A stretch of 64,000 bases of DNA from an uncultured Acidobacteriota bacterium. GTDB taxonomy: Bacteria > Acidobacteriota > Thermoanaerobaculia > Multivoradales > SZUA-115. The translations under genes and the position numbers were made by a program. The DNA lies in assembly GCA_963805975.1 (NCBI GenBank), contig CAWDVR010000001.1, positions 768,001 through 832,000 on the forward strand, given 5' to 3'. Positions 1 through 64,000 of this stretch are shown here, piece by piece. The notes beneath the pieces were generated by a model. That model did not search any database. It worked only from the letters and a program-made list of their open reading frames with translations, and had not been told where the DNA came from. Numbering within the stretch: position 1 is the first letter of the stretch; each line of letters opens with the position of its first letter.

Positions 1-1347
1 GGCGGCCAGCGCGCCATCCTGACCGACACCCGCGGCCAGGCCGCGGCCTCGATCCTCAAGTGCGCGGGCGCGGCCTACGACGAGGGCCGCAACCACAGGC
101 TGCTGGCGGTGGACGGTGAGCTGCTCGCCGGCCAGCACAAGCTCCACGACCCCGGCCATGCGATCTGGAGCTATGGCCTGCGGCCCGCGGGGAGCACCGC
201 CCAAGCGCGGCTGGACGGCCGGACCCACGGCATCGTGGCTGCGGTCCAGCGCGGGGCCGAGCAGCGCTGGTTCGTGGACGTGCTGGTGCGGGGCCTGAAC
301 AAGCTCGAGGCCCACAAGCCGGTGTCGCACTTCGAGACCGGCAGCGATCTGCTGCCGAGCGTGCGGATCTCGCCCTTCACCGTCACCGCCGGCGGCTTCG
401 ACCGCGTCCAGGCCAGGGTGGAGATCGAGCGCCCGCTCCTCGGCCTCGGCACGCTGCTGGCCCGCACCGGTCTCGCCAAGGAGGTGCGGATCGGCGAGGA
501 GCGGCTCGACCCGCGCGCCGCCACGCTCCTGGCGCTCGAGCAGGCGCGCCGCGGGCCGGTGATCCCCACCACCACCGAGACCTACCCGCTGTTCGACGAC
601 GGTACGAACGGCGACCTGGTGGCGGGCAACAACTACTTCTCGGCCCAGCTTCCGCGCGCCGCCTCGGCGGACGGCATGTACCGCTATCGCTACATCCTGG
701 ACCTCGAGAAGAACGGCTGCACCACGCGGCGCGAGCTGACGCAGTCGGTGTTCGTCGAGGTGGGTGTCGACCCCACGGCGAGCGGCGTACAGGCCACGCC
801 GCACCAGCCCGGGGCCGCCGGGGGCTACGACGTGACGCTCACTCCCCGCGACCGGCTGGGCAACCTCTGGGGCCCCGGCCGTCCCGGCGCCATCCAGTGC
901 CGCGCCGACGACGGCTGCCGCTGCGACGCAGGGAAGGTGACCGACCGCGGCGACGGCTCCTACGTGATCCCGGTGGCGGTCAAGGCGAACGCCCGGCAGT
1001 GCCGCATCGACGCCTTCGGCACGGTCTTCGACCTCGCCTGGAACCGCCGGCCGGCCTCCTGCGCGGCGCTCCTCAAATCGCTCGACAATCCGCGCATCGA
1101 CGGCGCACTGCGCAACAAGCTTCGCTTCAAGGTCGAGGCCGCCTGCGAGCAATGGCACGCCGTCGAGGGCGACTGGAGCCTGGCCACCACCCAGGCCAGC
1201 TCGACCCTGGCCGAGGTGCTACACGAGATCGAGTCCCACGCCGGCGCCGACCTGCCGGCAGCCGACGTCGCGGAGCTGAAGCGACGAGTGCAGGAGCTGG
1301 CGAAAGAGGGCGGGCTCGAGGTGGGGGAGGCGCATCCGCATCACTGA
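1..1347 (+). CDS. C-terminal part of a large modular, probably secreted protein (choice-of-anchor X-like motif, Ig-like segment, C-terminal helical FIMAH-like domain); 5' end outside window
   Basis: Frame is open from base 1. Contains LFDDGTNGDLVAGNNYFS, DRLGNLWGPG...VTDRGDGSYVIPV and a helical tail LRNKLRFKVEAA...LAEVLHEIESHAG. Confidence 0.6.
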   Translation, partial: GGQRAILTDTRGQAAASILKCAGAAYDEGRNHRLLAVDGELLAGQHKLHDPGHAIWSYGLRPAGSTAQARLDGRTHGIVAAVQRGAEQRWFVDVLVRGLNKLEAHKPVSHFETGSDLLPSVRISPFTVTAGGFDRVQARVEIERPLLGLGTLLARTGLAKEVRIGEERLDPRAATLLALEQARRGPVIPTTTETYPLFDDGTNGDLVAGNNYFSAQLPRAASADGMYRYRYILDLEKNGCTTRRELTQSVFVEVGVDPTASGVQATPHQPGAAGGYDVTLTPRDRLGNLWGPGRPGAIQCRADDGCRCDAGKVTDRGDGSYVIPVAVKANARQCRIDAFGTVFDLAWNRRPASCAALLKSLDNPRIDGALRNKLRFKVEAACEQWHAVEGDWSLATTQASSTLAEVLHEIESHAGADLPAADVAELKRRVQELAKEGGLEVGEAHPHH

Positions 1348-1384
1348 GCGGTGGAGCCTGTGACGCTGGCCCTCGAGTCGCGGC

Positions 1385-2663
1385 TCAGGTTCCGTCCACC
1401 ACGAGGCTCCAGGCGGAGAGGTCGCCGGTCTCGAAGCTGTCCTCGAAGATCGATGAGGGCGTGGCGTAGGCCACGAAGGCGCCGGTGCCCCACTCGATCT
1501 GGTTGTCGGCAGGCGGGGTGAGGGTGGCGGCGAAGGAGACGTCGCCCGCTTCGTTGATCGCCACTCCGCCGCCGAAGACCGGGCTCGAATCGTTCTGGTC
1601 GACGCGCGCCGTGCCGAGGTCGGTGGGCAGGAGGTCGTGCTCGCGGACCACGCGCGCGGAGCATGGTGCCGTCGCCCACGAAGACGGCGCGCAGGCCACT
1701 CTCGTCGAAAGCGCGGAAGGCGACCAGACCGGTCTCGTTGACGGCGGGCGCGAAGAACTCGAGCTCCGAGAGGTCGGGCCCGGACTCGACCGCGATGGTG
1801 ACGGTGGTCACTCCGTCGGACAGGAACACGCCACGCCCGCCGGCGACCAGGGTGGCGAGGAAGACCACGCGGCCGTCGTTGGTGAGCGCCACGCTGTTGT
1901 CGAAACGCGCGTAGGGCGAGGCGGCGTTGGAATCGACGTCCTCGGCGATCAGCACCGAGCTGCCGTTGGGTTCGAAGATGCGGATCTGGTCCGGCCGGCT
2001 CTCTGCGATCTCCCCCGCGGCGCCGAGCCGCACTTTGCCGGCGATCTGCCGCGCGTCGTTGAAGGCGGGGGTGAAGAGGAAGGAGTAGGGGCTCCCCACC
2101 ACGACGCCGGCTTCGGCGGCGTGGATCGGCACGGTGGAGGTGCCGTCGTAGGAGACCCAGGTCTGGCCCGAGCCCGAGAAACCGGCCCGGTAGCCCACCT
2201 GCCCGAGGTCGTTGATCGAGGGCGACCCCCATGAGGAAGCACCCAGGGGCAGGTTGGTGAGGAAGCCGGCGGTGTCGGTCTTCGAGTCGTAGGTGTAGAG
2301 GCCTTGGGGGCTCGAGAACGCCTCGTCCCACACCGCGACGCCGGCGTTGTTCAGGCCCACGGAGAGCACGAAGGCCTCCTCGTCGCTCTGGTAGACGATC
2401 TCCCCCTGGGCCTGGCCTCCGAACCACACCCCCTGGCCGGTCGAGCTTGGCAGCACCTCCAGGTCGAAGGCCATCTGTCCCAGGTCGTTCAGCCGTGGCG
2501 TGGTGTTCGAGAAGAAGGCGCTCCCCGGCAGGTTGAAGGCGCCGCTGAAGTTGGCTCTCGCCTGGAGCTCGAAGGTTTCGTAGGTCGGGACCTCGGCCGT
2601 GGCGCCAGAGGCTAGCGCCGTGGCGAGGAGAAAGCTGGAGGCAGATCGCAGGGTGGGTTTCAG
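1385..2663 (-). pseudogene. Secreted NxxGxxAF-repeat beta-propeller protein with IFEDSFETGDLSAW tail; frameshift at about 1651-1660
   Basis: Repeats NDLGQMAF, NDLGQVGY, NDGRVVF, NETGLVAF lie in ORF 1341..2474; NEAGDVSF and the tail lie in ORF 1385..1699. The frame extends upstream to a CTG at 2663 after GGAG and encodes a signal peptide (LKPTLRSASSFLLATALASGATA). Confidence 0.75.
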
Positions 2664-2759
2664 AAGGGGCTCCTTCCCGAAGACGTCTGGATCCTAGCGC
2701 AGCGCCGGGAGGGTGCCGTGCGCCCGGCCGCGGCACGCCCAACTGCTAAGCTTCGACAG

Positions 2760-5234
2760 ATGTCGTTGCTCCCGAAGCTGCCGGCTGCCGTGCTGGGCGC
2801 CGGCCTCGCCGCCTCGATCCTCGCGCCCGTGCTCTCGTCCGCGCAGCCTCTGGCGCTGCGCCTGCCGGTGCTCTCGCTCCGCGAGGCGGCGATCACGGTC
2901 GCCCCGACCCTTGCCGCGAGGCCCGATGCGAACGCCGAGGACGTCGCCGAGCCGCTACCCCCGAGCTCCGAGGTGCTACCGCGGGCGCTCGCCCTGGAAG
3001 AGGAGGCGGAGCGGACCCGTGCCGAGCTCGCGCAGTCGTTCGGCCAGGCTGCCGGGGACCCGGAGCTGGCGGAGCTCCAGGAAGGCTTCGCGCGCCTGCG
3101 GCGGCGGCTCGCCGCGGTGGTGGGCGAAGGACCGATCGACGGCGACCGCGTGGCGCGGCTCCGGGCGCGGGCCCGGAAGGCGGGCGCCCATCTCGAGCAG
3201 GAGCTGGAGGCCACCTACGGCCGCTACCGCCGGCTGGAGCAGCTCGCCTCCGACTGGGACGGCCACCGCGACTTCTTCGCCCGCTGGCAGGCGGCGCTGC
3301 TCGCCGACCCCAGCTACGGCTCGCTGCGCGACGAGCTCACCGAGACCCGCCAGCGCATCGAGGTCGTGCGCGCCGAGATCGCCGCCGCGGTGCCGGCGGC
3401 CCGCGAGGCGCAGCAGCGGGCGCAGGGCCTGGTGCGGGAGCAGCGCGAGATCGAGGTCGAGGTCGAGCGCACCCTGGACGAGTGGGAGGCGAGCCTGCGG
3501 CGCCCGAGCGGCCCGGCCATGGTCACGCCGGCCTTCCTGGCCGAGCTCGAGCAGACTCAGGTCCTCGAACAGATTGGGGTCAGCGTGCCTCGCGATACCA
3601 GGCTCACGCCCCCCGGGCTGGATGCCGATTTTCTGCGAGACCACGCGTTCACCCTCCTGCTCCAGATCGCGGTGGGCCTGCTGGTCGCTTTCGGAGCGCG
3701 CTGGCTGCACCACGCGGCAGGCCCGGAAGACCCCTGGCACGGCCTCCTCGCACGCCCCTGGGCTCTGGGCCTGTTCGCTGCCGTGGCCGGCTTCGGCTCG
3801 CTCTACGACCCGGCGCCGGGCGTGTGGCGACTGCTGCCGGCGGTGCTGCTCGCGGTCTCGCTGGCCCGCTTGGCCGGCGCCACCTTCACCCGGCCGCGCG
3901 CCCGCTGGGCGGTCTACCTGCTCGCCCTGCTGCACGTCGCCTTCGAGGGCGCGGAGACCCTGGGCCTGGCCGAGCCGGTGGCGCGGCTGGTGCTGCTCTC
4001 CCTGGCCCTCGTGCCCCTCGCCCTGCTGCTACCGAGCGTGCTCCGCGAGCATCGCGAGCACGACCGCCTGACGCTCTTCGGCGTGGCGCTGCGGCTGGGA
4101 GTGGCGCTCCTGGCGGTGCTCGCTCTGGCCGAGGTGGCCGGTTTTCATCCGCTGGCGCGCTGGTTCTACCAGGCCGGCCTGCGCAGCACGATCGTGATCT
4201 TCGTCACCTCCTTCATCCTGCTGCTGGCGGCCAAGCTCAGCCGCCTCCTGCTGGCCTCGCCGGCCGTTGCCCGCCGTCGCCTCCTGTCCCAGCGGCGCGA
4301 GGAGCTGGCACGGCGCTTCCGGCGCGCGCTCACGGTGGTGGTGGTCGCGGTCGCGGCGCTGTTCATGGCCGATATCTGGCACCTGGCGGACTCGCCGTAC
4401 TCGGCGTGGCTGTCGCTCCTACGCTGGAACGCGTCCTTCGGCAGCTACCGGGTGACCGCCGGGCAGGCGCTCTTCGCCGCCGGGGCGCTCTACCTGGCCC
4501 TGGTGGTCTCCTGGCTGCTGCGCGCCGCGCTCGACGAACGGGTGGCGCACGGCGGCGGCCTGGACCGCGGCGCCGGCGACTCGGTGAAGACCCTGATCCG
4601 CTACTCGTTCATCGTCGTCGGGTTCTTTCTCGCCCTCTCGCTCCTGGGGATCGACCTCTCGAACTTCGCGATCCTGGCCGGCGCCTTCGGCGTGGGCATC
4701 GGTTTCGGGCTGCAGAACGTGGTCAACAACTTCGTCAGCGGCCTGATCCTGCTCTTCGAGCGACCGGTGCGCGCCGGTGACTCGGTGGTGGTGGCGGGCG
4801 ACAGCGGGGTCATCCGGCGGATCGGCCTGCGCTCGACGGTGATGCAGACCGGCGACCGCGCGGAGATCATCGTGCCGAACAGCCAGTTGATCGCCGAGAA
4901 AGTGACCAACTGGACGCTGTCCTCGCGCTCCGCCCGCTTGGCGGTGCCGGTGCGCGTTGCCTACGGCAGCGACCTGCGCAAAGTGCAGGAGATCCTGGAA
5001 ACGCTCGCCCGGGAGCACCCCAAGGTCTTGCCGGAGCCCAAGCCCCAGGGCCAGATCGTGGCGCTGGGGGAGAGCGCCATCGCTTTCGAGCTGCGCGCCA
5101 CCGTGGCCGACGTCGAGCAGCGGGGGGACGTGCAGCACGACCTCATGGCCGCCGTGGCCGAGCGTTTCGACGCCGAGGGCATCGCCATCCCGTTCCCGCA
5201 ACGGGAGGTGCATATACAGAAGGAGGATGGATGA
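2760..5234 (+). CDS. Mechanosensitive ion channel, MscS family (MscK-like, long N-terminal periplasmic coiled coil)
   Basis: GVGIGFGLQNVVNNFVSGLILLFERPVRAGD, IIVPNSQL, VRVAYGSD, GIAIPFPQREVH; many transmembrane segments. Confidence 0.93.
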   Translation: MSLLPKLPAAVLGAGLAASILAPVLSSAQPLALRLPVLSLREAAITVAPTLAARPDANAEDVAEPLPPSSEVLPRALALEEEAERTRAELAQSFGQAAGDPELAELQEGFARLRRRLAAVVGEGPIDGDRVARLRARARKAGAHLEQELEATYGRYRRLEQLASDWDGHRDFFARWQAALLADPSYGSLRDELTETRQRIEVVRAEIAAAVPAAREAQQRAQGLVREQREIEVEVERTLDEWEASLRRPSGPAMVTPAFLAELEQTQVLEQIGVSVPRDTRLTPPGLDADFLRDHAFTLLLQIAVGLLVAFGARWLHHAAGPEDPWHGLLARPWALGLFAAVAGFGSLYDPAPGVWRLLPAVLLAVSLARLAGATFTRPRARWAVYLLALLHVAFEGAETLGLAEPVARLVLLSLALVPLALLLPSVLREHREHDRLTLFGVALRLGVALLAVLALAEVAGFHPLARWFYQAGLRSTIVIFVTSFILLLAAKLSRLLLASPAVARRRLLSQRREELARRFRRALTVVVVAVAALFMADIWHLADSPYSAWLSLLRWNASFGSYRVTAGQALFAAGALYLALVVSWLLRAALDERVAHGGGLDRGAGDSVKTLIRYSFIVVGFFLALSLLGIDLSNFAILAGAFGVGIGFGLQNVVNNFVSGLILLFERPVRAGDSVVVAGDSGVIRRIGLRSTVMQTGDRAEIIVPNSQLIAEKVTNWTLSSRSARLAVPVRVAYGSDLRKVQEILETLAREHPKVLPEPKPQGQIVALGESAIAFELRATVADVEQRGDVQHDLMAAVAERFDAEGIAIPFPQREVHIQKEDG

Positions 5235-7804
5235 TTCGGAAGGTGATCGTCTGCAACGTGGTGCTCGGTTTCGCCCTGGCCGGCTCGCTGCCGGCCGACG
5301 AGCCGGCGAAAGACGCCAGCGCTCTGCCCACCGTGGCGGCGAAGACCTCCGGGCTGACGGCCAGGCCCGGCCTCTTGACGCTCTACGCCGACGAGGCACG
5401 GGGCAAGCTGTGGCTCGAGGTGCCGCCGGCCGGCAAGAACGGCGTGGTGGCCGAGCTGCTGTACGTCGAGGGCATCACCACCGGCGTGGGCTCGAACCCG
5501 ATCGGGCTCGATCGCGGCCAGCTCGGCGACGGCCGGGTGGTGACCCTGCGGCGGGTGGGCGGCCGGCTGCTGATCGAGGAGCCCAATCTCTTCTTTCGGG
5601 CGTTGTCGAGCGATCCGCGCGAGGTGGAGAGCGTGCGTCAGTCGTTCGCCACCTCGGTGCTGTGGGGCGCCGAGCTCGCGGCCCTCGACGCGGACGGCCG
5701 CGCACTGGTGGACTTCACACCCTTCCTGCTGCGCGACGCGCACGGCGTGGCCGCGACGCTCAAGCGCGCGGGCCAGGGCGCCTACGCGCTCGACGCCGGC
5801 AGGAGCGCCGTGGACCTCGCCTCCTGCCTGGTGTTCCCCGAGAACCTCGAGCTCGAATCGCTGCTGACCTTCAGTGCCGCCGAGCCCGGGCGGCTGGTCT
5901 CCGACGTGCTTGCGACCCCCGAGCTGATCACCGTCACCCTCCACCAGTCCTTCCTCCGCCTGCCCGAGCCGGGCTACCAGCCGCGGCGCTTCGACCCCCG
6001 CGCCGGCTCCTTCTCGATCAGCTTCCAGGATTACGCGGCGCCGCTCGGCGCGCCCATCGAGACGCGCTGGATCGTCCGCCACCGCCTGGAGAAGGTGGAC
6101 CCCAGGGCGGCGCGCTCGCGGGCCAAGAAGCCGATCGTCTACTACGTGGACCCCGGCGCGCCCGAGCCGGTGAAGAGCGCGCTGATCGAGGGCGCCTCGT
6201 GGTGGGCGCGGGCGTTCGAGGCAGCGGGCTTCATCGACGGCTTCCGCGTCGAGGTGCTGCCGGAAGGGGCCCATCCGCTCGACGCGCGCTACAACGTGAT
6301 CCAGTGGGTGCACCGCTCGACGCGCGGCTGGTCCTACGGCGGCGGCCTCATCGACCCGCGCACCGGCGAGATGCTCAAGGGTCACGTCACCCTGGGGTCG
6401 CTCCGCGTGCGGCAGGACCGGCTGCTGTTCGAGGGCCTGCTCGGCACCGAGCACACCGGGAGCGGCGCCGACGACGACCCGACCCGGCTCGCGCTGTGGC
6501 GGATCCGGCAGCTCGCGGCGCACGAAGTGGGCCACGCGCTGGGCTTCTCGCACAATTTCGCGGCCTCGACCTACGGCGGCCGTGCCTCGGTGATGGACTA
6601 CCCGGCGCCGCTGGTGGGCATCACCCCCGCCGGCGAGCTCGACCTGTCCCGGGCCTACGGCGTGGGGGTCGGCGCCTGGGACGTGCACGCGGCGCGCTTC
6701 GCCTACTCCCAGTTCCCGCCCGGCGCGGACGAGGCCGGCGAGCTCGAGCGCCTGTCGGCGGAAGCGGTGGAGAAGGGCCTGCTGTTCCTCTCCGACGCCG
6801 ACGCCAGGCCCCTGGGCTCGGCCCATCCCCTGGCGCATCTATGGGACAACGGCAGCGACCCGGTGGCGGCGCTCGAGCACACGATGCGCGTGCGGGCGGT
6901 GGCGCTCTCCCGCTTCGGCAAGCGCAACCTCGCGGCCGGCCGGCCGCTCGCCCTGCTCGAGGAGGTGCTGGCGACCGTCTACCTCCATCACCGCTACCAG
7001 GTGGAGGCGACCTCCAAGCTGGTGGGTGGCGAGGACTACCGCTACGGCGTCAACGGCGATGCGCAGCCGGCGGCGCGGCCGGTCGACGGGGACACCCAGC
7101 GGCGGGCCCTCGCCGCCGTGCTCTCGACTCTCGCCCCGGCGGCGCTCGACCTGCCGGAGGAGGTGCTGGGGCTGCTCTTGCCGCGGCCCGCGGACTACGA
7201 GCCCTCGATCGAGCAGTTCGCCTCGGCCACCTGGCCGGCGTTCGACGCTCTGGGCGCGGCGGCCACCGCCGCGGACCTCGCGGTGGCGCCGCTCGTCGAG
7301 CCACGGCGGGCGGCGCGGCTGGTGGACCAGCACCGCCGCGAGGCCTCGCTGCCGGGTCTGGAGGAAGTGGTCGCGGCCCTGGTCGAGCGCGTCTTCGAGC
7401 GTACCCCCGCGCCGCCGCGGCTGACCGAGATCCAGCGCACCGTGCAGGCGGTGGTGGCTTCACGGCTGATCGGCCTCGCCGGCGACCGCTCGACCACTCC
7501 CGCGGTGCGCGCGCGGGTGGGTGCCGCCCTCGCCGATCTGCAACAGCGACTGCGTCTGCCGGTCGATTTGCTCGTGCTGGATGACGAGGGCGAGAGCGCG
7601 TTTCGCGCGTACCTGGCCGCCGAGATCAGCCGCTTCCTGGAGCGGCCGGCTGCACCGGTGGAACGAGTGCTGCCCGCGCCGCCCGATCCGCCGCCCGGCA
7701 GCCCGATCGGAGCGGCCACGGCGGGCGGCGGCCCGGGGTACGAGGCATGGCGCCTCGCGGACGACGACGGTTGCTCGCTCGGACGGATGGGGGATGGCCG
7801 CTAG
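5231..7804 (+). CDS. Secreted zinc-dependent metalloprotease (metzincin, DUF5117/DUF4953 type)
   Basis: Signal peptide; KKPIVYYVDPGAPEP; HEVGHALGFSHNF zinc motif; Met-turn SVMDYP; ATGA overlap with the upstream gene. Confidence 0.9.
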   Translation: MIRKVIVCNVVLGFALAGSLPADEPAKDASALPTVAAKTSGLTARPGLLTLYADEARGKLWLEVPPAGKNGVVAELLYVEGITTGVGSNPIGLDRGQLGDGRVVTLRRVGGRLLIEEPNLFFRALSSDPREVESVRQSFATSVLWGAELAALDADGRALVDFTPFLLRDAHGVAATLKRAGQGAYALDAGRSAVDLASCLVFPENLELESLLTFSAAEPGRLVSDVLATPELITVTLHQSFLRLPEPGYQPRRFDPRAGSFSISFQDYAAPLGAPIETRWIVRHRLEKVDPRAARSRAKKPIVYYVDPGAPEPVKSALIEGASWWARAFEAAGFIDGFRVEVLPEGAHPLDARYNVIQWVHRSTRGWSYGGGLIDPRTGEMLKGHVTLGSLRVRQDRLLFEGLLGTEHTGSGADDDPTRLALWRIRQLAAHEVGHALGFSHNFAASTYGGRASVMDYPAPLVGITPAGELDLSRAYGVGVGAWDVHAARFAYSQFPPGADEAGELERLSAEAVEKGLLFLSDADARPLGSAHPLAHLWDNGSDPVAALEHTMRVRAVALSRFGKRNLAAGRPLALLEEVLATVYLHHRYQVEATSKLVGGEDYRYGVNGDAQPAARPVDGDTQRRALAAVLSTLAPAALDLPEEVLGLLLPRPADYEPSIEQFASATWPAFDALGAAATAADLAVAPLVEPRRAARLVDQHRREASLPGLEEVVAALVERVFERTPAPPRLTEIQRTVQAVVASRLIGLAGDRSTTPAVRARVGAALADLQQRLRLPVDLLVLDDEGESAFRAYLAAEISRFLERPAAPVERVLPAPPDPPPGSPIGAATAGGGPGYEAWRLADDDGCSLGRMGDGR

Positions 7805-8696
7805 GAAGGCCCGACCCGTTGCGCCGGTGGCGCGCGCGCGGCCGGCGCGACGCTGGCTGCCGTTCGCCCTGGGCGGTGCGCTGGCGGCGGCCGGGCTGGC
7901 GCTGGCCGCCGGTCTCGGGCTCGGAGGCAGCCGTGCCGGCGAGACTCAGGCGGCTCCCCCGGCGCCCCCTCCGAGCTTGCCGAGGGCGGCTCGGCTGCGG
8001 GTGGAGGTAGTGGCCACCTACCCCCACGACCCGCAGGCTTTTACCCAGGGCCTGATCGAGAAGGGCGGCATCCTCCTGGAGAGCACGGGTCTCTATGGCG
8101 GTTCGGGCGTGCGCCGCGTGGAGCTCGAGACCGGCAAGGTCCTCGCGGAGGCGCGCCTGCCGCGCACGCTCTTCGGCGAGGGCTTGGCATGGGTGGACGC
8201 ACCGGGGAAGGCAGGGCGGCTGGTGCAGCTCACCTGGCAGGAGGGCAAGGCCTTGGTGTGGGACGCGGCGAGCTTCCGGCCCGAGGGCGAACATCAGTAC
8301 CAGGGCGAGGGTTGGGGCCTGTGCTTCGACGGCCGCCGCTTCGCGATGAGCGACGGCAGCGATCTCCTCACCTTCCGGGACGCCGACACCTTTGCCACGC
8401 TCTCCCGCGTGCAAGTCACGCGGGACGGCCTGCCCGTGGGCAGCCTGAACGAGCTCGAGTGCGTGGGGGAGGAGATCTACGCCAACCGCTGGCAGTTCGA
8501 GGAGATCGTGCGGGTGGACGCCGCCAGCGGGAGGGTGACGGCGACCATCGACGCCTCGGGCCTGCTCACCCCCGCCGAGAGAGACGGTACGGATGTCCTG
8601 AACGGCATCGCCTACCGTGCGAAGACCGGCACGTTCCTCCTCACCGGCAAGCTCTGGCCGAAGGTGTTCGAGGTCCGGTTCGTCCCGGTGCCGTAG
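7794..8696 (+). CDS. Glutaminyl-peptide cyclotransferase (glutamine cyclotransferase)
   Basis: YPHDPQAFTQGL, ESTGLYG, FGEGL, QLTWQE, EGWGL, LNELE, VLNGIA; N-terminal membrane anchor; ATG at 7794. Confidence 0.93.
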   Translation: MAARKARPVAPVARARPARRWLPFALGGALAAAGLALAAGLGLGGSRAGETQAAPPAPPPSLPRAARLRVEVVATYPHDPQAFTQGLIEKGGILLESTGLYGGSGVRRVELETGKVLAEARLPRTLFGEGLAWVDAPGKAGRLVQLTWQEGKALVWDAASFRPEGEHQYQGEGWGLCFDGRRFAMSDGSDLLTFRDADTFATLSRVQVTRDGLPVGSLNELECVGEEIYANRWQFEEIVRVDAASGRVTATIDASGLLTPAERDGTDVLNGIAYRAKTGTFLLTGKLWPKVFEVRFVPVP

Positions 8697-8701
8697 CGAA
8701 C

Positions 8702-8722
8702 AGGGCGCACCGCGTGCGCCCT
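8702..8722. terminator. Hairpin between convergent genes, probable terminator
   Basis: AGGGCGCAC-cgc-GTGCGCCCT, a perfect 9-bp stem followed by a short pyrimidine run. Confidence 0.6.
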
Positions 8723-8729
8723 TTCCCCT

Positions 8730-9080
8730 TCAGTTCGCCGCCACCGGTGCGGTGGCCTCTTCGAGGATCTCGAGATGGCCCCAGCCTTCGAGCTTCGCGA
8801 GGTCGATCTCCGCCACGCAGCGCACCGGCACTCCGTCGAGCTTCAGGTTGCCGGCCAGCTTCACCTCGCCCTGGCCGTTGTCGAAATCGGCCTTCGAGAG
8901 ATCCGAGTGCTGGTGGTCCAGACGGAAGCCGAGCTCCGTGCCGCCACGGGTCTCGGTGAACTTGACGTGGACGTAGTTGCGGTCGATCGCGGCCTTGAGC
9001 TCCTTCAATGCGTCGTCGCGCACGGCGCCGATCACCACCCGGTGCTCGCCCTTGGCCAGCTTGTACGGCAGTTCGCTCAT
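8730..9080 (-). CDS. Small protein resembling the C-terminal extension domain of long MbtH-like proteins
   Basis: YVHVKFTETRGGTELGFRLD...ADFDNGQGEVKLAGNLKLDGVPVRCVAEIDLAKLEGWGHL; GAGGAG RBS before GTG-ATG at 9083/9080. Confidence 0.65.
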   Translation of the reverse strand: MSELPYKLAKGEHRVVIGAVRDDALKELKAAIDRNYVHVKFTETRGGTELGFRLDHQHSDLSKADFDNGQGEVKLAGNLKLDGVPVRCVAEIDLAKLEGWGHLEILEEATAPVAAN

Positions 9081-9228
9081 CACAATCTCCTCTGTTGGAT
9101 ACACCTCGACGGCGGGGCCTTGCGTGCCCACCCCTAAGAAATGCGCCAAGCGCCCGGTTGGGGACAAGCCGAGCGTCCTGGCTCCCGGCCGCGAGCCGGG
9201 AGAATGGGCTAGCATAGGCCATACAAGA

Positions 9229-9717
9229 ATGCGCCTCGAGAGGAACCTGCCCTTCTGGCTGCTGGTCGCGGGCGCAAGCCTGTGGGTCGGCTCCGTGTTC
9301 CTGGCACCACTCGCCAGGGCCAACGGCTGGGCGGCGGGCTCCTGGGTCTACGCTTTCTTCGACCCCGTCTGCCACCAGCGGCCGGAGCGCTCGTTCGCCC
9401 TCTGGGGTGAGCCGCTCGCCGTCTGCCATCGCTGCCTCGGCCTCTACACGGGCTTCCTGGCCGGGCTCCTCGTGCTGCCCGTCTGGGAGGGCCTGCGGCG
9501 GCGCCTCCTCGATCGCCCGCGCCTGCTTCTCGCTTTCGCCGCGCCCATGCTCGTGGACGTGGCCCTCTTCGCCGTGAACATCCCGGCGAGCCGCTACGCG
9601 ACCGGCTTCGTCGCCGCGTTCCCCCTGGCCGTGCCGGTGTGGGCGGCCGCCAGCGAGCTCTATTCGCGCGCCCTCAGAGCGGGGGCGCGCCCTCGACTTC
9701 AGGGAGAAAGACCATGA
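9229..9717 (+). CDS. DUF2085-type membrane protein
   Basis: VCHQRPERSF and VCHRCLGLYTG motifs; hydrophobic. Confidence 0.8.
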   Translation: MRLERNLPFWLLVAGASLWVGSVFLAPLARANGWAAGSWVYAFFDPVCHQRPERSFALWGEPLAVCHRCLGLYTGFLAGLLVLPVWEGLRRRLLDRPRLLLAFAAPMLVDVALFAVNIPASRYATGFVAAFPLAVPVWAAASELYSRALRAGARPRLQGERP

Positions 9718-10262
9718 ACGGATCGAACTCGAAGCTCAGGCCCGCGCTGATCGGCGGCGCGGCGTTGGGGGCGGCCTCCGCCATCCCGCCGATCAACTTT
9801 CTCAACTGCGCCTGCTGCGCGCTGGTGATCGGCGGCGGCCTGCTGGCGATGTACCTCTACATGAAGGACTCGCCCCCCGCGCCGCAGCCGCCCTACGGCG
9901 ACGGCGCCATCCTGGGCCTGATGGCCGGCGCCATCGGCGCCGTGGTGGCCACCATCGTCACCATCCCGGTGCAGCTGATCATGGCCAGCTTCATGAACCC
10001 TGAGGGCCAGGCGCAGCAGATCCGCGAGGCCTTCGACCAGGCCGACCTGCCGCCCGCTGTCGAGCAGTTCGTGATCAACATGGCGAGCCCGACGCTCAAC
10101 GCCACCAAGCTGCTGATCGGGCTGGCGATGAACCTGGTGATCTTCGGCATCTTCGCCATGATCGGCGGCATCATCGGCGCCGCGGTCTTCCACAAGAAGG
10201 GCCGGCCCATGGCCCCGGCGCCGTACGAGCCGCCTCCGCCGCCGCCGGTCATGAACGTGTAG
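9714..10262 (+). CDS. Hypothetical membrane protein with NCACC motif
   Basis: ATGA overlap with the upstream gene; about four hydrophobic helices; Pro-rich tail. Confidence 0.75.
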   Translation: MNGSNSKLRPALIGGAALGAASAIPPINFLNCACCALVIGGGLLAMYLYMKDSPPAPQPPYGDGAILGLMAGAIGAVVATIVTIPVQLIMASFMNPEGQAQQIREAFDQADLPPAVEQFVINMASPTLNATKLLIGLAMNLVIFGIFAMIGGIIGAAVFHKKGRPMAPAPYEPPPPPPVMNV

Positions 10263-10292
10263 GCTGGGGAGCCACGCGGCGGAGCCGCCCGG

Positions 10293-11936
10293 ATGGACAA
10301 ATCGAACCGCGCCCTCTCCGTCGCTTCCGGGATCTTCCTCTCACGCCTGGCCGGCTTCCTACGCGGCCGGGCGATCGCCCACTACTTCGGTGTCGGGCCC
10401 TTTGCCGATGTGTTCGCCACCGCCCTGCGGGCGCCGAACGCGCTGCAGGTGCTGCTCGGCGAGGGCACGCTCTCGGCCTCGTTCATCCCGGTCTACGTGC
10501 GGCTGCTCGAGGCGGGCCGGAAGGAGGAGGCCGGGCGCTTCGCCGGCGCCGTCCTGGGGCTGCTGGTCGCCGTCACCGCCGCTGCCGTGCTCCTGGGGAT
10601 GGCGTTCGCCGGGCCGCTCGTCGCGCTGCTGACGCCCGGCTACCTGGCCGACGCCGGCCGCGTGGCGGCGGGCGAGGCCACGGCCGACCGCTTCGCGCTC
10701 TCGGTGCAGGCGGTGCGCATCGTGTTCCCGATGACCGGCTTCCTGGTGCTCTCGGTCTGGGCGCTGGGCGTCCTCAACAGCCACCGGCGTTTTTTCCTGG
10801 CCTACTTCGCGCCCGTGCTGTGGAACGCGGCGATCCTCGCCGCGCTGGTGGCGGCGGGCCGCGGCTGGTGGCCGGGTGTCGGCGCCGCCAACCTCGACGG
10901 CCTGCTCTACGCCGCCTGCTGGGGGGCGCTCGCCGGAGGGGCGCTGCAGTTCCTGGTGCAGTTGCCTACCGCGCTCTCGCTCCTCGGTGGGCTCCGGCTC
11001 TCGCTGAGCCCGGCCGTGCCGGGAGTGAGGGAAGCGCTGGCTGCCTTCGGCCCGGTGGTGGCGGGCCGGGGCGTGGTCCAGCTCGCCGGCTATCTCGATC
11101 TGATCCTCGCCTCGCTTCTTGCGACTGGCGCCGTGGCGGCGCTCGCCAACGCGCAGGTGCTCTACCTGCTGCCGATCTCGCTTTTCGGCATGTCGGTGGC
11201 GGCGGCGGAGCTGCCGGAGCTGGCGCGGGCGGGCGCCGCTTCGCGCGGCCGGCTCGCCGAACGGCTGTCGGGGGGGCTGGGGCAGGTCGCCTTCCTGACC
11301 GTGCCGGCGGCGCTCGGCTACCTCTTCTTCGGGTTTCTGATCGTGGGCGCTCTCTACCGCACGGGCCGCTTCGGCGAGGCCGAGACCTGGCTCGTCACCT
11401 GGGTGCTCGCCGGCTACGCCCTGGGCCTGCCGGCGAGCACGCTGTCGCGGCTGCTCCAGAACAGCTTCTACGCCCTCTCCGACACCCGCACGCCGGCCCG
11501 TATCGCCGGGCTGCGGGTAGCCGTGGCCGCTGCCGCCGCGGTGCCGCTCATGGTTTGGCTCGACCGCTACACGGTACCGGGCTCGGAGCTGCGGCTGGGT
11601 GCGGTGGGATTGGCCCTCGGCGCCTCGCTCGGCGCCTGGCTCGAGCTCTGGCGGCTGCGGAAGGCGCTCGCCGTAGAGGTCCCAGATCTCGCGTGGCCCT
11701 GGCCCGAGCTCGGCCGGATGCTCGCCGCCGCGGCGCTCGCGGCGCTGCCGGCCGCGCTTCTCTGGTGGCTCGCCGCCCGGCTGCACCCGGTGCTCGCCGC
11801 GGCCCTGGTGCTGGCGCCCTTCGCGGTGCTGTACTTTCTGATAGCGCGCTGGTTGGGGCTCCGGCAGACTGAGCGGTGGCTCGGGAGCCGCTTTCGTCGC
11901 GGCGGAGGGAACAAGCGCGGGGGGGGCCGCGTTTAA
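10293..11936 (+). CDS. murJ: Lipid II flippase MurJ/MviN
   Basis: SRLAGFLR, RAPNALQVLLGEGTLSASFIPVY, LLPISLFG, FYALSDTRTP. Confidence 0.93.
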   Translation: MDKSNRALSVASGIFLSRLAGFLRGRAIAHYFGVGPFADVFATALRAPNALQVLLGEGTLSASFIPVYVRLLEAGRKEEAGRFAGAVLGLLVAVTAAAVLLGMAFAGPLVALLTPGYLADAGRVAAGEATADRFALSVQAVRIVFPMTGFLVLSVWALGVLNSHRRFFLAYFAPVLWNAAILAALVAAGRGWWPGVGAANLDGLLYAACWGALAGGALQFLVQLPTALSLLGGLRLSLSPAVPGVREALAAFGPVVAGRGVVQLAGYLDLILASLLATGAVAALANAQVLYLLPISLFGMSVAAAELPELARAGAASRGRLAERLSGGLGQVAFLTVPAALGYLFFGFLIVGALYRTGRFGEAETWLVTWVLAGYALGLPASTLSRLLQNSFYALSDTRTPARIAGLRVAVAAAAAVPLMVWLDRYTVPGSELRLGAVGLALGASLGAWLELWRLRKALAVEVPDLAWPWPELGRMLAAAALAALPAALLWWLAARLHPVLAAALVLAPFAVLYFLIARWLGLRQTERWLGSRFRRGGGNKRGGGRV

Positions 11937-11960
11937 TTGCTTTGAGGAGCCTCATCGACC

Positions 11961-12542
11961 ATGGACACTCTGCTCAGCGTCTGTCTCGGCATCGGTCTCG
12001 CGGCGGCTTGCGGCTTCCGCATCTTCGTGCCGTTCCTGCTCATGAACCTGGCGGCGCGAGCGGGCTACCTGTCGGTGGCGGGCGGCTTCGAGTGGATCGG
12101 CTCGACGCCGGCGCTGATCCTCTTCGCGGTCGCGACCGGCCTCGAGATCGCGGCCTACTACGTTCCCTGGCTCGACAACGCCCTCGACACCGTGGCGGGG
12201 CCGCTCGCGGTGGTGGCCGGCGTGGTGATGATGGCCTCGTCGGTCACCGGCATGAACCCGATGCTCAAGTGGACGCTGGCGCTGATCGCCGGCGGGGGCG
12301 CGGCCGGGCTGGTGGCCGGCCTCACGGGCGCCGCCCGCGGCGCTTCGAGCCTCACTACCGGCGGCGCTGCCAACTTCCTGGTGGCGAGCGTCGAGGCGGT
12401 GGGCTCGGTCGCCATGTCGGTGCTGGCCATGGCCCTGCCGCTGGTTGCCGCCGTGCTCTTCGCGGTGGCCGTGTTCCTGGCCTTTCGCTGGCTCGCGACG
12501 CGGGTCGCCGGGGGATCCCCGGCGGCCGCCGCGAGCGGATGA
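11961..12542 (+). CDS. DUF4126 family membrane protein
   Basis: GIGLAAACGFRIFVP, EIAAYYVPWLDNALD, TTGGAAN. Confidence 0.85.
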   Translation: MDTLLSVCLGIGLAAACGFRIFVPFLLMNLAARAGYLSVAGGFEWIGSTPALILFAVATGLEIAAYYVPWLDNALDTVAGPLAVVAGVVMMASSVTGMNPMLKWTLALIAGGGAAGLVAGLTGAARGASSLTTGGAANFLVASVEAVGSVAMSVLAMALPLVAAVLFAVAVFLAFRWLATRVAGGSPAAAASG

Positions 12543-12546
12543 GGAC

Positions 12547-13671
12547 ATGGGCCGGTCTCCCGCAGCCGGGCTCGCGTGGATGCTCCTCCTGGGCGCCGGC
12601 TGCGCCTCGGCGCCGCCGCCCGCCAAGCCCTGGCGCCAGGCCCTGGAGGCCGAGCTCGCCGGCCGCGGCTTCTCTCCGACCGCCCTGACCATCCCTTTCG
12701 AGATCGATCCCTCCGGCCGCGCCTGGCTGGCCCAGGAGAAGCCGCTCTCCGAACCCGACGCGGACCCTCTGCAACGCCTGCTCGATCGCATGGTGGCAGA
12801 GGACGGCCTCGGCATCACCTACCTCCGGAGCTTCACCGGCACGGCAACGGAGGTGATGGAGCAGCGCAAGGCCAACTGCCTGGGCTTCGTCAACCTGTTC
12901 GTGGCCATGGCCCGGGAGCTGGGCCTCGAGGCCTTCTTCGTGGCGGTCGAGGATCGCCCGGTCTACGACCGTGCGGGGGACCTGGTGCTGATCTCCGACC
13001 ACGTCTCGGCCGGTTTCTTCAGCGCCGGCGAGCTTCGGCTGCTCGACTTCCAGGCGGGGGAGGACCCCTCGTACAAGCAGGTGCGCCCGGTCTCGGACCT
13101 CGACGCGCTGGCCCGGTACTACTCGAACCGCGGCGCCGAGCTGGTCCGCGAGGGCAAGGCCCGGGAAGCCAAGGGGTGGCTGGAGACGGCGGTGCGGATC
13201 GCGCCTTCGCTGCCGGCGAGCTGGGTGAACCTCGGCGTGGCGCGGCGGCGGATCGGGGACCTGCCGGGAGCCGAGGCGGCGTATCGCACGGCGCTCGAGA
13301 CGGACCCCGCTACGCTCTCCGCCTACCAGAACCTGGCCGCGCTGCTGCGCTTGCGCGGGCAGGAAGAAGAGGCCATCCGGCTGCTCGCCGCGACGGAGAA
13401 GGCCGGCAACCGGAACCCGTACAGCTACCTGTCGCTGGGCGACTGGAACCGCGAATCGGGCCGGCTGGAGGAGGCCCGGCGCTGCTATCGGCGGGCGCTG
13501 TTGCTGGACAGTCTCAAGGCCGAGCCCTACGCGGCGCTGGGGGAGCTGGAGCTCGAGGGCGGCCACCTCGACCGCGCGCGCCGCTGGTTGCGCAAGGCCA
13601 AAAAGCTCGACCCCGCGGACGAGCGCACGTCGAGCCTCGAGCAGCGGCTGGCGGGGCGGCAGGCGAGCTGA
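12547..13671 (+). CDS. Lipoprotein with transglutaminase-like domain and TPR repeats
   Basis: Lipobox LGAGC; ANCLGFVNLFVAMARELG (Cys), HVSAG (His), LLDF (Asp); TPR-like WVNLGVARRRIGD...AYRTAL. Confidence 0.8.
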   Translation: MGRSPAAGLAWMLLLGAGCASAPPPAKPWRQALEAELAGRGFSPTALTIPFEIDPSGRAWLAQEKPLSEPDADPLQRLLDRMVAEDGLGITYLRSFTGTATEVMEQRKANCLGFVNLFVAMARELGLEAFFVAVEDRPVYDRAGDLVLISDHVSAGFFSAGELRLLDFQAGEDPSYKQVRPVSDLDALARYYSNRGAELVREGKAREAKGWLETAVRIAPSLPASWVNLGVARRRIGDLPGAEAAYRTALETDPATLSAYQNLAALLRLRGQEEEAIRLLAATEKAGNRNPYSYLSLGDWNRESGRLEEARRCYRRALLLDSLKAEPYAALGELELEGGHLDRARRWLRKAKKLDPADERTSSLEQRLAGRQAS

Positions 13672-13676
13672 CCGGC

Positions 13677-13800
13677 GCCCCTCACCCCGTCCCTCTCCCC
13701 GCTAACGCGGGGCGAGGGCGCCACCGCCCGCCCCTGAGAACCACAGGCCACCCTCCGGTCCCCTCTCCCCGCTTGCGGGGAGAGGGCCAGGGTGAGGGGC
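13677..13800. repeat. Inverted pair of REP-like palindromic elements
   Basis: GCCCCTCACCCCGTCCCTCTCCCCGC-taac-GCGGGGCGAGGG (13677-13718) and an inverted copy CCCTCTCCCCGC-tt-GCGGGGAGAGGGCCAGGGTGAGGGGC (13761-13800). Confidence 0.8.
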
Positions 13801-13850
13801 CCTGGATCCACTCTTGACGCCCTCCCCTCCCTCTGCTTTGCTCCGCCCGC

Positions 13851-16088
13851 ATGGCTCAGCCCTCGACGTGGCGTATCTGGGTCGACACCGGCGGGACGTT
13901 CACGGACTGCCTGGCGGTCGACCCCGGCGGTGCGCTGCACCGCGCCAAGGTGCTCTCCACCAGCGCGCTGCGCGGGCGCGTGGTGGCGGTGCTCGACGGC
14001 CGGCACGTCGAGATCGAAGCGCCGTGGCAGGCGCCGGACGGTTTCTTCGCCGGCTTCGAGTGGCGGCGGCTCGGGGGCGGGGAGACGACCGCGGTCTCCG
14101 GCTACGACGCGGCCTCGCGCGTGGTCGAGCTGGCCGCCGAGCCGACGCCGGAGCCGGTGGCCGGAGAGGGTTTCGAGCTGCTGTCGGAGGAAGAGGCGCC
14201 GGTGCTCGCGGTGCGGCTGGTCACCGGCACGGTGCCGGGCCGGTCCCTGCCGCCGGTCGCGCTTCGCCTCGCCACCACCCGCGGCACCAACGCCCTGCTC
14301 GAAGGCAAGGGCGCGCAGACGGCGCTGTTCATCACCCGTGGCTTCGGAGACTTGCTCGAGATCGGCACCCAGCAGCGGCCGGACCTCTTCGCGCTGGCGG
14401 TGGTCAAGCCGCGGCCGCTGCCGGCAGTGGTGGTGGAGGTCGAGGAGCGGCTGGCGGCCGACGGCTCGGTGCTGGTGCCGCTCGACCCCGCCGCGGTGGA
14501 GCGCGCCGGAATCGAGCTCAGGGCGCGAGGGATCGAAGCGGCGGCCGTCGCTTTCCTCCATTCCTACCGCAACCCTGCCCACGAGCAAGCCGCGGCGGCG
14601 GCGCTCCGGCGAGCCGGCATCGCCCAGGTCTCGGCCTCGGCGGAGCTCGCGCCGCGCATCAAGATCCTGCCGCGCGCCGAGACCGCGGTGGTGGACGCCT
14701 ACCTCGGACCCGTGATCCGCGGCTATCTCGAGCGCGTGGCCACGGCCCTGGGGAGCGGCAGCAGCCTGCACGTGATGACCAGCGCCGGGGGCCTGGCCCG
14801 TGCCGAGTCCTTTCATCCCAAGGACAGCCTCCTCTCCGGGCCGGCGGGCGGCGTGGTGGGAGCCGCGCGCGCCGGGCGGCGGGCCGGCTTCCGGCGGCTG
14901 ATCGGCTTCGACATGGGCGGCACCTCGACCGACGTGGCCCGCTACGACGGCGACTTCGACTACACCTTCGAGCACCAGGTGGGCCGGGCGCGGCTGGCGG
15001 CGCCGGCGCTCGCGGTCGAGACCGTGGCAGCGGGCGGCGGCTCGACCTGCGCCTTCGACGGCACGCAGCTCCTGGTGGGCCCGGAGAGCGCCGGGGCCCG
15101 GCCGGGCCCCGCCTGCTACGGCGCCGGCGGGCCGCTGACCCTGACCGACGTCAACCTGCTCCTCGGCCGGCTGGCGCCCGGCTTCTTCGGCATCCCGCTC
15201 GACCAAGAGGCGGCCGAGCGGGCGTTCCGGGAGCTGCTGGCCCCCCTGCACCGCTCCTCGCCGGCCGTCGAGCCCGAGGCCGTGCTGGAGGGCCTGCTCG
15301 CGATCGCCGACGAGCGCATGGCCGGCGCCATCCGCACCCTTTCCGTGGCGCGCGGCTACGACCCCGCCGACTACGCTCTGCTCGCCTTCGGTGGCGCCGG
15401 CGGCCAGCACGCCTGCGCGGTGGCGGCTCTGCTGGGGATCTCGACCGTGATCGTGCCTCCGGACGCGGGCCTCCTGTCCGCCGCGGGGCTGGGCGCGGCC
15501 GTGGTCGAACGGTTCCGGGAGCGGCAGGTGCTGGCGCCGCTCTCCGAGGTCGAGGCGGAGCTTCCGGCCTGGCTGGCGAGCCTCGGGCGCGAGGCCGCCG
15601 CGGCGGTTGCGGCCGAGGGCGTGGCGGAGCAGGAGATCGTCGTCCGGCGCCGCATGGTGCACCTTCGTCTCCTCGGCCAGGAGGCGTCGCTCGCCGTCGA
15701 ATGGAGCGAGGGCGAAGACTTGGCCGCGGCTTTCGTCACTGCCTACCAGAGCCTCTACGGCTACCGGCCTCTGGCCGGGTGCGCGGTGGAGATCGAGTCG
15801 CTGCGGGTGGTGGCCTCGTCGCGGCCGGAGCCGGAGCTTGCGGTCGGTCCCGTCCCGAGCGGCCATGCGGCCCGGGCGAGCGGCCGGAGCCGTGCGTTCT
15901 TCGATGGCGCCTGGCGCGAGACGGCGGCCTTCGCCCGCCACGAGCTCGAGCCCGGGGCGGAGCTCCTTAGCCCGGGCCTGGTGCTGGAGGCCCACGCCAC
16001 CACGGTGGTGCCGCCCGGCTGGCAGGGGAGAGTCGACGCGAGCGGCGCACTGATACTGACTTTGAGCGAGATCAAGGAGATCCCATGA
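13851..16088 (+). CDS. Hydantoinase A / 5-oxoprolinase N-terminal (ATPase) half
   Basis: VDTGGTFTD, ATTRGTNALLE, LLSGPAGGVVG, FDMGGTSTDV, TVAAGGGS, GPACYGAGG, AFGGAGGQHAC. Confidence 0.93.
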   Translation: MAQPSTWRIWVDTGGTFTDCLAVDPGGALHRAKVLSTSALRGRVVAVLDGRHVEIEAPWQAPDGFFAGFEWRRLGGGETTAVSGYDAASRVVELAAEPTPEPVAGEGFELLSEEEAPVLAVRLVTGTVPGRSLPPVALRLATTRGTNALLEGKGAQTALFITRGFGDLLEIGTQQRPDLFALAVVKPRPLPAVVVEVEERLAADGSVLVPLDPAAVERAGIELRARGIEAAAVAFLHSYRNPAHEQAAAAALRRAGIAQVSASAELAPRIKILPRAETAVVDAYLGPVIRGYLERVATALGSGSSLHVMTSAGGLARAESFHPKDSLLSGPAGGVVGAARAGRRAGFRRLIGFDMGGTSTDVARYDGDFDYTFEHQVGRARLAAPALAVETVAAGGGSTCAFDGTQLLVGPESAGARPGPACYGAGGPLTLTDVNLLLGRLAPGFFGIPLDQEAAERAFRELLAPLHRSSPAVEPEAVLEGLLAIADERMAGAIRTLSVARGYDPADYALLAFGGAGGQHACAVAALLGISTVIVPPDAGLLSAAGLGAAVVERFRERQVLAPLSEVEAELPAWLASLGREAAAAVAAEGVAEQEIVVRRRMVHLRLLGQEASLAVEWSEGEDLAAAFVTAYQSLYGYRPLAGCAVEIESLRVVASSRPEPELAVGPVPSGHAARASGRSRAFFDGAWRETAAFARHELEPGAELLSPGLVLEAHATTVVPPGWQGRVDASGALILTLSEIKEIP

Positions 16089-16639
16089 ACGGACGCGGAT
16101 GGAGAGCCTGGATCCTGGCCCTGGCGTCGAGCGGCATCGTGCTCGCCGCGGCGGCGCAGCCACCGGCCCCGCCGGGCGAGACGAGTGTCGGCGTCGAGGT
16201 CGCGCGCCTCAACGCCAGCCTCCAGGAGCTGGTGGCGCTGATGAAGAAGCAGCTCGACGGGCAGCGGATCGAGCTTCTGATGCGCCAGGTGGAGCTCAAG
16301 CGCAGCAAGCTGGCGCCGTTCGAGGCCGAGCTGCGCTCGACGCGTGCCGCGCGGGACGGCGCCGAGCAGGAGCTGCAGAACCTGAAGGTCAACCAGGAAC
16401 AGATGGAGCAGAGCCTCGAGGCCGAGCTCGGGTCCACGGACGGCACGCCCGAGCAGGCGGAGCAGATGGAGAAGATGGTCGAGCAGAGCCTGCGCCATTT
16501 CGTCCTCCAGACCAAGATGACCAGAGACCGCCTGGCGAGCCTGGAGCAGAAGCTGCAGATCCTCGACAGCGACGCGGCGACGGCCCGTGCCGAGGTCGAG
16601 CACTGGGAGGCGCTCGTCGAACGCGAGCTGCAAAGGTAG
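16085..16639 (+). CDS. Secreted coiled-coil hypothetical protein
   Basis: AAGGAG RBS, signal peptide, E/Q/L-rich heptads; ATGA overlap with the hydantoinase A stop. Confidence 0.75.
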   Translation: MNGRGWRAWILALASSGIVLAAAAQPPAPPGETSVGVEVARLNASLQELVALMKKQLDGQRIELLMRQVELKRSKLAPFEAELRSTRAARDGAEQELQNLKVNQEQMEQSLEAELGSTDGTPEQAEQMEKMVEQSLRHFVLQTKMTRDRLASLEQKLQILDSDAATARAEVEHWEALVERELQR

Positions 16640-16640
16640 C

Positions 16641-16671
16641 TCGACAAAAAAGAGAACGGTCGTGCTATTCT
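16641..16671 (+). promoter_or_regulatory. Putative TetR promoter (extended -10 TGcTATTCT) overlapped by an operator GAACGGTCGTGCT
   Basis: The -10 element lies just upstream of GTG 16678 and there is no SD, suggesting a leaderless mRNA. The operator recurs inverted at 17313-17325. Confidence 0.55.
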
Positions 16672-16677
16672 GGCGGC

Positions 16678-17268
16678 GTGTCCAAGGGTGAAGAGACCCG
16701 GGCCGCGATCCTCGATGCGGCGCTCGCCTCGGCCAGCCGTGTCGGTCTGGGGGCGCTCAGCCTGGGGGACCTCGCCCAGCAGGTAGGCCTGTCGAAGAGC
16801 GGCCTCTTCGCCCACTTCGAGTCGAAAGAGCATCTGCAGTTGGAGGTGGTGCAGCGCGCAAAGGATCGCTTCGTCGAAGTGGTCATCGGCCCCGCCTTGC
16901 GCCAGCCACGCGGCGAGCCCCGCGTCCGCGCCCTCTACGAGAACTGGTTCCGCTGGTCGAGCGCCAGCGAGCTGCCCGGCGGCTGCGTGTTCATCGCCGC
17001 GGCCAGCGAGCTCGACGATCGGCCCGGCCCGCTCCGGGACTCGATCGTCGCCGCACAGCGGGACTGGCTGGGGGTGCTGGCGCAGGCCGCCCGCATCGCC
17101 ATCGAGGAAGGCCAGTTCCGCGCCGGGCTCGACGCCGACCAGTTCGCCTGGGAAGTGAAAGCCACGATCCTCGCCTACCATCACTTCGCCCGCCTGCTCC
17201 AAGCCGAGGACGCGAAGGCCCGTGCCTTCCGCGCCTTCGAAGCCCTGCTCACCTCCGCCCGCGCCTGA
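16678..17268 (+). CDS. TetR/AcrR family transcriptional regulator
   Basis: TRAAILDAA...LAQQVGLSKSGLFAHFESKEHL HTH; PGGCVFIAAASELDDRPG. Confidence 0.93.
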   Translation: MSKGEETRAAILDAALASASRVGLGALSLGDLAQQVGLSKSGLFAHFESKEHLQLEVVQRAKDRFVEVVIGPALRQPRGEPRVRALYENWFRWSSASELPGGCVFIAAASELDDRPGPLRDSIVAAQRDWLGVLAQAARIAIEEGQFRAGLDADQFAWEVKATILAYHHFARLLQAEDAKARAFRAFEALLTSARA

Positions 17269-17279
17269 AGGAGATCCCC

Positions 17280-18194
17280 ATGGTCGAGACGGTCCTCGCC
17301 GGAGCAGAAAAAAGCACGATCGTTCGGTCTCATTTTGACGCGCCACCCCCGCCGCCACCCGGCGCCGGCCTGCTCGGTGCGGTGGTGCGCGCCGCGGACC
17401 AGCTCTCGCCCGCCTGGGGCGCGAGCCTCGCCGCCCGGCTCTTCACCACGACCCGGCGCCGTCGCACGCCGGCCCGCGAAGCGGCGTGGCTCGCAACGGC
17501 CGAGCGCTCGACGCTCGTCGTGGGCAGCCACCGGCTGGCGGCCTGGACCTGGGAGGCCATGGGCGACGGCGAGGGCGGACCCACCGTGCTCCTGATCCAC
17601 GGCTGGGAGGGCCGTGCCTCGCAGCTCGGCGCGGTCGCCTCGGCGCTCGCCGGGGCCGGCTGCCGTGCGATCGCGGTGGACCTTCCGGCGCACGGCGAGA
17701 CCGCCGGCCGGCGCACCAATCTCTACGAGATGGCCTCGGTGGTCGAGGGCCTGGCCACGCGGCTGGGCCCGCTCGCCGGCATCGTCGCCCACTCGTTCGG
17801 AGCGGCGGCCACCACGGTGGCTCTGCGCCGTCCGCTCGACGTGGAGCGGCTGGTCTACCTGGCGCCGTCCGAGGACTTCAATCATTTCACCGGCCTCTTC
17901 GGACGCTGGCTCGGCCTCGAGGCCTCGCTCGTCGAGCGCATGCAGCAGTCGATCGAGCGCCGCATCGGCATCGGCTGGAACGAGCTCCGTGCCTCCCACC
18001 TGGCGCCGTCGATGACTAAACCGCTGCTGATCTTCCACGACGAGCAGGATGCCGACGTGCCCGCCAGTCACGGCCTGACCTATGCCGCGCGCTGGCCCGG
18101 CGCGCGGCTCGTTACCACCCGCGGCCTCGGGCATCGGCGCATCCTGCGCCAGCCGGAAGTGGTGACGGCGGTGGTGGACTTTCTTCGAAGATAG
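17280..18194 (+). CDS. Alpha/beta hydrolase
   Basis: HGWEG, DLPAHG, AHSFG nucleophile, HDEQD, GLGHRRIL. Confidence 0.9.
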   Translation: MVETVLAGAEKSTIVRSHFDAPPPPPPGAGLLGAVVRAADQLSPAWGASLAARLFTTTRRRRTPAREAAWLATAERSTLVVGSHRLAAWTWEAMGDGEGGPTVLLIHGWEGRASQLGAVASALAGAGCRAIAVDLPAHGETAGRRTNLYEMASVVEGLATRLGPLAGIVAHSFGAAATTVALRRPLDVERLVYLAPSEDFNHFTGLFGRWLGLEASLVERMQQSIERRIGIGWNELRASHLAPSMTKPLLIFHDEQDADVPASHGLTYAARWPGARLVTTRGLGHRRILRQPEVVTAVVDFLRR

Positions 18195-18331
18195 GAATCG
18201 CAATTTGGCTATTTAAGGTCACGAAAGTGCAGGTAGGCGCACTCCTGTGGTTAGAGCACACGAGAAACCACCTCGGCCGGACGTGGACGGACAAGGCCCG
18301 CCCAGGCCGGCCCTCAACAAGGAGAAGCTCC

Positions 18332-18997
18332 ATGCTGCGCAAGATCCTGCTCGTCGCGTCCGTGTCCCTGCTCGCGGCTTCGGCTGCCTGGGCCAAGCCG
18401 CCGGTCTACTTCAGCTTCGCCTCGGACGACTACCACGAAGGGCCGACCTTCAAGGCCAGCGGCGCCCTGTTGTATGGCCAGGGTCGGGTCGACCTGATGG
18501 TCGATCAGCAGAGCGATTTCGAGGGCGGGGTGGTGATCTTCCCGAGCTTCTTCGAGCTCAAGGCCCAGATGCACTCGTACAACGTGGTGGCGGTCGGCCC
18601 TGCCTTCCTCCACATCTGGGAGTATGAAGGCGAGCTCAGCTTCACCCACTACGACACCGCGTTCGGCTTCCCGCTGTTGCTGACGACCCGGTTCAAGTAC
18701 GCGGTGCTGACCAGCCAGTCGCCCTCCGCCACGCAGGCGGGAGAGACGATGACTCTCCAGGCCTCGCAGAGCGTGGACTCCAACGTGGTCTTCCGGGACG
18801 GTGCCGGCCTCGAGGCGGTGCTGAATCTGGTCTACCCGGACGACTATGTCGGCTACAGCTCGGACTTCGCCTTCACCTTCACCAACGTGCGCAGCGGCGG
18901 CCTCGTCGGCCCGCCGCCGAACGTGGACCCCGGCGGCAAGTTCCGCGACGATTGGGAGTCCGAGGGCAGCTTCTCGGCCTCGGGCGGGAACGGCTGA
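18332..18997 (+). CDS. Secreted beta-rich hypothetical protein
   Basis: AAGGAG RBS, ATG 18332, signal peptide MLRKILLVASVSLLAASAAWA. Confidence 0.75.
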   Translation: MLRKILLVASVSLLAASAAWAKPPVYFSFASDDYHEGPTFKASGALLYGQGRVDLMVDQQSDFEGGVVIFPSFFELKAQMHSYNVVAVGPAFLHIWEYEGELSFTHYDTAFGFPLLLTTRFKYAVLTSQSPSATQAGETMTLQASQSVDSNVVFRDGAGLEAVLNLVYPDDYVGYSSDFAFTFTNVRSGGLVGPPPNVDPGGKFRDDWESEGSFSASGGNG

Positions 18998-19107
18998 CGT
19001 TCGTAGCGATCGGATAGGAAACGGAAACCGGTAGTAGTCAATCGATACGCCCCCTCGGGCCGTGAGGACGGCAGCGGCGAAATCGATACACTGTCTCCGG
19101 TTTCCCC

Positions 19108-20694
19108 ATGCCCCGCCCCGAAGCCGTAGACCTCGAGCTCTTCACCCACCGATTCGCCGCCGTGGCGCGCGAGATGGGGGAGATGCTGCGGCGCACGGCG
19201 CTGTCGGTGAACGTCAAGGAGCGTCTGGACTTCTCCTGCGCGGTGCTCGACGCGGCCGGCCGGCTGGTGGTGAACGCGCCGCACATCCCCGTGCATCTCG
19301 GGGCCCTGGGCCTCTGCGTGCGGAAGGTACGGGAGGCGCTGCCGCTCGGGCCCGGGGACGTGGTGGTGACCAACCACCCGGCGTACGGGGGCTCGCACCT
19401 GCCGGACGTGACGGTGGTCACGCCGGTCCATCTGCCGGGTGCCGTCCACCTGCCGGATACGGGCGCGCTGCTGGGCTACGTGGCGAGCCGCGCACACCAC
19501 GCGGAGATCGGCGGCGCGCGGCCGGGCTCGATGCCGCCCGCCGCCACCTGCCTGGCGGAGGAGGGCGTGGTGATCCCGCCGATGTACCTGCTGCGCGGCG
19601 GCGTGCCGGCGTGGGGCGAGATCGAAGCACGGCTCGCCGCACCGCCCTTCCCCTCGCGTGCGGTTGCAGAGAACCTGGCGGACTTGGCGGCGGCGGTGGC
19701 CGCGAACCACCGTGGCGCCGCGGAGCTCGGGGCCCTCGCTGCCGCGCACGGCGCCGGCACGGTCGCGCATTTCATGACCGCCCTGGCGGAGCGCGCCGCC
19801 GACCGGGCCCGAGCGGCCCTCGGCCGCCTGCCCGAGGGCGAGCACCGGGCGGAGGAGCGGCTGGACGACGGCTCGCCGATCCGTGTCCGCATCGCCGTCA
19901 GCGAAGGCCGAGCGGTGATCGACTTCACGGGCACTTCCGGCGCCCATCCCGGCAACCTCAACGCGCCTCCGGCCGTGACCCGGAGCGCCGTGCTCTACGT
20001 GCTGCGGCTGCTGGTGGGCCAATCCGTACCGTCGAGCTCGCTGCCGTTGAACGAGGGCCTGCTCGAGCCGGTGGAGCTGATCCTCCCTCCCGGCCTGCTC
20101 AACCCGGACTTCCCGGCGGATCCGGCCGCGGCTCCGGCGGTGGTGGGCGGCAACGTCGAGACCAGCCAGCGGGTGGTGGACACGCTGCTCAAGGCCCTCG
20201 GCCTCGCCGCCTGCAGCCAGGGCACGATGAACAACGTGCTCTTCGGCAACCCCGGCTTCGGCTACTACGAGACGGTGGCGGGCGGCTGCGGCGCGACCGA
20301 GGGCTTCGACGGTGCCTCGGCCGTCCACAGCCACATGACCAACACCCGAATCACCGACCCGGAGGTGCTCGAGCTGCGCTACCCGGTGCGCCTGGAGCGG
20401 TTCGCGGTGCGCCGCGGCTCGGGAGGGCGCGGGCGCTTCCGCGGTGGCGATGGCGCCGTCCGCGAGTACACCTTCCTCGAGCCGGTCTCGCTCTCGATCC
20501 TCTCCCAGCACCGCAACGAAGGCCCCTACGGCGCCGACGGCGGCGAGCCTGGGGCGCCGGGCCGTCAGCGCGTGGTGCGCACGGACGGCGAGGTGGTGGA
20601 GCTCGCCGCGATCACGGCGTACGACGCCGAGGTCGGTGATCGGCTGCTCCTCGAAACACCGGGCGGAGGGGGATGGGGCAGCGAAAGGGGATAA
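19108..20694 (+). CDS. Hydantoinase B / 5-oxoprolinase C-terminal half
   Basis: [78 protein letters not shown]. Confidence 0.93.
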
Positions 20695-20739
20695 ACTTTC
20701 GCCACGGTTCTCGTATCCATCCTGGGCAAGGAGGCCACC

Positions 20740-21339
20740 ATCCTCACCATCGCGTACCTCGCGTTGACGGTCTTCGGCTGCGGCTACGTGCTGGTCTCGT
20801 TGCTGCTGGGCCACGGAGATTTCGGTCACGAGGGTGACCATGCCGGGGGCCTGCACGAGGTGCACGTGGACTACGGCGTGAACCACACCGGCCACGGCAC
20901 GGCCGAAGCCGGGCACGGCTTCTCGGACTTCCATTTTCCGTTCTTCTCGCCGCTGGCGCTGGCCACCCTCCTGGGCTCGGTCGGTGCCTTCGGCCTCATC
21001 ACCCGCCACGGGCTCGGGGTGTCGGAAGGCTGGAGCCTCGCCCTCGCCCTGCCCGCGGCGCTCGCCACCACCTACGTCATCACCTACGCCGGCTGGCGGC
21101 TGGCCTCGGGCTCGCGGGGCACCAGCCAGATCTCGCCACGGGATCTCGAAGGAGCGGCCGGCGAGGTCATCACGCCGATCCCGGCGGGTGGGGTGGGAGA
21201 GGTGGCGGCGATGGTCGGCGGCCAGCGCTTTGCCAGCGCGGCGCGCGAGGAGCACGGGCGCGAGGTGCCGCGCGGCGCTCGGGTGACGGTCAAGTCGATG
21301 GTTGGGACCACGCTTCTGGTGAGCAAAGGGGAGAGTTGA
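20740..21339 (+). CDS. NfeD-like membrane protein (flotillin partner)
   Basis: His/Gly-rich loop, FFSPLALA, C-terminal OB-fold GEVITPIPAGGVGEV. Start placed at an in-frame ATC 5 nt after AAGGAGG (alternative: TTG 20764). Confidence 0.85.
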   Translation: MLTIAYLALTVFGCGYVLVSLLLGHGDFGHEGDHAGGLHEVHVDYGVNHTGHGTAEAGHGFSDFHFPFFSPLALATLLGSVGAFGLITRHGLGVSEGWSLALALPAALATTYVITYAGWRLASGSRGTSQISPRDLEGAAGEVITPIPAGGVGEVAAMVGGQRFASAAREEHGREVPRGARVTVKSMVGTTLLVSKGES

Positions 21340-21340
21340 G

Positions 21341-22870
21341 ATGCAATTCAGCACCGCCACGCTGTTGCTCTGGGGCGCGGGAGCGCTCGGAGTCCTGATC
21401 CTCGGCTATGTGCTCGCCTACCTCGCCTTTCTCAAGAAGGTGGGGCCGAACGAGGTGCTGGTGGTCTCCGGCCGCGGCAAGGTCAAGTTCATCACCGGCG
21501 GCGCCGACATGGTGATCCCGCTCTTCCACACCTGGAACACTCTCTCGCTCCAGGTGATGACCCTCGACGTCACCACCCCCGAGGTCTACACCTCGCAGGG
21601 CGTGCCGATCCTGGTGGACGGCGTGGCGCAGATCAAGGTGAGGAAGGACGAGGCTTCCCTGCACTCCGCGGCCGAGCGCTTCCTGGGCAAGAAGCCCGAG
21701 GAGATCGCCCGCATCGCGCTCGAGACGGTGCAGGGTCACCTGCGCGCCATCCTCGGCACGCTGTCGGTCGAGGACATCTACAAGAACCGCGACCAGTTCG
21801 CCCAGAAGGTGCAGGAGATCTCGGCCGGCGACCTGGCCAACATGGGCCTGGGGATCGACTCCTTCACTATCCGCGACATCCGCGACAAGCACGGCTACCT
21901 CGAGGCCCTGGGCAAGCCGCGCATCGCCGAGGTCAAGCGCAACGCGGCGATCGCCGAGGCGCAGGCCAACCGCGATGCGTCGATCGCCCAGGCCGACGCC
22001 GAGCGCGAGACCCGCCAGCGCCAGGCCGAGGCCCAGAAACTGTCGCAGGAGGCCGAGGCCATGCGCGACGCGGCGGTGGCCGAGGCCAACGCCGACCGGG
22101 CGCGGCGCCAGGCCGAGGCCGACGCCTCCGCCTACCGCGCCGCCGAGGTGGCGAACCAGCAGGCGTCCGAGGCCATCGCCGACCAGCAGCGGACCGCCAA
22201 CCTGAAGAAGGCCAACGCGGACATGGCCTACGAGCTGCAGAAGAAGACGATCGAGATCCAGGTCCAGGAGCAGGAGATCCAACGCCGCGAGAAGGAGCTC
22301 GACGCCACCATCCGGCGCCAGGCGGACGCCAAGCGCTACGAGATCGAGACCCTGGCCGAGGCCGACCGCAAGCGCATCGAGACCCAGGCGCAGGCCGAGA
22401 AGAACCGGCTGGTGACAGTGGCCGACGGCGAGAAGGCGCGCGGCTTCGCGGCGGCCGAGGTGCAGGCGCGGCAGGGCCAGGCCGAGGCCGCGGCCCGGCA
22501 GGCTGTGGGCCTGGCCGAGGCCGAGGCGAAAAAGGCCCAGGGCTTGGCCGAGGCTCTGGCGATGGAGAAGAAGGCCGAGGCCTGGCAGAAGTACAACGAG
22601 GCGGCGGTGATGCAGATCCTGGCGCCGCTGCTCCCCGAGATCGCCCGCGCCGTGGCCGAGCCGCTGACCAAGGTGGACCGCATCACGCTGGTCAACACCG
22701 GCGGCGGCGAGGTCGGCGTCTCGCGCATCACCGGCGAGGTGGCCAAGATCATCGCCCAGGTGCCGCCGGTGCTCGAGTCGCTGACCGGCATCAAGCTCGA
22801 GGACTTGGTGAAGGGGCTCAAACCGGGTGGCGGGGGCGCGAGCCCGAAGCCCGAGACGACCGAGCCCTGA
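21341..22870 (+). CDS. Flotillin family (SPFH) protein
   Basis: KVGPNEVLVVSG, VDGVAQIKV, GHLRAILG, GYLEALGKPRIAEVKR, Ala/Glu-rich coiled coil. Confidence 0.95.
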   Translation: MQFSTATLLLWGAGALGVLILGYVLAYLAFLKKVGPNEVLVVSGRGKVKFITGGADMVIPLFHTWNTLSLQVMTLDVTTPEVYTSQGVPILVDGVAQIKVRKDEASLHSAAERFLGKKPEEIARIALETVQGHLRAILGTLSVEDIYKNRDQFAQKVQEISAGDLANMGLGIDSFTIRDIRDKHGYLEALGKPRIAEVKRNAAIAEAQANRDASIAQADAERETRQRQAEAQKLSQEAEAMRDAAVAEANADRARRQAEADASAYRAAEVANQQASEAIADQQRTANLKKANADMAYELQKKTIEIQVQEQEIQRREKELDATIRRQADAKRYEIETLAEADRKRIETQAQAEKNRLVTVADGEKARGFAAAEVQARQGQAEAAARQAVGLAEAEAKKAQGLAEALAMEKKAEAWQKYNEAAVMQILAPLLPEIARAVAEPLTKVDRITLVNTGGGEVGVSRITGEVAKIIAQVPPVLESLTGIKLEDLVKGLKPGGGGASPKPETTEP

Positions 22871-22884
22871 TCCGCGCGAAAGCT

Positions 22885-22965
22885 GCCCTCACCCCGCCCC
22901 CTCGCCCAGCAGACCCTGCCGTTCTCCGGTCCCCTCTCCCGCTCGCGGGAGAGGGCAGGGGAGGG
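22885..22965. repeat. Second, partly degenerate REP-like element pair
   Basis: GCCCTCACCCCGCCCCCTCGCCC followed by CTCCGGTCCCCTCTCCCGC-tc-GCGGGAGAGGG; shares the CTCCGGTCCCCTCTCCC flank with the 13.7-kb element. Confidence 0.7.
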
Positions 22966-23071
22966 TACCCCAAGCTCGCCGTGCACTCGCGCCCTCCTTC
23001 CGATAGAATGATGCAAATTTACTGCTAGTTCTTCGGCAAGCGTTCGCTCGCTGAAATGAAGGGAGGTTCCC

Positions 23072-23755
23072 ATGGCATCCCGTCGGTTGCTGGTGATCGG
23101 TGCTTGGTCCCTCAGTGCAGTGATGGTTCTGGGTCTCGTGGCGCTCCCGGTCAGCGCCCAGGAGACGACGGTGAAGAACGACTCGGTGAGCGACTTCGAG
23201 CAGGTCGCCATCCAGGCCGGCTTTGCCGCCAACGAGCGCGCCGCCGTCTGGCTGACCTCGCCCTGCGACGGCAAGCTGGTGGCCGTGCAGATCCTCTGGC
23301 GCTCCCTTTTCGGCGGCACCGGCGACACCCTCGGCGAGTCGATCCTCATCCAGGAGGCGGGCACGTTCCCGACTCCCGGTACGACGCTCTCCACCCTTTC
23401 CGGGCCGCTCCTCACGGACGGATTCCTGAACGAGTACCGCTTCCTGGACCAGGGCGGCACCGTGCCGCTCTCCGTGCCGCTGGCCCTGGACCAGGTCTTC
23501 GTGGTCTCGTTCCGCTTCCTCACAGCGACGCCCGGCCTCGGCCCCAGCCTGGTCACCGACGTCGACGGCTGCCAGGCGGGCAAGAACGCCATCTTCGCCA
23601 TCCCGCCTTCGACCTGGTTCTCGGCCTGCTCACTCGGCGTGTCCGGGGACTTCGTGATGCGGGCCGTGGTGGACTGCAGCGTGGTGGAGGAGGAGATCTT
23701 CTCCGACGACTTCGAGACCGGCGACACGTCGCTCTGGACGGTCACCGTTCCTTAG
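23072..23755 (+). CDS. Secreted hypothetical protein with IFSDDFETGDTSLW tail
   Basis: GGAGG RBS; signal peptide ending VSA-Q; four Cys; conserved C-terminal tail. Confidence 0.8.
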   Translation: MASRRLLVIGAWSLSAVMVLGLVALPVSAQETTVKNDSVSDFEQVAIQAGFAANERAAVWLTSPCDGKLVAVQILWRSLFGGTGDTLGESILIQEAGTFPTPGTTLSTLSGPLLTDGFLNEYRFLDQGGTVPLSVPLALDQVFVVSFRFLTATPGLGPSLVTDVDGCQAGKNAIFAIPPSTWFSACSLGVSGDFVMRAVVDCSVVEEEIFSDDFETGDTSLWTVTVP

Positions 23756-23866
23756 CGACCTCCGCCTCGGTTCCAGCGGGCTCCTTGTAAGGTTTCCTCC
23801 GCTTCCGGGACTACCAGGACAGGCGGGCGGTGAATCACCGCCGCCCGCGGCCCTGGGAGGCCTGGG

Positions 23867-25345
23867 ATGGCTCGTTCTCCCGCGTTCCGACGCGTTCTGC
23901 TCTTCGCCGGCCTCGCGCTAGCCTCTTCGATCTGGGCGGCAGCCAGTGCGGCGGAGCCCGCTCGCTCGCTCCAGCTCTCTCCCTGCCACCTCGACGGCCT
24001 CGACCAGGAGGTGCGCTGCGGCGTGCTCGAGGTGGCGGAGGATCGCGCGGCGGCCGGCGCGGGGCGTCGGCTTTCCATCCACGTCGCCGTGATGCCGGCG
24101 CGGCGGCGCGACGCCGAGGCCGATCCGCTCTTTTTGCTGGCCGGCGGGCCGGGGCAGGGAGCGCAGACCTTCGCGCCCCTCCTCGAGCCCTTCTTTCGCG
24201 AGGTGCTGCGCCGGCGGGACATCGTGCTCGTGGACCAGCGCGGCACCGGGGACTCGAGCCCGCTCGCCTGCGCGTCTCCGGCCGACGAGCTGGCGGGCCT
24301 GGCGGGCGGCGCGATCCTCGAGACCGATGTCGCCGCCTGCCGCGCCAAGCTCGATGCGGACGTGCGGTTCTACGCCTCCGAGCCCGCCATGCGCGACCTC
24401 GACCAGGTCCGCGCGGCCCTGGGCTACGAGCGCATCAATCTCTGGGGCGGCTCCTACGGCACCCGCGCCGCCCTGGTCTATGCGCGCCTCTTTCCCAGCC
24501 GGGTGCGCACCGTCGTGCTCGATGGCGCCGCGCCCTTCGAGCTGCGCTTCCCGCTCTCCATGGCGGCAGACAGCCAGCGCGCGCTCGACCGCCTGCTCGC
24601 GGCCTGCGCGGCCGAGGCCGCGTGCCGCGCCGCCTACCCGCGGCTCAGCCCGGACCTCGACGAGCTGCTGGCCCACCTGGCCAAGAGACCGGCACGGGTC
24701 TCGGTCCGCCATCCGCGAACCGGGATCGCGCAGACCGTCGAGATCGGCCGCGACGCCTTCGCCGCCGGCCTGCGCGGCGGCCTCTATTCGCCCGGCCAGC
24801 AGAGCCTTCTCCCGCTGGTCATCGAACGGGCGACGCAGGGGGACTTCGAGCCCTGGGCCACGATGCAGCTCGCGACGGCGGCCTGGTCGCGGGACACCAT
24901 GGCGCTCGGCGTCACGCTCTCCGTGCTCTGCACCGAGGATCTCTCCCGCGTCCGCGAGGCGGAGATCGAGAGCGCCAGCGCGCGCTCGTTCCTCGGCACG
25001 CTGGAGATGGAGGGCTGGCGCCAGTGGTGCGGGGCTTGGCCGGCGGGAGAGCTCGATCCCCGGCTCCTCGAGGCGCCGCCCGTGGCCGTGCCGGCGCTGG
25101 TCCTCTCGGGCGACCTCGACCCGGTGACGCCGCCGCGCTGGGGCGAGGTGATGGCCCGGCACTTCACTCCGCACCGGCACCTGGTGGTGCCCGGAGCGGG
25201 CCACAACGTTTCCTTTTCCGGCTGCCTGCCGGAGCTGATCGCGGAGTTCATCGCGCGCGGCAGCGCGGACGGCCTGGATGCCGCCTGCGTCGAAGCCGTC
25301 CGCCGCCCGCCGTTCGTGCTCGACAGCGCCGGCACCGCGCCCTGA
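23867..25345 (+). CDS. Secreted TAP-like alpha/beta hydrolase (peptidase S33 type)
   Basis: LAGGPGQG, DQRGTG, GGSYGT, SGDLDPVTPP, GAGHNV. Confidence 0.88.
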   Translation: MARSPAFRRVLLFAGLALASSIWAAASAAEPARSLQLSPCHLDGLDQEVRCGVLEVAEDRAAAGAGRRLSIHVAVMPARRRDAEADPLFLLAGGPGQGAQTFAPLLEPFFREVLRRRDIVLVDQRGTGDSSPLACASPADELAGLAGGAILETDVAACRAKLDADVRFYASEPAMRDLDQVRAALGYERINLWGGSYGTRAALVYARLFPSRVRTVVLDGAAPFELRFPLSMAADSQRALDRLLAACAAEAACRAAYPRLSPDLDELLAHLAKRPARVSVRHPRTGIAQTVEIGRDAFAAGLRGGLYSPGQQSLLPLVIERATQGDFEPWATMQLATAAWSRDTMALGVTLSVLCTEDLSRVREAEIESASARSFLGTLEMEGWRQWCGAWPAGELDPRLLEAPPVAVPALVLSGDLDPVTPPRWGEVMARHFTPHRHLVVPGAGHNVSFSGCLPELIAEFIARGSADGLDAACVEAVRRPPFVLDSAGTAP

Positions 25346-25359
25346 AGGGAGAGCAACCG

Positions 25360-26091
25360 ATGATCGAAGCACGGCAGCTCCACAAGCGCTTTGGTTCTTT
25401 GACCGCCGTCGAGGAGGTCAGCTTCCAGGCGGATGACGGCCGCATCACCGGCCTCCTGGGCCCCAACGGCGCGGGCAAGACGACCTCGATCCGCATGCTC
25501 ACCGGGCTGCTGCGGCCGGACCGCGGCAGCGCCACCGTCGGCGGCGTGGACGTGGCCCGCGAGCCGGAGGCCGCGCGGCGCAAGCTCGGCGTCCTGCCCG
25601 ACGCGCCGGGCCTCTACGCGCGGCTCACGGCCCGCGAGCACCTCGTCTACGCCGGCCGCCTGCAAGGCCTCGCCGGCCGTGACCTCGAGCGCTCGGTGGA
25701 CGGCCTCATCGAGCGGCTCGGCATGCAGGGCATCGCCGGCCGCCGCGCCGCCGGCTTCTCCCAAGGCGAGCGGCGCAAGGTGGCGCTCGCCCGCACCCTG
25801 GTCCACGACCCGCAGCACGTGCTGCTCGACGAGCCCACCAACGGGCTCGACGTGGTGGCCGCCCGTGCCGTGCGGCAGGAGATTCGCGGCCTGGCCGAGG
25901 CCGGCCGCTGCGTGGTGTTCTCGAGCCACGTGATGTCCGAGGTCGCCGCGCTCTGCGACCGCATCGTGATCGTGGCGCGGGGGCGCGTCGTGGCCGCCGG
26001 CACGGTCTCCGAGCTCAAGGCCAGGGCCGGGCGCGAGGATCTCGAAGACGCTTTCATCCAACTGATCGGCGACGGGGAGGGACTCCAGTGA
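25360..26091 (+). CDS. ABC transporter ATP-binding protein, NatA-like
   Basis: GPNGAGKTT, FSQGERRK, LLDEPTNGLD, FSSH. Confidence 0.93.
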   Translation: MIEARQLHKRFGSLTAVEEVSFQADDGRITGLLGPNGAGKTTSIRMLTGLLRPDRGSATVGGVDVAREPEAARRKLGVLPDAPGLYARLTAREHLVYAGRLQGLAGRDLERSVDGLIERLGMQGIAGRRAAGFSQGERRKVALARTLVHDPQHVLLDEPTNGLDVVAARAVRQEIRGLAEAGRCVVFSSHVMSEVAALCDRIVIVARGRVVAAGTVSELKARAGREDLEDAFIQLIGDGEGLQ

Positions 26092-27257
26092 TGCGCGCAC
26101 CCATGTTCGTCGTCTTCGCCAAGGAGCTCAAGGACGGCCTGCGCGACCGGCGCTCGCTCACCTCGGCGTTCCTGTACTCGTTCTTCGGCCCGCTGGTGCT
26201 GAGCTTCGCTCTGCTGGCGGTGGGCCGCCAGGCAGACGAGCGAGGCCCGCTGCCGCTGCCGGTGGCCGGCGCGGAGCACGCTCCCGGCCTGGTGCTCTTT
26301 CTCGAGCAGCACGGCGCCGTGGTCGAGCCCGCGCCGGCGGATGCCCCTGCCGCGGTGCGCTCCGGCCAGGCAGCCGCGGTGCTGCGCCTGCCCTCGGGCT
26401 ACGGTGAGGACTTCCGCAGCGCCAGGAGCGCAGAGGTCGAGCTGCTCTTCGACTCGGGGGCGCGCCAGAGCCGCGCACGGGCCGAGCGGGTGGCCGGGCT
26501 GGTGGAGCGCTACGGTGCGGAGACGGCCCGCCAGCGCCTGCTGGCCCGCGGCGTCTCGCCCGAGGTGATCCGGCCGCTGACCCTCCGCGAGCGCGACTAC
26601 GCTGCGCCGGGGGCGAGGGCCGCCGCGACCCTCGACATGCTGCCCATGTTCCTGCTCGCCGCGGTGTTCATCACCTGCATGAGCGCGGCGATCGACGCCA
26701 CGGCCGGCGAGCGCGAGCGGGGCTCGCTCGAATCGCTGCTCGTCCATCCCGTGCCGCGCTCCGCCTTCGCGTGGGGCAAATGGCTGGCCGCCGCCGTGCT
26801 GGCCGCCCTGGGGCTCGCGCTCACGCTCGCGGTATCGCGCGCCATGCTCGGCGCGGAGAAGATGCAGGCGCTCGACGTGGTACCCGGCCTCGACCGCGCC
26901 ACGGTCACCGCGCTGCTGGCGGTGCTGCTGCCGGTCGCTCTCCTGGCGCCGGCCCTCCAGATGCTCATCGCGCTCTTCAGCCGCAGCTTCAAGGAGGCGC
27001 AGACCTATCTCTCCCTCTTCCTCTTCGTGCCCATGCTGCCCGGTTTCTTCTTCAGCTTCGGCAGCAGCGAGCCGGCGCGCTGGATGGAGTGGGCGCCGGT
27101 GGTCGGCCAGCAGTTGCTGGCTTCGAAGGTGCTGCGCGGCGAGCCGCTGGGTCTCGAGGCGGTGGGCCTGGCCGCGGCCACGGTGGCGGTGGCGGTGGTC
27201 TCGGCGACCGCCACCGGTTGGTTGCTGGGCCGCGAGCGCGTGGTGCTCGGACGGTAG
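26088..27257 (+). CDS. ABC transporter permease, NatB-like
   Basis: KELKDGLRDRRS, AIDATAGERERGSLESLL, RSFKEAQ. Confidence 0.9.
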   Translation: MMRAPMFVVFAKELKDGLRDRRSLTSAFLYSFFGPLVLSFALLAVGRQADERGPLPLPVAGAEHAPGLVLFLEQHGAVVEPAPADAPAAVRSGQAAAVLRLPSGYGEDFRSARSAEVELLFDSGARQSRARAERVAGLVERYGAETARQRLLARGVSPEVIRPLTLRERDYAAPGARAAATLDMLPMFLLAAVFITCMSAAIDATAGERERGSLESLLVHPVPRSAFAWGKWLAAAVLAALGLALTLAVSRAMLGAEKMQALDVVPGLDRATVTALLAVLLPVALLAPALQMLIALFSRSFKEAQTYLSLFLFVPMLPGFFFSFGSSEPARWMEWAPVVGQQLLASKVLRGEPLGLEAVGLAAATVAVAVVSATATGWLLGRERVVLGR

Positions 27258-27258
27258 G

Positions 27259-27825
27259 ATGGACGAGATCGTGGTCCTGGCCGGCTGGTTCCGCGCGGCT
27301 CGGCATGAGGAGGAAGAGTTGCAGCGCGCTGCCGACGTGGAAGCCCGCCTGGCGGCGATCCTGGCCCGTGAGGGTCCCGCCCTCCGGCGCGTGGCTGCCT
27401 CCTATGCCAGGGATGCGGCGCGGCGGGAGGATCTGTTCCAGGACATCTGCCTCGCCCTCTGGACCGCGCTGCCGCATTTCCGGGGCGAGTCTTCGGAGCG
27501 CACTTTCGTGTTCCGCATCGCGCACAACCGCGGCATCGCCGCCGCGGCCCGGCGCCGCGAGGTCACCGAGGATCTCACCGCGGCGGAAGAGGTGGCGGAC
27601 GCCGGGCCCAACCCGGAGGCCGCCGCCGACCACCGCCAGCGCCGGGCGCAGTTGCAGGAGGCGGTGGCGGGCCTGCCGCTCGCCCTGCGCCAGGTCCTCA
27701 CGCTGGCGCTCGAAGGCCTGTCGCACCGTGAGATCGGTGAGGTGATCGGTATCTCGGAAGGCAACGTCGCGGTGCGCCTGACGCGCGCCCGGAAGCAGCT
27801 CCAGGCAAGGCTCGGGAGGTCGTGA
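27259..27825 (+). CDS. ECF sigma-70 factor
   Basis: EDLFQDICLALW, TFVFRIAHN, LEGLSHREIGEVIGISEGNVAVRLTRAR; start uncertain. Confidence 0.9.
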   Translation: MDEIVVLAGWFRAARHEEEELQRAADVEARLAAILAREGPALRRVAASYARDAARREDLFQDICLALWTALPHFRGESSERTFVFRIAHNRGIAAAARRREVTEDLTAAEEVADAGPNPEAAADHRQRRAQLQEAVAGLPLALRQVLTLALEGLSHREIGEVIGISEGNVAVRLTRARKQLQARLGRS

Positions 27826-28439
27826 GCATGGCGATGAACGATCGTGAGCTCGAGAGCTGGCAGGCCGACTGGCGAGACGAGCCGCCGGGCGAGAGCCCGG
27901 CCCGAGCGATCGACATCGCGGCGATCTCGCGGCGGGTGCGGCGGCAAACCGTGGGCTTGGCAGTCCAACTGGCGGTGTCCGTCGCGCTCACCGTGGGCGG
28001 CCTCGCCGTGCTCGGCTGGGTGGCGGCGCGGGCCGCCAACGCCTGGGACTGGCTCCTCCTCGCCGGCTTCGCGGCGCTCTTCGGCCTCGCCCTCGCCTTC
28101 GAGGCCGGCAGCCTCCGCGGCCTCTGGCGGCCGGCAGCCGAGAGCACCTCCGACTTCCTGGACCTCTCGATCCGCCGTTGCCGGCGCCGCCTCAGAACCC
28201 TCCGTGCCGGCGCCTGGCTCCTCGCCGGCGAGTGGCTGCTCTTCCTGCCCTGGATTCACCTGCGATCGGTGGAGAAGGCCGGCCAGCCCGGCGGCGGCGC
28301 CGGCACCTACCTCCTGGGCCTCGGTCTTCTCGTGGCCTTGAGCCTGGCCTGCGCCGCGGCCAGCACCTGGCTGGGCCGCCGCACCCGCCGCGAGCTGGCG
28401 GCATTGGAGGCGATGCAGCGGGGGTTGGAGGGTGAGTGA
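27822..28439 (+). CDS. Probable membrane anti-sigma factor (about 4 TM)
   Basis: Overlaps the sigma stop; ELESWQADW N-terminus followed by hydrophobic helices. Confidence 0.7.
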   Translation: MSMAMNDRELESWQADWRDEPPGESPARAIDIAAISRRVRRQTVGLAVQLAVSVALTVGGLAVLGWVAARAANAWDWLLLAGFAALFGLALAFEAGSLRGLWRPAAESTSDFLDLSIRRCRRRLRTLRAGAWLLAGEWLLFLPWIHLRSVEKAGQPGGGAGTYLLGLGLLVALSLACAAASTWLGRRTRRELAALEAMQRGLEGE

Positions 28440-28468
28440 GAAGCCTGCGCAGCCACAGGTGCCTTATT

Positions 28469-28655
28469 TCATCCCGCGTCGCCCAGCGCTTTACTCAACA
28501 GCTCACCCAGCCCGGCTTTTTTCCGCGTCGTGCCGCATCTCTTCGATGTCCAGCTCGCCACGCCGCACCTTGAGAACACCAAGGTAAGGGACTTCAAGCT
28601 CGTCGAGAACCCGCACGACCTCCAGAGTGGCTCGGAGCGCGTCGGCGAGGGGCAC
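28469..28655 (-). pseudogene. Internally deleted, frameshifted nucleotidyltransferase-like gene
   Basis: MPLADALRATLEVVRVLDELEVPYL joins directly to GVLKVRRGELDIEEMRHDAEK; an extra A in an A6 run precedes AGLGELLSKALGDAG*. Confidence 0.6.
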
Positions 28656-28656
28656 C

Positions 28657-28917
28657 TCAGTAGCCTTGGACCTCGGGATCCCAGCCGAAGCCGCGGATCA
28701 TGGTCTCGCGGTCGAGCCAGAGCGCGGCCAAGCGGAGGCTGCGTTCCTGCTCCGAGATGCCGGCCCCGTACTTGGCGAGAATGCGAGCCAGCGCCAGCTG
28801 ACGGGCCGCGCGATTCAGGTCCATCACGCGATCGAGCTTCTCGCGTGGGGTCATACGACGGTAGCCCTCGATCAGGATCGCCTCGACCTCGGGCGCCGTG
28901 TCGGAGAGCGGAAGCAT
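28657..28917 (-). CDS. Small protein of the type usually paired with a nucleotidyltransferase (putative toxin-antitoxin partner)
   Basis: MLPLSDTAPEVEAILIEGYRRMTPREKLDRV...LRLAALWL, 86 aa. Confidence 0.7.
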   Translation of the reverse strand: MLPLSDTAPEVEAILIEGYRRMTPREKLDRVMDLNRAARQLALARILAKYGAGISEQERSLRLAALWLDRETMIRGFGWDPEVQGY

Positions 28918-28964
28918 GCCGGCAGTATAGCTTCCACCCCATGATGGGCCGCGAGGCGGCGGCC

Positions 28965-29462
28965 TCATCGCCGACCCGCGGAACGCTGCCGCATCACCTC
29001 GTAGAGCGCCACCGCCACGCTGGTCGAGAGGTTGAGGGAGCGGACCTCGCGATCGATCATCGGGAGCGTGACCAGGCGGTCGGCGTGGCGGCGCCGCAGC
29101 TCGGGCGGCAGGCCGGTGCTCTCCTGACCGAAGACGAGCACCGGGTTGGGTGGGAAGGCGACGCTCCAGTGGTCCCGGCCACCTTCGGCCGAGAAGAAGA
29201 ACGGCTCGCCGAGCGTAGGCAGCTCGGCCTCGAAGCTCTCCCAGGACGGCCAGAGCACCGGCGCGACGCGTGGCCAGTAGTCGAGGCCGGCGCGCCGCAC
29301 CTCGCGCTCGTCGAGCGAGAAGCCCAGCGGTTCGACGAGGTGCAGGCGGGCGCCGGTCGCGAGGCAGGTGCGGCCTGCGTTGCCGGTATTCCAGTGGATC
29401 TCCGGCTGGACGAGGACGACGTGGGCGAGAGGTGCCGGGGACGGCGGGGCGGCGTCGGGCAT
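28965..29462 (-). CDS. trmL: tRNA (cytidine/uridine(34)-2'-O)-methyltransferase
   Basis: VLVQPEIHWNTGNAGRTC, RRAGLDYW, VFGQESTGLP, VRSLNLSTS. Confidence 0.93.
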   Translation of the reverse strand: MPDAAPPSPAPLAHVVLVQPEIHWNTGNAGRTCLATGARLHLVEPLGFSLDEREVRRAGLDYWPRVAPVLWPSWESFEAELPTLGEPFFFSAEGGRDHWSVAFPPNPVLVFGQESTGLPPELRRRHADRLVTLPMIDREVRSLNLSTSVAVALYEVMRQRSAGRR

Positions 29463-29514
29463 GCGCGGAGTATGGCGGGATCCGCGCCACCCGCCGCCGC
29501 TCCCTCCGGAGCAA

Positions 29515-31140
29515 CTACTTCACGAGCTCCAGGCTGTCGATTTGGACCGAGCCGGCCTCGAAGCCGGGCACGTCGAAGTAGAAGTAGACGTAGCGCAGAT
29601 CTGTCAGGTCCGTGACGCCGAAGGCCGAGAGCGGGATGCGGATGGTCTCGAGCGCGCTCATCGTCAGGTCTTTGATGCCGTCGGTTCCGAGGTGATTGAA
29701 GACGTAGGGATAGGGAACCGAGCCGTAGTCGCTGGCCTTGACCTTGGACGACCACCCGGCGCCGGTGTAGAGGCGCACGTGGAAGTCCTGGGCCTGGTCC
29801 TCGGTGTTCCAGGCGTCGTCGTAGTTCTGGCCGACGCGCAGGCCGAGATGGGTGTAGGTGCTGACGTTGCGTTGCGCGCCCACGAACGGCAGGTTGGCCG
29901 CGGGGATCGTCCACCGCACGTAGGGTGTGAGGCCGGTGTCGTTCCACTTGATGCGCATGCCGCGCGTGTCGTGGGGCGCCGCCGGGTCCATGTCCTGGAG
30001 CTCGTCGACGGCGAGGACGGCGATGGTGTCCGACTTGGTCACCGAGCCGCCCATGGTGTTGGTGCTCCAGCCGACGTGCTCGAAGTTGTCGATCACCCGC
30101 CGGGGGATGTCGCTGAACTGCTGCGTGAGCACCACGGCGGCCGAGGCCGCCGGCCGGGCGGTGCCGTCGAAGAAGGCGCGGTAGTCCGCCTGGTTCCAGA
30201 CTTGGAGGCGCAGAAACGCGTTGATGTAGCCCAGCGCCACGTTGCGGTGGTCGGTGCAGGACAAGGTGCCGTCTCCCACCGGGCACGGGCCCTCATCCGT
30301 GAAGCCCACGTGGTTGGCGCGCTCCAGGAAGACCATCGCCTTGCGGATCTGGTGCGCGGGGTTGAGGACGCCCTCGACCGAGGTCTCGCTGCCGGCCCGG
30401 TCGTAGATCGCGAAGGCGGTGCGCTCGGGCGAGGTCGGCCAGGGCTCGATGGGCTCGCCGTTCACGTCGGGATCGCGCGAGCCGTAGATCGCCAGAAAGC
30501 CCGGGACGATGGTGCCGTCGAGGGTCTCCTTGGGGTCGTCTCCCCCGTTGCCGCCGTCGGTGGGGGCGATCGAGACCACCGCCCGCACGTCGTACTCCAG
30601 GTGGCCCAGGCCGGGGTTGTCCGCCAGCATGCGCGCCGCGGTGACCGCCGCCTCGCCGCCGCGGCTGTGGCCGACGAAGGCGACCTTGCCGCTGAGCTTC
30701 GCCTTCCAGGTCCAGAACGCGTTTACGGAGTTGAGGAAGGAGATGGCTTCCTGGGCACGGCCCTCGTTGGAGCCGCTGTCGAAGGCGCCGTTCGAGAGGC
30801 TCGCCACCACGAAACCGTTCTTGGCCAGGTGGTCGAACAGGTAGTCGTGGTCGTTCTTGGTCATGCCGTTGCCGTGGGTGAAGACCACGATCGGCCGGCC
30901 GCTCGGCGGGCCGTCGGCCGAGTCGCAGGTCGAGGAGGGCCAGCGCAGGTAGCCGGAGATCGCGGGCACGCCGTCCCCGCCGTAGTTCCAGTAGGGGTTG
31001 CTGGAATAGGCGCAGGGATAGGTCTGATAGGTGGTGGGGTCGGACGGGAGGGCGAGGGCGGGCATGGCGAGGGCCGAGCCGAGGGCCACGGCGGCGAGCG
31101 CCGGCCAGCCGCCATGGCGAGAGTGGGTCGTCGGGCGCAT
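29515..31140 (-). CDS. Secreted alpha/beta hydrolase (chlorophyllase-like) with C-terminal beta-sandwich
   Basis: Signal peptide; VVFTHGNG, HLAKNGFVVAS, GHSRGG, GSRDPDV, ANHVGF. Confidence 0.82.
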   Translation of the reverse strand: MRPTTHSRHGGWPALAAVALGSALAMPALALPSDPTTYQTYPCAYSSNPYWNYGGDGVPAISGYLRWPSSTCDSADGPPSGRPIVVFTHGNGMTKNDHDYLFDHLAKNGFVVASLSNGAFDSGSNEGRAQEAISFLNSVNAFWTWKAKLSGKVAFVGHSRGGEAAVTAARMLADNPGLGHLEYDVRAVVSIAPTDGGNGGDDPKETLDGTIVPGFLAIYGSRDPDVNGEPIEPWPTSPERTAFAIYDRAGSETSVEGVLNPAHQIRKAMVFLERANHVGFTDEGPCPVGDGTLSCTDHRNVALGYINAFLRLQVWNQADYRAFFDGTARPAASAAVVLTQQFSDIPRRVIDNFEHVGWSTNTMGGSVTKSDTIAVLAVDELQDMDPAAPHDTRGMRIKWNDTGLTPYVRWTIPAANLPFVGAQRNVSTYTHLGLRVGQNYDDAWNTEDQAQDFHVRLYTGAGWSSKVKASDYGSVPYPYVFNHLGTDGIKDLTMSALETIRIPLSAFGVTDLTDLRYVYFYFDVPGFEAGSVQIDSLELVK

Positions 31141-31315
31141 CTTCGTCTCCCAGGAATCGTGCGGAGGCCGGGTGCCAGCCTCGCGGTTCGGGGACGAAGA
31201 TAGGCACGGGCCACGGGGAAGTTGTTACCGCGGGCTTACCGAGCCCTGAGGACAGGCTTACCGGGCGGCCCGGAAGCGAGGACTGGATCACCACGCGGAT
31301 GGCGCCCACGCCGGT

Positions 31316-31435
31316 GTCAAGCTCGACGAGCTGATCGATCTCGAAGAGCTGGATGAAACAGAGCTCGATCGCATTCGCGATCAATACGAGAAGCTGACGA
31401 AGCTAGGCGCGAAAAGTAAGGAAAAAAGAGGCTGA
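31316..31435 (+). pseudogene. Remnant of a low-affinity iron permease (Fet4-like) family C-terminus
   Basis: Reads VKLDELIDLEELDETELDRIRDQYEKLTK...*; no start codon and no TM part. Confidence 0.5.
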
Positions 31436-31510
31436 AAGGGCTTGGAGCGGGATCGCGGCTGGCAGAGAATCGGATACCGCTTGTCGCGGCCCAACTTCCA
31501 AGGAGAAGCC

Positions 31511-31831
31511 ATGAAGCGATCTCTCGTCCTCGTGCTGTTCCTCGCCTTGACGTTTGGTACCGCCTCGTCCTTCGCCGCACCCTGCGGGCCGCCGAACCCG
31601 ATGTCGACGCTACTCTGGCTCGAAGAAGAGAACGCTCCCATCGCCACGCCGGCGGTCGACCTCTTCCCGCCGACGGCTGCTCCGCGCGCCGGAGGCGCCT
31701 GCACCGCCGACGATCGCGCCGCCTGCCGACAGGACTGCTGTACCGAAGGTGGATGCGAGGGCTTCCAGGTGCTGTGGTCGTACTACTTCGGCTACTGCAT
31801 GTGCAACTGCCTCGGCTACTGCTCGGGCTAA
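31511..31831 (+). CDS. Secreted cysteine-rich prepropeptide (106 aa, 10 Cys)
   Basis: AAGGAG RBS; signal peptide; Pro/acidic linker; CTADDRAACRQDCCTEGGC...CMCNCLGYCSG. Confidence 0.8.
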   Translation: MKRSLVLVLFLALTFGTASSFAAPCGPPNPMSTLLWLEEENAPIATPAVDLFPPTAAPRAGGACTADDRAACRQDCCTEGGCEGFQVLWSYYFGYCMCNCLGYCSG

Positions 31832-31844
31832 CGAAACGGGGAAC

Positions 31845-31877
31845 GAAAAAGGGCGAGCCGTCGGCGCGCCCTTTTTC
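31845..31877. terminator. Bidirectional intrinsic terminator
   Basis: GAAAAAGGGCG-a-GCCG-t-CGGC-g-CGCCCTTTTTC between convergent genes. Confidence 0.8.
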
Positions 31878-31899
31878 CTGCTGCGCGCTTCTCGGCCTG

Positions 31900-32538
31900 C
31901 TAATCGACCGTGACCCGGATGTCGCCCACGCCGCAGTCGACCTCGAGGCGGGAGGCGCCCTTGCCTCTGTTCCACTCGAGCCCCTTGCCCACCAAGCCGG
32001 TGCCCTCGATGGTCTGACCTTCGAGGGTCAGCTCGACGTCGCCCACGCCGGTGTCGAGCTCGACCGCACGCAGCGCGGCGGCGTCCATCGTCACCTTGAC
32101 GTCGCCCACGCGGGCGTCGATCTCGACGTCGTGAGCCATGCCGCTGACCACGATGTCGCCGACCCCGGAGTCCGCGGAGAGGTGGGTGCCGCGCGGCACC
32201 TCGACCTTGGCGGACATCGACAGCCCTTTGTCGCCGAACTTGGGGTAGCCCTGGATCTCGATCAGCAGCTCGTCCCCCCGCCGGCGGTCGCCGACGCTGA
32301 TGTTTTCGGCGGCCTGCTTGCAGTCGCTGTTGTTGGGATCGGTGCAACGGATGTCGAGCTGCACCTTCACCTTGTCACCGGTGGTGCCGGTGATCACCAG
32401 GTCACCGACGCTGATGTCCACCTGCACGAGGGTGGCGCCGGTCAGGGCGGCTTCGTTCTCGACTGTGCGGACGGTCGCCGCCGAGAGCGGGGAGGCGAGG
32501 GCGGCGAGGAGTATTGCGGGCACGATCTTTGATTTCAT
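31900..32538 (-). CDS. Secreted DUF4097/adhesin-like beta-strand repeat protein
   Basis: GGAGG RBS, MKSKIVPAILLAALA signal peptide, repeated (S/T/R/C)GVGD(I/V) strands. Confidence 0.82.
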   Translation of the reverse strand: MKSKIVPAILLAALASPLSAATVRTVENEAALTGATLVQVDISVGDLVITGTTGDKVKVQLDIRCTDPNNSDCKQAAENISVGDRRRGDELLIEIQGYPKFGDKGLSMSAKVEVPRGTHLSADSGVGDIVVSGMAHDVEIDARVGDVKVTMDAAALRAVELDTGVGDVELTLEGQTIEGTGLVGKGLEWNRGKGASRLEVDCGVGDIRVTVD

Positions 32539-32628
32539 GGTTCCTCCAAGTGGTAAAAAGGGTGCTGCAGCGGCAGATTTTGCCGCTCGGTGCTGATCCA
32601 GGATCGTCACACGGAACGGAGAGCATCC

Positions 32629-34110
32629 ATGAGAATCGACTATGCAAGCTCCCGGCCGAGAAAACGGCCTTCGCTCTTCTTTGGTTTCACCGCTGCGACG
32701 GCCCTCGCCCTGGCCTCGCTCGCGGCAGCGGGGTGCTCGACCAACCCGGCCACCGGCAAGCGCCAGCTCGCCGTGATCGGCGAGGCGCAGGAGATCGAGA
32801 TGGGGCGGCAGGCCGACCGCGAGGTCCAGGGCTCGCTCGGCCTCTACCCGGACGACGACCTCCAGCGCTACGTGCAGGGCCTCGGCAGCCGGCTCGCCGC
32901 GAGCTCCGAGCGACCCCAGCTCCCCTGGCAGTTCCGTGTGGTGGACGATCCCACGGTCAACGCCTTCGCGCTGCCAGGCGGATTCATCTACGTCACCCGC
33001 GGCATCCTGGCGCACATGAGCTCGGAGGCCGAGCTGGTGGGGGTGCTCGGCCACGAGATCGGCCACGTCACCGGCCGGCACTCGGTGGAGCAGATGAGCA
33101 AGGCGCAGCTCGCGACCCTGGGACTGGGTGTGGCCATGATCGCCAGCGAGGACGTGCGACAGTTCGGCGACATCGCCCAGGCCGGCCTCGGGCTGATGTT
33201 CCTGAAGTTCGGGCGCGACGACGAGCGCCAGGCCGACGACCTCGGCCTGCGGTACCTCACCCGTCTCGACTACGACCCCAAGGAGATGCCGAACGTGTTC
33301 CGCACCCTGGACCGCGTCGGCGCCGCCGCCGGCAGCGGCCGGGTGCCCAACTGGCTCTCCACCCACCCGGCGCCGCAGGACCGCGTCTCCCGCCTCAATC
33401 AGGCGATCTCCGCGCTGCCCGCCGAGGAGCAGCAGGGCGAGGTGAACCGCGACGCCTACCTCCAGAAGCTCGACGGCGTGACCTTCGGCACCGACCCGCG
33501 CGAGGGCTTTTTCAAGGGCAACGTCTTCTACCATCCCAGCATGGCTTTCCAGCTCACCTTCCCACAAGGCTGGAAGCTCTCCAACGAGAAGCAGGCAGTG
33601 GGCGCCATGAGCTCGCAGCAGGACGCGGCCGTGGTCCTGATGCTCGCCGCGGCGGGCAACGCGGACGAGGCGGCGCGGACGTTCTTCAATCAGCAGGGCG
33701 TCGAGCGCGGCCAGGCCTGGCGCCGCAACTTCTACGCCTTCCGCACCACTCCCGATCCCACCGGCCAGCGCCAGGATCTCAACGGCGTGGTGGGCTTCTT
33801 CGAGCACGGCGGCAAGGTGTTCCAGCTTCGTGGGATGTCGCTCGCCGGCCGCTGGACCGGCTACGAGCGGGCGGTGCTGGCGGCGCTCGAGAGCTTCGAG
33901 CGCTTGACCGACCCGCGCTACCTGAATGTCAAGCCCAAGCGCCTCGAGATCGTCCGCCTGCCGCGCGCCATGAGCTTCAACGAGTTCCTCGAGCGCTACC
34001 CCTCGACCGTCGAGGCGCAGGCGGTGGCGATCCTCAACGAGGTCGAGGCCACCACCCAGCTCGAGTCCGGCCGCATGATGAAGCGGGTGGTGGGAGGGGA
34101 GCTGCCGTAG
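32629..34110 (+). CDS. M48 family (BepA/YfgC-like) lipoprotein metalloprotease
   Basis: Lipobox AAGC-STNPATG; VNAFALPGG; HEIGH; FGRDDERQAD; WLSTHP. Confidence 0.92.
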   Translation: MRIDYASSRPRKRPSLFFGFTAATALALASLAAAGCSTNPATGKRQLAVIGEAQEIEMGRQADREVQGSLGLYPDDDLQRYVQGLGSRLAASSERPQLPWQFRVVDDPTVNAFALPGGFIYVTRGILAHMSSEAELVGVLGHEIGHVTGRHSVEQMSKAQLATLGLGVAMIASEDVRQFGDIAQAGLGLMFLKFGRDDERQADDLGLRYLTRLDYDPKEMPNVFRTLDRVGAAAGSGRVPNWLSTHPAPQDRVSRLNQAISALPAEEQQGEVNRDAYLQKLDGVTFGTDPREGFFKGNVFYHPSMAFQLTFPQGWKLSNEKQAVGAMSSQQDAAVVLMLAAAGNADEAARTFFNQQGVERGQAWRRNFYAFRTTPDPTGQRQDLNGVVGFFEHGGKVFQLRGMSLAGRWTGYERAVLAALESFERLTDPRYLNVKPKRLEIVRLPRAMSFNEFLERYPSTVEAQAVAILNEVEATTQLESGRMMKRVVGGELP

Positions 34111-34150
34111 GAGCACCGAAGCCCGGCGGACCGCCGGGCGGATCTCAGAA

Positions 34151-35452
34151 TCACCGCTGGAACGCAGGCTCGTGAACGCGTGGCGGTGCCGGCGGCAGCG
34201 GCAGGGCGGCGTAGACCTCGCGCCGCACCAGGCCCATCCAGGGATCGGAGATCGGGTCCCGGAAGAGCTGGCCGTAGATCCACAGGGTGAGTTTCTCGAG
34301 ATCCAGGTTCGCAGCCGAGGCCAGGTAGTCGCTCGCCAGGGCCATCAGAATCGCCCGCCGGTAGCGGCTCTCGTTGAGCACCTCGTCGAGCGCCATGTCG
34401 GCCTCGAAGCTCTCGATCAGGAGCAGGCCCTCGCTGTCCTCCACCGTGCCGTGCTTGCGGAGCAGGAAGGCGCGGCTGGTTTCGTCCATCCGTGCGCTCG
34501 CTCGCCGTTCCGCCACCAGGCGCTCGATCTCGGCGTCCGGCACCTCCAGGCCGAGGGCCCTGACCAGCGGCACCTCGGTGGCGACCTTGGCTACGGTGGC
34601 ACTGCCTACGAGGGTGGGCGGGGCGGCGACCGACGAGCCCGGCGGCGAGTCTCGCGGCGCGCCGCCGGCAGGGCGAGCGAAGCGGGCGTCGAGCCGCTCC
34701 CGGTTGGAGTCGTGGCGCTTCGTCACCCAGCCCCTGAAGGCTTCGCCCTCGAGCCGGTTGGCGGTCGCCACGGAATCGCGGGCCGCGCGCAGCTCGCGCT
34801 GGAAGGTCCCCGGCGTGTAGAGGCCGGGCAGCACGTCGAGAACGCGGCCATGGCTGTCGAGCAGGTAGTGCAGGCTGTTGCCGGTGACCGTCTGCCGGAG
34901 GGTCCTGCCGTCGCCGAAGTCGATCGTCACCTTGGGTACCGGCCGCACCGAGTGCCAGTGGAGCACGAACTGTTCGCGCAGCAGCTCGCCGATCTCGCGG
35001 TTCGGGTAGAGCGCGGTGCGGAAGAAGCGGCTGTTGGCGCAGGACAGCTCTTCGTCCAGCCGGCCGAGGAGGCGCAGAGACAGGATCGGTTTGCCGGTCG
35101 CCAGCGCCTCGGCCTTCGCCGCCTCGAGGTCGGTGTACCAGAAGAGGCGGATCGCGGCGCAATCGGCCACGCCGCACACCCGGTCGAGCGCGGCGCCGCC
35201 CACGCTTTCGCCGCGATCGAGCAGCGCCAGGACCGAGGCCATCCCGGCCGGGCCAGCCTCGCGCAGCAGCTCGATCGCCACATCGGTCTGCGGAGTCGTT
35301 TCCTGCAAGGCCGCGCGGGCCAGGGCCTCGAGGTCCTGCGCCGACGCGGCCTCGAAGGCGGTGGCGGCGGCACAGCCCGCGCCGGCAAGAGAAAGGGAGA
35401 CGACGATCGACGAAGCGGCGACGGCCAGGTTCTTGGGTTTCACGCTGCCCAC
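34151..35452 (-). CDS. Exported hypothetical protein with a thioredoxin-like domain
   Basis: Signal/lipobox (AGAGC); WYTDLEAAKAEALATGKPILSLRLLGRLDEELSCANSRFFR. Start may be GTG 35443. Confidence 0.7.
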   Translation of the reverse strand: MGSVKPKNLAVAASSIVVSLSLAGAGCAAATAFEAASAQDLEALARAALQETTPQTDVAIELLREAGPAGMASVLALLDRGESVGGAALDRVCGVADCAAIRLFWYTDLEAAKAEALATGKPILSLRLLGRLDEELSCANSRFFRTALYPNREIGELLREQFVLHWHSVRPVPKVTIDFGDGRTLRQTVTGNSLHYLLDSHGRVLDVLPGLYTPGTFQRELRAARDSVATANRLEGEAFRGWVTKRHDSNRERLDARFARPAGGAPRDSPPGSSVAAPPTLVGSATVAKVATEVPLVRALGLEVPDAEIERLVAERRASARMDETSRAFLLRKHGTVEDSEGLLLIESFEADMALDEVLNESRYRRAILMALASDYLASAANLDLEKLTLWIYGQLFRDPISDPWMGLVRREVYAALPLPPAPPRVHEPAFQR

Positions 35453-35518
35453 CTCCAGGCGCTGGTGGCGGCCTTCCTGACCGCCAGCGAAACCCTAGCG
35501 CCAGAGCGGGTGGCGCAA

Positions 35519-35535
35519 CGTAACGCCTGCGTAAC
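35519..35535. promoter_or_regulatory. Direct repeat CGTAAC-N5-CGTAAC, candidate OmpR-family box
   Basis: 11-bp period; lies in the divergent intergenic region before the response regulator. Confidence 0.45.
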
Positions 35536-35608
35536 TCCTGCCGGCCGCTGTCGCGGACGGCCCTCCCGAGCGCGAGCGCTGCGCTAGCATCGGCGCGAGG
35601 AATCGACG

Positions 35609-36295
35609 ATGCCGCAGCGGACGATCCTGGTGATCGAGGACGACGTGGCCATCCGCCGCGGCATGGTGGCGGCGCTCCGCCACGCCTCGTTCGCGGTCCG
35701 CGAGGCCGGCGACGGTGCGGCGGGCGGTGAGCTGGCGCTCGGCGGCGAAATCGATCTGGTGCTCCTGGACCTCGTGCTGCCGCTCGTGGACGGGCTCGAG
35801 GTCCTGCGGCGCATCCGGCGCGAGGAGCCGGCTCTGCCGGTGATCCTGGTGACCGCGCGCGGCGCCGAAGACGACCGCGTGCGCGGGCTCGAGCTGGGCG
35901 CGGACGACTACGTGGTGAAGCCCTTCGGCGCCCGCGAGCTCCTGGCGAGAGTGGAAGCCCTGCTGCGGCGCTCACCCGAACGGCCGGCGGTTCTTTCGCG
36001 GCTCGACCTTCCCGGCCGCGAGGTGGACTTCGAGAGTTGCGAGGTGCGCTTCGAGGATGGCCACTGCGAGGCGCTGTCGAAGCTCGAAGGCGGCCTGCTG
36101 CGCTACCTGGCGAAGAGCCGCGAGCGCATCGTCTCCCGTGACGAGCTCCTCACCCGTGTCTGGCAGCAGAGGCCGCACCTGGTGGCGACCCGCTCGGTCG
36201 ACATGACTATGGCCCGCCTGCGCAAGAAGCTGCGCGACGAGAGCGAGGAGGTGCTGATCACGGTGCGCGGGAAGGGCTACAGGCTCCGATCGTGA
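35609..36295 (+). CDS. OmpR family response regulator
   Basis: VIEDD, LLDLVLP, GADDYVVKPF, TVRGKGY. Confidence 0.95.
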   Translation: MPQRTILVIEDDVAIRRGMVAALRHASFAVREAGDGAAGGELALGGEIDLVLLDLVLPLVDGLEVLRRIRREEPALPVILVTARGAEDDRVRGLELGADDYVVKPFGARELLARVEALLRRSPERPAVLSRLDLPGREVDFESCEVRFEDGHCEALSKLEGGLLRYLAKSRERIVSRDELLTRVWQQRPHLVATRSVDMTMARLRKKLRDESEEVLITVRGKGYRLRS

Positions 36296-37878
36296 TCCGC
36301 CGGCCGCTCCTGGTGGCTGCCGCCTTCGTCGCGAGCGCCCTGGTGCTGCTCGGCGCGCTGGCCTGGATCACATCCATGACGCTCGCCCTCGAGCGTTCGG
36401 AGATCGAAGCGCTCGGCAAGGCGATCGCCGAGGAGAACATCCGCATCGCGCTGTGGCGGATGGACGCCTCGCTCGCCGAGCTGTTGGCGCGCGAGAACCG
36501 CCGGAGCGCGGCTCAGCACCGTGCCGCCAGCCAGTCGCCGGCGGAACCAGGGCAGATCGTGCGGGCGCGCTTCGAGGTCGGGCCAAGACCGGCGCCGCCC
36601 AAAGGCCCGAGGTCGGCCGCGCCGCTACCGGACAAATCACTGGCTCTGGACGTGGACCGGCTGAACGCCAGTGCCAACGAAGCGGGCCAGCAGATGGCCT
36701 TCAGTCAGGAGGTGCTCAACTCCCAGGCCTTCCAGCGCCGGCAGGAGCTGGCGCAGCAGAACCTCGTGCTCTCCTCACCACCCCAGGAGGCGGCGCCTGG
36801 GCCGGTCCCGGCTGTGGAGCCGGTCGCCGAGGTGGAGTCTGCCTTCGAAGGACAGTGGGAGGGCGACGAGCTGTTGCTGCTGCGGCGGGTGCTCGAAGGC
36901 GACCAGCGGCTGGTGCAGGGCGTCCGGCTCGACTGGCCCGCGCTGTCGAGCGCGCTCCTGGCGCAGGTGCGCGAGGTAGTGCCGGGGGCACGCCTGGAGC
37001 GCTCGTCCGGCCCTGCCGACCCGAGTCGCCAGCTCGCGGTGCTGGCGCTGCGCCTGGTGCCGGGGCCGCCGCCCGAGCCCGCACCGCCGGACTGGACGCC
37101 GGTGCGGCTGACCCTGGCCGCGGCCTGGGGCGCGGCGCTGCTCTGCCTCGCCGGGGTGGGTGCGCTCCTGGCGGGCTCGGTGTCGCTCTCCCAGCGCCGT
37201 GCGGACTTCGTGTCGGCAGTCACCCACGAGCTGCGCACGCCGCTCACCACGCTGCGCCTCTACTCGGACCTGCTGGTCGAAGGCGCGGTGGCACCCGAGG
37301 AGCACCGCTCGTACCTCGCCACCCTGAAGCGCGAGGCCGACCGGCTCGGCCACCTCGTGGACAACGTACTGTCGTTCTCACGGCTGGAGCGGGTGCGCGC
37401 ATCCGGGGCGCGAGAGCAGGCGGCGGTGGGGGAAATGGTCGCACGGGCGCTGCCACGGCTCGAAGAGCGAGCGGCGCTCGCCGAAACGACGATCGAGGTC
37501 GAGGTTCCCGCCGAGGCGATCGGCGCGCTCGTCCGCACCGATTCCGCGGCGGTCGAGCAGATCCTCTTCAACTTGGTGGACAACGCTTGCAAGTATGGTG
37601 GCGATGCCGAATCGCCGGCGATCCGCCTGGCCATTGAGCTGCGCGGCAGCTACGCCGTGCTGAGCGTCTCGGACCACGGGCAGGGACTCGGCCCCCGCGA
37701 GCGCCGGCGCCTGTTCCGCCCCTTCCACCGCTCGGCGGCGCAGGCCGCCGGTTCGGCGCCCGGCGTGGGCCTCGGCTTGGCGCTCTCCCGCCGGCTCGCC
37801 CGCCGCATGGGCGGCGATCTTCAGCTGGCGAAGTCAGAGCAGGGAGCGTGCTTCGAGCTGCTGCTGCGGCGGGCGTAG
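36292..37878 (+). CDS. Sensor histidine kinase
   Basis: Two TM segments; VTHELRTPLT H-box; NLVDNACKY; DHGQG; GVGLGLA. Confidence 0.95.
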   Translation: MIRRPLLVAAAFVASALVLLGALAWITSMTLALERSEIEALGKAIAEENIRIALWRMDASLAELLARENRRSAAQHRAASQSPAEPGQIVRARFEVGPRPAPPKGPRSAAPLPDKSLALDVDRLNASANEAGQQMAFSQEVLNSQAFQRRQELAQQNLVLSSPPQEAAPGPVPAVEPVAEVESAFEGQWEGDELLLLRRVLEGDQRLVQGVRLDWPALSSALLAQVREVVPGARLERSSGPADPSRQLAVLALRLVPGPPPEPAPPDWTPVRLTLAAAWGAALLCLAGVGALLAGSVSLSQRRADFVSAVTHELRTPLTTLRLYSDLLVEGAVAPEEHRSYLATLKREADRLGHLVDNVLSFSRLERVRASGAREQAAVGEMVARALPRLEERAALAETTIEVEVPAEAIGALVRTDSAAVEQILFNLVDNACKYGGDAESPAIRLAIELRGSYAVLSVSDHGQGLGPRERRRLFRPFHRSAAQAAGSAPGVGLGLALSRRLARRMGGDLQLAKSEQGACFELLLRRA

Positions 37879-37882
37879 CAGC

Positions 37883-38377
37883 TTACTCCTGCGCGATCTG
37901 GATGAAGTTGCCGCAGGTGTCCTCGAACATCGCGATCTTCACCGGCCCGGCCTGGGTTGGCGGCATGCGGAACACGACGCCCAGCTTCTGCAACCGCTCG
38001 AACTCCTTCTGCACGTCGTCGACGCCGAACATCGTCCACGGGATGCCCTGGTCGAACATCGCCTTCTGAAAGGTCTTGGCCGCCGGGTTGCCATTGGGCT
38101 CGAGCAGCAGCTCGGTGCCGTCGGGATCGGCGGGCGACACCACGGTCAGCCAGCGCGCTCCGCCGGCCGGGACGTCCGTCTTCTTCACGAAGCCCAGCAC
38201 CTCGGTGTAGAACTGCAGGGCCTTCTCCTGGTCGTCGACCAGCACGCTGGTCACGATGATCCTCATCGAGCCTTTCTCCTTTCCCGGGGCGGGCGTCCCC
38301 AGGCTGTCCTGGGTTCCGAAGGTCGCGGTTGCGAACAATAGGGTGATCAAGCTTGCAAGCATCGTGGATCTGTTCAC
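37883..38377 (-). CDS. VOC/glyoxalase family protein, possibly with an N-terminal signal peptide
   Basis: VDDQEKALQFYTEVLGF, RWLTVVSP, FEDTCGNFIQI. Two RBS-preceded starts: GTG 38377 and ATG 38266. Confidence 0.88.
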   Translation of the reverse strand: MNRSTMLASLITLLFATATFGTQDSLGTPAPGKEKGSMRIIVTSVLVDDQEKALQFYTEVLGFVKKTDVPAGGARWLTVVSPADPDGTELLLEPNGNPAAKTFQKAMFDQGIPWTMFGVDDVQKEFERLQKLGVVFRMPPTQAGPVKIAMFEDTCGNFIQIAQE

Positions 38378-38399
38378 GGGCTCTCCTCGTTGGCCGGTT

Positions 38400-38620
38400 A
38401 GCTCTCGGCGCGACGGCTTGTCGAAGATCTTCTTCAGGGTCTCGGCCTGCTGGGGTGGGCGCGATCTGAAGTAGACACTTGGGGGCCACCGCAATGGGCA
38501 GAGGCTCGACACCAGGGTGATCAGCAGGCCGGCCAGGAAGCCCCGGCCGAAGCTCAGCCGGCCCGTCTGCTCGCGGTAGGAGGCCGAAGACCAGGATGCC
38601 GCCCAAGAGCCGGCGCCGCG
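38400..38620 (-). pseudogene. Degraded DUF4199-like membrane protein remnant
   Basis: SYREQTGRLSFGRGFLAGLLITLVSSLC...VYF...QQAETLKKIFDKP, with no intact start or end. Confidence 0.45.
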
Positions 38621-38722
38621 ACGCCGGAACGGTGTGGGTCGAGGTGGCCACGGCAGGTCGATGATACCGGCTCGCCTGCCCGGGAGCGTGCCGGAGATCG
38701 GCTATGCTCGGGGCGAGGGATC

Positions 38723-39289
38723 TTGCCCAACGAGACCATCACGGAGCTACTGGAGCGAAGCGGCGGGAGCGGCCCGGAAGTGGTCAACGAGCTGGTGCCG
38801 CTGGTCTACGAAGAGCTGCGCTCGATCGCCCATCGCTTCCTCGCCGCCGAGCGCCGGCCAAGGCAGACCCTCGACACCACGGCGCTGGTTCACGAGGCCT
38901 ATCTCAAGCTGATCGGCAGCCGCGGGCTCGCGGCTCACGGCCGGGCGTACTTCTTCGGCGCCGTGGCCCGGGCCATGCGGCAGGTGCTGGTGGAGGCCGC
39001 GCGGCGCCGCGGGCGGCTGCGGCGCGGCGGTGGCGAGGCGCCCTTGCCGCTCACCGGCATCGAGGCGGTGGCGGACGATCGCGGTGCCGAGGTGCTCGCC
39101 ATCGACGAGGCCCTGACCGAGCTCGCGACGATCTTTCCACGCCAGGCACAGGTGATCGAGTGCCGGTTCTTCGGCGGCCTGTCGGTGGAGGAGACCGCGG
39201 AAGCCCTCGAGATCTCGCCCCGCACGGTCAAGCGCGACGGGTCGCTGGCGCAAGCCTGGCTCTTTCGCGCTCTCCGAGGCGGCGCCTGA
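38723..39289 (+). CDS. ECF sigma factor of the kinase-associated (TIGR02999-like) type
   Basis: LVPLVYEELRSIAH, TLDTTALVHEAYLKL, MRQVLV, RFFGGLSVEETAEAL, TVKRD. Confidence 0.92.
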   Translation: MPNETITELLERSGGSGPEVVNELVPLVYEELRSIAHRFLAAERRPRQTLDTTALVHEAYLKLIGSRGLAAHGRAYFFGAVARAMRQVLVEAARRRGRLRRGGGEAPLPLTGIEAVADDRGAEVLAIDEALTELATIFPRQAQVIECRFFGGLSVEETAEALEISPRTVKRDGSLAQAWLFRALRGGA

Positions 39290-39293
39290 CGCG

Positions 39294-41708
<2,415 letters not shown>

Positions 41709-41748
41709 TCGGCGGAGCGCGGCCCACGCCGGAGAGCCCGGTCCCGGC

Positions 41749-43020
41749 TCAAGGGAAAGTCTCGGTCCAGGCCGAGGTGTCGCCGCTCTCGAAGCCGTCG
41801 GCGAAGATCCGGTTGCCGAAGAACAGCACCGCGCCGGGGGTGCCGGGGTGCTCGGTGGTGTAGGGCGCCCCGGCGAGCACGCCGGCGGCTCCGAGAGCGA
41901 CGGTGGTGCCCAACTGGTCGTAGTCGAGCGGCTCGCTCCGCTTCAACCTGTGCACCAGATGCCAGCTCGAGGCGTGGGGATTGCCGGTGCGCAGGTAGCG
42001 GTACACCGCGCCGGCATTGACCCCGCCGTCATCCTCGCCGATCGCACCCGCCACCAGCTCCACGGACCCGGTCGGGCTCGCCGCCAGGTCGACGCTCCAG
42101 CCGAACCAGTCGTGGTCCGTCGCCTCGGCCGGCCGCAGCAGCGCCTGCAGCTCGAACTCTAGAAACGGGAGGGTCACGACCTCGTAGACGTAGCCGCCGC
42201 CCGCATCGGTGAGCGCTCCCGGCGCAGTGGTTCGGTCCAGGTACGGCGAACCGACGGCCAGGAGGTCGCCGTCGAGCGCCACCGCCCAGCCGAAGTCGGC
42301 GCCGGTCTGACTGGAGGCCGGAGAGACGATCTCCTGCAGCTCGATCCAGCTCCCCGCCCGGGCATAGACGTGGACGGCACCGTTGTCGCCCCGCCCCGGT
42401 GCCCCGGCGACGATCACCGGGCCGTCGATCGCCAGGCCCCGGCCCAACTGGTCGGCGAAGCCGCCCACGAAGGTCTTTGCCAGCATCCACGAGCCGGGGC
42501 TCTGCTGCTCGTAGATCCGCACCCGGCCGCTGCCGCCGAAGAAGTCCGGCTGCCCGATCGCCAGCGTCGTGCCGTCCATGACCAGCGCCCACACCCAGCC
42601 GCCGTCGATCCCCGATACCTCTACCTGGCCGCTGTCGGCGTGCCGGAGCGAGGTGGTGGCTCCTCCGGAGTCGAGCATCGCGTAGAGGAGATAGAAGCCG
42701 GCCGTCACCGGCAGGTATTGCGGAGCTGTCGGCAGGATGGGTGGATGAGAGACCCAGGAGGTGGCCCCCGGCCCGAGCGAGAAGCGCTGCGCGGCCCCCG
42801 CCTGCGGCGCGCCGACGATGGCGATCGAGCTGGCGTCTGGCGTGTCCGCGAGGGCGAGCGTGGCTCCGAAAGCGGGACCCGGCGGCAGCTCGGTGAGATA
42901 GTCCCAGAGCAGTGTCTGGTCCTCCGTGCGAGTGGGTACGGTGCCGGCGTGAGCCTCCGGCATCGTCGACACGACAAGAGCGAGCGAGAAGGTCAAAGCC
43001 TGGAAGCTAGGGTTGCGCAT
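41749..43020 (-). CDS. Secreted FG-GAP repeat protein with IFADGFESGDTSAW tail (paralog 2)
   Basis: FGWAVALDGDLLAVGSP, VAGAPG, GAVY repeats; signal peptide. Confidence 0.87.
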   Translation of the reverse strand: MRNPSFQALTFSLALVVSTMPEAHAGTVPTRTEDQTLLWDYLTELPPGPAFGATLALADTPDASSIAIVGAPQAGAAQRFSLGPGATSWVSHPPILPTAPQYLPVTAGFYLLYAMLDSGGATTSLRHADSGQVEVSGIDGGWVWALVMDGTTLAIGQPDFFGGSGRVRIYEQQSPGSWMLAKTFVGGFADQLGRGLAIDGPVIVAGAPGRGDNGAVHVYARAGSWIELQEIVSPASSQTGADFGWAVALDGDLLAVGSPYLDRTTAPGALTDAGGGYVYEVVTLPFLEFELQALLRPAEATDHDWFGWSVDLAASPTGSVELVAGAIGEDDGGVNAGAVYRYLRTGNPHASSWHLVHRLKRSEPLDYDQLGTTVALGAAGVLAGAPYTTEHPGTPGAVLFFGNRIFADGFESGDTSAWTETFP

Positions 43021-43098
43021 GGCGTGGGGTTCCTCCTCTCCTCCCTGCGCCGGGAAGAGGTCGAAAGGGCCACGCCTGCTTTCGCCCGCCCTACGCCA

Positions 43099-44364
43099 CT
43101 AGGGCTCGACAGCGCTCCAGGCCGAAGTGTCCCCGCTCTCGAAGCCGTCGGCGAAGATCCGCGAGCCGAAGAACAGCACGACCCCGGAGCTGTTCTCACT
43201 GTTGACCACGCCATTGGGGGCGCCGGCCAGAACGCCGCGCTCGGTGATCGCGACGGTCGCCCCCAGGCGCTCGAACGGATGGGGATCGCTGCTGATCATC
43301 CGGGTCACCTCCACCCAGCTCGACGATTCACCCTCGCCCGTTCGAGCGTACTGATGGATCGCGCCCGCGTTGGTGGCTCCTTCCCCGTCCTCTCCAGGAG
43401 CCCCGGCCACCAGCCGGGCACTACCGGCCGCGGGCCCAAAGAGATCCACGCTGGTTCCAAAGAAGTCATGATTCGTGGCTCCCGCAGGACGCAGCAGGGC
43501 CTGCAGCTCGAACAGCAGAAACGGGAACGTCACCACCTCGTAGACGTAGACGCCGCCCACGTCGATCAGCGTTCCCGGCGCGGTGGTGCGGTCCAGCCAC
43601 GGCGAGCCCACGGCCAGGATGTCGCCGGCGAGCGCCCCGCCGAACTCGGCCTCGACCTGGCTCGCGGCGGGGGAGTCGATCACCTGGAGCTCGATCCAGC
43701 TCGTGGCCCGCGCATAGACATGGACGGCGCCGTTGTCCCCCCGGCCCGGCGCGCCGGCGACCACGGTCTGACCGTCGATTGCGAGCGCCGCGCCGAGCCG
43801 ATCGCCGAACCCGCCGCCGAAAGTCTTCGCCAGCACCCAGTTCCCGGTGCCGTGATCTTCGTAGATCCGCACTCGGCCGCTGCCACCGAAGAAGGCCGGC
43901 TGACCGATCGCCAGGATGGTGCCGCGCTTGACCAGGGAGAGCACCGGGCCGCCGTCGATCGTCGGGATCACCACCGAGCCCTCGGTGCGCCGGATGGTCG
44001 AGGTCGTCCCTCCCGGGTCGAGGGCGGCGTAGATCGCGAAGCCCTCGACCGACACCGGCACGAGCTGAGAGGTCGTCGGGTCGATCGAAGTATGTCCGTG
44101 CCAGAAAGTCTCGTCGGGCCTGAGCTCGAACAGCCGCGCCGCGCCGGCCGTCGAGCCGACGATCCCGAAGGTATAGCCCGCCTCAGTCTCGGCCATGTCG
44201 AGCGTGGCGCCGAAACCGGCGTTGGATGGCAGAAGGGGATCGAGGTCCCAGAACAGGGTCTCGTCCTGAGTAAGGGTCCCGGCGGCCCCGGCACCGAAGG
44301 CAAGTGCCCACAGGCTGGTGGTGATCGATGTGAGAGCGAAAATCCGCAGGCGGTGGTTGCGCAT
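43099..44364 (-). CDS. Secreted FG-GAP repeat protein with IFADGFESGDTSAW tail (paralog 1)
   Basis: FGTSVDL, VAGAPG, LGATVAI repeats; collinear with 41749..43020. Confidence 0.87.
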   Translation of the reverse strand: MRNHRLRIFALTSITTSLWALAFGAGAAGTLTQDETLFWDLDPLLPSNAGFGATLDMAETEAGYTFGIVGSTAGAARLFELRPDETFWHGHTSIDPTTSQLVPVSVEGFAIYAALDPGGTTSTIRRTEGSVVIPTIDGGPVLSLVKRGTILAIGQPAFFGGSGRVRIYEDHGTGNWVLAKTFGGGFGDRLGAALAIDGQTVVAGAPGRGDNGAVHVYARATSWIELQVIDSPAASQVEAEFGGALAGDILAVGSPWLDRTTAPGTLIDVGGVYVYEVVTFPFLLFELQALLRPAGATNHDFFGTSVDLFGPAAGSARLVAGAPGEDGEGATNAGAIHQYARTGEGESSSWVEVTRMISSDPHPFERLGATVAITERGVLAGAPNGVVNSENSSGVVLFFGSRIFADGFESGDTSAWSAVEP

Positions 44365-44452
44365 GGTGGTTCCTCCTCCCCTCCCTGCGCTCTGGGGAGA
44401 GGGGGCGGGCCATCGTCATGGCAAGTAACTCAGGGATCGGCGGGTGCCGCCC

Positions 44453-44848
44453 TCATCGCGCCGGATCGACCCAGACGAGACCCTCCACCTGCTCGAAATG
44501 CCGGTCGAAGGAGATTAGATCGGCGCCGGTCTCCATCGCCTGGGCGGCGATCCAGATGTCGTTCGAAGGAATGGGGCAGCCCTTGCGGCGGAGCGCGTGG
44601 GTGATTCGGCTGTAGCGATCAGCAGTGGTGCGCGTCACCGGCAAGAGGCTCACGCGTGGAAGCGCCAGGAAGCGATCGAGCTCGAGCAGGTTCTGTTCCA
44701 GCCGACTCCCGCCGCGAAATCCAGCCAGTACTTCACCCACCACCACGGTCGAGAAGATCAGCGCCTTGGCGCCCATGACCAGCGCGCTCACTTTGGCATG
44801 CCCATGGCCCAGAGCCGAGTACGCGTTGGTGTCGAGCATGACTCTCAC
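44453..44848 (-). CDS. vapC: VapC family PIN-domain toxin
   Basis: MRVMLDTNAY, VVGEVLAG, PIPSNDIWIAA, SFDRHF; GTGA overlap with the antitoxin. Confidence 0.92.
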   Translation of the reverse strand: MRVMLDTNAYSALGHGHAKVSALVMGAKALIFSTVVVGEVLAGFRGGSRLEQNLLELDRFLALPRVSLLPVTRTTADRYSRITHALRRKGCPIPSNDIWIAAQAMETGADLISFDRHFEQVEGLVWVDPAR

Positions 44849-45111
44849 TTCCAGAGCTCCTCGTCGATCTCGTCGAAGATCTTGGTGGCCTCCTGGAACT
44901 CTTTCAAGTCCTGGTCGCTCCAGCTCCCGATGAACCAATCGAGCGAGTTGCCGATCACGTCCTCGTCGGGCTTGGGGGCGGCGAGCCCCGCTCCTCGCCG
45001 GAGCAACTTGAGAACGGCCTGATTCAGCGACAGGCCCTCGTCCTTCGCCAGGCTTCGGACCTTGCGGGCGAGGTCGTCGTCGAGGCCGCGGATCGTGAGC
45101 TGGTCAATCAT
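44845..45111 (-). CDS. FitA-like ribbon-helix-helix antitoxin
   Basis: QLTIRGLDDDLARKVRSLAKDEGLSLNQAVLKLL; acidic tail; GGAGG-like RBS. Confidence 0.88.
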   Translation of the reverse strand: MIDQLTIRGLDDDLARKVRSLAKDEGLSLNQAVLKLLRRGAGLAAPKPDEDVIGNSLDWFIGSWSDQDLKEFQEATKIFDEIDEELWK

Positions 45112-45122
45112 AGGCACCTCCC

Positions 45123-45179
45123 GCGAGTCAGGTATGACTCGCTCCGAGTCATTATCGTGACTCGGCGGTGCAGGGTCAA
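45123..45179 (-). promoter_or_regulatory. TA promoter TTGACC-17-GATAAT with two GAGTCA/TGACTC palindromic operators
   Basis: GCGAGTCA-4-TGACTCGC (45123-45142) and CCGAGTCA-6-TGACTCGG (45144-45165); the second straddles the -10 element. Confidence 0.8.
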
Positions 45180-45190
45180 GGGTGGCAGCG

Positions 45191-46279
45191 CTACCGCACC
45201 CGCTTGCGCCGGTTCTTGATGTAGTCGGCGAGCAGGAACTCGCCCAGGTTGTAGGGCGAGGCAAAGTAGGCGCGGCCGCGGTTGATGCGGGTCAGCTTGT
45301 CCACGAAGTCGGTCAGCAGCTCGTCCGTCGCCAGCATGAAAGTGGTGATGACCACGTTCTGCCGGCGGCAGAGGTCGGCCTCCTCGAGAGTGAGGTTGAC
45401 GATCCTCAGGTCGAGGCCGAAGGGGTTCTTGTACACCTGGCCGTTCTCGGTGATGGCCGAGGGCTTGCCGTCGGTGATCAGGAAGATCTGCTTGTTGGGC
45501 TGCTTCTGGCGGGCGAGCAGGCCGCGGGCGAGCTGCAACGCCTCGCGCGTGTTGGTGTGGTACGGCCCGGCCTGGATGTAGGGCAGGTCCGAGAGGTTCA
45601 CCCGCTCGGCCCGGTCGCCGAAGAGGATCACCGACAGGTGGTCCTTGGCGTACTTGGTGGTGATCAGCTCGGTCAGGGCGAGGGCCACCTTCTTGGCCGG
45701 CGTGATGCGGTCCTCGCCGTAGAGGATCATCGAATGGCTGACGTCGATCGCCACCACCGTGGCGCACGAGGTCAGATGCTCGGTCTCGTGGACCTCCAGG
45801 TCCTGCTCGGCCAGCTCCAGGCCGCCGTGGGTGCGCTTCATCGCGTTCTGGAGCGAGCGTGCGGCGTCCAGGTGGTGGAGGTCGTCGCCGAACTCGAAGG
45901 CGCGGGTCTCCGGCAGCCGTTCGACGCCGTCGCCGGGCGCCTGGATGGCGTGGTAGCCCGGCCCGGCCCGCTCCAGGCTGCCGAACACCTCCTCGAAGGC
46001 CGAGCGCCGCACCCGCCGCTCGCCCGAGGCGGTGAGCTGGGAGCCACCCTGGCCGTCGCGCTGGATGAGCTGCTGCTCCTCGAGGCTGGCAAAGAAGGCC
46101 TCGAGATCCACCGACTCGTCGATGTAGCCCTCCTTCTGCAGGTAGCGCATCCACTCCATGGCCTCGTCCACATCGCCGCCGGTGGCGAGCAGGAGCTGGT
46201 TGAAGAGGCGCAGCAGATCGAGCCCGGCAAGAAGGGCCTGGAGGAGAGCGGGATCGAGATAGGCGTAACGGTGGCGCAT
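45191..46279 (-). CDS. VWA domain-containing protein
   Basis: MIDAS DVSHSM, TNTREAL, LITDGKPS. Confidence 0.9.
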   Translation of the reverse strand: MRHRYAYLDPALLQALLAGLDLLRLFNQLLLATGGDVDEAMEWMRYLQKEGYIDESVDLEAFFASLEEQQLIQRDGQGGSQLTASGERRVRRSAFEEVFGSLERAGPGYHAIQAPGDGVERLPETRAFEFGDDLHHLDAARSLQNAMKRTHGGLELAEQDLEVHETEHLTSCATVVAIDVSHSMILYGEDRITPAKKVALALTELITTKYAKDHLSVILFGDRAERVNLSDLPYIQAGPYHTNTREALQLARGLLARQKQPNKQIFLITDGKPSAITENGQVYKNPFGLDLRIVNLTLEEADLCRRQNVVITTFMLATDELLTDFVDKLTRINRGRAYFASPYNLGEFLLADYIKNRRKRVR

Positions 46280-46306
46280 GGGATCTACGATCCGGGTCGG
46301 GGCAGG

Positions 46307-47809
46307 CTAGTTCACGTCTCTCTTACCCTTCGACACCGGGCGCTTCAACAACTGAAACTTGACCATCTCCTTGAAGCTGATCCGGCTGTCGAGATCCTGG
46401 CGTGCGAGCTTCAGGTGCTGGTGCAGACCCTCGAGCACCAGCTCGGCGGCGAAGGCGCGCTCCTCGGCGGTGGCGCCGCGGCGCTCGACGAGCGGCATCA
46501 GCCCCGGCACGCGCTCGAGCTCGCCGGCGTGCTCGGCGAAGGTCGACTCGTCGGAGAGCGTGATCGCGTTGCCCTCGGCAAACCAGCGGAGGACGCCGGT
46601 GTAGGGTCCGTGGTCCTCCTCGTTGCCGGTGCCCGCGTCCTTGCCGAGCTCGGGAAAGCGCTCGTCGAAGACCTTGCGGATCGCCGCCCCGATCAGCCGC
46701 CGCGCCACCACCTCGGCGCCCTGCTGCTCGCCTTCGTAGACCACCTCCACTTTGCCGGTGATGGCGGGGAGCAGCATCTGCAGATCGGCGAGCCGCGGGT
46801 AGACCTGCGCCTCGCCGGTCGCCAGTGCGCGCCGCTCGAGGTTCGAGGTCAGCAGCTCGAGCGCCGAGATCGACACCCGCGCCGAGACCCCGGAGCTCTG
46901 GTCCACGAGGTCGCTGGCTCGCGCCGCGAAGGAGATCTCCTCGACCAGCTCGCGGATCTCGTCCGGGATCACCACCCGGGTCTCGCCGCGCTCGGTCCAG
47001 GCCTCCTGGCGGGTGATCGCCGCCGCCGTGGCCACGTCCGGCGGATAGTGCGTCAAGATCTGCGACGCGATACGGTCCTTGAGCGGCGTGATGATGGTGC
47101 CGCGGTTGGTGTAGTCCTCGGGGTTGGCGGAGAACACCATCTGGATGTCGAGCGGGATGCGCACCGGGAAGCCGCGGATCTGGAGATCGCGCTCCTCGAG
47201 GATGTTGAACAGGCCGACCTGGATGCGGGGTGCCAGGTCCGGCAGCTCGTTGATGGCGAAGATGCCGCGGTTGGTGCGCGGAATGATGCCGAAGTGGATC
47301 ACTTCCGGGTCGGCGAAGGTGAGCTTGCGGGTCGCCGCCTTGATCGGGTCGATGTCGCCCAGCAGATCGGCGATCGAGACGTCCGGGGTCGCGAGCTTTT
47401 CGTTGTAGCGCTCCTCACGTCCCATCCAGGCGACCGGCGCGTCGTCGCCGGCGCGCGCGATCAGGCGCTGGCCGGGCACCGAGATCGGTGCCAGCGGGTC
47501 CTCGTTGAGCTCGCTGCCGGCCAGCACCGGCACCCACTCGTCGAGGAAGTCGGTCAGGCCGCGCAGGATGCGGGTCTTGGCCTGGCCGCGCAGGCCGAGC
47601 AGGATGAAGTCGTGCCCGGCCAGGATGGCGTTCACCACGCCGGGGATCACCGTACGGTCGTAGCCCAGGACGCCGGGAAAGAGGCTCTGGCCCGAGGCCA
47701 GGCGGGCGCGCAGGTTGTCGCGCAGCTCGCGCTTGACGCTCCGCGGCTGGTAACCGCTGGCCTTGAGCTCACCGAGGGTCGAGATCTTGGGGGGAGCGGT
47801 AGGGGCCAT
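46307..47809 (-). CDS. AAA+ ATPase (Mg-chelatase/MoxR-like), partner of the VWA protein
   Basis: GLRGQAKT Walker A variant, INELPDL, SANPEDYTNRG, LKDRI. Confidence 0.88.
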   Translation of the reverse strand: MAPTAPPKISTLGELKASGYQPRSVKRELRDNLRARLASGQSLFPGVLGYDRTVIPGVVNAILAGHDFILLGLRGQAKTRILRGLTDFLDEWVPVLAGSELNEDPLAPISVPGQRLIARAGDDAPVAWMGREERYNEKLATPDVSIADLLGDIDPIKAATRKLTFADPEVIHFGIIPRTNRGIFAINELPDLAPRIQVGLFNILEERDLQIRGFPVRIPLDIQMVFSANPEDYTNRGTIITPLKDRIASQILTHYPPDVATAAAITRQEAWTERGETRVVIPDEIRELVEEISFAARASDLVDQSSGVSARVSISALELLTSNLERRALATGEAQVYPRLADLQMLLPAITGKVEVVYEGEQQGAEVVARRLIGAAIRKVFDERFPELGKDAGTGNEEDHGPYTGVLRWFAEGNAITLSDESTFAEHAGELERVPGLMPLVERRGATAEERAFAAELVLEGLHQHLKLARQDLDSRISFKEMVKFQLLKRPVSKGKRDVN

Positions 47810-48768
47810 CAGTCCAGCGCCTCCAGCCAGCGCTCGGCGTCGATCGCAGCCTTGCAGCCGGTCCCGGCCGCGGTCACCGCCTGGCGGTAGCTCGCGTCCA
47901 CGGCATCGCCGCAGGCGAAGACGCCCGGCACTCGCGTCCTGGTGGTGGGCTCCTCGACCTGGATGTAGCCGACCTCGTCGCGGTCGAGCTTGCCGGCGAA
48001 GAGCTCGGTGTTGGGCGAGTGGCCGATGGCGACGAACACGCCCTGGGTGGGAAAGACGCTCTCCTCGCCGGTGACCACGTTCTGGACCTTGACGCCAGTG
48101 ACGCTGGCTTCGCGGGTGCCCAGAACCTCGGCGACCACCGAGTCCCAGAGCCAGGCGATCTTCTCGTTCTTCATCGCCCGCTCCTGCATGATCTTCGAGG
48201 CGCGCAGCTCACGGCGGCGGTGGATCACCGTCACCTTGGAGGCGTAGCGGGTGAGGTAGTTGGCCTCTTCCATGGCGGTGTCGCCGCCGCCCACCACCAC
48301 GATCTCCTTGCCCTTGAAGAAGAAGCCGTCGCAGGTGGCGCAGGCCGAGACGCCGTAGCCCATGAGGTGGGACTCGGAAGGGATGCCGAGGAGCTTGGCC
48401 TGGGCACCGGTGGCGATGATCAGCGTGTCGCCGGTATAGGTGCCCTCGTCGGTCTTGACGGTGAAAGGCCGCTCCCCGAGGTCGACCTCGGTCGCGGCCT
48501 CGAACTTGACCTGGGCGCCGAAGCGCTTGGCCTGCTCGCGCATCTGGTCCATCAGCTCCGGGCCGAGGATGCCCTGGGGAAAGCCGGGATAGTTCTCGAC
48601 GTCGGTGGTGATGGTGAGCTGGCCGCCCGGCTGATGGCCTTCGAGCACCATGGGCTTGAGCTCGGCCCGCGCCGCGTAGAGCGCCGCGGTCAGCCCGGCC
48701 GGGCCGGAGCCCAGGATCAGCACGGGGTGGTGGTTGGGCGTGGAGGGGGTGGCTTCAGCCGTCGACAT
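47809..48768 (-). CDS. trxB: Thioredoxin-disulfide reductase
   Basis: [50 protein letters not shown]. Confidence 0.97.
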
Positions 48769-48967
48769 TGAGGTGCGGACCTCCCGGAGGTTCGAGCTTA
48801 GAGGTTGGGATCGGCCGCCATCCGGCACGAACGAGGCGACGACCGGCTGGCAGTATAGCTGGAGCGCCAGATCGCTGGAGAGCCAGCAAGAGGGGAGAAC
48901 CGCCGCCGGCGCCGGGCGCATTCCAGGCCGGTGCCGGGCTCCTGCTACGCTTGGCGCCGGAGACTCG

Positions 48968-49471
48968 ATGAGCGCCCTATACCAGAGCAGCCTGCCCTGG
49001 AACCGGAAGAGGCCGCGCGTTCTGGTCGTCGCCTGCTCGGACGGCCGACTGCAGCAGAACCTCGACGAGTTCCTCACCCATCACCTCGGGATCCAAGACT
49101 ACGACCGCCTGTACGCGCCGGGAGGGCCGGGTGCCCTCGCCGGCACCGGTCTCGACTACTTGCGCAGCAGCCAGTACCGCGAGGACCTCGAGTTCCTGCT
49201 CCAGGTCCACGGCGTCGAGGAGGTGCTGCTGATCTTCCACGGCCCGGCCCCGGACGGGCCTGCCGAGGCGCTCTGCGCCGGCTACCAGCGCAAGCTGCCC
49301 TTCTCCTCGCCAGAGGAGATCCATCGCCAGCAGGAGCAGGACGCCCGGCGGGTGATCGAGGTCTGCACCGCCTGGGGCCAGCAGGTCCACTGCCGGGTGT
49401 TCCGCTGCGAAGTGGACTCGGCCGACCGTATCCGGTTCAACGAGCTGGAGGTGGCGGTCCGCGGGAAATAG
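48968..49471 (+). CDS. Beta-carbonic-anhydrase-like protein
   Basis: ACSDGRL, APGG, LIFHG...CAGY zinc-ligand pattern. Confidence 0.65.
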
Positions 49472-49528
49472 CCCGCGCGGGGTAGGGCGCTGGGCCCAGC
49501 AGATACAATCCCCCCTTCGGCACCCGGC

Positions 49529-50908
<1,380 letters not shown>

Positions 50909-51110
50909 GGGCGGGTCCGGGGCGTCGCCGTGCCTGACGGCTCTGGCTCTGGAGGTGAGGGCCCGGCCGCAAACGAGCCTGGCCCGATCCCGCAAATCCG
51001 GAGAAGACTCCACTTCGGCCCGCCTCGATAATCCCAACAAGCAAAGCGTCGGCAGGCCCTCCTCCGGAACAAGAGGGCCGAAAAATTATTCTGGACCAAG
51101 GAGGTCCCAT

Positions 51111-52379
51111 ATGAAGCGAATCGCCATCCTTGCCTTCGCCTTGGCGTTGGCTGTCGTGGGTGCGTTCGTCGCCAGCGGAGGTCCGGTCTCTCCGGACGCC
51201 TCCATGGCGGCCAAGGCCATGCCAGCCTCGCAGCTCTTCGATCCGCTGGGCCAGGAGGCCGACGTGATCTACCTGCTGGCCAACTCCTCGGTGGTCTTCG
51301 GGCCCGACCCGCACGGCCGCAGCGAGGAGATCACTTTCATCGGCCCGGTGACCGTCCCCAAGTGGCCCATGAAGGGCTACGGCCGCCGCGTCCTTCCGGA
51401 CGGCAGCCAGCAGATCGACATCGAGCTGACCCAGTCCGACCTCACGGGTGAGAGCTATCTGATGGGCGGTCCGGTCATCCTCGGCGAGCACCCCGACCTG
51501 CGCTCGCTGGGAACCATCACCGAGCGTCCCGCGTCGAGCATGCGTCACGCCAGCAACAAGGCCGCGGCCACCAACGACGGCACGGCCGCCAGCGCCGAGA
51601 CCGCCGAAGAGGCCGAGGAAGTTCCGGCCGACTTCGTGGTCAAGCGGAAGGTTCTCCTGACCACCGCCAAGGGCATCCTCTACAACGAGACGGCGGTCCC
51701 GGTTCGTGGCCGCGTCGACGCCATTCCCCCGGTCAAGTTCCAGAGCACCCCGACCGGCGTCAACGTGTTCCGCGGCATGGAGCTGCCCGTTGCGCTGCTC
51801 GACAAGACCGGCAACGTGAACGGCTGGTTCTACAGCAAGGCGCACATGGCCTATGCCGTGAAGCCCGCCGCCATCGAGCGTTCCTTCCTCAAGGGCACGG
51901 TCGCGCTGCGCCAGGGCGACCGCACCGAGAACGTCGCGGTCAGCGGTCCGGTGGAGATCCACCACCTCGCGACCGGCACGTCGAAGAACGACGTCGAGTT
52001 CATGATCCTCGCGCTGCGTGGCCGCTCCGAGCTGCTGGGCGGCGACATCATGGTTTCCGAAACCTTCAGCGATCGCGATCACTTCTCCCGCGGCCAACTC
52101 GCGTGGCAGGGCGGGGGCGCCGGCCAGACCACGGCCGACCTCTTCCTCGACCTCTACACGCCGGCCACCAAGCTCACCACCCGCGAGCCGATCCAGCTCA
52201 AGGGCAACGTGAGCGCGTTCCACGAGGTGGGCAACCTGGACAAGGGCAAGCTCAGCCTGCCGATGTATCTCTCGAACGGGCAGTACTCGAGCTCCGGCGC
52301 ACGGACCCTCTATGACGAGTCCGAGAAGCCGGCGGTCGACGTGGTGAGCATCAACTTCAACCTCACCGAGCGGATGTAG
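51111..52379 (+). CDS. Secreted protein with two tandem beta-rich domains (DUF6073/DUF6004-like, tentative)
   Basis: AAGGAGG RBS; signal peptide; internal repeat LTGESYLMGGPVILGE / LRGRSELLGGDIMVSE. Confidence 0.7.
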   Translation: MKRIAILAFALALAVVGAFVASGGPVSPDASMAAKAMPASQLFDPLGQEADVIYLLANSSVVFGPDPHGRSEEITFIGPVTVPKWPMKGYGRRVLPDGSQQIDIELTQSDLTGESYLMGGPVILGEHPDLRSLGTITERPASSMRHASNKAAATNDGTAASAETAEEAEEVPADFVVKRKVLLTTAKGILYNETAVPVRGRVDAIPPVKFQSTPTGVNVFRGMELPVALLDKTGNVNGWFYSKAHMAYAVKPAAIERSFLKGTVALRQGDRTENVAVSGPVEIHHLATGTSKNDVEFMILALRGRSELLGGDIMVSETFSDRDHFSRGQLAWQGGGAGQTTADLFLDLYTPATKLTTREPIQLKGNVSAFHEVGNLDKGKLSLPMYLSNGQYSSSGARTLYDESEKPAVDVVSINFNLTERM

Positions 52380-52414
52380 CTCGAGCCACCTCGCCCTGGG
52401 AGGGGCCGCGAGCC

Positions 52415-55400
52415 ATGCCGAGGTCCGGCCTCGCTCCAGATCGATCCAAGACCGAAGGCGGGTCCGGCCGCCTTCGTTTTGTTTTTTGGCGGCTGGCGCT
52501 CTGCACGGCGGTGGTGCTGGTCGCGGCTCCGGCCTGGCCCCAGCTCGGCTCCCGGAACGGACCGGCCTCGATCGAGACGCTCGCCGGCGGCGGCCCGGTG
52601 GGGGACGGGGGACCGGCGCTCGCGGCCCGGCTCAACCTGCCGGGCGGCGTGCTCGAGGCGCCGAACGGCGACCTCGTGATCATCGACTTCGGCAACCACC
52701 GCATCCGGCGCGTGGACCGGCAGACTGGGTTGATCGACACCATCGTCGGCACCGGCGAGGCCGGCTACAACGGCGACGGCATCCCGGCGCGGCAGGCGCA
52801 GCTCTCGCGGCCCGAGTACGCCACCTACGGCCCGGAGGGCGACCTCTACATCGCGGATTCCTACAACAACCGGGTGCGCAAGGTGGATCACGCCACGGGC
52901 CTGATCTCCACCGTGGCCGGCAGCGGGGAGCGTGGCGCGGCAGGCGACGGCGGGCCGGCCACCCGGGCGGAGATGCACTTTCCCGAGGGACTGACCCTCG
53001 ACCGCGAGGGCAACCTCTTCATCGGCGACACGGTGAACCGGCGTATCCGCCGGGTGGACGCCAAGACCGGCATCATCACCACCTACGCCGGTTCAGGCGA
53101 GGTCGGCGTCAACCGCGAAGGAACGCCGGCGGCGGAGGCCAAGTTCCTGCGTCTCGCCCGGATCGCCATCGACGGCGCCGGCAACCTCTACGTGGCCGAC
53201 AGCCCCACGCAGCGCATCCTGGTGATCGACGCCGCGACCCGGCAGGTGCGCACCTACGCCGGCACCGGCAAGCCCGGCTTCTCCGGCGACGGCGGGCCCG
53301 CGACCGCGGCCCAGATGCGCTATCCCGAGGGCCTCTTCGTGGCCGGGAACGGCGATCTCTACTTCGCCGACGTGGCCAACCACCGGGTGCGGCGGGTGGA
53401 GGCCAGGACCGGCCTCATCGACACCGTGGCCGGCAACGGCGAGAAGGGCTTCGCCGGCGACGGCGGCCCGGCCCGCGAGGCGCGGCTGTGGAGCCCCGGC
53501 CGCACCTGGCTCGACGCGCAGGGCAACCTCCTGATCTCCGACATCCTCAACTCGCGGATCCGGCGCGTGGACGCCAGGACCGGCGTGATCTCGACCGTGG
53601 CCGGCAGCGGCAGCTTCGGCGACGGCGGCCCGGCCAATCAGGCGGTGCTCTCGGTGCCGGGCGACGTGGTCTATGCGCACGGCAAGGTCTACGTCGCGGA
53701 CTACGGCACGCGGCGGGTGCGGGCCGTGGACCTGGCGAGCGGCGTGATCTCGACCGTGGCCGGCGGCGGCACCGGCTCGGAGGGCGGCATCCCGGCCACC
53801 GAGATCGAGCTGCTGCTGCCCGAGGGCATCGCCGTCGACGGCGGCCGGGCGCTCTACATCGCCGACAACCCGGCGAGCCGGGTGTGGAAGGTGGACCTCG
53901 CGACCGGCATGCTCTCCGTCTTCGCCGGCAGCGGGCAACCGGGCTACTCGGGCGACGGCGGCCCGGCGACGGCGGCCCAGCTCTACCTGCCGGGCGCGGT
54001 CGCCGTCGGAACGGACGGTACGATCTATATCTCCGACTTCGGCAACCAGGCGGTGCGCGTGGTGGATCCCCGGAGCGGCGTGATCCAGACGCTCTCCGCC
54101 GCGCACGCGCCCGGCGAGGGAGACCCGATCCAGGTGGGAGTGGTCAGCCTGGAGTCCACGCCCCAGGGGCTCTACCACTTGGTCCACGATCTCTCCGAGG
54201 TGCATCTTTTCCATCCCGAAGACCGCACGGTCTCCCCGGTTCCGCTGGCGCCAGGGGGCCTGCCGGCGGCGCGCTCCGGCGACACCCAGATGATCGACGT
54301 CGCCGTGCACGGCCGCGAGATCTATCTCGCCGACCCGCTGGGGCACCGCGTGCTCCGCTTCGAGCTGGGCGGCGCCACGGTCGACCTCCTGGCCGGCAAC
54401 GGCGTCCAGGGCTTCGCCGGCGATGGCGGCCCGGCGACCCAGGCCTCGCTCTTCCAGCCCGGCGGCGTGACGGTGAGCGAGGACGGCCGCGAGGTGTTCA
54501 TCGCCGATACCAAGAACCAGCGCATCCGGCGCGTGCGCCTGCCGGCGCCCGAGCGCCAGGCCGCGGGCCGCCGCGGCATCCATTCCTACGAGCTCTCGAA
54601 CGGCCTCGACCTGGTGGTCGCCGTGGCCCCGGAGCTCGATCTGGCAGCGGTGAACCTGACGGCGGCGATCGGCTCGATCGACGATCCGCCGGCGCAGTCC
54701 GGAATGGCGCACCTCTTGGAGCACGTCACCCTGGGCGGCTCGGTGGCGCTGGGCTCGCTCGACCCGCCGGCCGAGGCGGCGGCGCTCGCGCACCTCGACC
54801 GCGCCGATCGCAAGCTCCGCGAGGCGCGGCACGGTGGCGGGTCCTCGGTGGCGCCTGCCGGCACGCCGAGCCAGACCGAGGGGCCCGACCCCGACACCCT
54901 GGCAGCGCTCGAACGGGACTACGGCCAGGCGCTCGAGGCGGCGCGCAAGCTGGCGGAGAGCGGCGAGATCCTGGGCGGGCGCCTGGAGGCCAAGGGAGGG
55001 ATCGGTCTCAACGCCACCACCGGCAACGACGTCACCCAGTACTTCGGCTGGATGCCCGTCGAGCACTTGGAATACTGGCTCTCGCTCGAGGCCGATCGCC
55101 TGCAGAACCCGGTGTTCCGCCGCTTCTACAGCGAGCGCGAGGTGGTGTTGCAGGAGATCGAGGTGCTGACCGGCGGGCGCACGACCCTCCAGGACCGGGT
55201 GATGCAACAGGTCTTCCCCGGCGGGCCGCAGGCGCAGCCGCCGGCCGGCGATCCGGCGGAGACGCGCGACATCGACCGGCCGCTGGCGCTCGACTTCTTC
55301 TCCCGCTTCTATCGGCCCGAGAACCTGGCGCTGGCGGTGGTGGGCAACGTCGATCCCGCGGTGGTTCGGCGGCTGGCCGAACGCCATCTCGGCGCTTGGA

Positions 55401-55996
55401 AACCGGCCGCGGCCGGCGGGCCGCTGCCGGCGCCGAGCGAAAGCTCCACGGCGGCGCCGCGTGTCGCCAAGTTCAACAGCGTGCGCGCGCCGTTCGTCTA
55501 CTTCGCCTTTCCCAGGCCTGCTCTCACCGGGCAGGAGAAGGCCGGGCTCGAGGTGCTCGCCGAGCTCTTCAACTCGCCCGAGCTCTCGCCCTTGAAGCGG
55601 CGCCTGCTGGGCGAGGCAGGGATCGCCTGGGACGTGTTCGCCGAGGCCCTCTACCCCTCGCAGAAGCGGCCGGGCGCCTTCCTGCTACGGGTGAGCGGCA
55701 ACGGCGGGGTCGAGCACGAGGCGTTGATCCGCGAAGCCACCGGCGTGCTGCGGGCGCTCGATTCGACGCCCGAGGAGGATCTCGCCGGCGCGATCCTGCA
55801 AGCGGAGCTGCGCCTCGCGACCGAGCTCGACGATCCGCCCACGCTCGCCGCCCTTCTGGCACAGAATCAGGCGGTGCACGGCAACTGGAGCCTGCCCTTC
55901 GACCGGCTGGAGACCCTGCGCCACCTGACGCCCGCCGAGGTGCGCCGCACGGCGCAGAAGGTGCTCCAAGTGCCCGCGGACGGAGGAGGAAGCTGA
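52415..55996 (+). CDS. NHL-repeat beta-propeller fused to an M16 (insulinase) metallopeptidase
   Basis: About 12 GDGGPA-type NHL blades, then YELSNGL, GMAHLLEH, NATT, EREVVLQE, YRPENLALAVVGNVD. Confidence 0.88.
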   Translation: MPRSGLAPDRSKTEGGSGRLRFVFWRLALCTAVVLVAAPAWPQLGSRNGPASIETLAGGGPVGDGGPALAARLNLPGGVLEAPNGDLVIIDFGNHRIRRVDRQTGLIDTIVGTGEAGYNGDGIPARQAQLSRPEYATYGPEGDLYIADSYNNRVRKVDHATGLISTVAGSGERGAAGDGGPATRAEMHFPEGLTLDREGNLFIGDTVNRRIRRVDAKTGIITTYAGSGEVGVNREGTPAAEAKFLRLARIAIDGAGNLYVADSPTQRILVIDAATRQVRTYAGTGKPGFSGDGGPATAAQMRYPEGLFVAGNGDLYFADVANHRVRRVEARTGLIDTVAGNGEKGFAGDGGPAREARLWSPGRTWLDAQGNLLISDILNSRIRRVDARTGVISTVAGSGSFGDGGPANQAVLSVPGDVVYAHGKVYVADYGTRRVRAVDLASGVISTVAGGGTGSEGGIPATEIELLLPEGIAVDGGRALYIADNPASRVWKVDLATGMLSVFAGSGQPGYSGDGGPATAAQLYLPGAVAVGTDGTIYISDFGNQAVRVVDPRSGVIQTLSAAHAPGEGDPIQVGVVSLESTPQGLYHLVHDLSEVHLFHPEDRTVSPVPLAPGGLPAARSGDTQMIDVAVHGREIYLADPLGHRVLRFELGGATVDLLAGNGVQGFAGDGGPATQASLFQPGGVTVSEDGREVFIADTKNQRIRRVRLPAPERQAAGRRGIHSYELSNGLDLVVAVAPELDLAAVNLTAAIGSIDDPPAQSGMAHLLEHVTLGGSVALGSLDPPAEAAALAHLDRADRKLREARHGGGSSVAPAGTPSQTEGPDPDTLAALERDYGQALEAARKLAESGEILGGRLEAKGGIGLNATTGNDVTQYFGWMPVEHLEYWLSLEADRLQNPVFRRFYSEREVVLQEIEVLTGGRTTLQDRVMQQVFPGGPQAQPPAGDPAETRDIDRPLALDFFSRFYRPENLALAVVGNVDPAVVRRLAERHLGAWKPAAAGGPLPAPSESSTAAPRVAKFNSVRAPFVYFAFPRPALTGQEKAGLEVLAELFNSPELSPLKRRLLGEAGIAWDVFAEALYPSQKRPGAFLLRVSGNGGVEHEALIREATGVLRALDSTPEEDLAGAILQAELRLATELDDPPTLAALLAQNQAVHGNWSLPFDRLETLRHLTPAEVRRTAQKVLQVPADGGGS

Positions 55997-55998
55997 CG

Positions 55999-57333
55999 AT
56001 GACGGGTGCCCTCCTGGGGCTCGTCCTTGCCGGCTGGGCCGTGGTGCCCGCCACGGTCGAGGCGCCGCCCGGCCTGGCGGCTTTCGAGCAGCTGACCCTG
56101 GACAACGGCCTCCGGGTGCTGCTCGGCACCCCGGCGCGGCCGGTGGAGCTCACCGAGGCCCTGCTCGTGGTCGAAGCGGGAACCCGCTCGCAGGGCTCGG
56201 GTGAGGAAGAGAGCGCCCGTGTGGCCGCCGAGGCCTTCTTGGGCGGCAGGCTGGCCGGCCAGGAAACGACGATCCGGCGCCAGCTCGCACGATCCGGCAT
56301 CACGCTGGACTACACCGTGGGCCGCGAGGTCGCGGTGTTCCGCTTCGCGGCGCCGGAGCGGCAGAGCGGCGCGCTGGTGCGGGCGCTGGCCGGGTTGCTG
56401 CGCCGCGAGAGCCCGGCCCCGGCCGTCTGGGAACAGGCGGTCGAGGCGCGGAAGCTCGCTGCCGCCGCCGAGGAAGCCGATCCCTGGCAGCGTTCGCTCG
56501 AGACGCTCGACGGCCTCCTCTGGCACGAGCCCGAAAGCGATCGCCGAGACGCTGGCGCCGCCCCCGACCTCGCCCGCCTCGAAGCCTTCCGCACCGCAAC
56601 CTACCGGCCGGACCGCATGGTGATCGCCCTGTGGGGCAAGGCCTCGGCGGCCGAGCTCGGCGCGCTGGTACGCGACGAGCTCGCGGCCCTCGCCACGGCG
56701 ACCGGCGGTGCGCCGGAGCCGGAGCCGGCCGAGCCCGAGCTGCGGCCGGCGGGTGGACTCCGTTGCCTGACCGATCCCGCCGCCCAGCCACCGGCCCTGC
56801 TGGTCGGTTTGGGCGCCGAGCTGCCGGACGACCGCGCTTTCTACGGCTGGCAGCTCCTGGCCCACATCCTGGGCGCCAGCCACACCTCGCGCCTCCACGA
56901 GCGCCTGCGGGTGCGCGAGCCCTTCGTCTACACGGTGGAGGCCACCTGCAGCCCGGTGGGCAGCCGCGGGATGACGCTCCGCATCAGTGCCCAGACCGCG
57001 GAGCTGGAGCGCGCTCGCCAGGTGGTGATGGAGGAGCTGCGGCGCCTGGTGAGCGAAGAGGTGTCGCAGCAGGAGCTGGACTTGGCGCGCGCCATCTTCA
57101 GGAGCCGGCTGCTCCTCGACCAGGGCTCGTTCCGCGACCAGTTCTACCGCCGGGCGCTGGCGCTGCTCTCCCCTCGGCCGCCCCGGGACCTGGCGCCCGC
57201 CGCGGTGGAGCTCGACGCGCTGACCCCGGCCTCGCTCCTCGCCATTCTGCGCCGCACGCTGCGGCCGGATCTCGCGACCACAGTCGTCGTCTCCGCCGCG
57301 GCCGAGCCGCTCTGCGAAAGGGCGCCGTCGTGA
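55999..57333 (+). CDS. M16 family non-catalytic subunit
   Basis: LTLDNGLRVL, YRPDRMVIALWG, SRLHERLRVREPFVY (R/Y pair); lacks HXXEH. Confidence 0.8.
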   Translation: MTGALLGLVLAGWAVVPATVEAPPGLAAFEQLTLDNGLRVLLGTPARPVELTEALLVVEAGTRSQGSGEEESARVAAEAFLGGRLAGQETTIRRQLARSGITLDYTVGREVAVFRFAAPERQSGALVRALAGLLRRESPAPAVWEQAVEARKLAAAAEEADPWQRSLETLDGLLWHEPESDRRDAGAAPDLARLEAFRTATYRPDRMVIALWGKASAAELGALVRDELAALATATGGAPEPEPAEPELRPAGGLRCLTDPAAQPPALLVGLGAELPDDRAFYGWQLLAHILGASHTSRLHERLRVREPFVYTVEATCSPVGSRGMTLRISAQTAELERARQVVMEELRRLVSEEVSQQELDLARAIFRSRLLLDQGSFRDQFYRRALALLSPRPPRDLAPAAVELDALTPASLLAILRRTLRPDLATTVVVSAAAEPLCERAPS

Positions 57334-58436
57334 GCCCGGCGGTACGGCGCCGGCTGGTCTGGAGCGGGCTGATCTGGGGCCGGCTGGCTTGTGGGCTGAG
57401 CCTGGCGCTGGTCGCCGGCTCGTCCTGGTGGGCCGTGGTCGCCGGCGGCGACCCGATGGACCTCGCGTCCGCGCACGCCCTCTTCCGCCTGCCGCCGGTC
57501 GGGGCGCCGGAGGAGAACCCGATCACCGAGGCCAAGGTGAAGCTGGGGAGGAAGCTTTTCTTCGATCCCGGCCTGTCGGCCGACGGCTCGGTGAGCTGCG
57601 CCTCCTGCCACCGGCCGGAACGCTTCTTCGCCGACGACCGGCCGCTCTCCTTCGGCATCGGCCACGCGGCCGGCGACCGCAACGTGCCGACGCTGCTCAA
57701 CGCGGTCTACTCTTCGAGCCTGATGTGGGACGGCCGCTCGACCAGCCTCGAGGACCAGGTCCGCTATCCGGTCACCCACCCGAACGAGATGAGCATGACG
57801 CCGGAGAAGGTCGAGGACTACCTCGCGGCGAGCCCGGAGTACACGGCGCTCTTCCAGGAGGCCTTCGACGAGGACTGGATCGGCTGGGAGCAGATCTGCC
57901 AGGCGCTCGCCGCCTTCGAGCGCACGCTCCTCTCCGGCAACGCGCCCTTCGACCGCTTCCTGGCCGGGGATGCCGGCGCCGTGCCGCCGGCGGCGCGCCG
58001 CGGCTGGGAGCTGTTCCGCGGCAAGGCGGGCTGCGTGAGCTGCCATCACCACAGCGCCGAGCAGCCGTTCTTCACCGACTTCGAGTTCCACAACGCGGGC
58101 GTGGGCTGGTCGGCGGAGAAGCCGGACCTCGGCCGCTACCAGATCTCCAAGGCGCGCGAGGACAAGGGTGCCTTCCGGACCCCCAGCCTGCGCAACGTGG
58201 CGATGACCGCGCCCTACATGCACGACGGCAGCCTGCCGGACCTGGCGGCGGTCCTCGAGCACTACGTCAAGGGAGGGGAGCCCAACCCCCTCCTCGACCT
58301 CCGCATCCGCCCGCTGGACCTGAGCGCGGGAGAGAAGCTGGACCTGATCGCGTTCCTGGAGTCGCTGACCGGCGAGATGAGCTACACGCCCGACCCGACG
58401 ATGGTCACGGCGAGCCGGGGCGCTCCCGACCCCTGA
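57330..58436 (+). CDS. Di-heme cytochrome c peroxidase / MauG family protein
   Basis: LGRKLFFDP, CASCH, RNVPTL, WDGR, CVSCH, FRTPSLRNVAMTAPYMHDG; GTGA overlap with the upstream gene. Confidence 0.92.
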   Translation: MSPAVRRRLVWSGLIWGRLACGLSLALVAGSSWWAVVAGGDPMDLASAHALFRLPPVGAPEENPITEAKVKLGRKLFFDPGLSADGSVSCASCHRPERFFADDRPLSFGIGHAAGDRNVPTLLNAVYSSSLMWDGRSTSLEDQVRYPVTHPNEMSMTPEKVEDYLAASPEYTALFQEAFDEDWIGWEQICQALAAFERTLLSGNAPFDRFLAGDAGAVPPAARRGWELFRGKAGCVSCHHHSAEQPFFTDFEFHNAGVGWSAEKPDLGRYQISKAREDKGAFRTPSLRNVAMTAPYMHDGSLPDLAAVLEHYVKGGEPNPLLDLRIRPLDLSAGEKLDLIAFLESLTGEMSYTPDPTMVTASRGAPDP

Positions 58437-58443
58437 GGAGAGG

Positions 58444-60441
58444 ATGATGCGCAGCCGACGGACGTTCTCCTTCCTTGTCTTGCCCGTGCTCTCGTTGCTG
58501 GGGGCGACGGCGCTCCTCGCCTGGGGCGAGAGCCAGGGCAGCGGCCGGCTGCGGGTCCCCGTCTACACCGCGGGCGGCCGGGTCGAGCTGGTCGCTGGCG
58601 CCGGCAACGTGCGCGACGGCGGCAAGGCGATCGAGGCCGTGATCACCGGCGTCGCCGGCCTGGCCGCGGACCGGGAAGGCAACCTCTACTTCAGCGACTC
58701 CGGCCACGGCCGTGTGCGCAAGATCGACGCGCGGACGGGCACCATCTCGACCGTCGCCGGCAACGGCCTGCTGATCAGCGAGGAGAGCTCGCTCCTCGCC
58801 ACCGAGCAGGCGCTGCGCACTCCCGGGCCGCTCGCCCTGGACGCCGAGAAGGGCCTGCTCTACGTGGGCGAGGTGGCCGGCCGCCGGGTACAGAGGATCG
58901 ATCTCGCGAGCGGCACCGCCCAGGAGCTGCCGGTGCCGGAGGGCGGCGGCTTCGGCAAGATCAGCGGCCTGGTCTGGACCCCGACCGGCCTGGTGGTGGC
59001 CGACGCCGAGCGCGGCCAGATCCTGAAGCTGGTCCGCAGCCTGTGGATCGACATGCTGCCGGCGGGCGCGGAGCTCAGGGGAGGCATCCGCTCCCTGGCG
59101 CGCGACGGCGTGGGCCACCTCTACCTGAGCGAGCCCGAGGGCCACCGCGTGCTCAAGCTCGACACCAACAGCGGCCAGCTCACCCCCTACCTGGGCACCG
59201 GCCAGGCCGGCAAGGGAAGCGGCGGCGGGCCCGCGGCGGCCACCGCGATCACCGCGCCGGACGGCCTGGCGTTCGACGCCGCAGGCAACCTGCTGGTGGC
59301 GGACCTCGGCAACCAGCGCATCCTCGAGGTGAACGGGCAGACCGGGGAGGCGACGGTCCGCCATCAGTCGACCGCCGCCAAGGGCAGCATCCTCGAATGG
59401 AGCCCCGGTTCGCTGGCGCTCGACGGCCAGGGCAACCTGTGGCTGGGCGACGTGCACCGGGACCGCGTGCTGCGCTTCGTCGTCGGCGCCACCCAGCCGG
59501 ACGTGATCGCCGGCGGTGCCGGCCTCGGCGACGGCGGCCCGGCCACCGCGGCCCATCTCGCCCAGCCCGGAAGCGTGGTGGCGGACCGCCGGGGCAACGT
59601 CTACATCTCGGACACGCTGCACCACCGGGTGCGGGTGGTCGAGGCCGAGAGCGGCAGCATCCGCACGCTGGTCGGCACCGGCAGCCCCGGCTTCAACGGC
59701 GACGGACTTCCCGGCGCCGAGACCCGGCTCGCCTACCCGGCGCAGCTCCAGCTCGACGAGGCGGGCCGGCTCTACATCGGCGACGACCACAACCATCGCG
59801 TGCGGCTCTACGACCCGGCCACGGACAAGGTCTCGACCCTGGCCGGGAACGGGGAGGTGGGGGAGGCGGGGGACGGCGGCCCGGCCAAGGACGCGTCGCT
59901 CTCCCACCCGTATGGCATCTACCTCGACGGGCCCGACACGCTGGTGGTGGCGAGCGCCGTGAGCTCGACGCTGCGGCGCATCGACCTGCGCAGCGGCCGC
60001 ATCTGGCACGTGCCGCTCCAGGACCCGACCGTGCCGGCGGACCGGGTGATCCAGGGCCTCGGCCGCTGGGACGGCATGCTGCTGCTGGCCATGCCGCGGC
60101 CGTCGCCCGGCTCGATCGACCTGCTGAGCAGGACCGGCAAGCTGACCCGCCTGTTCTCGGCACCGGACGTCGAGTCCCCCTACGGTGCCGCGGTCTCGCC
60201 GGAGGAAGAGCTCTTCGTCTGCGACACGGGCCGCAACCAGGTGCTGCGGTGGACGGGCCGGACGATGGAGGTGGTGGCGGAAGGCCTCGGCCAGCCGCGC
60301 GCCATCAGCTTCGATCCCCGGGGCAACCTGCTGGTGGCCGACACTCTCCACAACCGCGTGCTGCGCATCCTCCTGCACGAGCCGCCGGGCGTGCTGGCCT
60401 CCAACCCGCCGGCCACCTTCGCCTCGCCCAGCACGGTCTGA
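58444..60441 (+). CDS. Secreted NHL-repeat beta-propeller protein
   Basis: Signal peptide; repeats GNLYFSDSGHGRVRKID, GDGGPA, GNLLVADTLHNRV. Confidence 0.88.
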   Translation: MMRSRRTFSFLVLPVLSLLGATALLAWGESQGSGRLRVPVYTAGGRVELVAGAGNVRDGGKAIEAVITGVAGLAADREGNLYFSDSGHGRVRKIDARTGTISTVAGNGLLISEESSLLATEQALRTPGPLALDAEKGLLYVGEVAGRRVQRIDLASGTAQELPVPEGGGFGKISGLVWTPTGLVVADAERGQILKLVRSLWIDMLPAGAELRGGIRSLARDGVGHLYLSEPEGHRVLKLDTNSGQLTPYLGTGQAGKGSGGGPAAATAITAPDGLAFDAAGNLLVADLGNQRILEVNGQTGEATVRHQSTAAKGSILEWSPGSLALDGQGNLWLGDVHRDRVLRFVVGATQPDVIAGGAGLGDGGPATAAHLAQPGSVVADRRGNVYISDTLHHRVRVVEAESGSIRTLVGTGSPGFNGDGLPGAETRLAYPAQLQLDEAGRLYIGDDHNHRVRLYDPATDKVSTLAGNGEVGEAGDGGPAKDASLSHPYGIYLDGPDTLVVASAVSSTLRRIDLRSGRIWHVPLQDPTVPADRVIQGLGRWDGMLLLAMPRPSPGSIDLLSRTGKLTRLFSAPDVESPYGAAVSPEEELFVCDTGRNQVLRWTGRTMEVVAEGLGQPRAISFDPRGNLLVADTLHNRVLRILLHEPPGVLASNPPATFASPSTV

Positions 60442-60473
60442 GACCGCCGCCGCCCCAGCCGCCCCCGCCGACC

Positions 60474-62831
60474 ATGCGCCTGCGCCGCGCCATCCGTTTC
60501 ACGCTCGAGCACCCCCGCGCCACGGTCGCCGCGTTCCTGCTGCTCTCCGCCGGCTGGCTGCCGTTCGTCGCCGGGCTGCGGCTCGAGACCGACGGCCGCG
60601 ACCTCTTCTCGCCGCGCGACCCCGCCATCCGCTGGCAGGACGAGGTGGACCGGGAGTACGCCAGCTCGGACTTCCTGGTGGTGGGCCTCGAGGCCCTGCC
60701 GGGCCACGAGCTGTGGGCGCCGGCACCGCTCAATGCCGTGCTGCGCCTGTCGCAGCGGCTGGCGGCGCTGCCGGGCGTCGAAGGCGAGGATCTGCGCAGC
60801 CTGGCCACCGAGTTCTCTCCCGAGTGGATCGACGGCGCCCTGCACCTCGCGCCGCCGATCCGCGAGACGGTGCGCGATCCGGCGCAGGTGGAGGCGGTGC
60901 GCCGCGCCGCCCTCCGCGAGCCGCTCTTCGCACGCGTGCTCCTGGCGGCAGACGGACGCGGCACGGCGATCTACCTGCCGCTGGCGCTCGACGCCGACCG
61001 CCGCGCGCTCTACCATCAGGTCGAGGCGCTGCTCGCCGAAGCGTGGCAGGCCGACCCGGCGCTCGCGAGCGGCTACCGCTTCCATCTCCTCGGCCCGGCC
61101 GCCGCCGAGTCGCTGCTCGGCGAGCACGTGCTCACCGATCTCGGGCGCCTCCTGCCGCTGGCCTTCCTGGTGGTCGCGGCCACGCTCTGGCTCTGGTTCC
61201 GGCAGGGCTCGGTGGTCTGTGCCGGGCTGGGGGAGGGCGGCTCGATCGTGCTCTGGACGCTGGGCCTGATGGCGGCGCTGGGCAAGCCCATCTCGCTGGT
61301 CACGGTGGTGATGCCGGTGATCCTCGTCACCTACTGCGTGGCGGACACCATCCACCTCGCGCAGCACTTCAGCGCCCGCTGCGCCGCGAGCGCCGACCGC
61401 TCCTTCGCCGGCCGGGTCGAGGCCATGGACCGCACGCTCGACGAGGTGCTCTCCCCGGTGACCTTCACCTCGCTGACCACCGCCGTCGGCTTCTTCGCGA
61501 TCGCCGTCAGCCCCATCCCGCCGCTACGGGACTTCGGGCTGTTCTCCGGCCTCGGCGTGCTGATCGCGCTCGCCGTGTCGGTGTTCGTGGTGCCCGCGTC
61601 GCTCCTCGCCGGCGGCTTCGGCCGCCGCGCGGCCGGGGTCTCCGGCGACGGCTCCCCCCGCTTCGGGCGCCAGCTCGCTGCGCTCTCCACCGCCGCCGCC
61701 CGCGCGCCGTGGACGGTGGTGGCGGCGACGGCCTTGCTCACCACCGTGCTCGGCCTGGGAGCCCTGAAGCTCGAGATCCAGGACAGTTGGCTCCAGAACT
61801 TCAGCGCCAGAAGCCCGCTGGTACGCTCCGACGAGTGGTTCAACCGCGGCTTCTTCGGTAGCAACGTGGTCAACGCCGTGCTCACGCCGCCGCTGGGCAC
61901 GGTGCACGACCCGGCCTTCCTGGCGGAGGTTAAGCGCCTGCAACGCGAGCTCGGCGAGCTGGGCGAGGTGGGGGGAAGCCTCTCCCTTGCGGACTCGCTC
62001 GAAGCCGTGGCGCGGAGCCTCGAAGGCGCCTCGCGGCTGCCCCGGGACCGCCGCGAGAGCGAGGGCTGGGCCATGCTCTACCGCATGGCCGGAGGTAGCA
62101 ACAGCCTGGACTCCTACGTCGACCCCGGAGAGTCTTCGACCAACCTGTGGGTCTTCCTCAACCAGGCCGACTACCGGCGCACGGCGGCGGTGGTGGCGGC
62201 CCTCTCGCGCTTTGACTGGCGCCTCGCGGGCGAGGCCCGGCCGGAGGTCCGGCTCGCCGGCGATGCCTACCTGAGCTACCGCCTGGTCGACTCCATCGCC
62301 CGCAGCCAGCGGCGCAGCGCCTTCGCCGCCCTGCTGATGACCTTCCTCACGGTGCTGTGGATGCTCCGCTCGACCGCGACCTCGATGCTGGCGGTGGTGC
62401 CGGTCGCCCTCTCGGTGATCTGGAACTTCGGGTTCATGGGCTGGAGCGGCCTGCCGCTCGGGGTGGCCACCTCGACCTTCTGCGCCATCGCCTTCGGCAT
62501 CGGCGTCGACTTCGCACTGCACTGGATCGCCCGCCTGCGGCTCGGTCTCGAGCGGGGCCTCGGCTGGGAGGAGGCGATCCGCTTCACCGGCCGGACGACC
62601 GGCGGCGCCATGCTGCTCCAGGGCCTGGTCCTGGTGCTGGGCTTCGGCGTGCTCCTGCTCTCGGAGGCGCCGCCCAACCGCGCGCTGGCGCTGGTGCTGA
62701 CGGTGAACCTCGCGGCCTGCCTCGGCGCGAGCCTGCTGCTGCTGCCGGCCATGGCCACGCTCCTGGCGCGGCGGCTGGGCCTCGCCGGCGTCTCGGCGCG
62801 CTTGGTGGGCTCGGCGGAGGCCCCGGTTTGA
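60474..62831 (+). CDS. MMPL/RND family exporter
   Basis: Two-fold TM architecture; VADTIHL, TSLTTAVGF, PIPPLRDFG, GIGVDFALH. Confidence 0.9.
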   Translation: MRLRRAIRFTLEHPRATVAAFLLLSAGWLPFVAGLRLETDGRDLFSPRDPAIRWQDEVDREYASSDFLVVGLEALPGHELWAPAPLNAVLRLSQRLAALPGVEGEDLRSLATEFSPEWIDGALHLAPPIRETVRDPAQVEAVRRAALREPLFARVLLAADGRGTAIYLPLALDADRRALYHQVEALLAEAWQADPALASGYRFHLLGPAAAESLLGEHVLTDLGRLLPLAFLVVAATLWLWFRQGSVVCAGLGEGGSIVLWTLGLMAALGKPISLVTVVMPVILVTYCVADTIHLAQHFSARCAASADRSFAGRVEAMDRTLDEVLSPVTFTSLTTAVGFFAIAVSPIPPLRDFGLFSGLGVLIALAVSVFVVPASLLAGGFGRRAAGVSGDGSPRFGRQLAALSTAAARAPWTVVAATALLTTVLGLGALKLEIQDSWLQNFSARSPLVRSDEWFNRGFFGSNVVNAVLTPPLGTVHDPAFLAEVKRLQRELGELGEVGGSLSLADSLEAVARSLEGASRLPRDRRESEGWAMLYRMAGGSNSLDSYVDPGESSTNLWVFLNQADYRRTAAVVAALSRFDWRLAGEARPEVRLAGDAYLSYRLVDSIARSQRRSAFAALLMTFLTVLWMLRSTATSMLAVVPVALSVIWNFGFMGWSGLPLGVATSTFCAIAFGIGVDFALHWIARLRLGLERGLGWEEAIRFTGRTTGGAMLLQGLVLVLGFGVLLLSEAPPNRALALVLTVNLAACLGASLLLLPAMATLLARRLGLAGVSARLVGSAEAPV

Positions 62832-63628
62832 GAGGCACTCTCCGTTCGGGTCTCGCTCTCCTGCTTCTGGGCGCCCTGCTTCGTGGTGGGCTGGCGCTCG
62901 CCGGCGCGCCCCCCGCGGCCGAGCCCGCCGATGGCCTCGAGATCATGCGGCGGGTCAACGCGCGGACCCGGGGCCAGGCGGCGAGCCTGCGCCTGGAGAT
63001 GATCCTGCGCGACGAGAAGCGGGGCGAGTTCAAGAAGCACATCGACGGCCTCCGGCGGCTCTACCCCGACGGCTATCGCACCAGCTACGTCATCACCGCG
63101 CCCGATCACGAGCAGGGGATCGGCCTGCTGCTCTCCGAGGACCCGGCGCAGCGCGGGATGTGGATGTACTTCCCCGCCAACCGCCAGCTCCTGCACGTGG
63201 CCAGCCGCGGGCTCTCGGCGCTCGCCAGCGACTTCAGTTGCGAGGACCTGCTGGTGAGCGTGCCGCTCGCGGACTACGAGTTCCGCCTGCTCGAGCGCAC
63301 CACCCTCGACGGCCGCCCGGTCTCCAAGGTGGAGATGAAGCCCGCCACCGAGCGCCTGCGGCTGGAGCTGGGGTTCTCGCGCGCCATCGGCTGGGTGCGC
63401 GAGGACATCTGGCTGATCGCCCGCGCCGAGTACGAGGACCAGGCCGGCCAGGTCTTCAAGACCTTCCTCGCCGACGATGTGCGGCTGGTGGACGGCGTGT
63501 GGACCGTGCAGCGGTTCTCGATGCGCAATCTGCGCGCCCGCCACGCGACCGAGGTCACGGTGACCGAGATCGACTACTCGGCCAAGCCGCCCGCGGAGCG
63601 CTTCGCGCCCGCCACGTTCCACGAGTAG
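62828..63628 (+). CDS. LolA-like outer membrane lipoprotein-sorting protein
   Basis: TTGA overlap with the MMPL gene; signal peptide; WMYFPA...ASDFSCEDL, VDGVWT. Confidence 0.85.
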   Translation: MRGTLRSGLALLLLGALLRGGLALAGAPPAAEPADGLEIMRRVNARTRGQAASLRLEMILRDEKRGEFKKHIDGLRRLYPDGYRTSYVITAPDHEQGIGLLLSEDPAQRGMWMYFPANRQLLHVASRGLSALASDFSCEDLLVSVPLADYEFRLLERTTLDGRPVSKVEMKPATERLRLELGFSRAIGWVREDIWLIARAEYEDQAGQVFKTFLADDVRLVDGVWTVQRFSMRNLRARHATEVTVTEIDYSAKPPAERFAPATFHE

Positions 63629-63647
63629 GGAGCTGCGCTGCCCGCCG

Positions 63648-64000
63648 CTACAGCGGCAGCTTCACGGCGCGCAGCCGGCGATTCAGGCTGTCCGTGATGT
63701 AGAGGAAGCCGTCGTGGCTGAAGGCCAGGCCCCGCGGCAGGTTGAGCTGGGCCGCTCGCGCGGGCCCGCCGTCGCCGGCGTAACCGCGCACCCCGTTGCC
63801 GACCACGGTCTCGATCTGGTGGGACGCGGCGAGGATGCGGCGTACGGAGTGGTTGTTGGTGTCGGCGAAGTAGAGGTTTCCCTCGCCGTCGAAGAGCAGG
63901 CTGTCCGGGTGGCTCAGCTCGGCCTGCTCCGCCGGCCCGCCGTCGCCGGCGTAGCCCCGCACGCCGGTGCCGGCGAAGGTTCTGATCCGGCCCCCGGCGT
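63648..64000 (-). CDS. NHL-repeat protein, C-terminal end (5' part beyond window)
   Basis: GYAGDGGPA twice, GNLYFADTNNHSVRRI, LYITDSLNRRLR; frame open to the window edge. Confidence 0.85.
   Translation of the reverse strand, partial: AGGRIRTFAGTGVRGYAGDGGPAEQAELSHPDSLLFDGEGNLYFADTNNHSVRRILAASHQIETVVGNGVRGYAGDGGPARAAQLNLPRGLAFSHDGFLYITDSLNRRLRAVKLPL

What the first reader, a model, noticed from the sequence alone, without database searches (positions are those of the whole stretch)
1385..44364. Shared C-terminal tail IFxDxFE(T/S)GDxSxW on four secreted proteins: candidate protein-sorting signal
Seen: IFEDSFETGDLSAWSLVVDGT* (1385-1450), IFSDDFETGDTSLWTVTVP* (23696-23755), IFADGFESGDTSAWTETFP* (41749-41808) and IFADGFESGDTSAWSAVEP* (43099-43158). 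The carriers belong to three unrelated families (NxxGxxAF propeller, a small beta protein, FG-GAP propellers). All have signal peptides, and the motif always sits about 20 aa from the stop with no TM helix. Established: family-independent terminal tags such as PEP-CTERM, GlyGly-CTERM and the T9SS CTD mark dedicated sorting systems. Inference: a surface-anchoring or secretion tag. I recall similar IFxDGFE tails in other genomes but know of no characterised machinery.
Basis: partly seen in the sequence, partly recalled or inferred. Interest (0 to 1): 0.78.

Follow-up and report, generated by a model that had tools for sequence, protein, structure and literature searches.

The report
Split-domain tag docks secreted proteins
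Dozens of unrelated exported proteins in this bacterium end in the same 19-residue tail, which is the missing front piece of a separate, single-copy exported protein, so the tail likely snaps into that partner like a natural tag-and-catcher and would hold the enzymes on the cell envelope, a docking system I found described nowhere.

Summary
Confirmed, and larger than reported. All four tails are real; the genome has 46, all at the C-terminus, on at least 20 unrelated families. No Pfam or NCBIfam model describes the tail.

The same motif is the N-terminal strands and calcium loop of a ~200-aa jelly-roll domain (PL20/Cip1 fold). A profile of the rest of that domain finds exactly one gene here (G000:C6:244914-245555): signal peptide plus the jelly roll lacking precisely that piece.

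Tail and headless partner co-occur across 221 class genomes: 32 both, 178 neither, 11 discordant. The partner is often fused to SLH or dockerin anchors. A Xanthomonadales form keeps the Trp half, matching that order's shorter tail, and sits beside cohesin/IPTL-CTERM genes.

Best reading: a calcium-locked strand-complementation tag plus adaptor that displays cargo on the envelope. Binding is inferred, not shown; one 97%-complete genome with 148 tails lacks a detectable partner. The scan's earlier notes describe other short tails, not this one.

The parts
1385..1450 (-). Tail 1 (21 residues plus stop)
   Evidence: Translation; HMM 35.3 bits
1385..2663 (-). Carrier 1: secreted NxxGxxAF-repeat propeller, MXAN_5453-like (relatives MYXO-CTERM-anchored); frameshifted near 1655, possibly an assembly error; probable CTG start
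   Evidence: NF045523 positions 4-340 and 340-407 in two frames, TIGR05002
23696..23755 (+). Tail 2 (19 residues plus stop)
   Evidence: HMM 36.9 bits
23072..23755 (+). Carrier 2: 227-aa secreted protein of no known family; homologues end in the long tail, a short tail, a dockerin or other ends
41749..41808 (-). Tail 3 (19 residues plus stop)
   Evidence: HMM 41.9 bits
41749..43020 (-). Carrier 3: 423-aa secreted FG-GAP propeller
   Evidence: PF14312, E 4.7e-23
43099..43158 (-). Tail 4 (19 residues plus stop)
   Evidence: HMM 41.7 bits
43099..44364 (-). Carrier 4: 421-aa secreted FG-GAP propeller, tandem paralogue of carrier 3. The partner gene lies outside the window, at G000:C6:244914-245555 (+), locus L161:9914-10555
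   Evidence: PF14312, E 9.3e-16; partner:

Best explanation
The tail is the detached front piece (strand 1, calcium loop, Trp, strand 2) of a Cip1/PL20-like jelly-roll domain, and it likely completes that fold in trans by slotting into a single-copy exported partner that lacks exactly this piece, which would tether each tagged enzyme or adhesin to the cell envelope. Steps: (1) cargo and partner carry signal peptides and are exported (signal peptides seen; export inferred). (2) The tail pairs with the partner's last strand; its D-x-F-E and the partner's invariant Asp183 are predicted to close one Ca2+ site (inferred from Cip1). (3) The partner is held on the envelope by fused SLH repeats, or by a dockerin that would bind a cohesin on an IPTL-CTERM protein (fusions and operon seen; binding inferred). 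Where the partner is bare, as in this genome, it would bind a surface glycan made by neighbouring genes (inferred from gene context only). (4) Some genomes place an ECF sigma and a one-helix anti-sigma with a degenerate tail just upstream of the partner gene, likely a feedback sensor of free partner (speculative).
Against: G018 (97% complete, 150 contigs) has 148 tail matches but no headless partner with three profiles or a motif search. G173, G189 and G199 (27-32 pattern hits, 91-94% complete, 440-490 contigs), G170, G269 and G301 also show none. G021 has a partner but no terminal tail was found. AF2 folds the partner alone confidently (pLDDT 94.6), so it may be stable without a tail. This genome's partner has no anchor domain and the genome has no SLH. 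One partner gene serves 46 cargoes, and a crude codon-bias score ranks it only 1606 of 3805. In the order sample both probes also ring on intact domains, so concordance among genomes with 1-3 hits is partly trivial. The short-tail / C-x-x-x-x-W pairing holds at order level only, not within a genome. Kin are not independent.
Confidence: 0.72

Rival explanations
1. The tail binds the same headless partner, but the partner is a periplasmic shuttle or export receptor (for example for the type II secretion system), not a surface tether.
For: One partner gene for 46 cargoes, and no anchor domain in G000. G000 has a T2SS-like cluster whose secretin carries a C-terminal cohesin (PF00963, 31.5 bits), and some partners carry dockerins. 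Tail-like ends on single-helix anti-sigma factors suggest binding can occur in the periplasm. In a diderm, SLH may bind inside the envelope.
Against: Fusion to SLH, and the operon with a cohesin plus IPTL-CTERM anchor protein, fit a static tether. The tail replaces dockerin or MYXO-CTERM-type anchors on homologous cargo. The partner gene sits in surface-glycan loci, not in the secretion cluster.
Confidence: 0.15
2. Tail and headless protein descend from one domain but act independently: the tail binds calcium or a glycan by itself, and the headless protein is a stand-alone lectin or lyase.
For: The partner models well alone. It resembles polysaccharide lyases and lies among glycan genes. G018 lacks it.
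Against: Near one-to-one co-occurrence, including within families f4, f8 and f17. Two different cut points that each complement the lineage's tail length. The tail conserves buried-type residues (F2, F6, W14) that need a sheet to pack on.
Confidence: 0.06
3. The tail is a signal for a sortase-like or T9SS-like processing enzyme that cleaves it and attaches the cargo covalently.
For: Terminal, multi-copy, on signal-peptide proteins, and interchangeable with such signals on homologues.
Against: No transmembrane helix or basic cluster (definition in 10.1101/2023.06.07.544157, passages). It is 19 residues, not a ~70-residue CTD. The co-distributed partner is a non-membrane jelly roll. No profile of proteases was run, so a processing step is not excluded.
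Confidence: 0.04
4. The tail is a structural strand of each carrier's own fold, or a vestige of an eroded domain.
For: PF20773 (InhA-like MAM) runs into the tail in 2 of 40 carriers. Intact head-plus-body domains exist in some relatives.
Against: At least 20 unrelated lead families carry it after variable linkers. One MAM carrier already has its own head strand. Homologues of carrier 2 lack the tail or carry other ends. Tandem tails occur. F, F, E and W are invariant in 33 of 33 aligned tails.
Confidence: 0.03

Closest known systems
Cohesin-dockerin system of cellulosomes, including SLH-bearing anchoring proteins (recalled; review PMC12484212 seen in a search listing only)
   Same: A portable C-terminal, Ca2+-related module on many unrelated enzymes that docks non-covalently onto an envelope-anchored receptor. 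Some partners here carry real dockerins or SLH and sit beside cohesins.
   Different: The tag is a 9-19-residue piece of the receptor's own fold, not a folded ~60-aa dockerin. The receptor is a single jelly roll, not a cohesin array. It occurs in diderm Acidobacteriota and Xanthomonadales.
Cip1 (PDB 3zyp), PL20 glucuronan lyase (2zzj) and X122 jelly rolls (PMC3764139 and PMC10916295, passages read)
   Different: Those are intact single chains. Here the domain is split between many cargo genes and one partner gene; identity is only about 15%.
Donor-strand complementation (chaperone-usher and type V pili) and engineered split-domain pairs such as SpyTag/SpyCatcher (recalled, not read)
   Same: A short strand completes an incomplete beta-sandwich in trans.
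   Different: Those use Ig-like or CnaB folds and build polymers, or are engineered. The partner here has no donor strand of its own, and the donor is a genome-wide tag.
Tripartite C-terminal sorting signals: PEP-CTERM, GlyGly-CTERM, MYXO-CTERM (10.1101/2023.06.07.544157, passages read)
   Same: Terminal, multi-copy, family-independent, on signal-peptide proteins; partner gene often in polysaccharide loci, like exosortase.
   Different: No transmembrane helix, no basic cluster, and no intramembrane protease identified.
T9SS C-terminal domain (TIGR04183) with shuttle proteins (search listing only)
   Same: Soluble C-terminal address on diverse cargo, read by a dedicated protein.
   Different: Much shorter, no match to the model at the tail, and a different fold and lineage.

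Membership tests
Tripartite C-terminal sorting signals | Multi-copy, C-terminal, on signal-peptide proteins of unrelated families | tested here: met
   46 of 46 terminal; at least 20 lead Pfam families among 27 of 40 carriers with a hit; 36 of 46 pass a signal-peptide heuristic
Tripartite C-terminal sorting signals | Hydrophobic transmembrane segment after the motif | tested here: not met
   Tail is acidic/polar and ends about 5 residues after the Trp
Tripartite C-terminal sorting signals | Terminal cluster of basic residues | tested here: not met
   Usual end is L-T/V-V-P
Tripartite C-terminal sorting signals | Cognate intramembrane protease | not tested
   No protease family was profiled; none is a conserved neighbour of the partner in 26 loci
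T9SS C-terminal domain | Match to TIGR04183 / PF18962 at the C-terminus | tested here: not met
   No terminal match in 5 window and 40 genome proteins; one internal partial hit in L011
T9SS C-terminal domain | T9SS machinery in the genome | not tested
   SprA and PorV were not searched
Cohesin-dockerin | Cargo tag is a dockerin (duplicated Ca2+ loop-helix) | tested here: not met
   No PF00404 on any carrier; the tail aligns to jelly-roll strands
Cohesin-dockerin | Dockerin and cohesin used to anchor the partner | tested here: inconclusive
   PF00404 on 8 of 11 Xanthomonadales-type partners (2 above cut-off) and on G049's partner; PF00963 on 2 of 13 downstream proteins (1 above cut-off). Absent from G000's partner; binding untested
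Cip1 / PL20-like jelly roll (origin of tail and partner) | Beta-jelly-roll fold | tested here: met
Cip1 / PL20-like jelly roll (origin of tail and partner) | Ca2+ site from N-terminal D-x-F-E plus last-strand Asp | tested here: inconclusive
   Residues present and conserved: E in 33 of 33 tails, D183 in 36 of 36 partners, in register with Cip1; metal binding not modelled
Cip1 / PL20-like jelly roll (origin of tail and partner) | Lyase activity or glycan binding | not testable with these tools
   Needs assay; Cip1 and X122 themselves showed none
Donor-strand complementation | Acceptor lacks one segment that another chain carries | tested here: met
   Partner aligns from position 25 of the intact domain onward; the tail matches positions 1-24
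Donor-strand complementation | Physical insertion of the strand in trans | not tested
   No complex model or experiment obtained

The most novel reading that the evidence does not exclude
A natural, genome-wide split-protein display system: one Ca2+-binding jelly roll broken by evolution into a peptide tag on tens to over a hundred enzymes and adhesins per genome and a single catcher. The cut was made at two different points in two phyla. The catcher is wired to SLH, to dockerin-cohesin-IPTL-CTERM or to a sulfated surface glycan, and some cells monitor it through a tag-bearing anti-sigma factor. That would be a cellulosome-like surface assembly line of Gram-negative bacteria with a new chemistry, and a ready-made orthogonal tag/catcher pair.
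Probability: 0.6. Interest if true: 0.93.

Novelty: categorically new. Interest (0 to 1): 0.87.

Why it matters
How diderm bacteria without T9SS or sortase-type tags keep secreted enzymes at their surface is largely open. This names both the tag and its candidate reader and gives residue-level predictions testable with a peptide and one small soluble protein. It would give a role to a motif that a 30-column tail profile finds in 7,557 protein clusters at 50% identity (that count includes intact domains). It would annotate a hypothetical family and a three-gene operon in Xanthomonadales, which include cultured genera. The two complementary cut points suggest natural, calcium-switchable and possibly orthogonal tag/catcher pairs for protein engineering.

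Tried and rejected

No NCBIfam or Pfam model describes the tail or the partner. A PDB sequence search with the tail profile gave only two chance-level hits (E 0.1). The Atlas search on the tail gave two tiny unnamed clusters below 0.8. On the partner it gave unnamed Acidobacteriota and Pseudomonadota clusters at 0.96-0.97, used as a lead.

Neighbours of the 46 carriers show no shared machinery (output partly cut). Short motifs recalled from memory for the intact domain found nothing in G000; the data-built HMM did. Codon bias does not mark the partner as highly expressed (noisy reference set), so I dropped the idea that it is the S-layer protein. No SLH in G000. Profiles of the Xanthomonadales dockerin and cohesins found nothing in G000.

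Five tail-rich genomes were re-searched with wider profiles and a motif, with no headless partner found. A within-genome test for Xanthomonadales could not be run: no genome handle was obtainable. Genomes labelled Bacteroidota, Deltaproteobacteria and Verrucomicrobiae with 1-6 hits had no partner (G230-G232); all six hits of G230 lie on one contig, so I gave them little weight. In a phylum sample of 201 genomes, the 3 matches outside the class and 1 in family f14 were not signal-peptide-plus-headless genes.

Literature: 'IFADGFE' 0 papers; cohesin + dockerin + IPTL-CTERM 0; dockerin/cohesin with the genera 0; DGFE + C-terminal motif + secreted proteins 0; searches listed nothing on this system. 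Subscription journals were not searched and no supplements were read, so a description there is possible. Expression data were not queried.

Full report
OBSERVATION. The four peptides are in the sequence as stated and are the only motif matches in the window. The window lies in a 5.36-Mb, 70% GC genome of 6 contigs. Record titles of most tail-bearing hits and names of close homologues point to class Thermoanaerobaculia (Acidobacteriota); this is an inference. A regex finds 44 matches, all within 25 residues of a stop, against 0 in the reversed genome. An HMM finds 46, all 0-5 residues from the stop. The consensus is [ILV]-F-x-D-G-F-E-[ST]-G-[DN]-T-S-A-W-[ST]-L-[VT]-V-P; F, F, E and W are invariant in 33 of 33 aligned tails. 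Carrier 1 is frameshifted near 1655.

CARGO. I scanned 40 of the 42 carriers outside the window (two short fragments left out). Twenty-seven have a Pfam hit, in about 20 unrelated lead families: S8, M14 and trypsin peptidases, endonuclease I, SNase, GSDH, galactose-oxidase-like, di-haem peroxidase, ThuA, CAP, FG-GAP, PKD, DUF11 and others. Several belong to families that NCBIfam names for their changing anchors, such as choice-of-anchor B, or match myxosortase- and rhombosortase-dependent M36 models in part. Among 120 listed homologues of carrier 2 (205 found), my classifier put 73 with the long tail, 29 with a short tail ending at or just after F-E, 1 intermediate and 17 other. About eight of those 17 are tail variants by eye; one carries a GC-type dockerin above cut-off. 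The genes are scattered with no shared neighbours.

THE PARTNER. I predicted a headless copy of the domain and built an HMM from 18 intact domains with the head removed. It finds one gene in G000, at E 2.8e-15 against 12 for the next. The product is 213 aa: a signal peptide followed at once by the body, with promoter-like and terminator-like sites around the gene. It has no Pfam or NCBIfam family. AF2 gives an all-beta model (pLDDT 94.6) whose top fold is again 2zzj. Orthologues align from position 25 of the intact domain onward; E41, G167 and D183 are invariant in 36 of 36.

CO-OCCURRENCE. Among 20 relatives, 16 have the tail pattern; the single partner query matched 14 of these 16 and 0 of the 4 others. 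Among 221 class genomes at least 90% complete, 39 have the pattern and 39 a profile match. Inspection showed three of the profile matches to be intact domains only, giving 32 both, 7 tail only, 4 partner only and 178 neither (six sampled genomes helped build the profile, and kin are not independent). Of the discordant cases, G126's hits are heads of intact domains, G042 and G181 are single hits, G139 and G206 have terminal tails under a relaxed pattern, and G049 has one terminal tail on the partner's contig. In family f8, 2 of 30 genomes have both and 28 neither. An order sample of 151 gave 91 both, 54 neither, 3 and 3. All 40 held-out genomes with 10 or more pattern hits have a match; 25 of 26 inspected are signal peptide plus headless domain, one inspected hit was intact, and 14 were not inspected. 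Against: G018 has 148 tail matches and no detectable partner; nor have G173, G189, G199, G170, G269 or G301, all fragmented or 91-94% complete; G021 has a partner without a terminal tail. In a phylum sample of 201, no genome outside the class showed a signal-peptide-plus-headless gene; one holds an unsplit stand-alone version (G467).

WHAT THE PARTNER IS TIED TO. Three partners carry SLH repeats above cut-off; 14 more look SLH-fused by eye, mostly in genomes with few tails. One carries a dockerin above cut-off and one FG-GAP-like repeats. Most are bare, as here. Bare partners sit in surface-glycan loci: glycosyltransferases, sulfotransferases, O-acyltransferases, O-antigen-ligase-like and sugar-nucleotide genes. 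A sulfatase-fold gene lies within about 7 kb in 14 of 26 loci, against 270 of 4147 genes in G000 (the profile was built from 12 of those neighbours, the baseline is one genome, and G000's own locus has none). In 4 of the 26 loci an ECF-type sigma gene and a one-helix anti-sigma gene lie directly upstream. The anti-sigma ends in a degenerate tail, clear by eye in G010 and G083, weak in G102 and G106, and not detected by the tail HMM.

SECOND CUT POINT. A distant hit (P0305) led to 16 metagenome loci. Their partners begin, after the signal peptide, with C-x3-4-W, which aligns to the Trp half of the head; they lack only the I-F-x-D-x-F-E strand. They end in a dockerin-like domain (PF00404 on 8 of 11, 2 above cut-off). 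Downstream lie a small cohesin-like gene, in most loci, and a larger protein with an N-terminal cohesin-like domain (PF00963 on 2 of 13 downstream proteins, 1 above cut-off; a local profile links small and large forms, 10 of 10). The larger protein ends in an IPTL-CTERM-type tail (TIGR04174 on 2 of 6, 1 above cut-off). Cluster names for these partners are Lysobacteraceae, Chiayiivirga and Xanthomonadaceae. Names for short-tail cargo are Marinicella, Wenzhouxiangellaceae, Dokdonella and Xanthomonadales. That GTDB groups these in one order is recalled. Tail length and partner cut point thus complement each other in two lineages, but I could not test this within one genome.

MECHANISM. Shown: the tail's position, its homology to the head of the domain, the headless partner, the co-distribution, the anchor fusions and the operon. 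Inferred: export of both, insertion of the tail as strands 1-2, a shared Ca2+ site, tethering on the envelope, glycan binding by bare partners, and feedback through the anti-sigma. The main rival keeps the binding but makes the partner an export shuttle; G000 has a T2SS-like cluster whose secretin ends in a cohesin.

COMPARISON AND NOVELTY. It works like a dockerin-cohesin tether and uses the chemistry of donor-strand complementation. It is not a member of the tripartite sorting signals (no helix or basic cluster; definition from 10.1101/2023.06.07.544157, passages), of T9SS CTDs or of dockerins. Seven literature searches found no description; subscription journals and supplements were not covered. 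The scan's earlier notes list other short tails but nothing on this tail or partner.

VERDICT. Real feature. The partner is very probably the tail's reader (about 0.85). Envelope tethering is the most likely purpose (overall 0.72). Interest 0.87.

Noticed in passing
G000:C1:950947-952269 and G000:C5:536639-537961: Two near-identical 440-aa secreted proteins rank first and second in a crude codon-bias score, above EF-Tu; candidate S-layer or major surface protein.
   Followed up: no
L252:415-2928 (G000:C5:332293-334809): The secretin of a T2SS-like cluster ends in a cohesin domain above cut-off; a dockerin-like GDSL protein lies at C1:1371302-1372465.
   Followed up: partly
L286:5101-6435, L290:812-1974, L291:7204-8589, L297:7483-8651: ECF sigma plus one-helix anti-sigma with a degenerate tail directly upstream of the partner gene in four genomes of three families.
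   Followed up: partly
L006:6611-6700, L009:4004-4093, L031:5825-5914, L033:5837-5926: Four tails have a Cys-extended ending (two cysteines, then Pro-Pro), probably disulfide-closed.
   Followed up: no
window 1385-2663; L013:4001-4525, L015:4001-4096, L029:16713-16877, L031:4001-5914: Several carriers are short or signal-less fragments, suggesting frameshifts from assembly errors.
   Followed up: partly
P0024-P0155: Many public proteins carry two or three tandem tails at the C-terminus, which would be multivalent tags.
   Followed up: no
L218, L272, L274, L276, L277, L278: A partner variant with a 3-coathanger-stack-like insert (NF045639, just under cut-off in L218) in its first loop, often in several copies per genome.
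   Followed up: partly
L279:735-6298 and L308: In G049 a dockerin-fused partner follows a Calx-beta/propeller protein with a dockerin-like end, and a 5017-aa ORF with the genome's only tail lies on the same contig: a self-contained island.
   Followed up: partly
L235:G018:C1 locus, 460-aa ORF: In the partner-less genome G018, a protein with a cohesin-like start, DUF11-like middle, head motif and degenerate jelly-roll body.
   Followed up: partly
G000:C1:462464-466612, C1:555290-556768, C1:1178279-1179190, C1:1426879-1432224, C6:280669-284526: Five proteins with IPTL-CTERM-like ends, so a membrane-type sorting signal coexists with the tail.
   Followed up: no
L025:4004-4969 and G000:C1:955866-957410: What may be a second recurrent ~100-aa domain of secreted proteins of this class (recognised from memory; no Pfam or NCBIfam hit on L025); it might be another sorting or binding module.
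   Followed up: no
L107 (G230, contig C7, 70850-161473): Six tail matches clustered on one contig of a bin titled as Bacteroidota, with no partner found; mis-binning or transfer.
   Followed up: no
window 38780-41708 and 44453-45111: An ECF-type sigma plus Ser/Thr kinase/TPR pair converges on the two FG-GAP carriers; a PIN-like toxin-antitoxin-type pair lies just upstream of them (by eye).
   Followed up: no

Follow-up and report, generated by a model that had tools for sequence, protein, structure and literature searches.

A conserved extracytoplasmic operon of Acidobacteriota as a likely arm of an enediyne-type polyketide pathway

The window analyzed here, a stretch of 64,000 nt from contig C1 of an uncultured member of the Acidobacteriota (genome G000), ends in a compact array of seven ORFs on the + strand, all of them open and separated by 35, 2, −4, 7, 32, and −4 nt. 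The first gene, g1 (51111..52379), encodes a DUF6004 protein, and is followed by g2 (52415..55996), in which an NHL beta-propeller region (Pfam NHL/teneurin-NHL) is fused to a catalytic-type M16B peptidase (M16), g3 (55999..57333), an exported M16B partner matching M16_C only, g4 (57330..58436), an exported di-heme enzyme (CCP_MauG), g5 (58444..60441), an exported NHL propeller protein, g6 (60474..62831), an MMPL/RND-family transporter, and g7 (62828..63628), a LolA-like periplasmic carrier. A further NHL gene, g8, converges from the − strand 19 nt past g7; its 3′ end occupies 63648..64000, and the start of this exported 731-aa protein lies outside the window at C1 833843. These ORF coordinates confirm the first-pass annotation, which had described seven co-oriented genes with gaps of at most 35 nt and two 4-nt overlaps, and a third NHL gene converging from the right. 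Its N-terminal signal or anchor sequences in six genes, with an MMPL pump as the seventh, likewise agree with Pfam and with hydropathy, by which alone six genes show a single hydrophobic segment at the N-terminus, compared with about 10 segments in g6 ("exported" here denotes such an N-terminal hydropathy call). Both the MMPL match of g6 and the LolA_like match of g7 exceed the Pfam cut-offs, and the nearest NCBIfam model to g6 is HAE3, with a score under its cut-off. A hairpin between g1 and g2 was dismissed, since 19 of 300 shuffled sequences were equally stable.

The arrangement is not a chance grouping, because g1, the NHL and M16 parts of g2, and g3 are found together, with the core order kept, in 11 of 13 locus sets, mostly from Acidobacteriota, and the earlier expectation of a conserved gene order rather than scattered homologs was thereby borne out. 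The two sets without the full core comprise one that stops at a contig end and one divergent partial copy. The LolA-like gene was found in 9 of the 13, and in several relatives an FtsX/MacB-type ABC permease and ATPase lie beside it in place of g6. Orthologues of g3 were detected in four of 300 genomes of the order, every one a DUF6004 carrier, and the module is absent from G401, the sister genome of G000; a match of A1 in G264 (E 9.9e-4) was treated as chance. In one RNA run, g1 of a close relative (~97% identity) assembled into a contig of 1491 nt (depth 38), and g2 to g7 yielded short low-depth pieces only. Such contigs cannot rank expression, and the pieces of g2 to g7 speak neither for nor against it.

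The cluster runs on for ~14 kb past the window, as the first-pass annotation had thought possible, but the next 48 kb contain no PKS or NRPS. The genes following g8 (C1 834131-846404) encode a TonB-C-like protein, three small exported paralogues, an ABC permease, a PQQ/BamB-type propeller, a di-heme-NHL fusion, an acyltransferase-3, a VOC/glyoxalase protein, and an AraC protein of the SgcR2 type (C1 845589-846404). The small exported protein matched only unnamed Acidobacteriota clusters in the Atlas, with weak lipocalin/DUF1579 leads.

The repeat noticed earlier in g1 is an internal duplication, as seen by aligning the profiles of its N- and C-halves (hhalign, probability 98.7%). Using AF2 models of g1 (pLDDT 85–87), the top Foldseek match of the full-length protein in PDB was DynF (6ubl; E 4.8e-6 and 2.3e-6), to which the C-half also aligned by VIA (Z 16.9, rmsd 3.3, 160 aligned; runner-up Z 12.6), and DynF was the best PDB match by sequence profile as well (E 0.016). 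The eight-stranded barrel topology of DynF was thus recovered for the C-half by structure and for the N-half by the internal repeat and the profile; a variable low-complexity insertion lies at about residues 140–171. Plain sequence searches of PDB with g1, A1, and P0131 did not return DynF, and with A2 and P0139 it appeared only at E values of 0.35 and 0.24, respectively. Single-barrel relatives of g1 occur in two other AraC loci, one of them a pksE cluster. Being doubled and exported, g1 counts as a homologue of the DynF type and not as a demonstrated orthologue: DynF has 211 aa, forms one barrel, and dimerises, whereas g1 contains two barrels and has a signal-like N-terminus.

DynF-type proteins have been linked to early biosynthesis, and the DynF orthologue Sgd15 was reported to be essential in sungeidine synthesis (PMC8725005). 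In a co-expression test DynF bound palmitate and not the heptaene, and the function of DynF itself is unproven. The first-pass annotation had offered g1 as a substrate, carrier, or self-protection protein; judged by its modeled fold, a DynF-like double barrel that binds lipid or polyene is a better reading of g1 than a peptide substrate, and the protein may serve as carrier or template for a C15 polyene or polyyne. No precursor peptide was noticed at the locus in an unsystematic view of its short ORFs. Large surface proteins and PEP-CTERM proteins that have no known link to enediynes also contain DUF6004/DUF6073-like domains. The actinobacterial DUF6004 proteins are ~400 aa long, lack a signal segment, and share 21–25% identity with g1; searches with them gave no plasmid match, no usable viral locus, and generic names only.

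The di-heme enzyme g4 has two CxxCH motifs, the WDGR Trp, and Tyr315 at the position of the Met ligand in CcP. Because a Tyr rather than a Met thus aligns to the ligand position of the second heme, a classical peroxide-detoxifying CcP was ruled out. This Tyr, both CxxCH motifs, and the Gln/Pro/Glu pocket residues are present in all 12 di-heme sequences examined, one of which lacks the WDGR Trp; the second di-heme copy has lost this Trp and the PYMH His. The heme-ligand pattern is that of the MauG/MbnH class, although g4 scores below the equivalog cut-offs (MauG 267 vs. 443.85; MbnH 244 vs. 362.85). Two CxxCH motifs, the WDGR Trp, the Gln/Pro/Glu pocket, and the Tyr are shared with MauG/MbnH/BthA-type enzymes. 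Unlike in those systems, members of the g4 family are often fused to NHL domains (a g5-type propeller in several relatives and in the downstream second copy), and the partner genes of those systems were not noticed.

The peptidase pair shows the pattern of an M16B heterodimer. HLLEH at residues 766–770 and a downstream Glu are found in g2, and of the 11 relatives examined 10 retain HxxEH, the exception being the divergent L040 ORF, while the motif is absent from g3 and from all eight relatives of g3 that were examined. In most relatives the NHL and M16 parts of g2 are two separate genes, and in L002 and L029 g3 is fused to the catalytic M16 half, which is suggestive of g2 and g3 binding each other as subunits. 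PqqF/PqqG-type M16B pairs, which cut proteins or peptides, likewise combine a catalytic HxxEH half and a non-catalytic half; however, the pair described here is exported and NHL-fused, and reaches 42 bits against a PqqF cut-off of 320. The NCBIfam models nearest to the module NHL proteins are ScyD/E/F, exported propellers of the scytonemin cluster, a natural-product pathway whose final steps are periplasmic. However, the scores are far under cut-off, no scytonemin genes were noticed, and scytonemin is of aromatic amino-acid origin, whereas a PKS origin is proposed here.

Evidence of a connection with enediyne pathways comes from the regulator. When the C-1027 regulator SgcR2 was searched against G000 (tblastn), the module AraC gene was the sole match (38%, E 2e-39). 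SgcR2-type AraC genes are present in 18 of 151 related genomes, all 18 of which also carry E3, and on plasmids they lie 5.4–15.3 kb from an E3 gene in all 40 listed of the 64 matching records. One study describes AraC proteins of the SgcR2/UcmR7 type as conserved among enediyne clusters (PMC8210685). Gibbs sampling upstream of DUF6004 genes yielded a new box, GCAA-N5-RAGAAG, which stands ahead of the module operons; its core was found upstream in nine loci, and in G000 it lies at 50992..51006 (+), 104 nt 5′ of g1. Across 17 module loci there are 34 matches (1.75 expected; nine are the training sites), and 10 held-out AraC loci without DUF6004 contain 14 (0.4 expected). No match was found in 17 orphan-cassette loci (0.9 expected). 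We predict that the SgcR2-type AraC activator binds this box.

The genome does encode the enediyne-type PKS (PksE) guessed at by the first-pass annotation, albeit on another contig, C3, instead of beyond position 64000. The five-gene cassette E, E10, E3, E4, E5 is intact at C3:326310-336438 (Pfam DUF1702, FG-GAP, RnfD-like, KS-AT-ACP-KR-DH, 4HBT), and its 1947-aa PKS has no stops and retains the KS Cys/His/His and AT GHSLG motifs. Identities to C-1027 (sgc) are 39% for E3, 45% for E4, 49% for E5, 49.9% for the PKS, and 56% for E10. No match to E7, E8, E9, E11, E1, or R1 of C-1027 was found in G000 (tblastn, E 1e-4), and the match of SgcE2 is the E3 gene itself, so that the core set of the 9-membered, C-1027 type (E2, E7, E8, E9, E11) is lacking. 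Module and cassette are on separate contigs in G658 and G524 as well, but they are neighbors in G490, and in the soil lineage L010-L013/L021 the cassette has module genes on either side of it. Adjacency was thus seen in 2 of the 13 locus sets; in most of the others the view ends at a contig end or after flanks of 10 kb. DUF6004 occurs in six of 300 genomes, all six with E3, against an E3 baseline of 99 of 300. This co-occurrence is weak alone, because three of the six belong to one family with E3 in 65 of 92 genomes. In favor of the link, only two of the 57 genomes in the family of G490 have E3, and one has DUF6004. Against it, the E3 of G000 is sister to that of the module-less G401 (support 100/99), and the cassette is therefore an inherited trait that, in most E3 carriers (93 of 99), functions or is retained in the absence of the module.

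The anthraquinone-fused enediyne clusters dyn, tnm, ucm, and sgd share with the module a DynF-type barrel, an AraC protein of the SgcR2/TnmR7 type, and VOC proteins, and with its relatives also ~300-aa START/AHSA1-type proteins and a flavin reductase, and the minimal pksE cassette is a further common feature; the tnm cluster itself lists an AraC protein, a DynF orthologue, a 303-aa self-sacrifice protein, glyoxalases, and E6. In contrast to the module, the tnm and ucm tables contain no NHL, M16, di-heme peroxidase, or LolA-like genes, and unlike in these clusters the cassette is unlinked in G000. Proteins of the TnmC/D/G, DynE13, DynA1/A2/A4/A5, and R3 kinds had no Pfam/NCBIfam match among the module ORFs. 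Our literature searches found no description of an extracytoplasmic finishing or export route for an enediyne-type polyketide.

Taken together, the link between the module and PksE is well supported, and we lean towards reading the operon as the arm of an enediyne-type polyketide pathway that tailors, packages, and exports the product outside the cytoplasm. It could instead belong to the enediyne regulon yet be protective and not biosynthetic, with g1 and the small exported barrels sequestering a reactive polyyne or enediyne, made by the cell or by its neighbors, the di-heme enzyme destroying it, and pumps expelling it. The recurrence of VOC and AHSA1 proteins in the module across loci would suit such a role, as would the unlinked, box-less cassette of G000 and the g1 contig of the ~97% relative in the RNA run. 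Known enediyne resistance, however, is conferred by pumps and by individual proteins of the sequestering or self-sacrifice kind, and this large multi-enzyme set goes beyond that; moreover, no module genome without the cassette was found (E3 in 6/6), and DynF-type proteins are tied to early biosynthesis, which makes protection unlikely. We give slightly less weight still to a PKS-independent modification of periplasmic proteins or peptides along the lines of the first-pass annotation, in which a MauG-like enzyme would oxidize, e.g., g1, the M16B pair would cut, MMPL and LolA would export, and the pksE link would merely reflect shared islands. Known His/Tyr di-heme enzymes and M16B pairs do act on proteins or peptides, MauG and MbnH are the nearest models to g4 (below cut-off), and the cassette was found beside the module in just two locus sets, given the contig ends and flanks. 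Against this stand the enediyne-cluster AraC gene within the module, the box shared with DUF6004-free pksE/AraC loci, the DynF fold of g1, and the lack of a noticed precursor peptide.

The module of G000 might also be a stranded, decaying island that lost its own cassette, functional only in relatives with a linked one. Its single exact box, the second di-heme copy without the Trp and His, and the module-less sister genome would fit, but neither the seven ORFs nor the PKS on C3 are interrupted and their catalytic motifs are preserved, G658 has the same split arrangement, and g1 of the ~97% relative, putatively transcribed, appears in an RNA library, all of which renders decay improbable.

The first-pass annotation is partly supported: the data back a conserved, extracytoplasmic module of the oxidise-process-export kind, and they favor its side guess of a PksE link. 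It is established that PKSE, together with its thioesterase, sets free a discrete linear polyene from which enediyne synthesis proceeds. For the favored tailoring and export arm, we infer a chemistry in which the AraC protein would activate the operons via the box, the MMPL pump (or ABC permease) and the LolA-like carrier would move a hydrophobic C15 product to the periplasm, and g1 would hold it there in the way that palmitate is bound within the DynF barrel. The His/Tyr di-heme enzyme might then use peroxide to oxidize or cyclize the product (or oxidize iodide), with NHL propellers as a putative scaffold and the M16B pair possibly processing or releasing a carrier protein, while cytoplasmic VOC and, in relatives, AHSA1/START proteins may provide self-protection; against this reading, the VOC and AHSA1 proteins have no sequence match to solved enediyne resistance proteins (TnmS/CalC/DynU16-type).

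According to one source, enediynes are reported only from Actinobacteria and ascidian extracts, and enediyne-type KS genes are spread over many phyla (PMC10308959). E3 of orphan-type pksE cassettes is present in a third of the genomes of the order studied here. A bolder, rather doubtful extension is that Acidobacteriota make a new enediyne/polyyne class, with its reactive core assembled periplasmically by a complex that unites DynF-like double barrels and NHL propellers with the M16B pair and a di-heme oxidase of the bis-Fe(IV) type, and that a mobile, AraC-run module turns orphan pksE cassettes into warhead producers. The uncharacterised DUF6004 family gains a fold and a context, and the box offers a means of tracing, and of testing, all genes that belong to such pathways. 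The conversion of the linear PKSE product into a cyclic core has long been a question, for which the module offers a compact, conserved candidate set of downstream genes in a diderm host, suggesting that a reactive product could be finished outside the cytoplasm.

The seven close-packed, co-oriented genes described in the first-pass annotation were borne out, with gaps of 35, 2, −4, 7, 32, and −4 nt, as was a third NHL gene converging from the right, which lies 19 nt beyond the last of them on the minus strand (g8, NHL by Pfam). According to Pfam, the plus-strand operon encodes a DUF6004 protein (g1, 51111–52379), an NHL + M16 protein (g2, 52415–55996), an M16_C protein (g3, 55999–57333), a CCP_MauG di-heme protein (g4, 57330–58436), an NHL protein (g5, 58444–60441), an MMPL pump (g6, 60474–62831), and a LolA_like protein (g7, 62828–63628). 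Hydropathy gave each except the pump one N-terminal hydrophobic segment, in line with the proposed signal or anchor sequences. The suggestion that a biosynthetic cluster continues past 64000 held in part: the window is C1:768001–832000 of the source genome (G000), and the module extends to C1:846404, with genes for a TonB-C-like protein, three small exported paralogues, an ABC permease, a PQQ/BamB-type propeller, a second di-heme enzyme fused to NHL, an acyltransferase-3, a VOC protein, and an AraC regulator, but the 48 kb beyond the window contain no PKS. The three small paralogues (L003:6001–7295, plus strand, and 11236–11805, minus strand; ~190 aa, matching no Pfam family), relatives of which lie divergently next to DUF6004 in several loci, are candidate apoprotein-like carriers. 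Elsewhere in the window, 44453–45264 (minus strand) translates as a PIN/VapC-like ORF with a short antitoxin-like ORF upstream.

Conservation was assessed in 13 sets of loci, each standing for about one lineage, drawn from 25 metagenome loci, two genome loci, and genome searches; many of the sets end at contig ends or at the 10-kb flank. Rather than being scattered without conserved gene order, g1, the NHL and M16 parts of g2, and g3 occur together in 11 of the 13, g4 in 10, and the LolA-like gene in nine. MMPL is present in four sets, and three different ones have an FtsX-type ABC permease of full length; AHSA1 and VOC proteins are found in 4/13 and 3/13, respectively. The fusions vary among relatives (NHL-M16, M16-M16, di-heme-NHL, TonB-C-NHL), which suggests that the fused proteins may act in shared complexes. 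The module is rare and patchy in distribution: DUF6004 occurs in 6/300 genomes of the order, in 4/151 relatives, and, among 401 genomes of the phylum, in the source genome only, plus one borderline match. In L037 (G490:C48:228000–238200), two DUF6004 paralogues, one with a long insert and one with none, flank three tandem g8-type NHL genes, a pairing also seen in L029 and L030.

The HxxEH motif is kept in g2 and 10 of 11 relatives and absent from g3 and all eight of its relatives, and the g2 M16 part and g3 are thus predicted to be the usual M16B pair. The g4 protein carries a pair of CxxCH motifs and the WDGR Trp, with Tyr315 at the CcP Met position, which is the MauG/MbnH ligand pattern, although it scores under both NCBIfam cut-offs; the downstream di-heme copy has lost the WDGR Trp.

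AlphaFold models of g1 are confident (pLDDT 85–87), and their top Foldseek match is DynF, a barrel protein of the dynemicin pathway (E 4.8e-6 and 2.3e-6; by VIA, Z 16.9 and rmsd 3.3 over 160 residues, the next being a generic barrel with Z 12.6). DynF was also ranked first in the PDB by a profile of single-barrel g1 relatives (E 0.016). Because of the fold match and because the two halves of g1 are homologous (hhalign 98.7%), g1 may correspond to the DynF dimer joined in one chain. In one study, DynF was found to bind palmitate and its orthologue Sgd15 is reported to be essential at an early stage of sungeidine synthesis, but binding of the heptaene by DynF was not demonstrated (PMC8725005). 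Counting against specificity, DUF6004/DUF6073-related domains are also part of large surface proteins and of PEP-CTERM proteins; the DUF6004 proteins of Actinobacteria lack a signal segment. Single-barrel relatives were seen in two further AraC loci, one of them exported and within a pksE cluster. One soil RNA run yielded a 1491-nt contig (~97% identical, spanning 51055–52557, depth 38) and only short pieces of the other operon genes, which shows that the sequence is present in an RNA library but not that it is transcribed, or how strongly.

The AraC protein of the module is the sole tblastn match in the source genome (38% over 244 aa) to SgcR2, the AraC regulator of the C-1027 enediyne cluster. 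SgcR2, UcmR7, and TnmR7 are described as positive regulators conserved among enediyne clusters (PMC8210685, PMC9464397). Sixty-four plasmid records match the module's AraC at E 1e-20, many of them near-identical Streptomyces plasmids, and E3 lies 5.4–15.3 kb away in all 40 matches listed. Among the 151 relatives, all 18 AraC carriers, which are kin and not independent, have E3; it is <30 kb away in 9/17 other carriers, and the AraC gene adjoins the PKS in one further.

Gibbs sampling of the regions upstream of 11 DUF6004 genes returned a box, GCAA-N5-RAGAAG (information 20.8 vs. 13.5–15.6 in three shuffles), whose core is present in nine of them. Exact matches numbered 34 in 17 module loci (1.75 expected; nine are training sites). 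In 10 held-out AraC loci that lack DUF6004 there were 14, against 0.4 expected, and 17 orphan-cassette loci had none (0.9 expected). Many sites lie 30–130 nt ahead of an operon's first gene in the same direction, some back to back at divergent genes, with some distances off, as gene starts were called mechanically. The source genome has 10 matches, one in the module (window 50992–51006) and none at its cassette; in C-1027 a near-core site precedes sgcE1. We infer that the AraC protein may bind this box.

Several other AraC loci were observed. L088–L089 (G446:C44:23000–45000) is a tailoring cluster of another, cytoplasmic kind with no linkage to E3; its SgcR2-type AraC gene is accompanied by a DynF-like cytoplasmic barrel protein, FAD oxidases, two VOC proteins, an O-methyltransferase, asparagine synthase, a P450, and four boxes. 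L097 (G425:C16:50001–70800), a pksE cluster, contains additional E4-like proteins, one exported DynF-like single barrel, an ABC permease, VOC, MMPL, an E7-like P450, and AraC. In the pksE clusters L091–L092 (G428), L094 (G465), and L090 (G445; three tandem boxes), AraC immediately follows the PKS; G428 and G465 have an E7-like P450, and L094 an ABC1 kinase-like gene.

Linkage to the five-gene enediyne cassette (E3, E4, E5, pksE, and E10 thioesterase) differs among genomes. In G490, an E3-E4-E5-PKS-AraC-TE run stops one gene short of the module's LolA-like gene, and in a soil lineage (L010–L013/L021, near-identical contigs counted once) the cassette and an E6-type flavin reductase sit among module genes. 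On single soil contigs (L011/L012, L013/L021) the cassette has a DUF6004 copy on either side, the two being almost identical; L021 duplicates the start of L013, and part of this arrangement may therefore be an assembly artefact. All six DUF6004 genomes have E3, against 99/300 in the order, where this DUF1702 gene is very common; this co-occurrence is weak alone because three of the six belong to a family with E3 in 65/92 genomes, while in G490's family it is found in 2/57. The source genome's cassette is intact (C3:326310–336438; 39–56% identity to C-1027 genes), and E7, E8, E9, and E11 of the C-1027 9-membered core were sought in the genome and not found. Speaking against close linkage in this genome, the cassette lies apart from the module (as in G658 and G524), and its E3 is the sister of the one in G401, which lacks the module (support 100/99), with cassette-flanking genes identical in kind. 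No tailoring genes were recognised near the cassette in the loci examined from G000, G401, G402, G403, G524, and G658. MMPL-like genes lie close to pksE cassettes in L063, L081, L093, and L097 (~31–34% identical to g6) and at G000:C3:342009–344507, and a DUF5995 gene in G000 and G490; a Sinorhizobium meliloti plasmid (NZ_CP021805.1, hit H114) has a partial, unannotated E3-like match.

Weighing these observations, we moderately favor the operon being the extracytoplasmic tailoring, packaging, and export arm of an enediyne-type (PksE) polyketide pathway. A C15 product would be held by g1, oxidised or cyclised by g4 using peroxide, and carried outward by MMPL or ABC together with the LolA-like protein, while the NHL proteins would form a scaffold, the M16B pair would process a carrier, and the VOC and AHSA1 proteins would provide protection. 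These last echo tnmB and tnmS1-3 of the tnm cluster (Table S3, supplement of PMC5181780), but gave no sequence match to structures of that kind. We consider it unlikely that the module has a protective role inside the same regulon. Slightly less probable still is a peptide or protein line independent of any PKS. That the source genome holds a stranded copy seems improbable.

Searchable literature gave no mention of “DUF6004” and no publication combining three of NHL repeat, cytochrome c peroxidase, M16, and enediyne, although subscription papers may describe parts; paper listings on enediynes with Acidobacteria or the periplasm showed nothing on such a cluster, and the ten supplements of PMC5181780 contained no “NHL,” “M16,” or “MMPL.” A full cassette reportedly leads to a diiodotetrayne (Gui et al., in 2024, are said to have found this). 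Since the source genome's module lacks contiguity with the cassette and the genome lacks the 9-membered core, we class the module as a variant of the enediyne cluster kind, not as a demonstrated enediyne producer, and one that works like the downstream half of such clusters.
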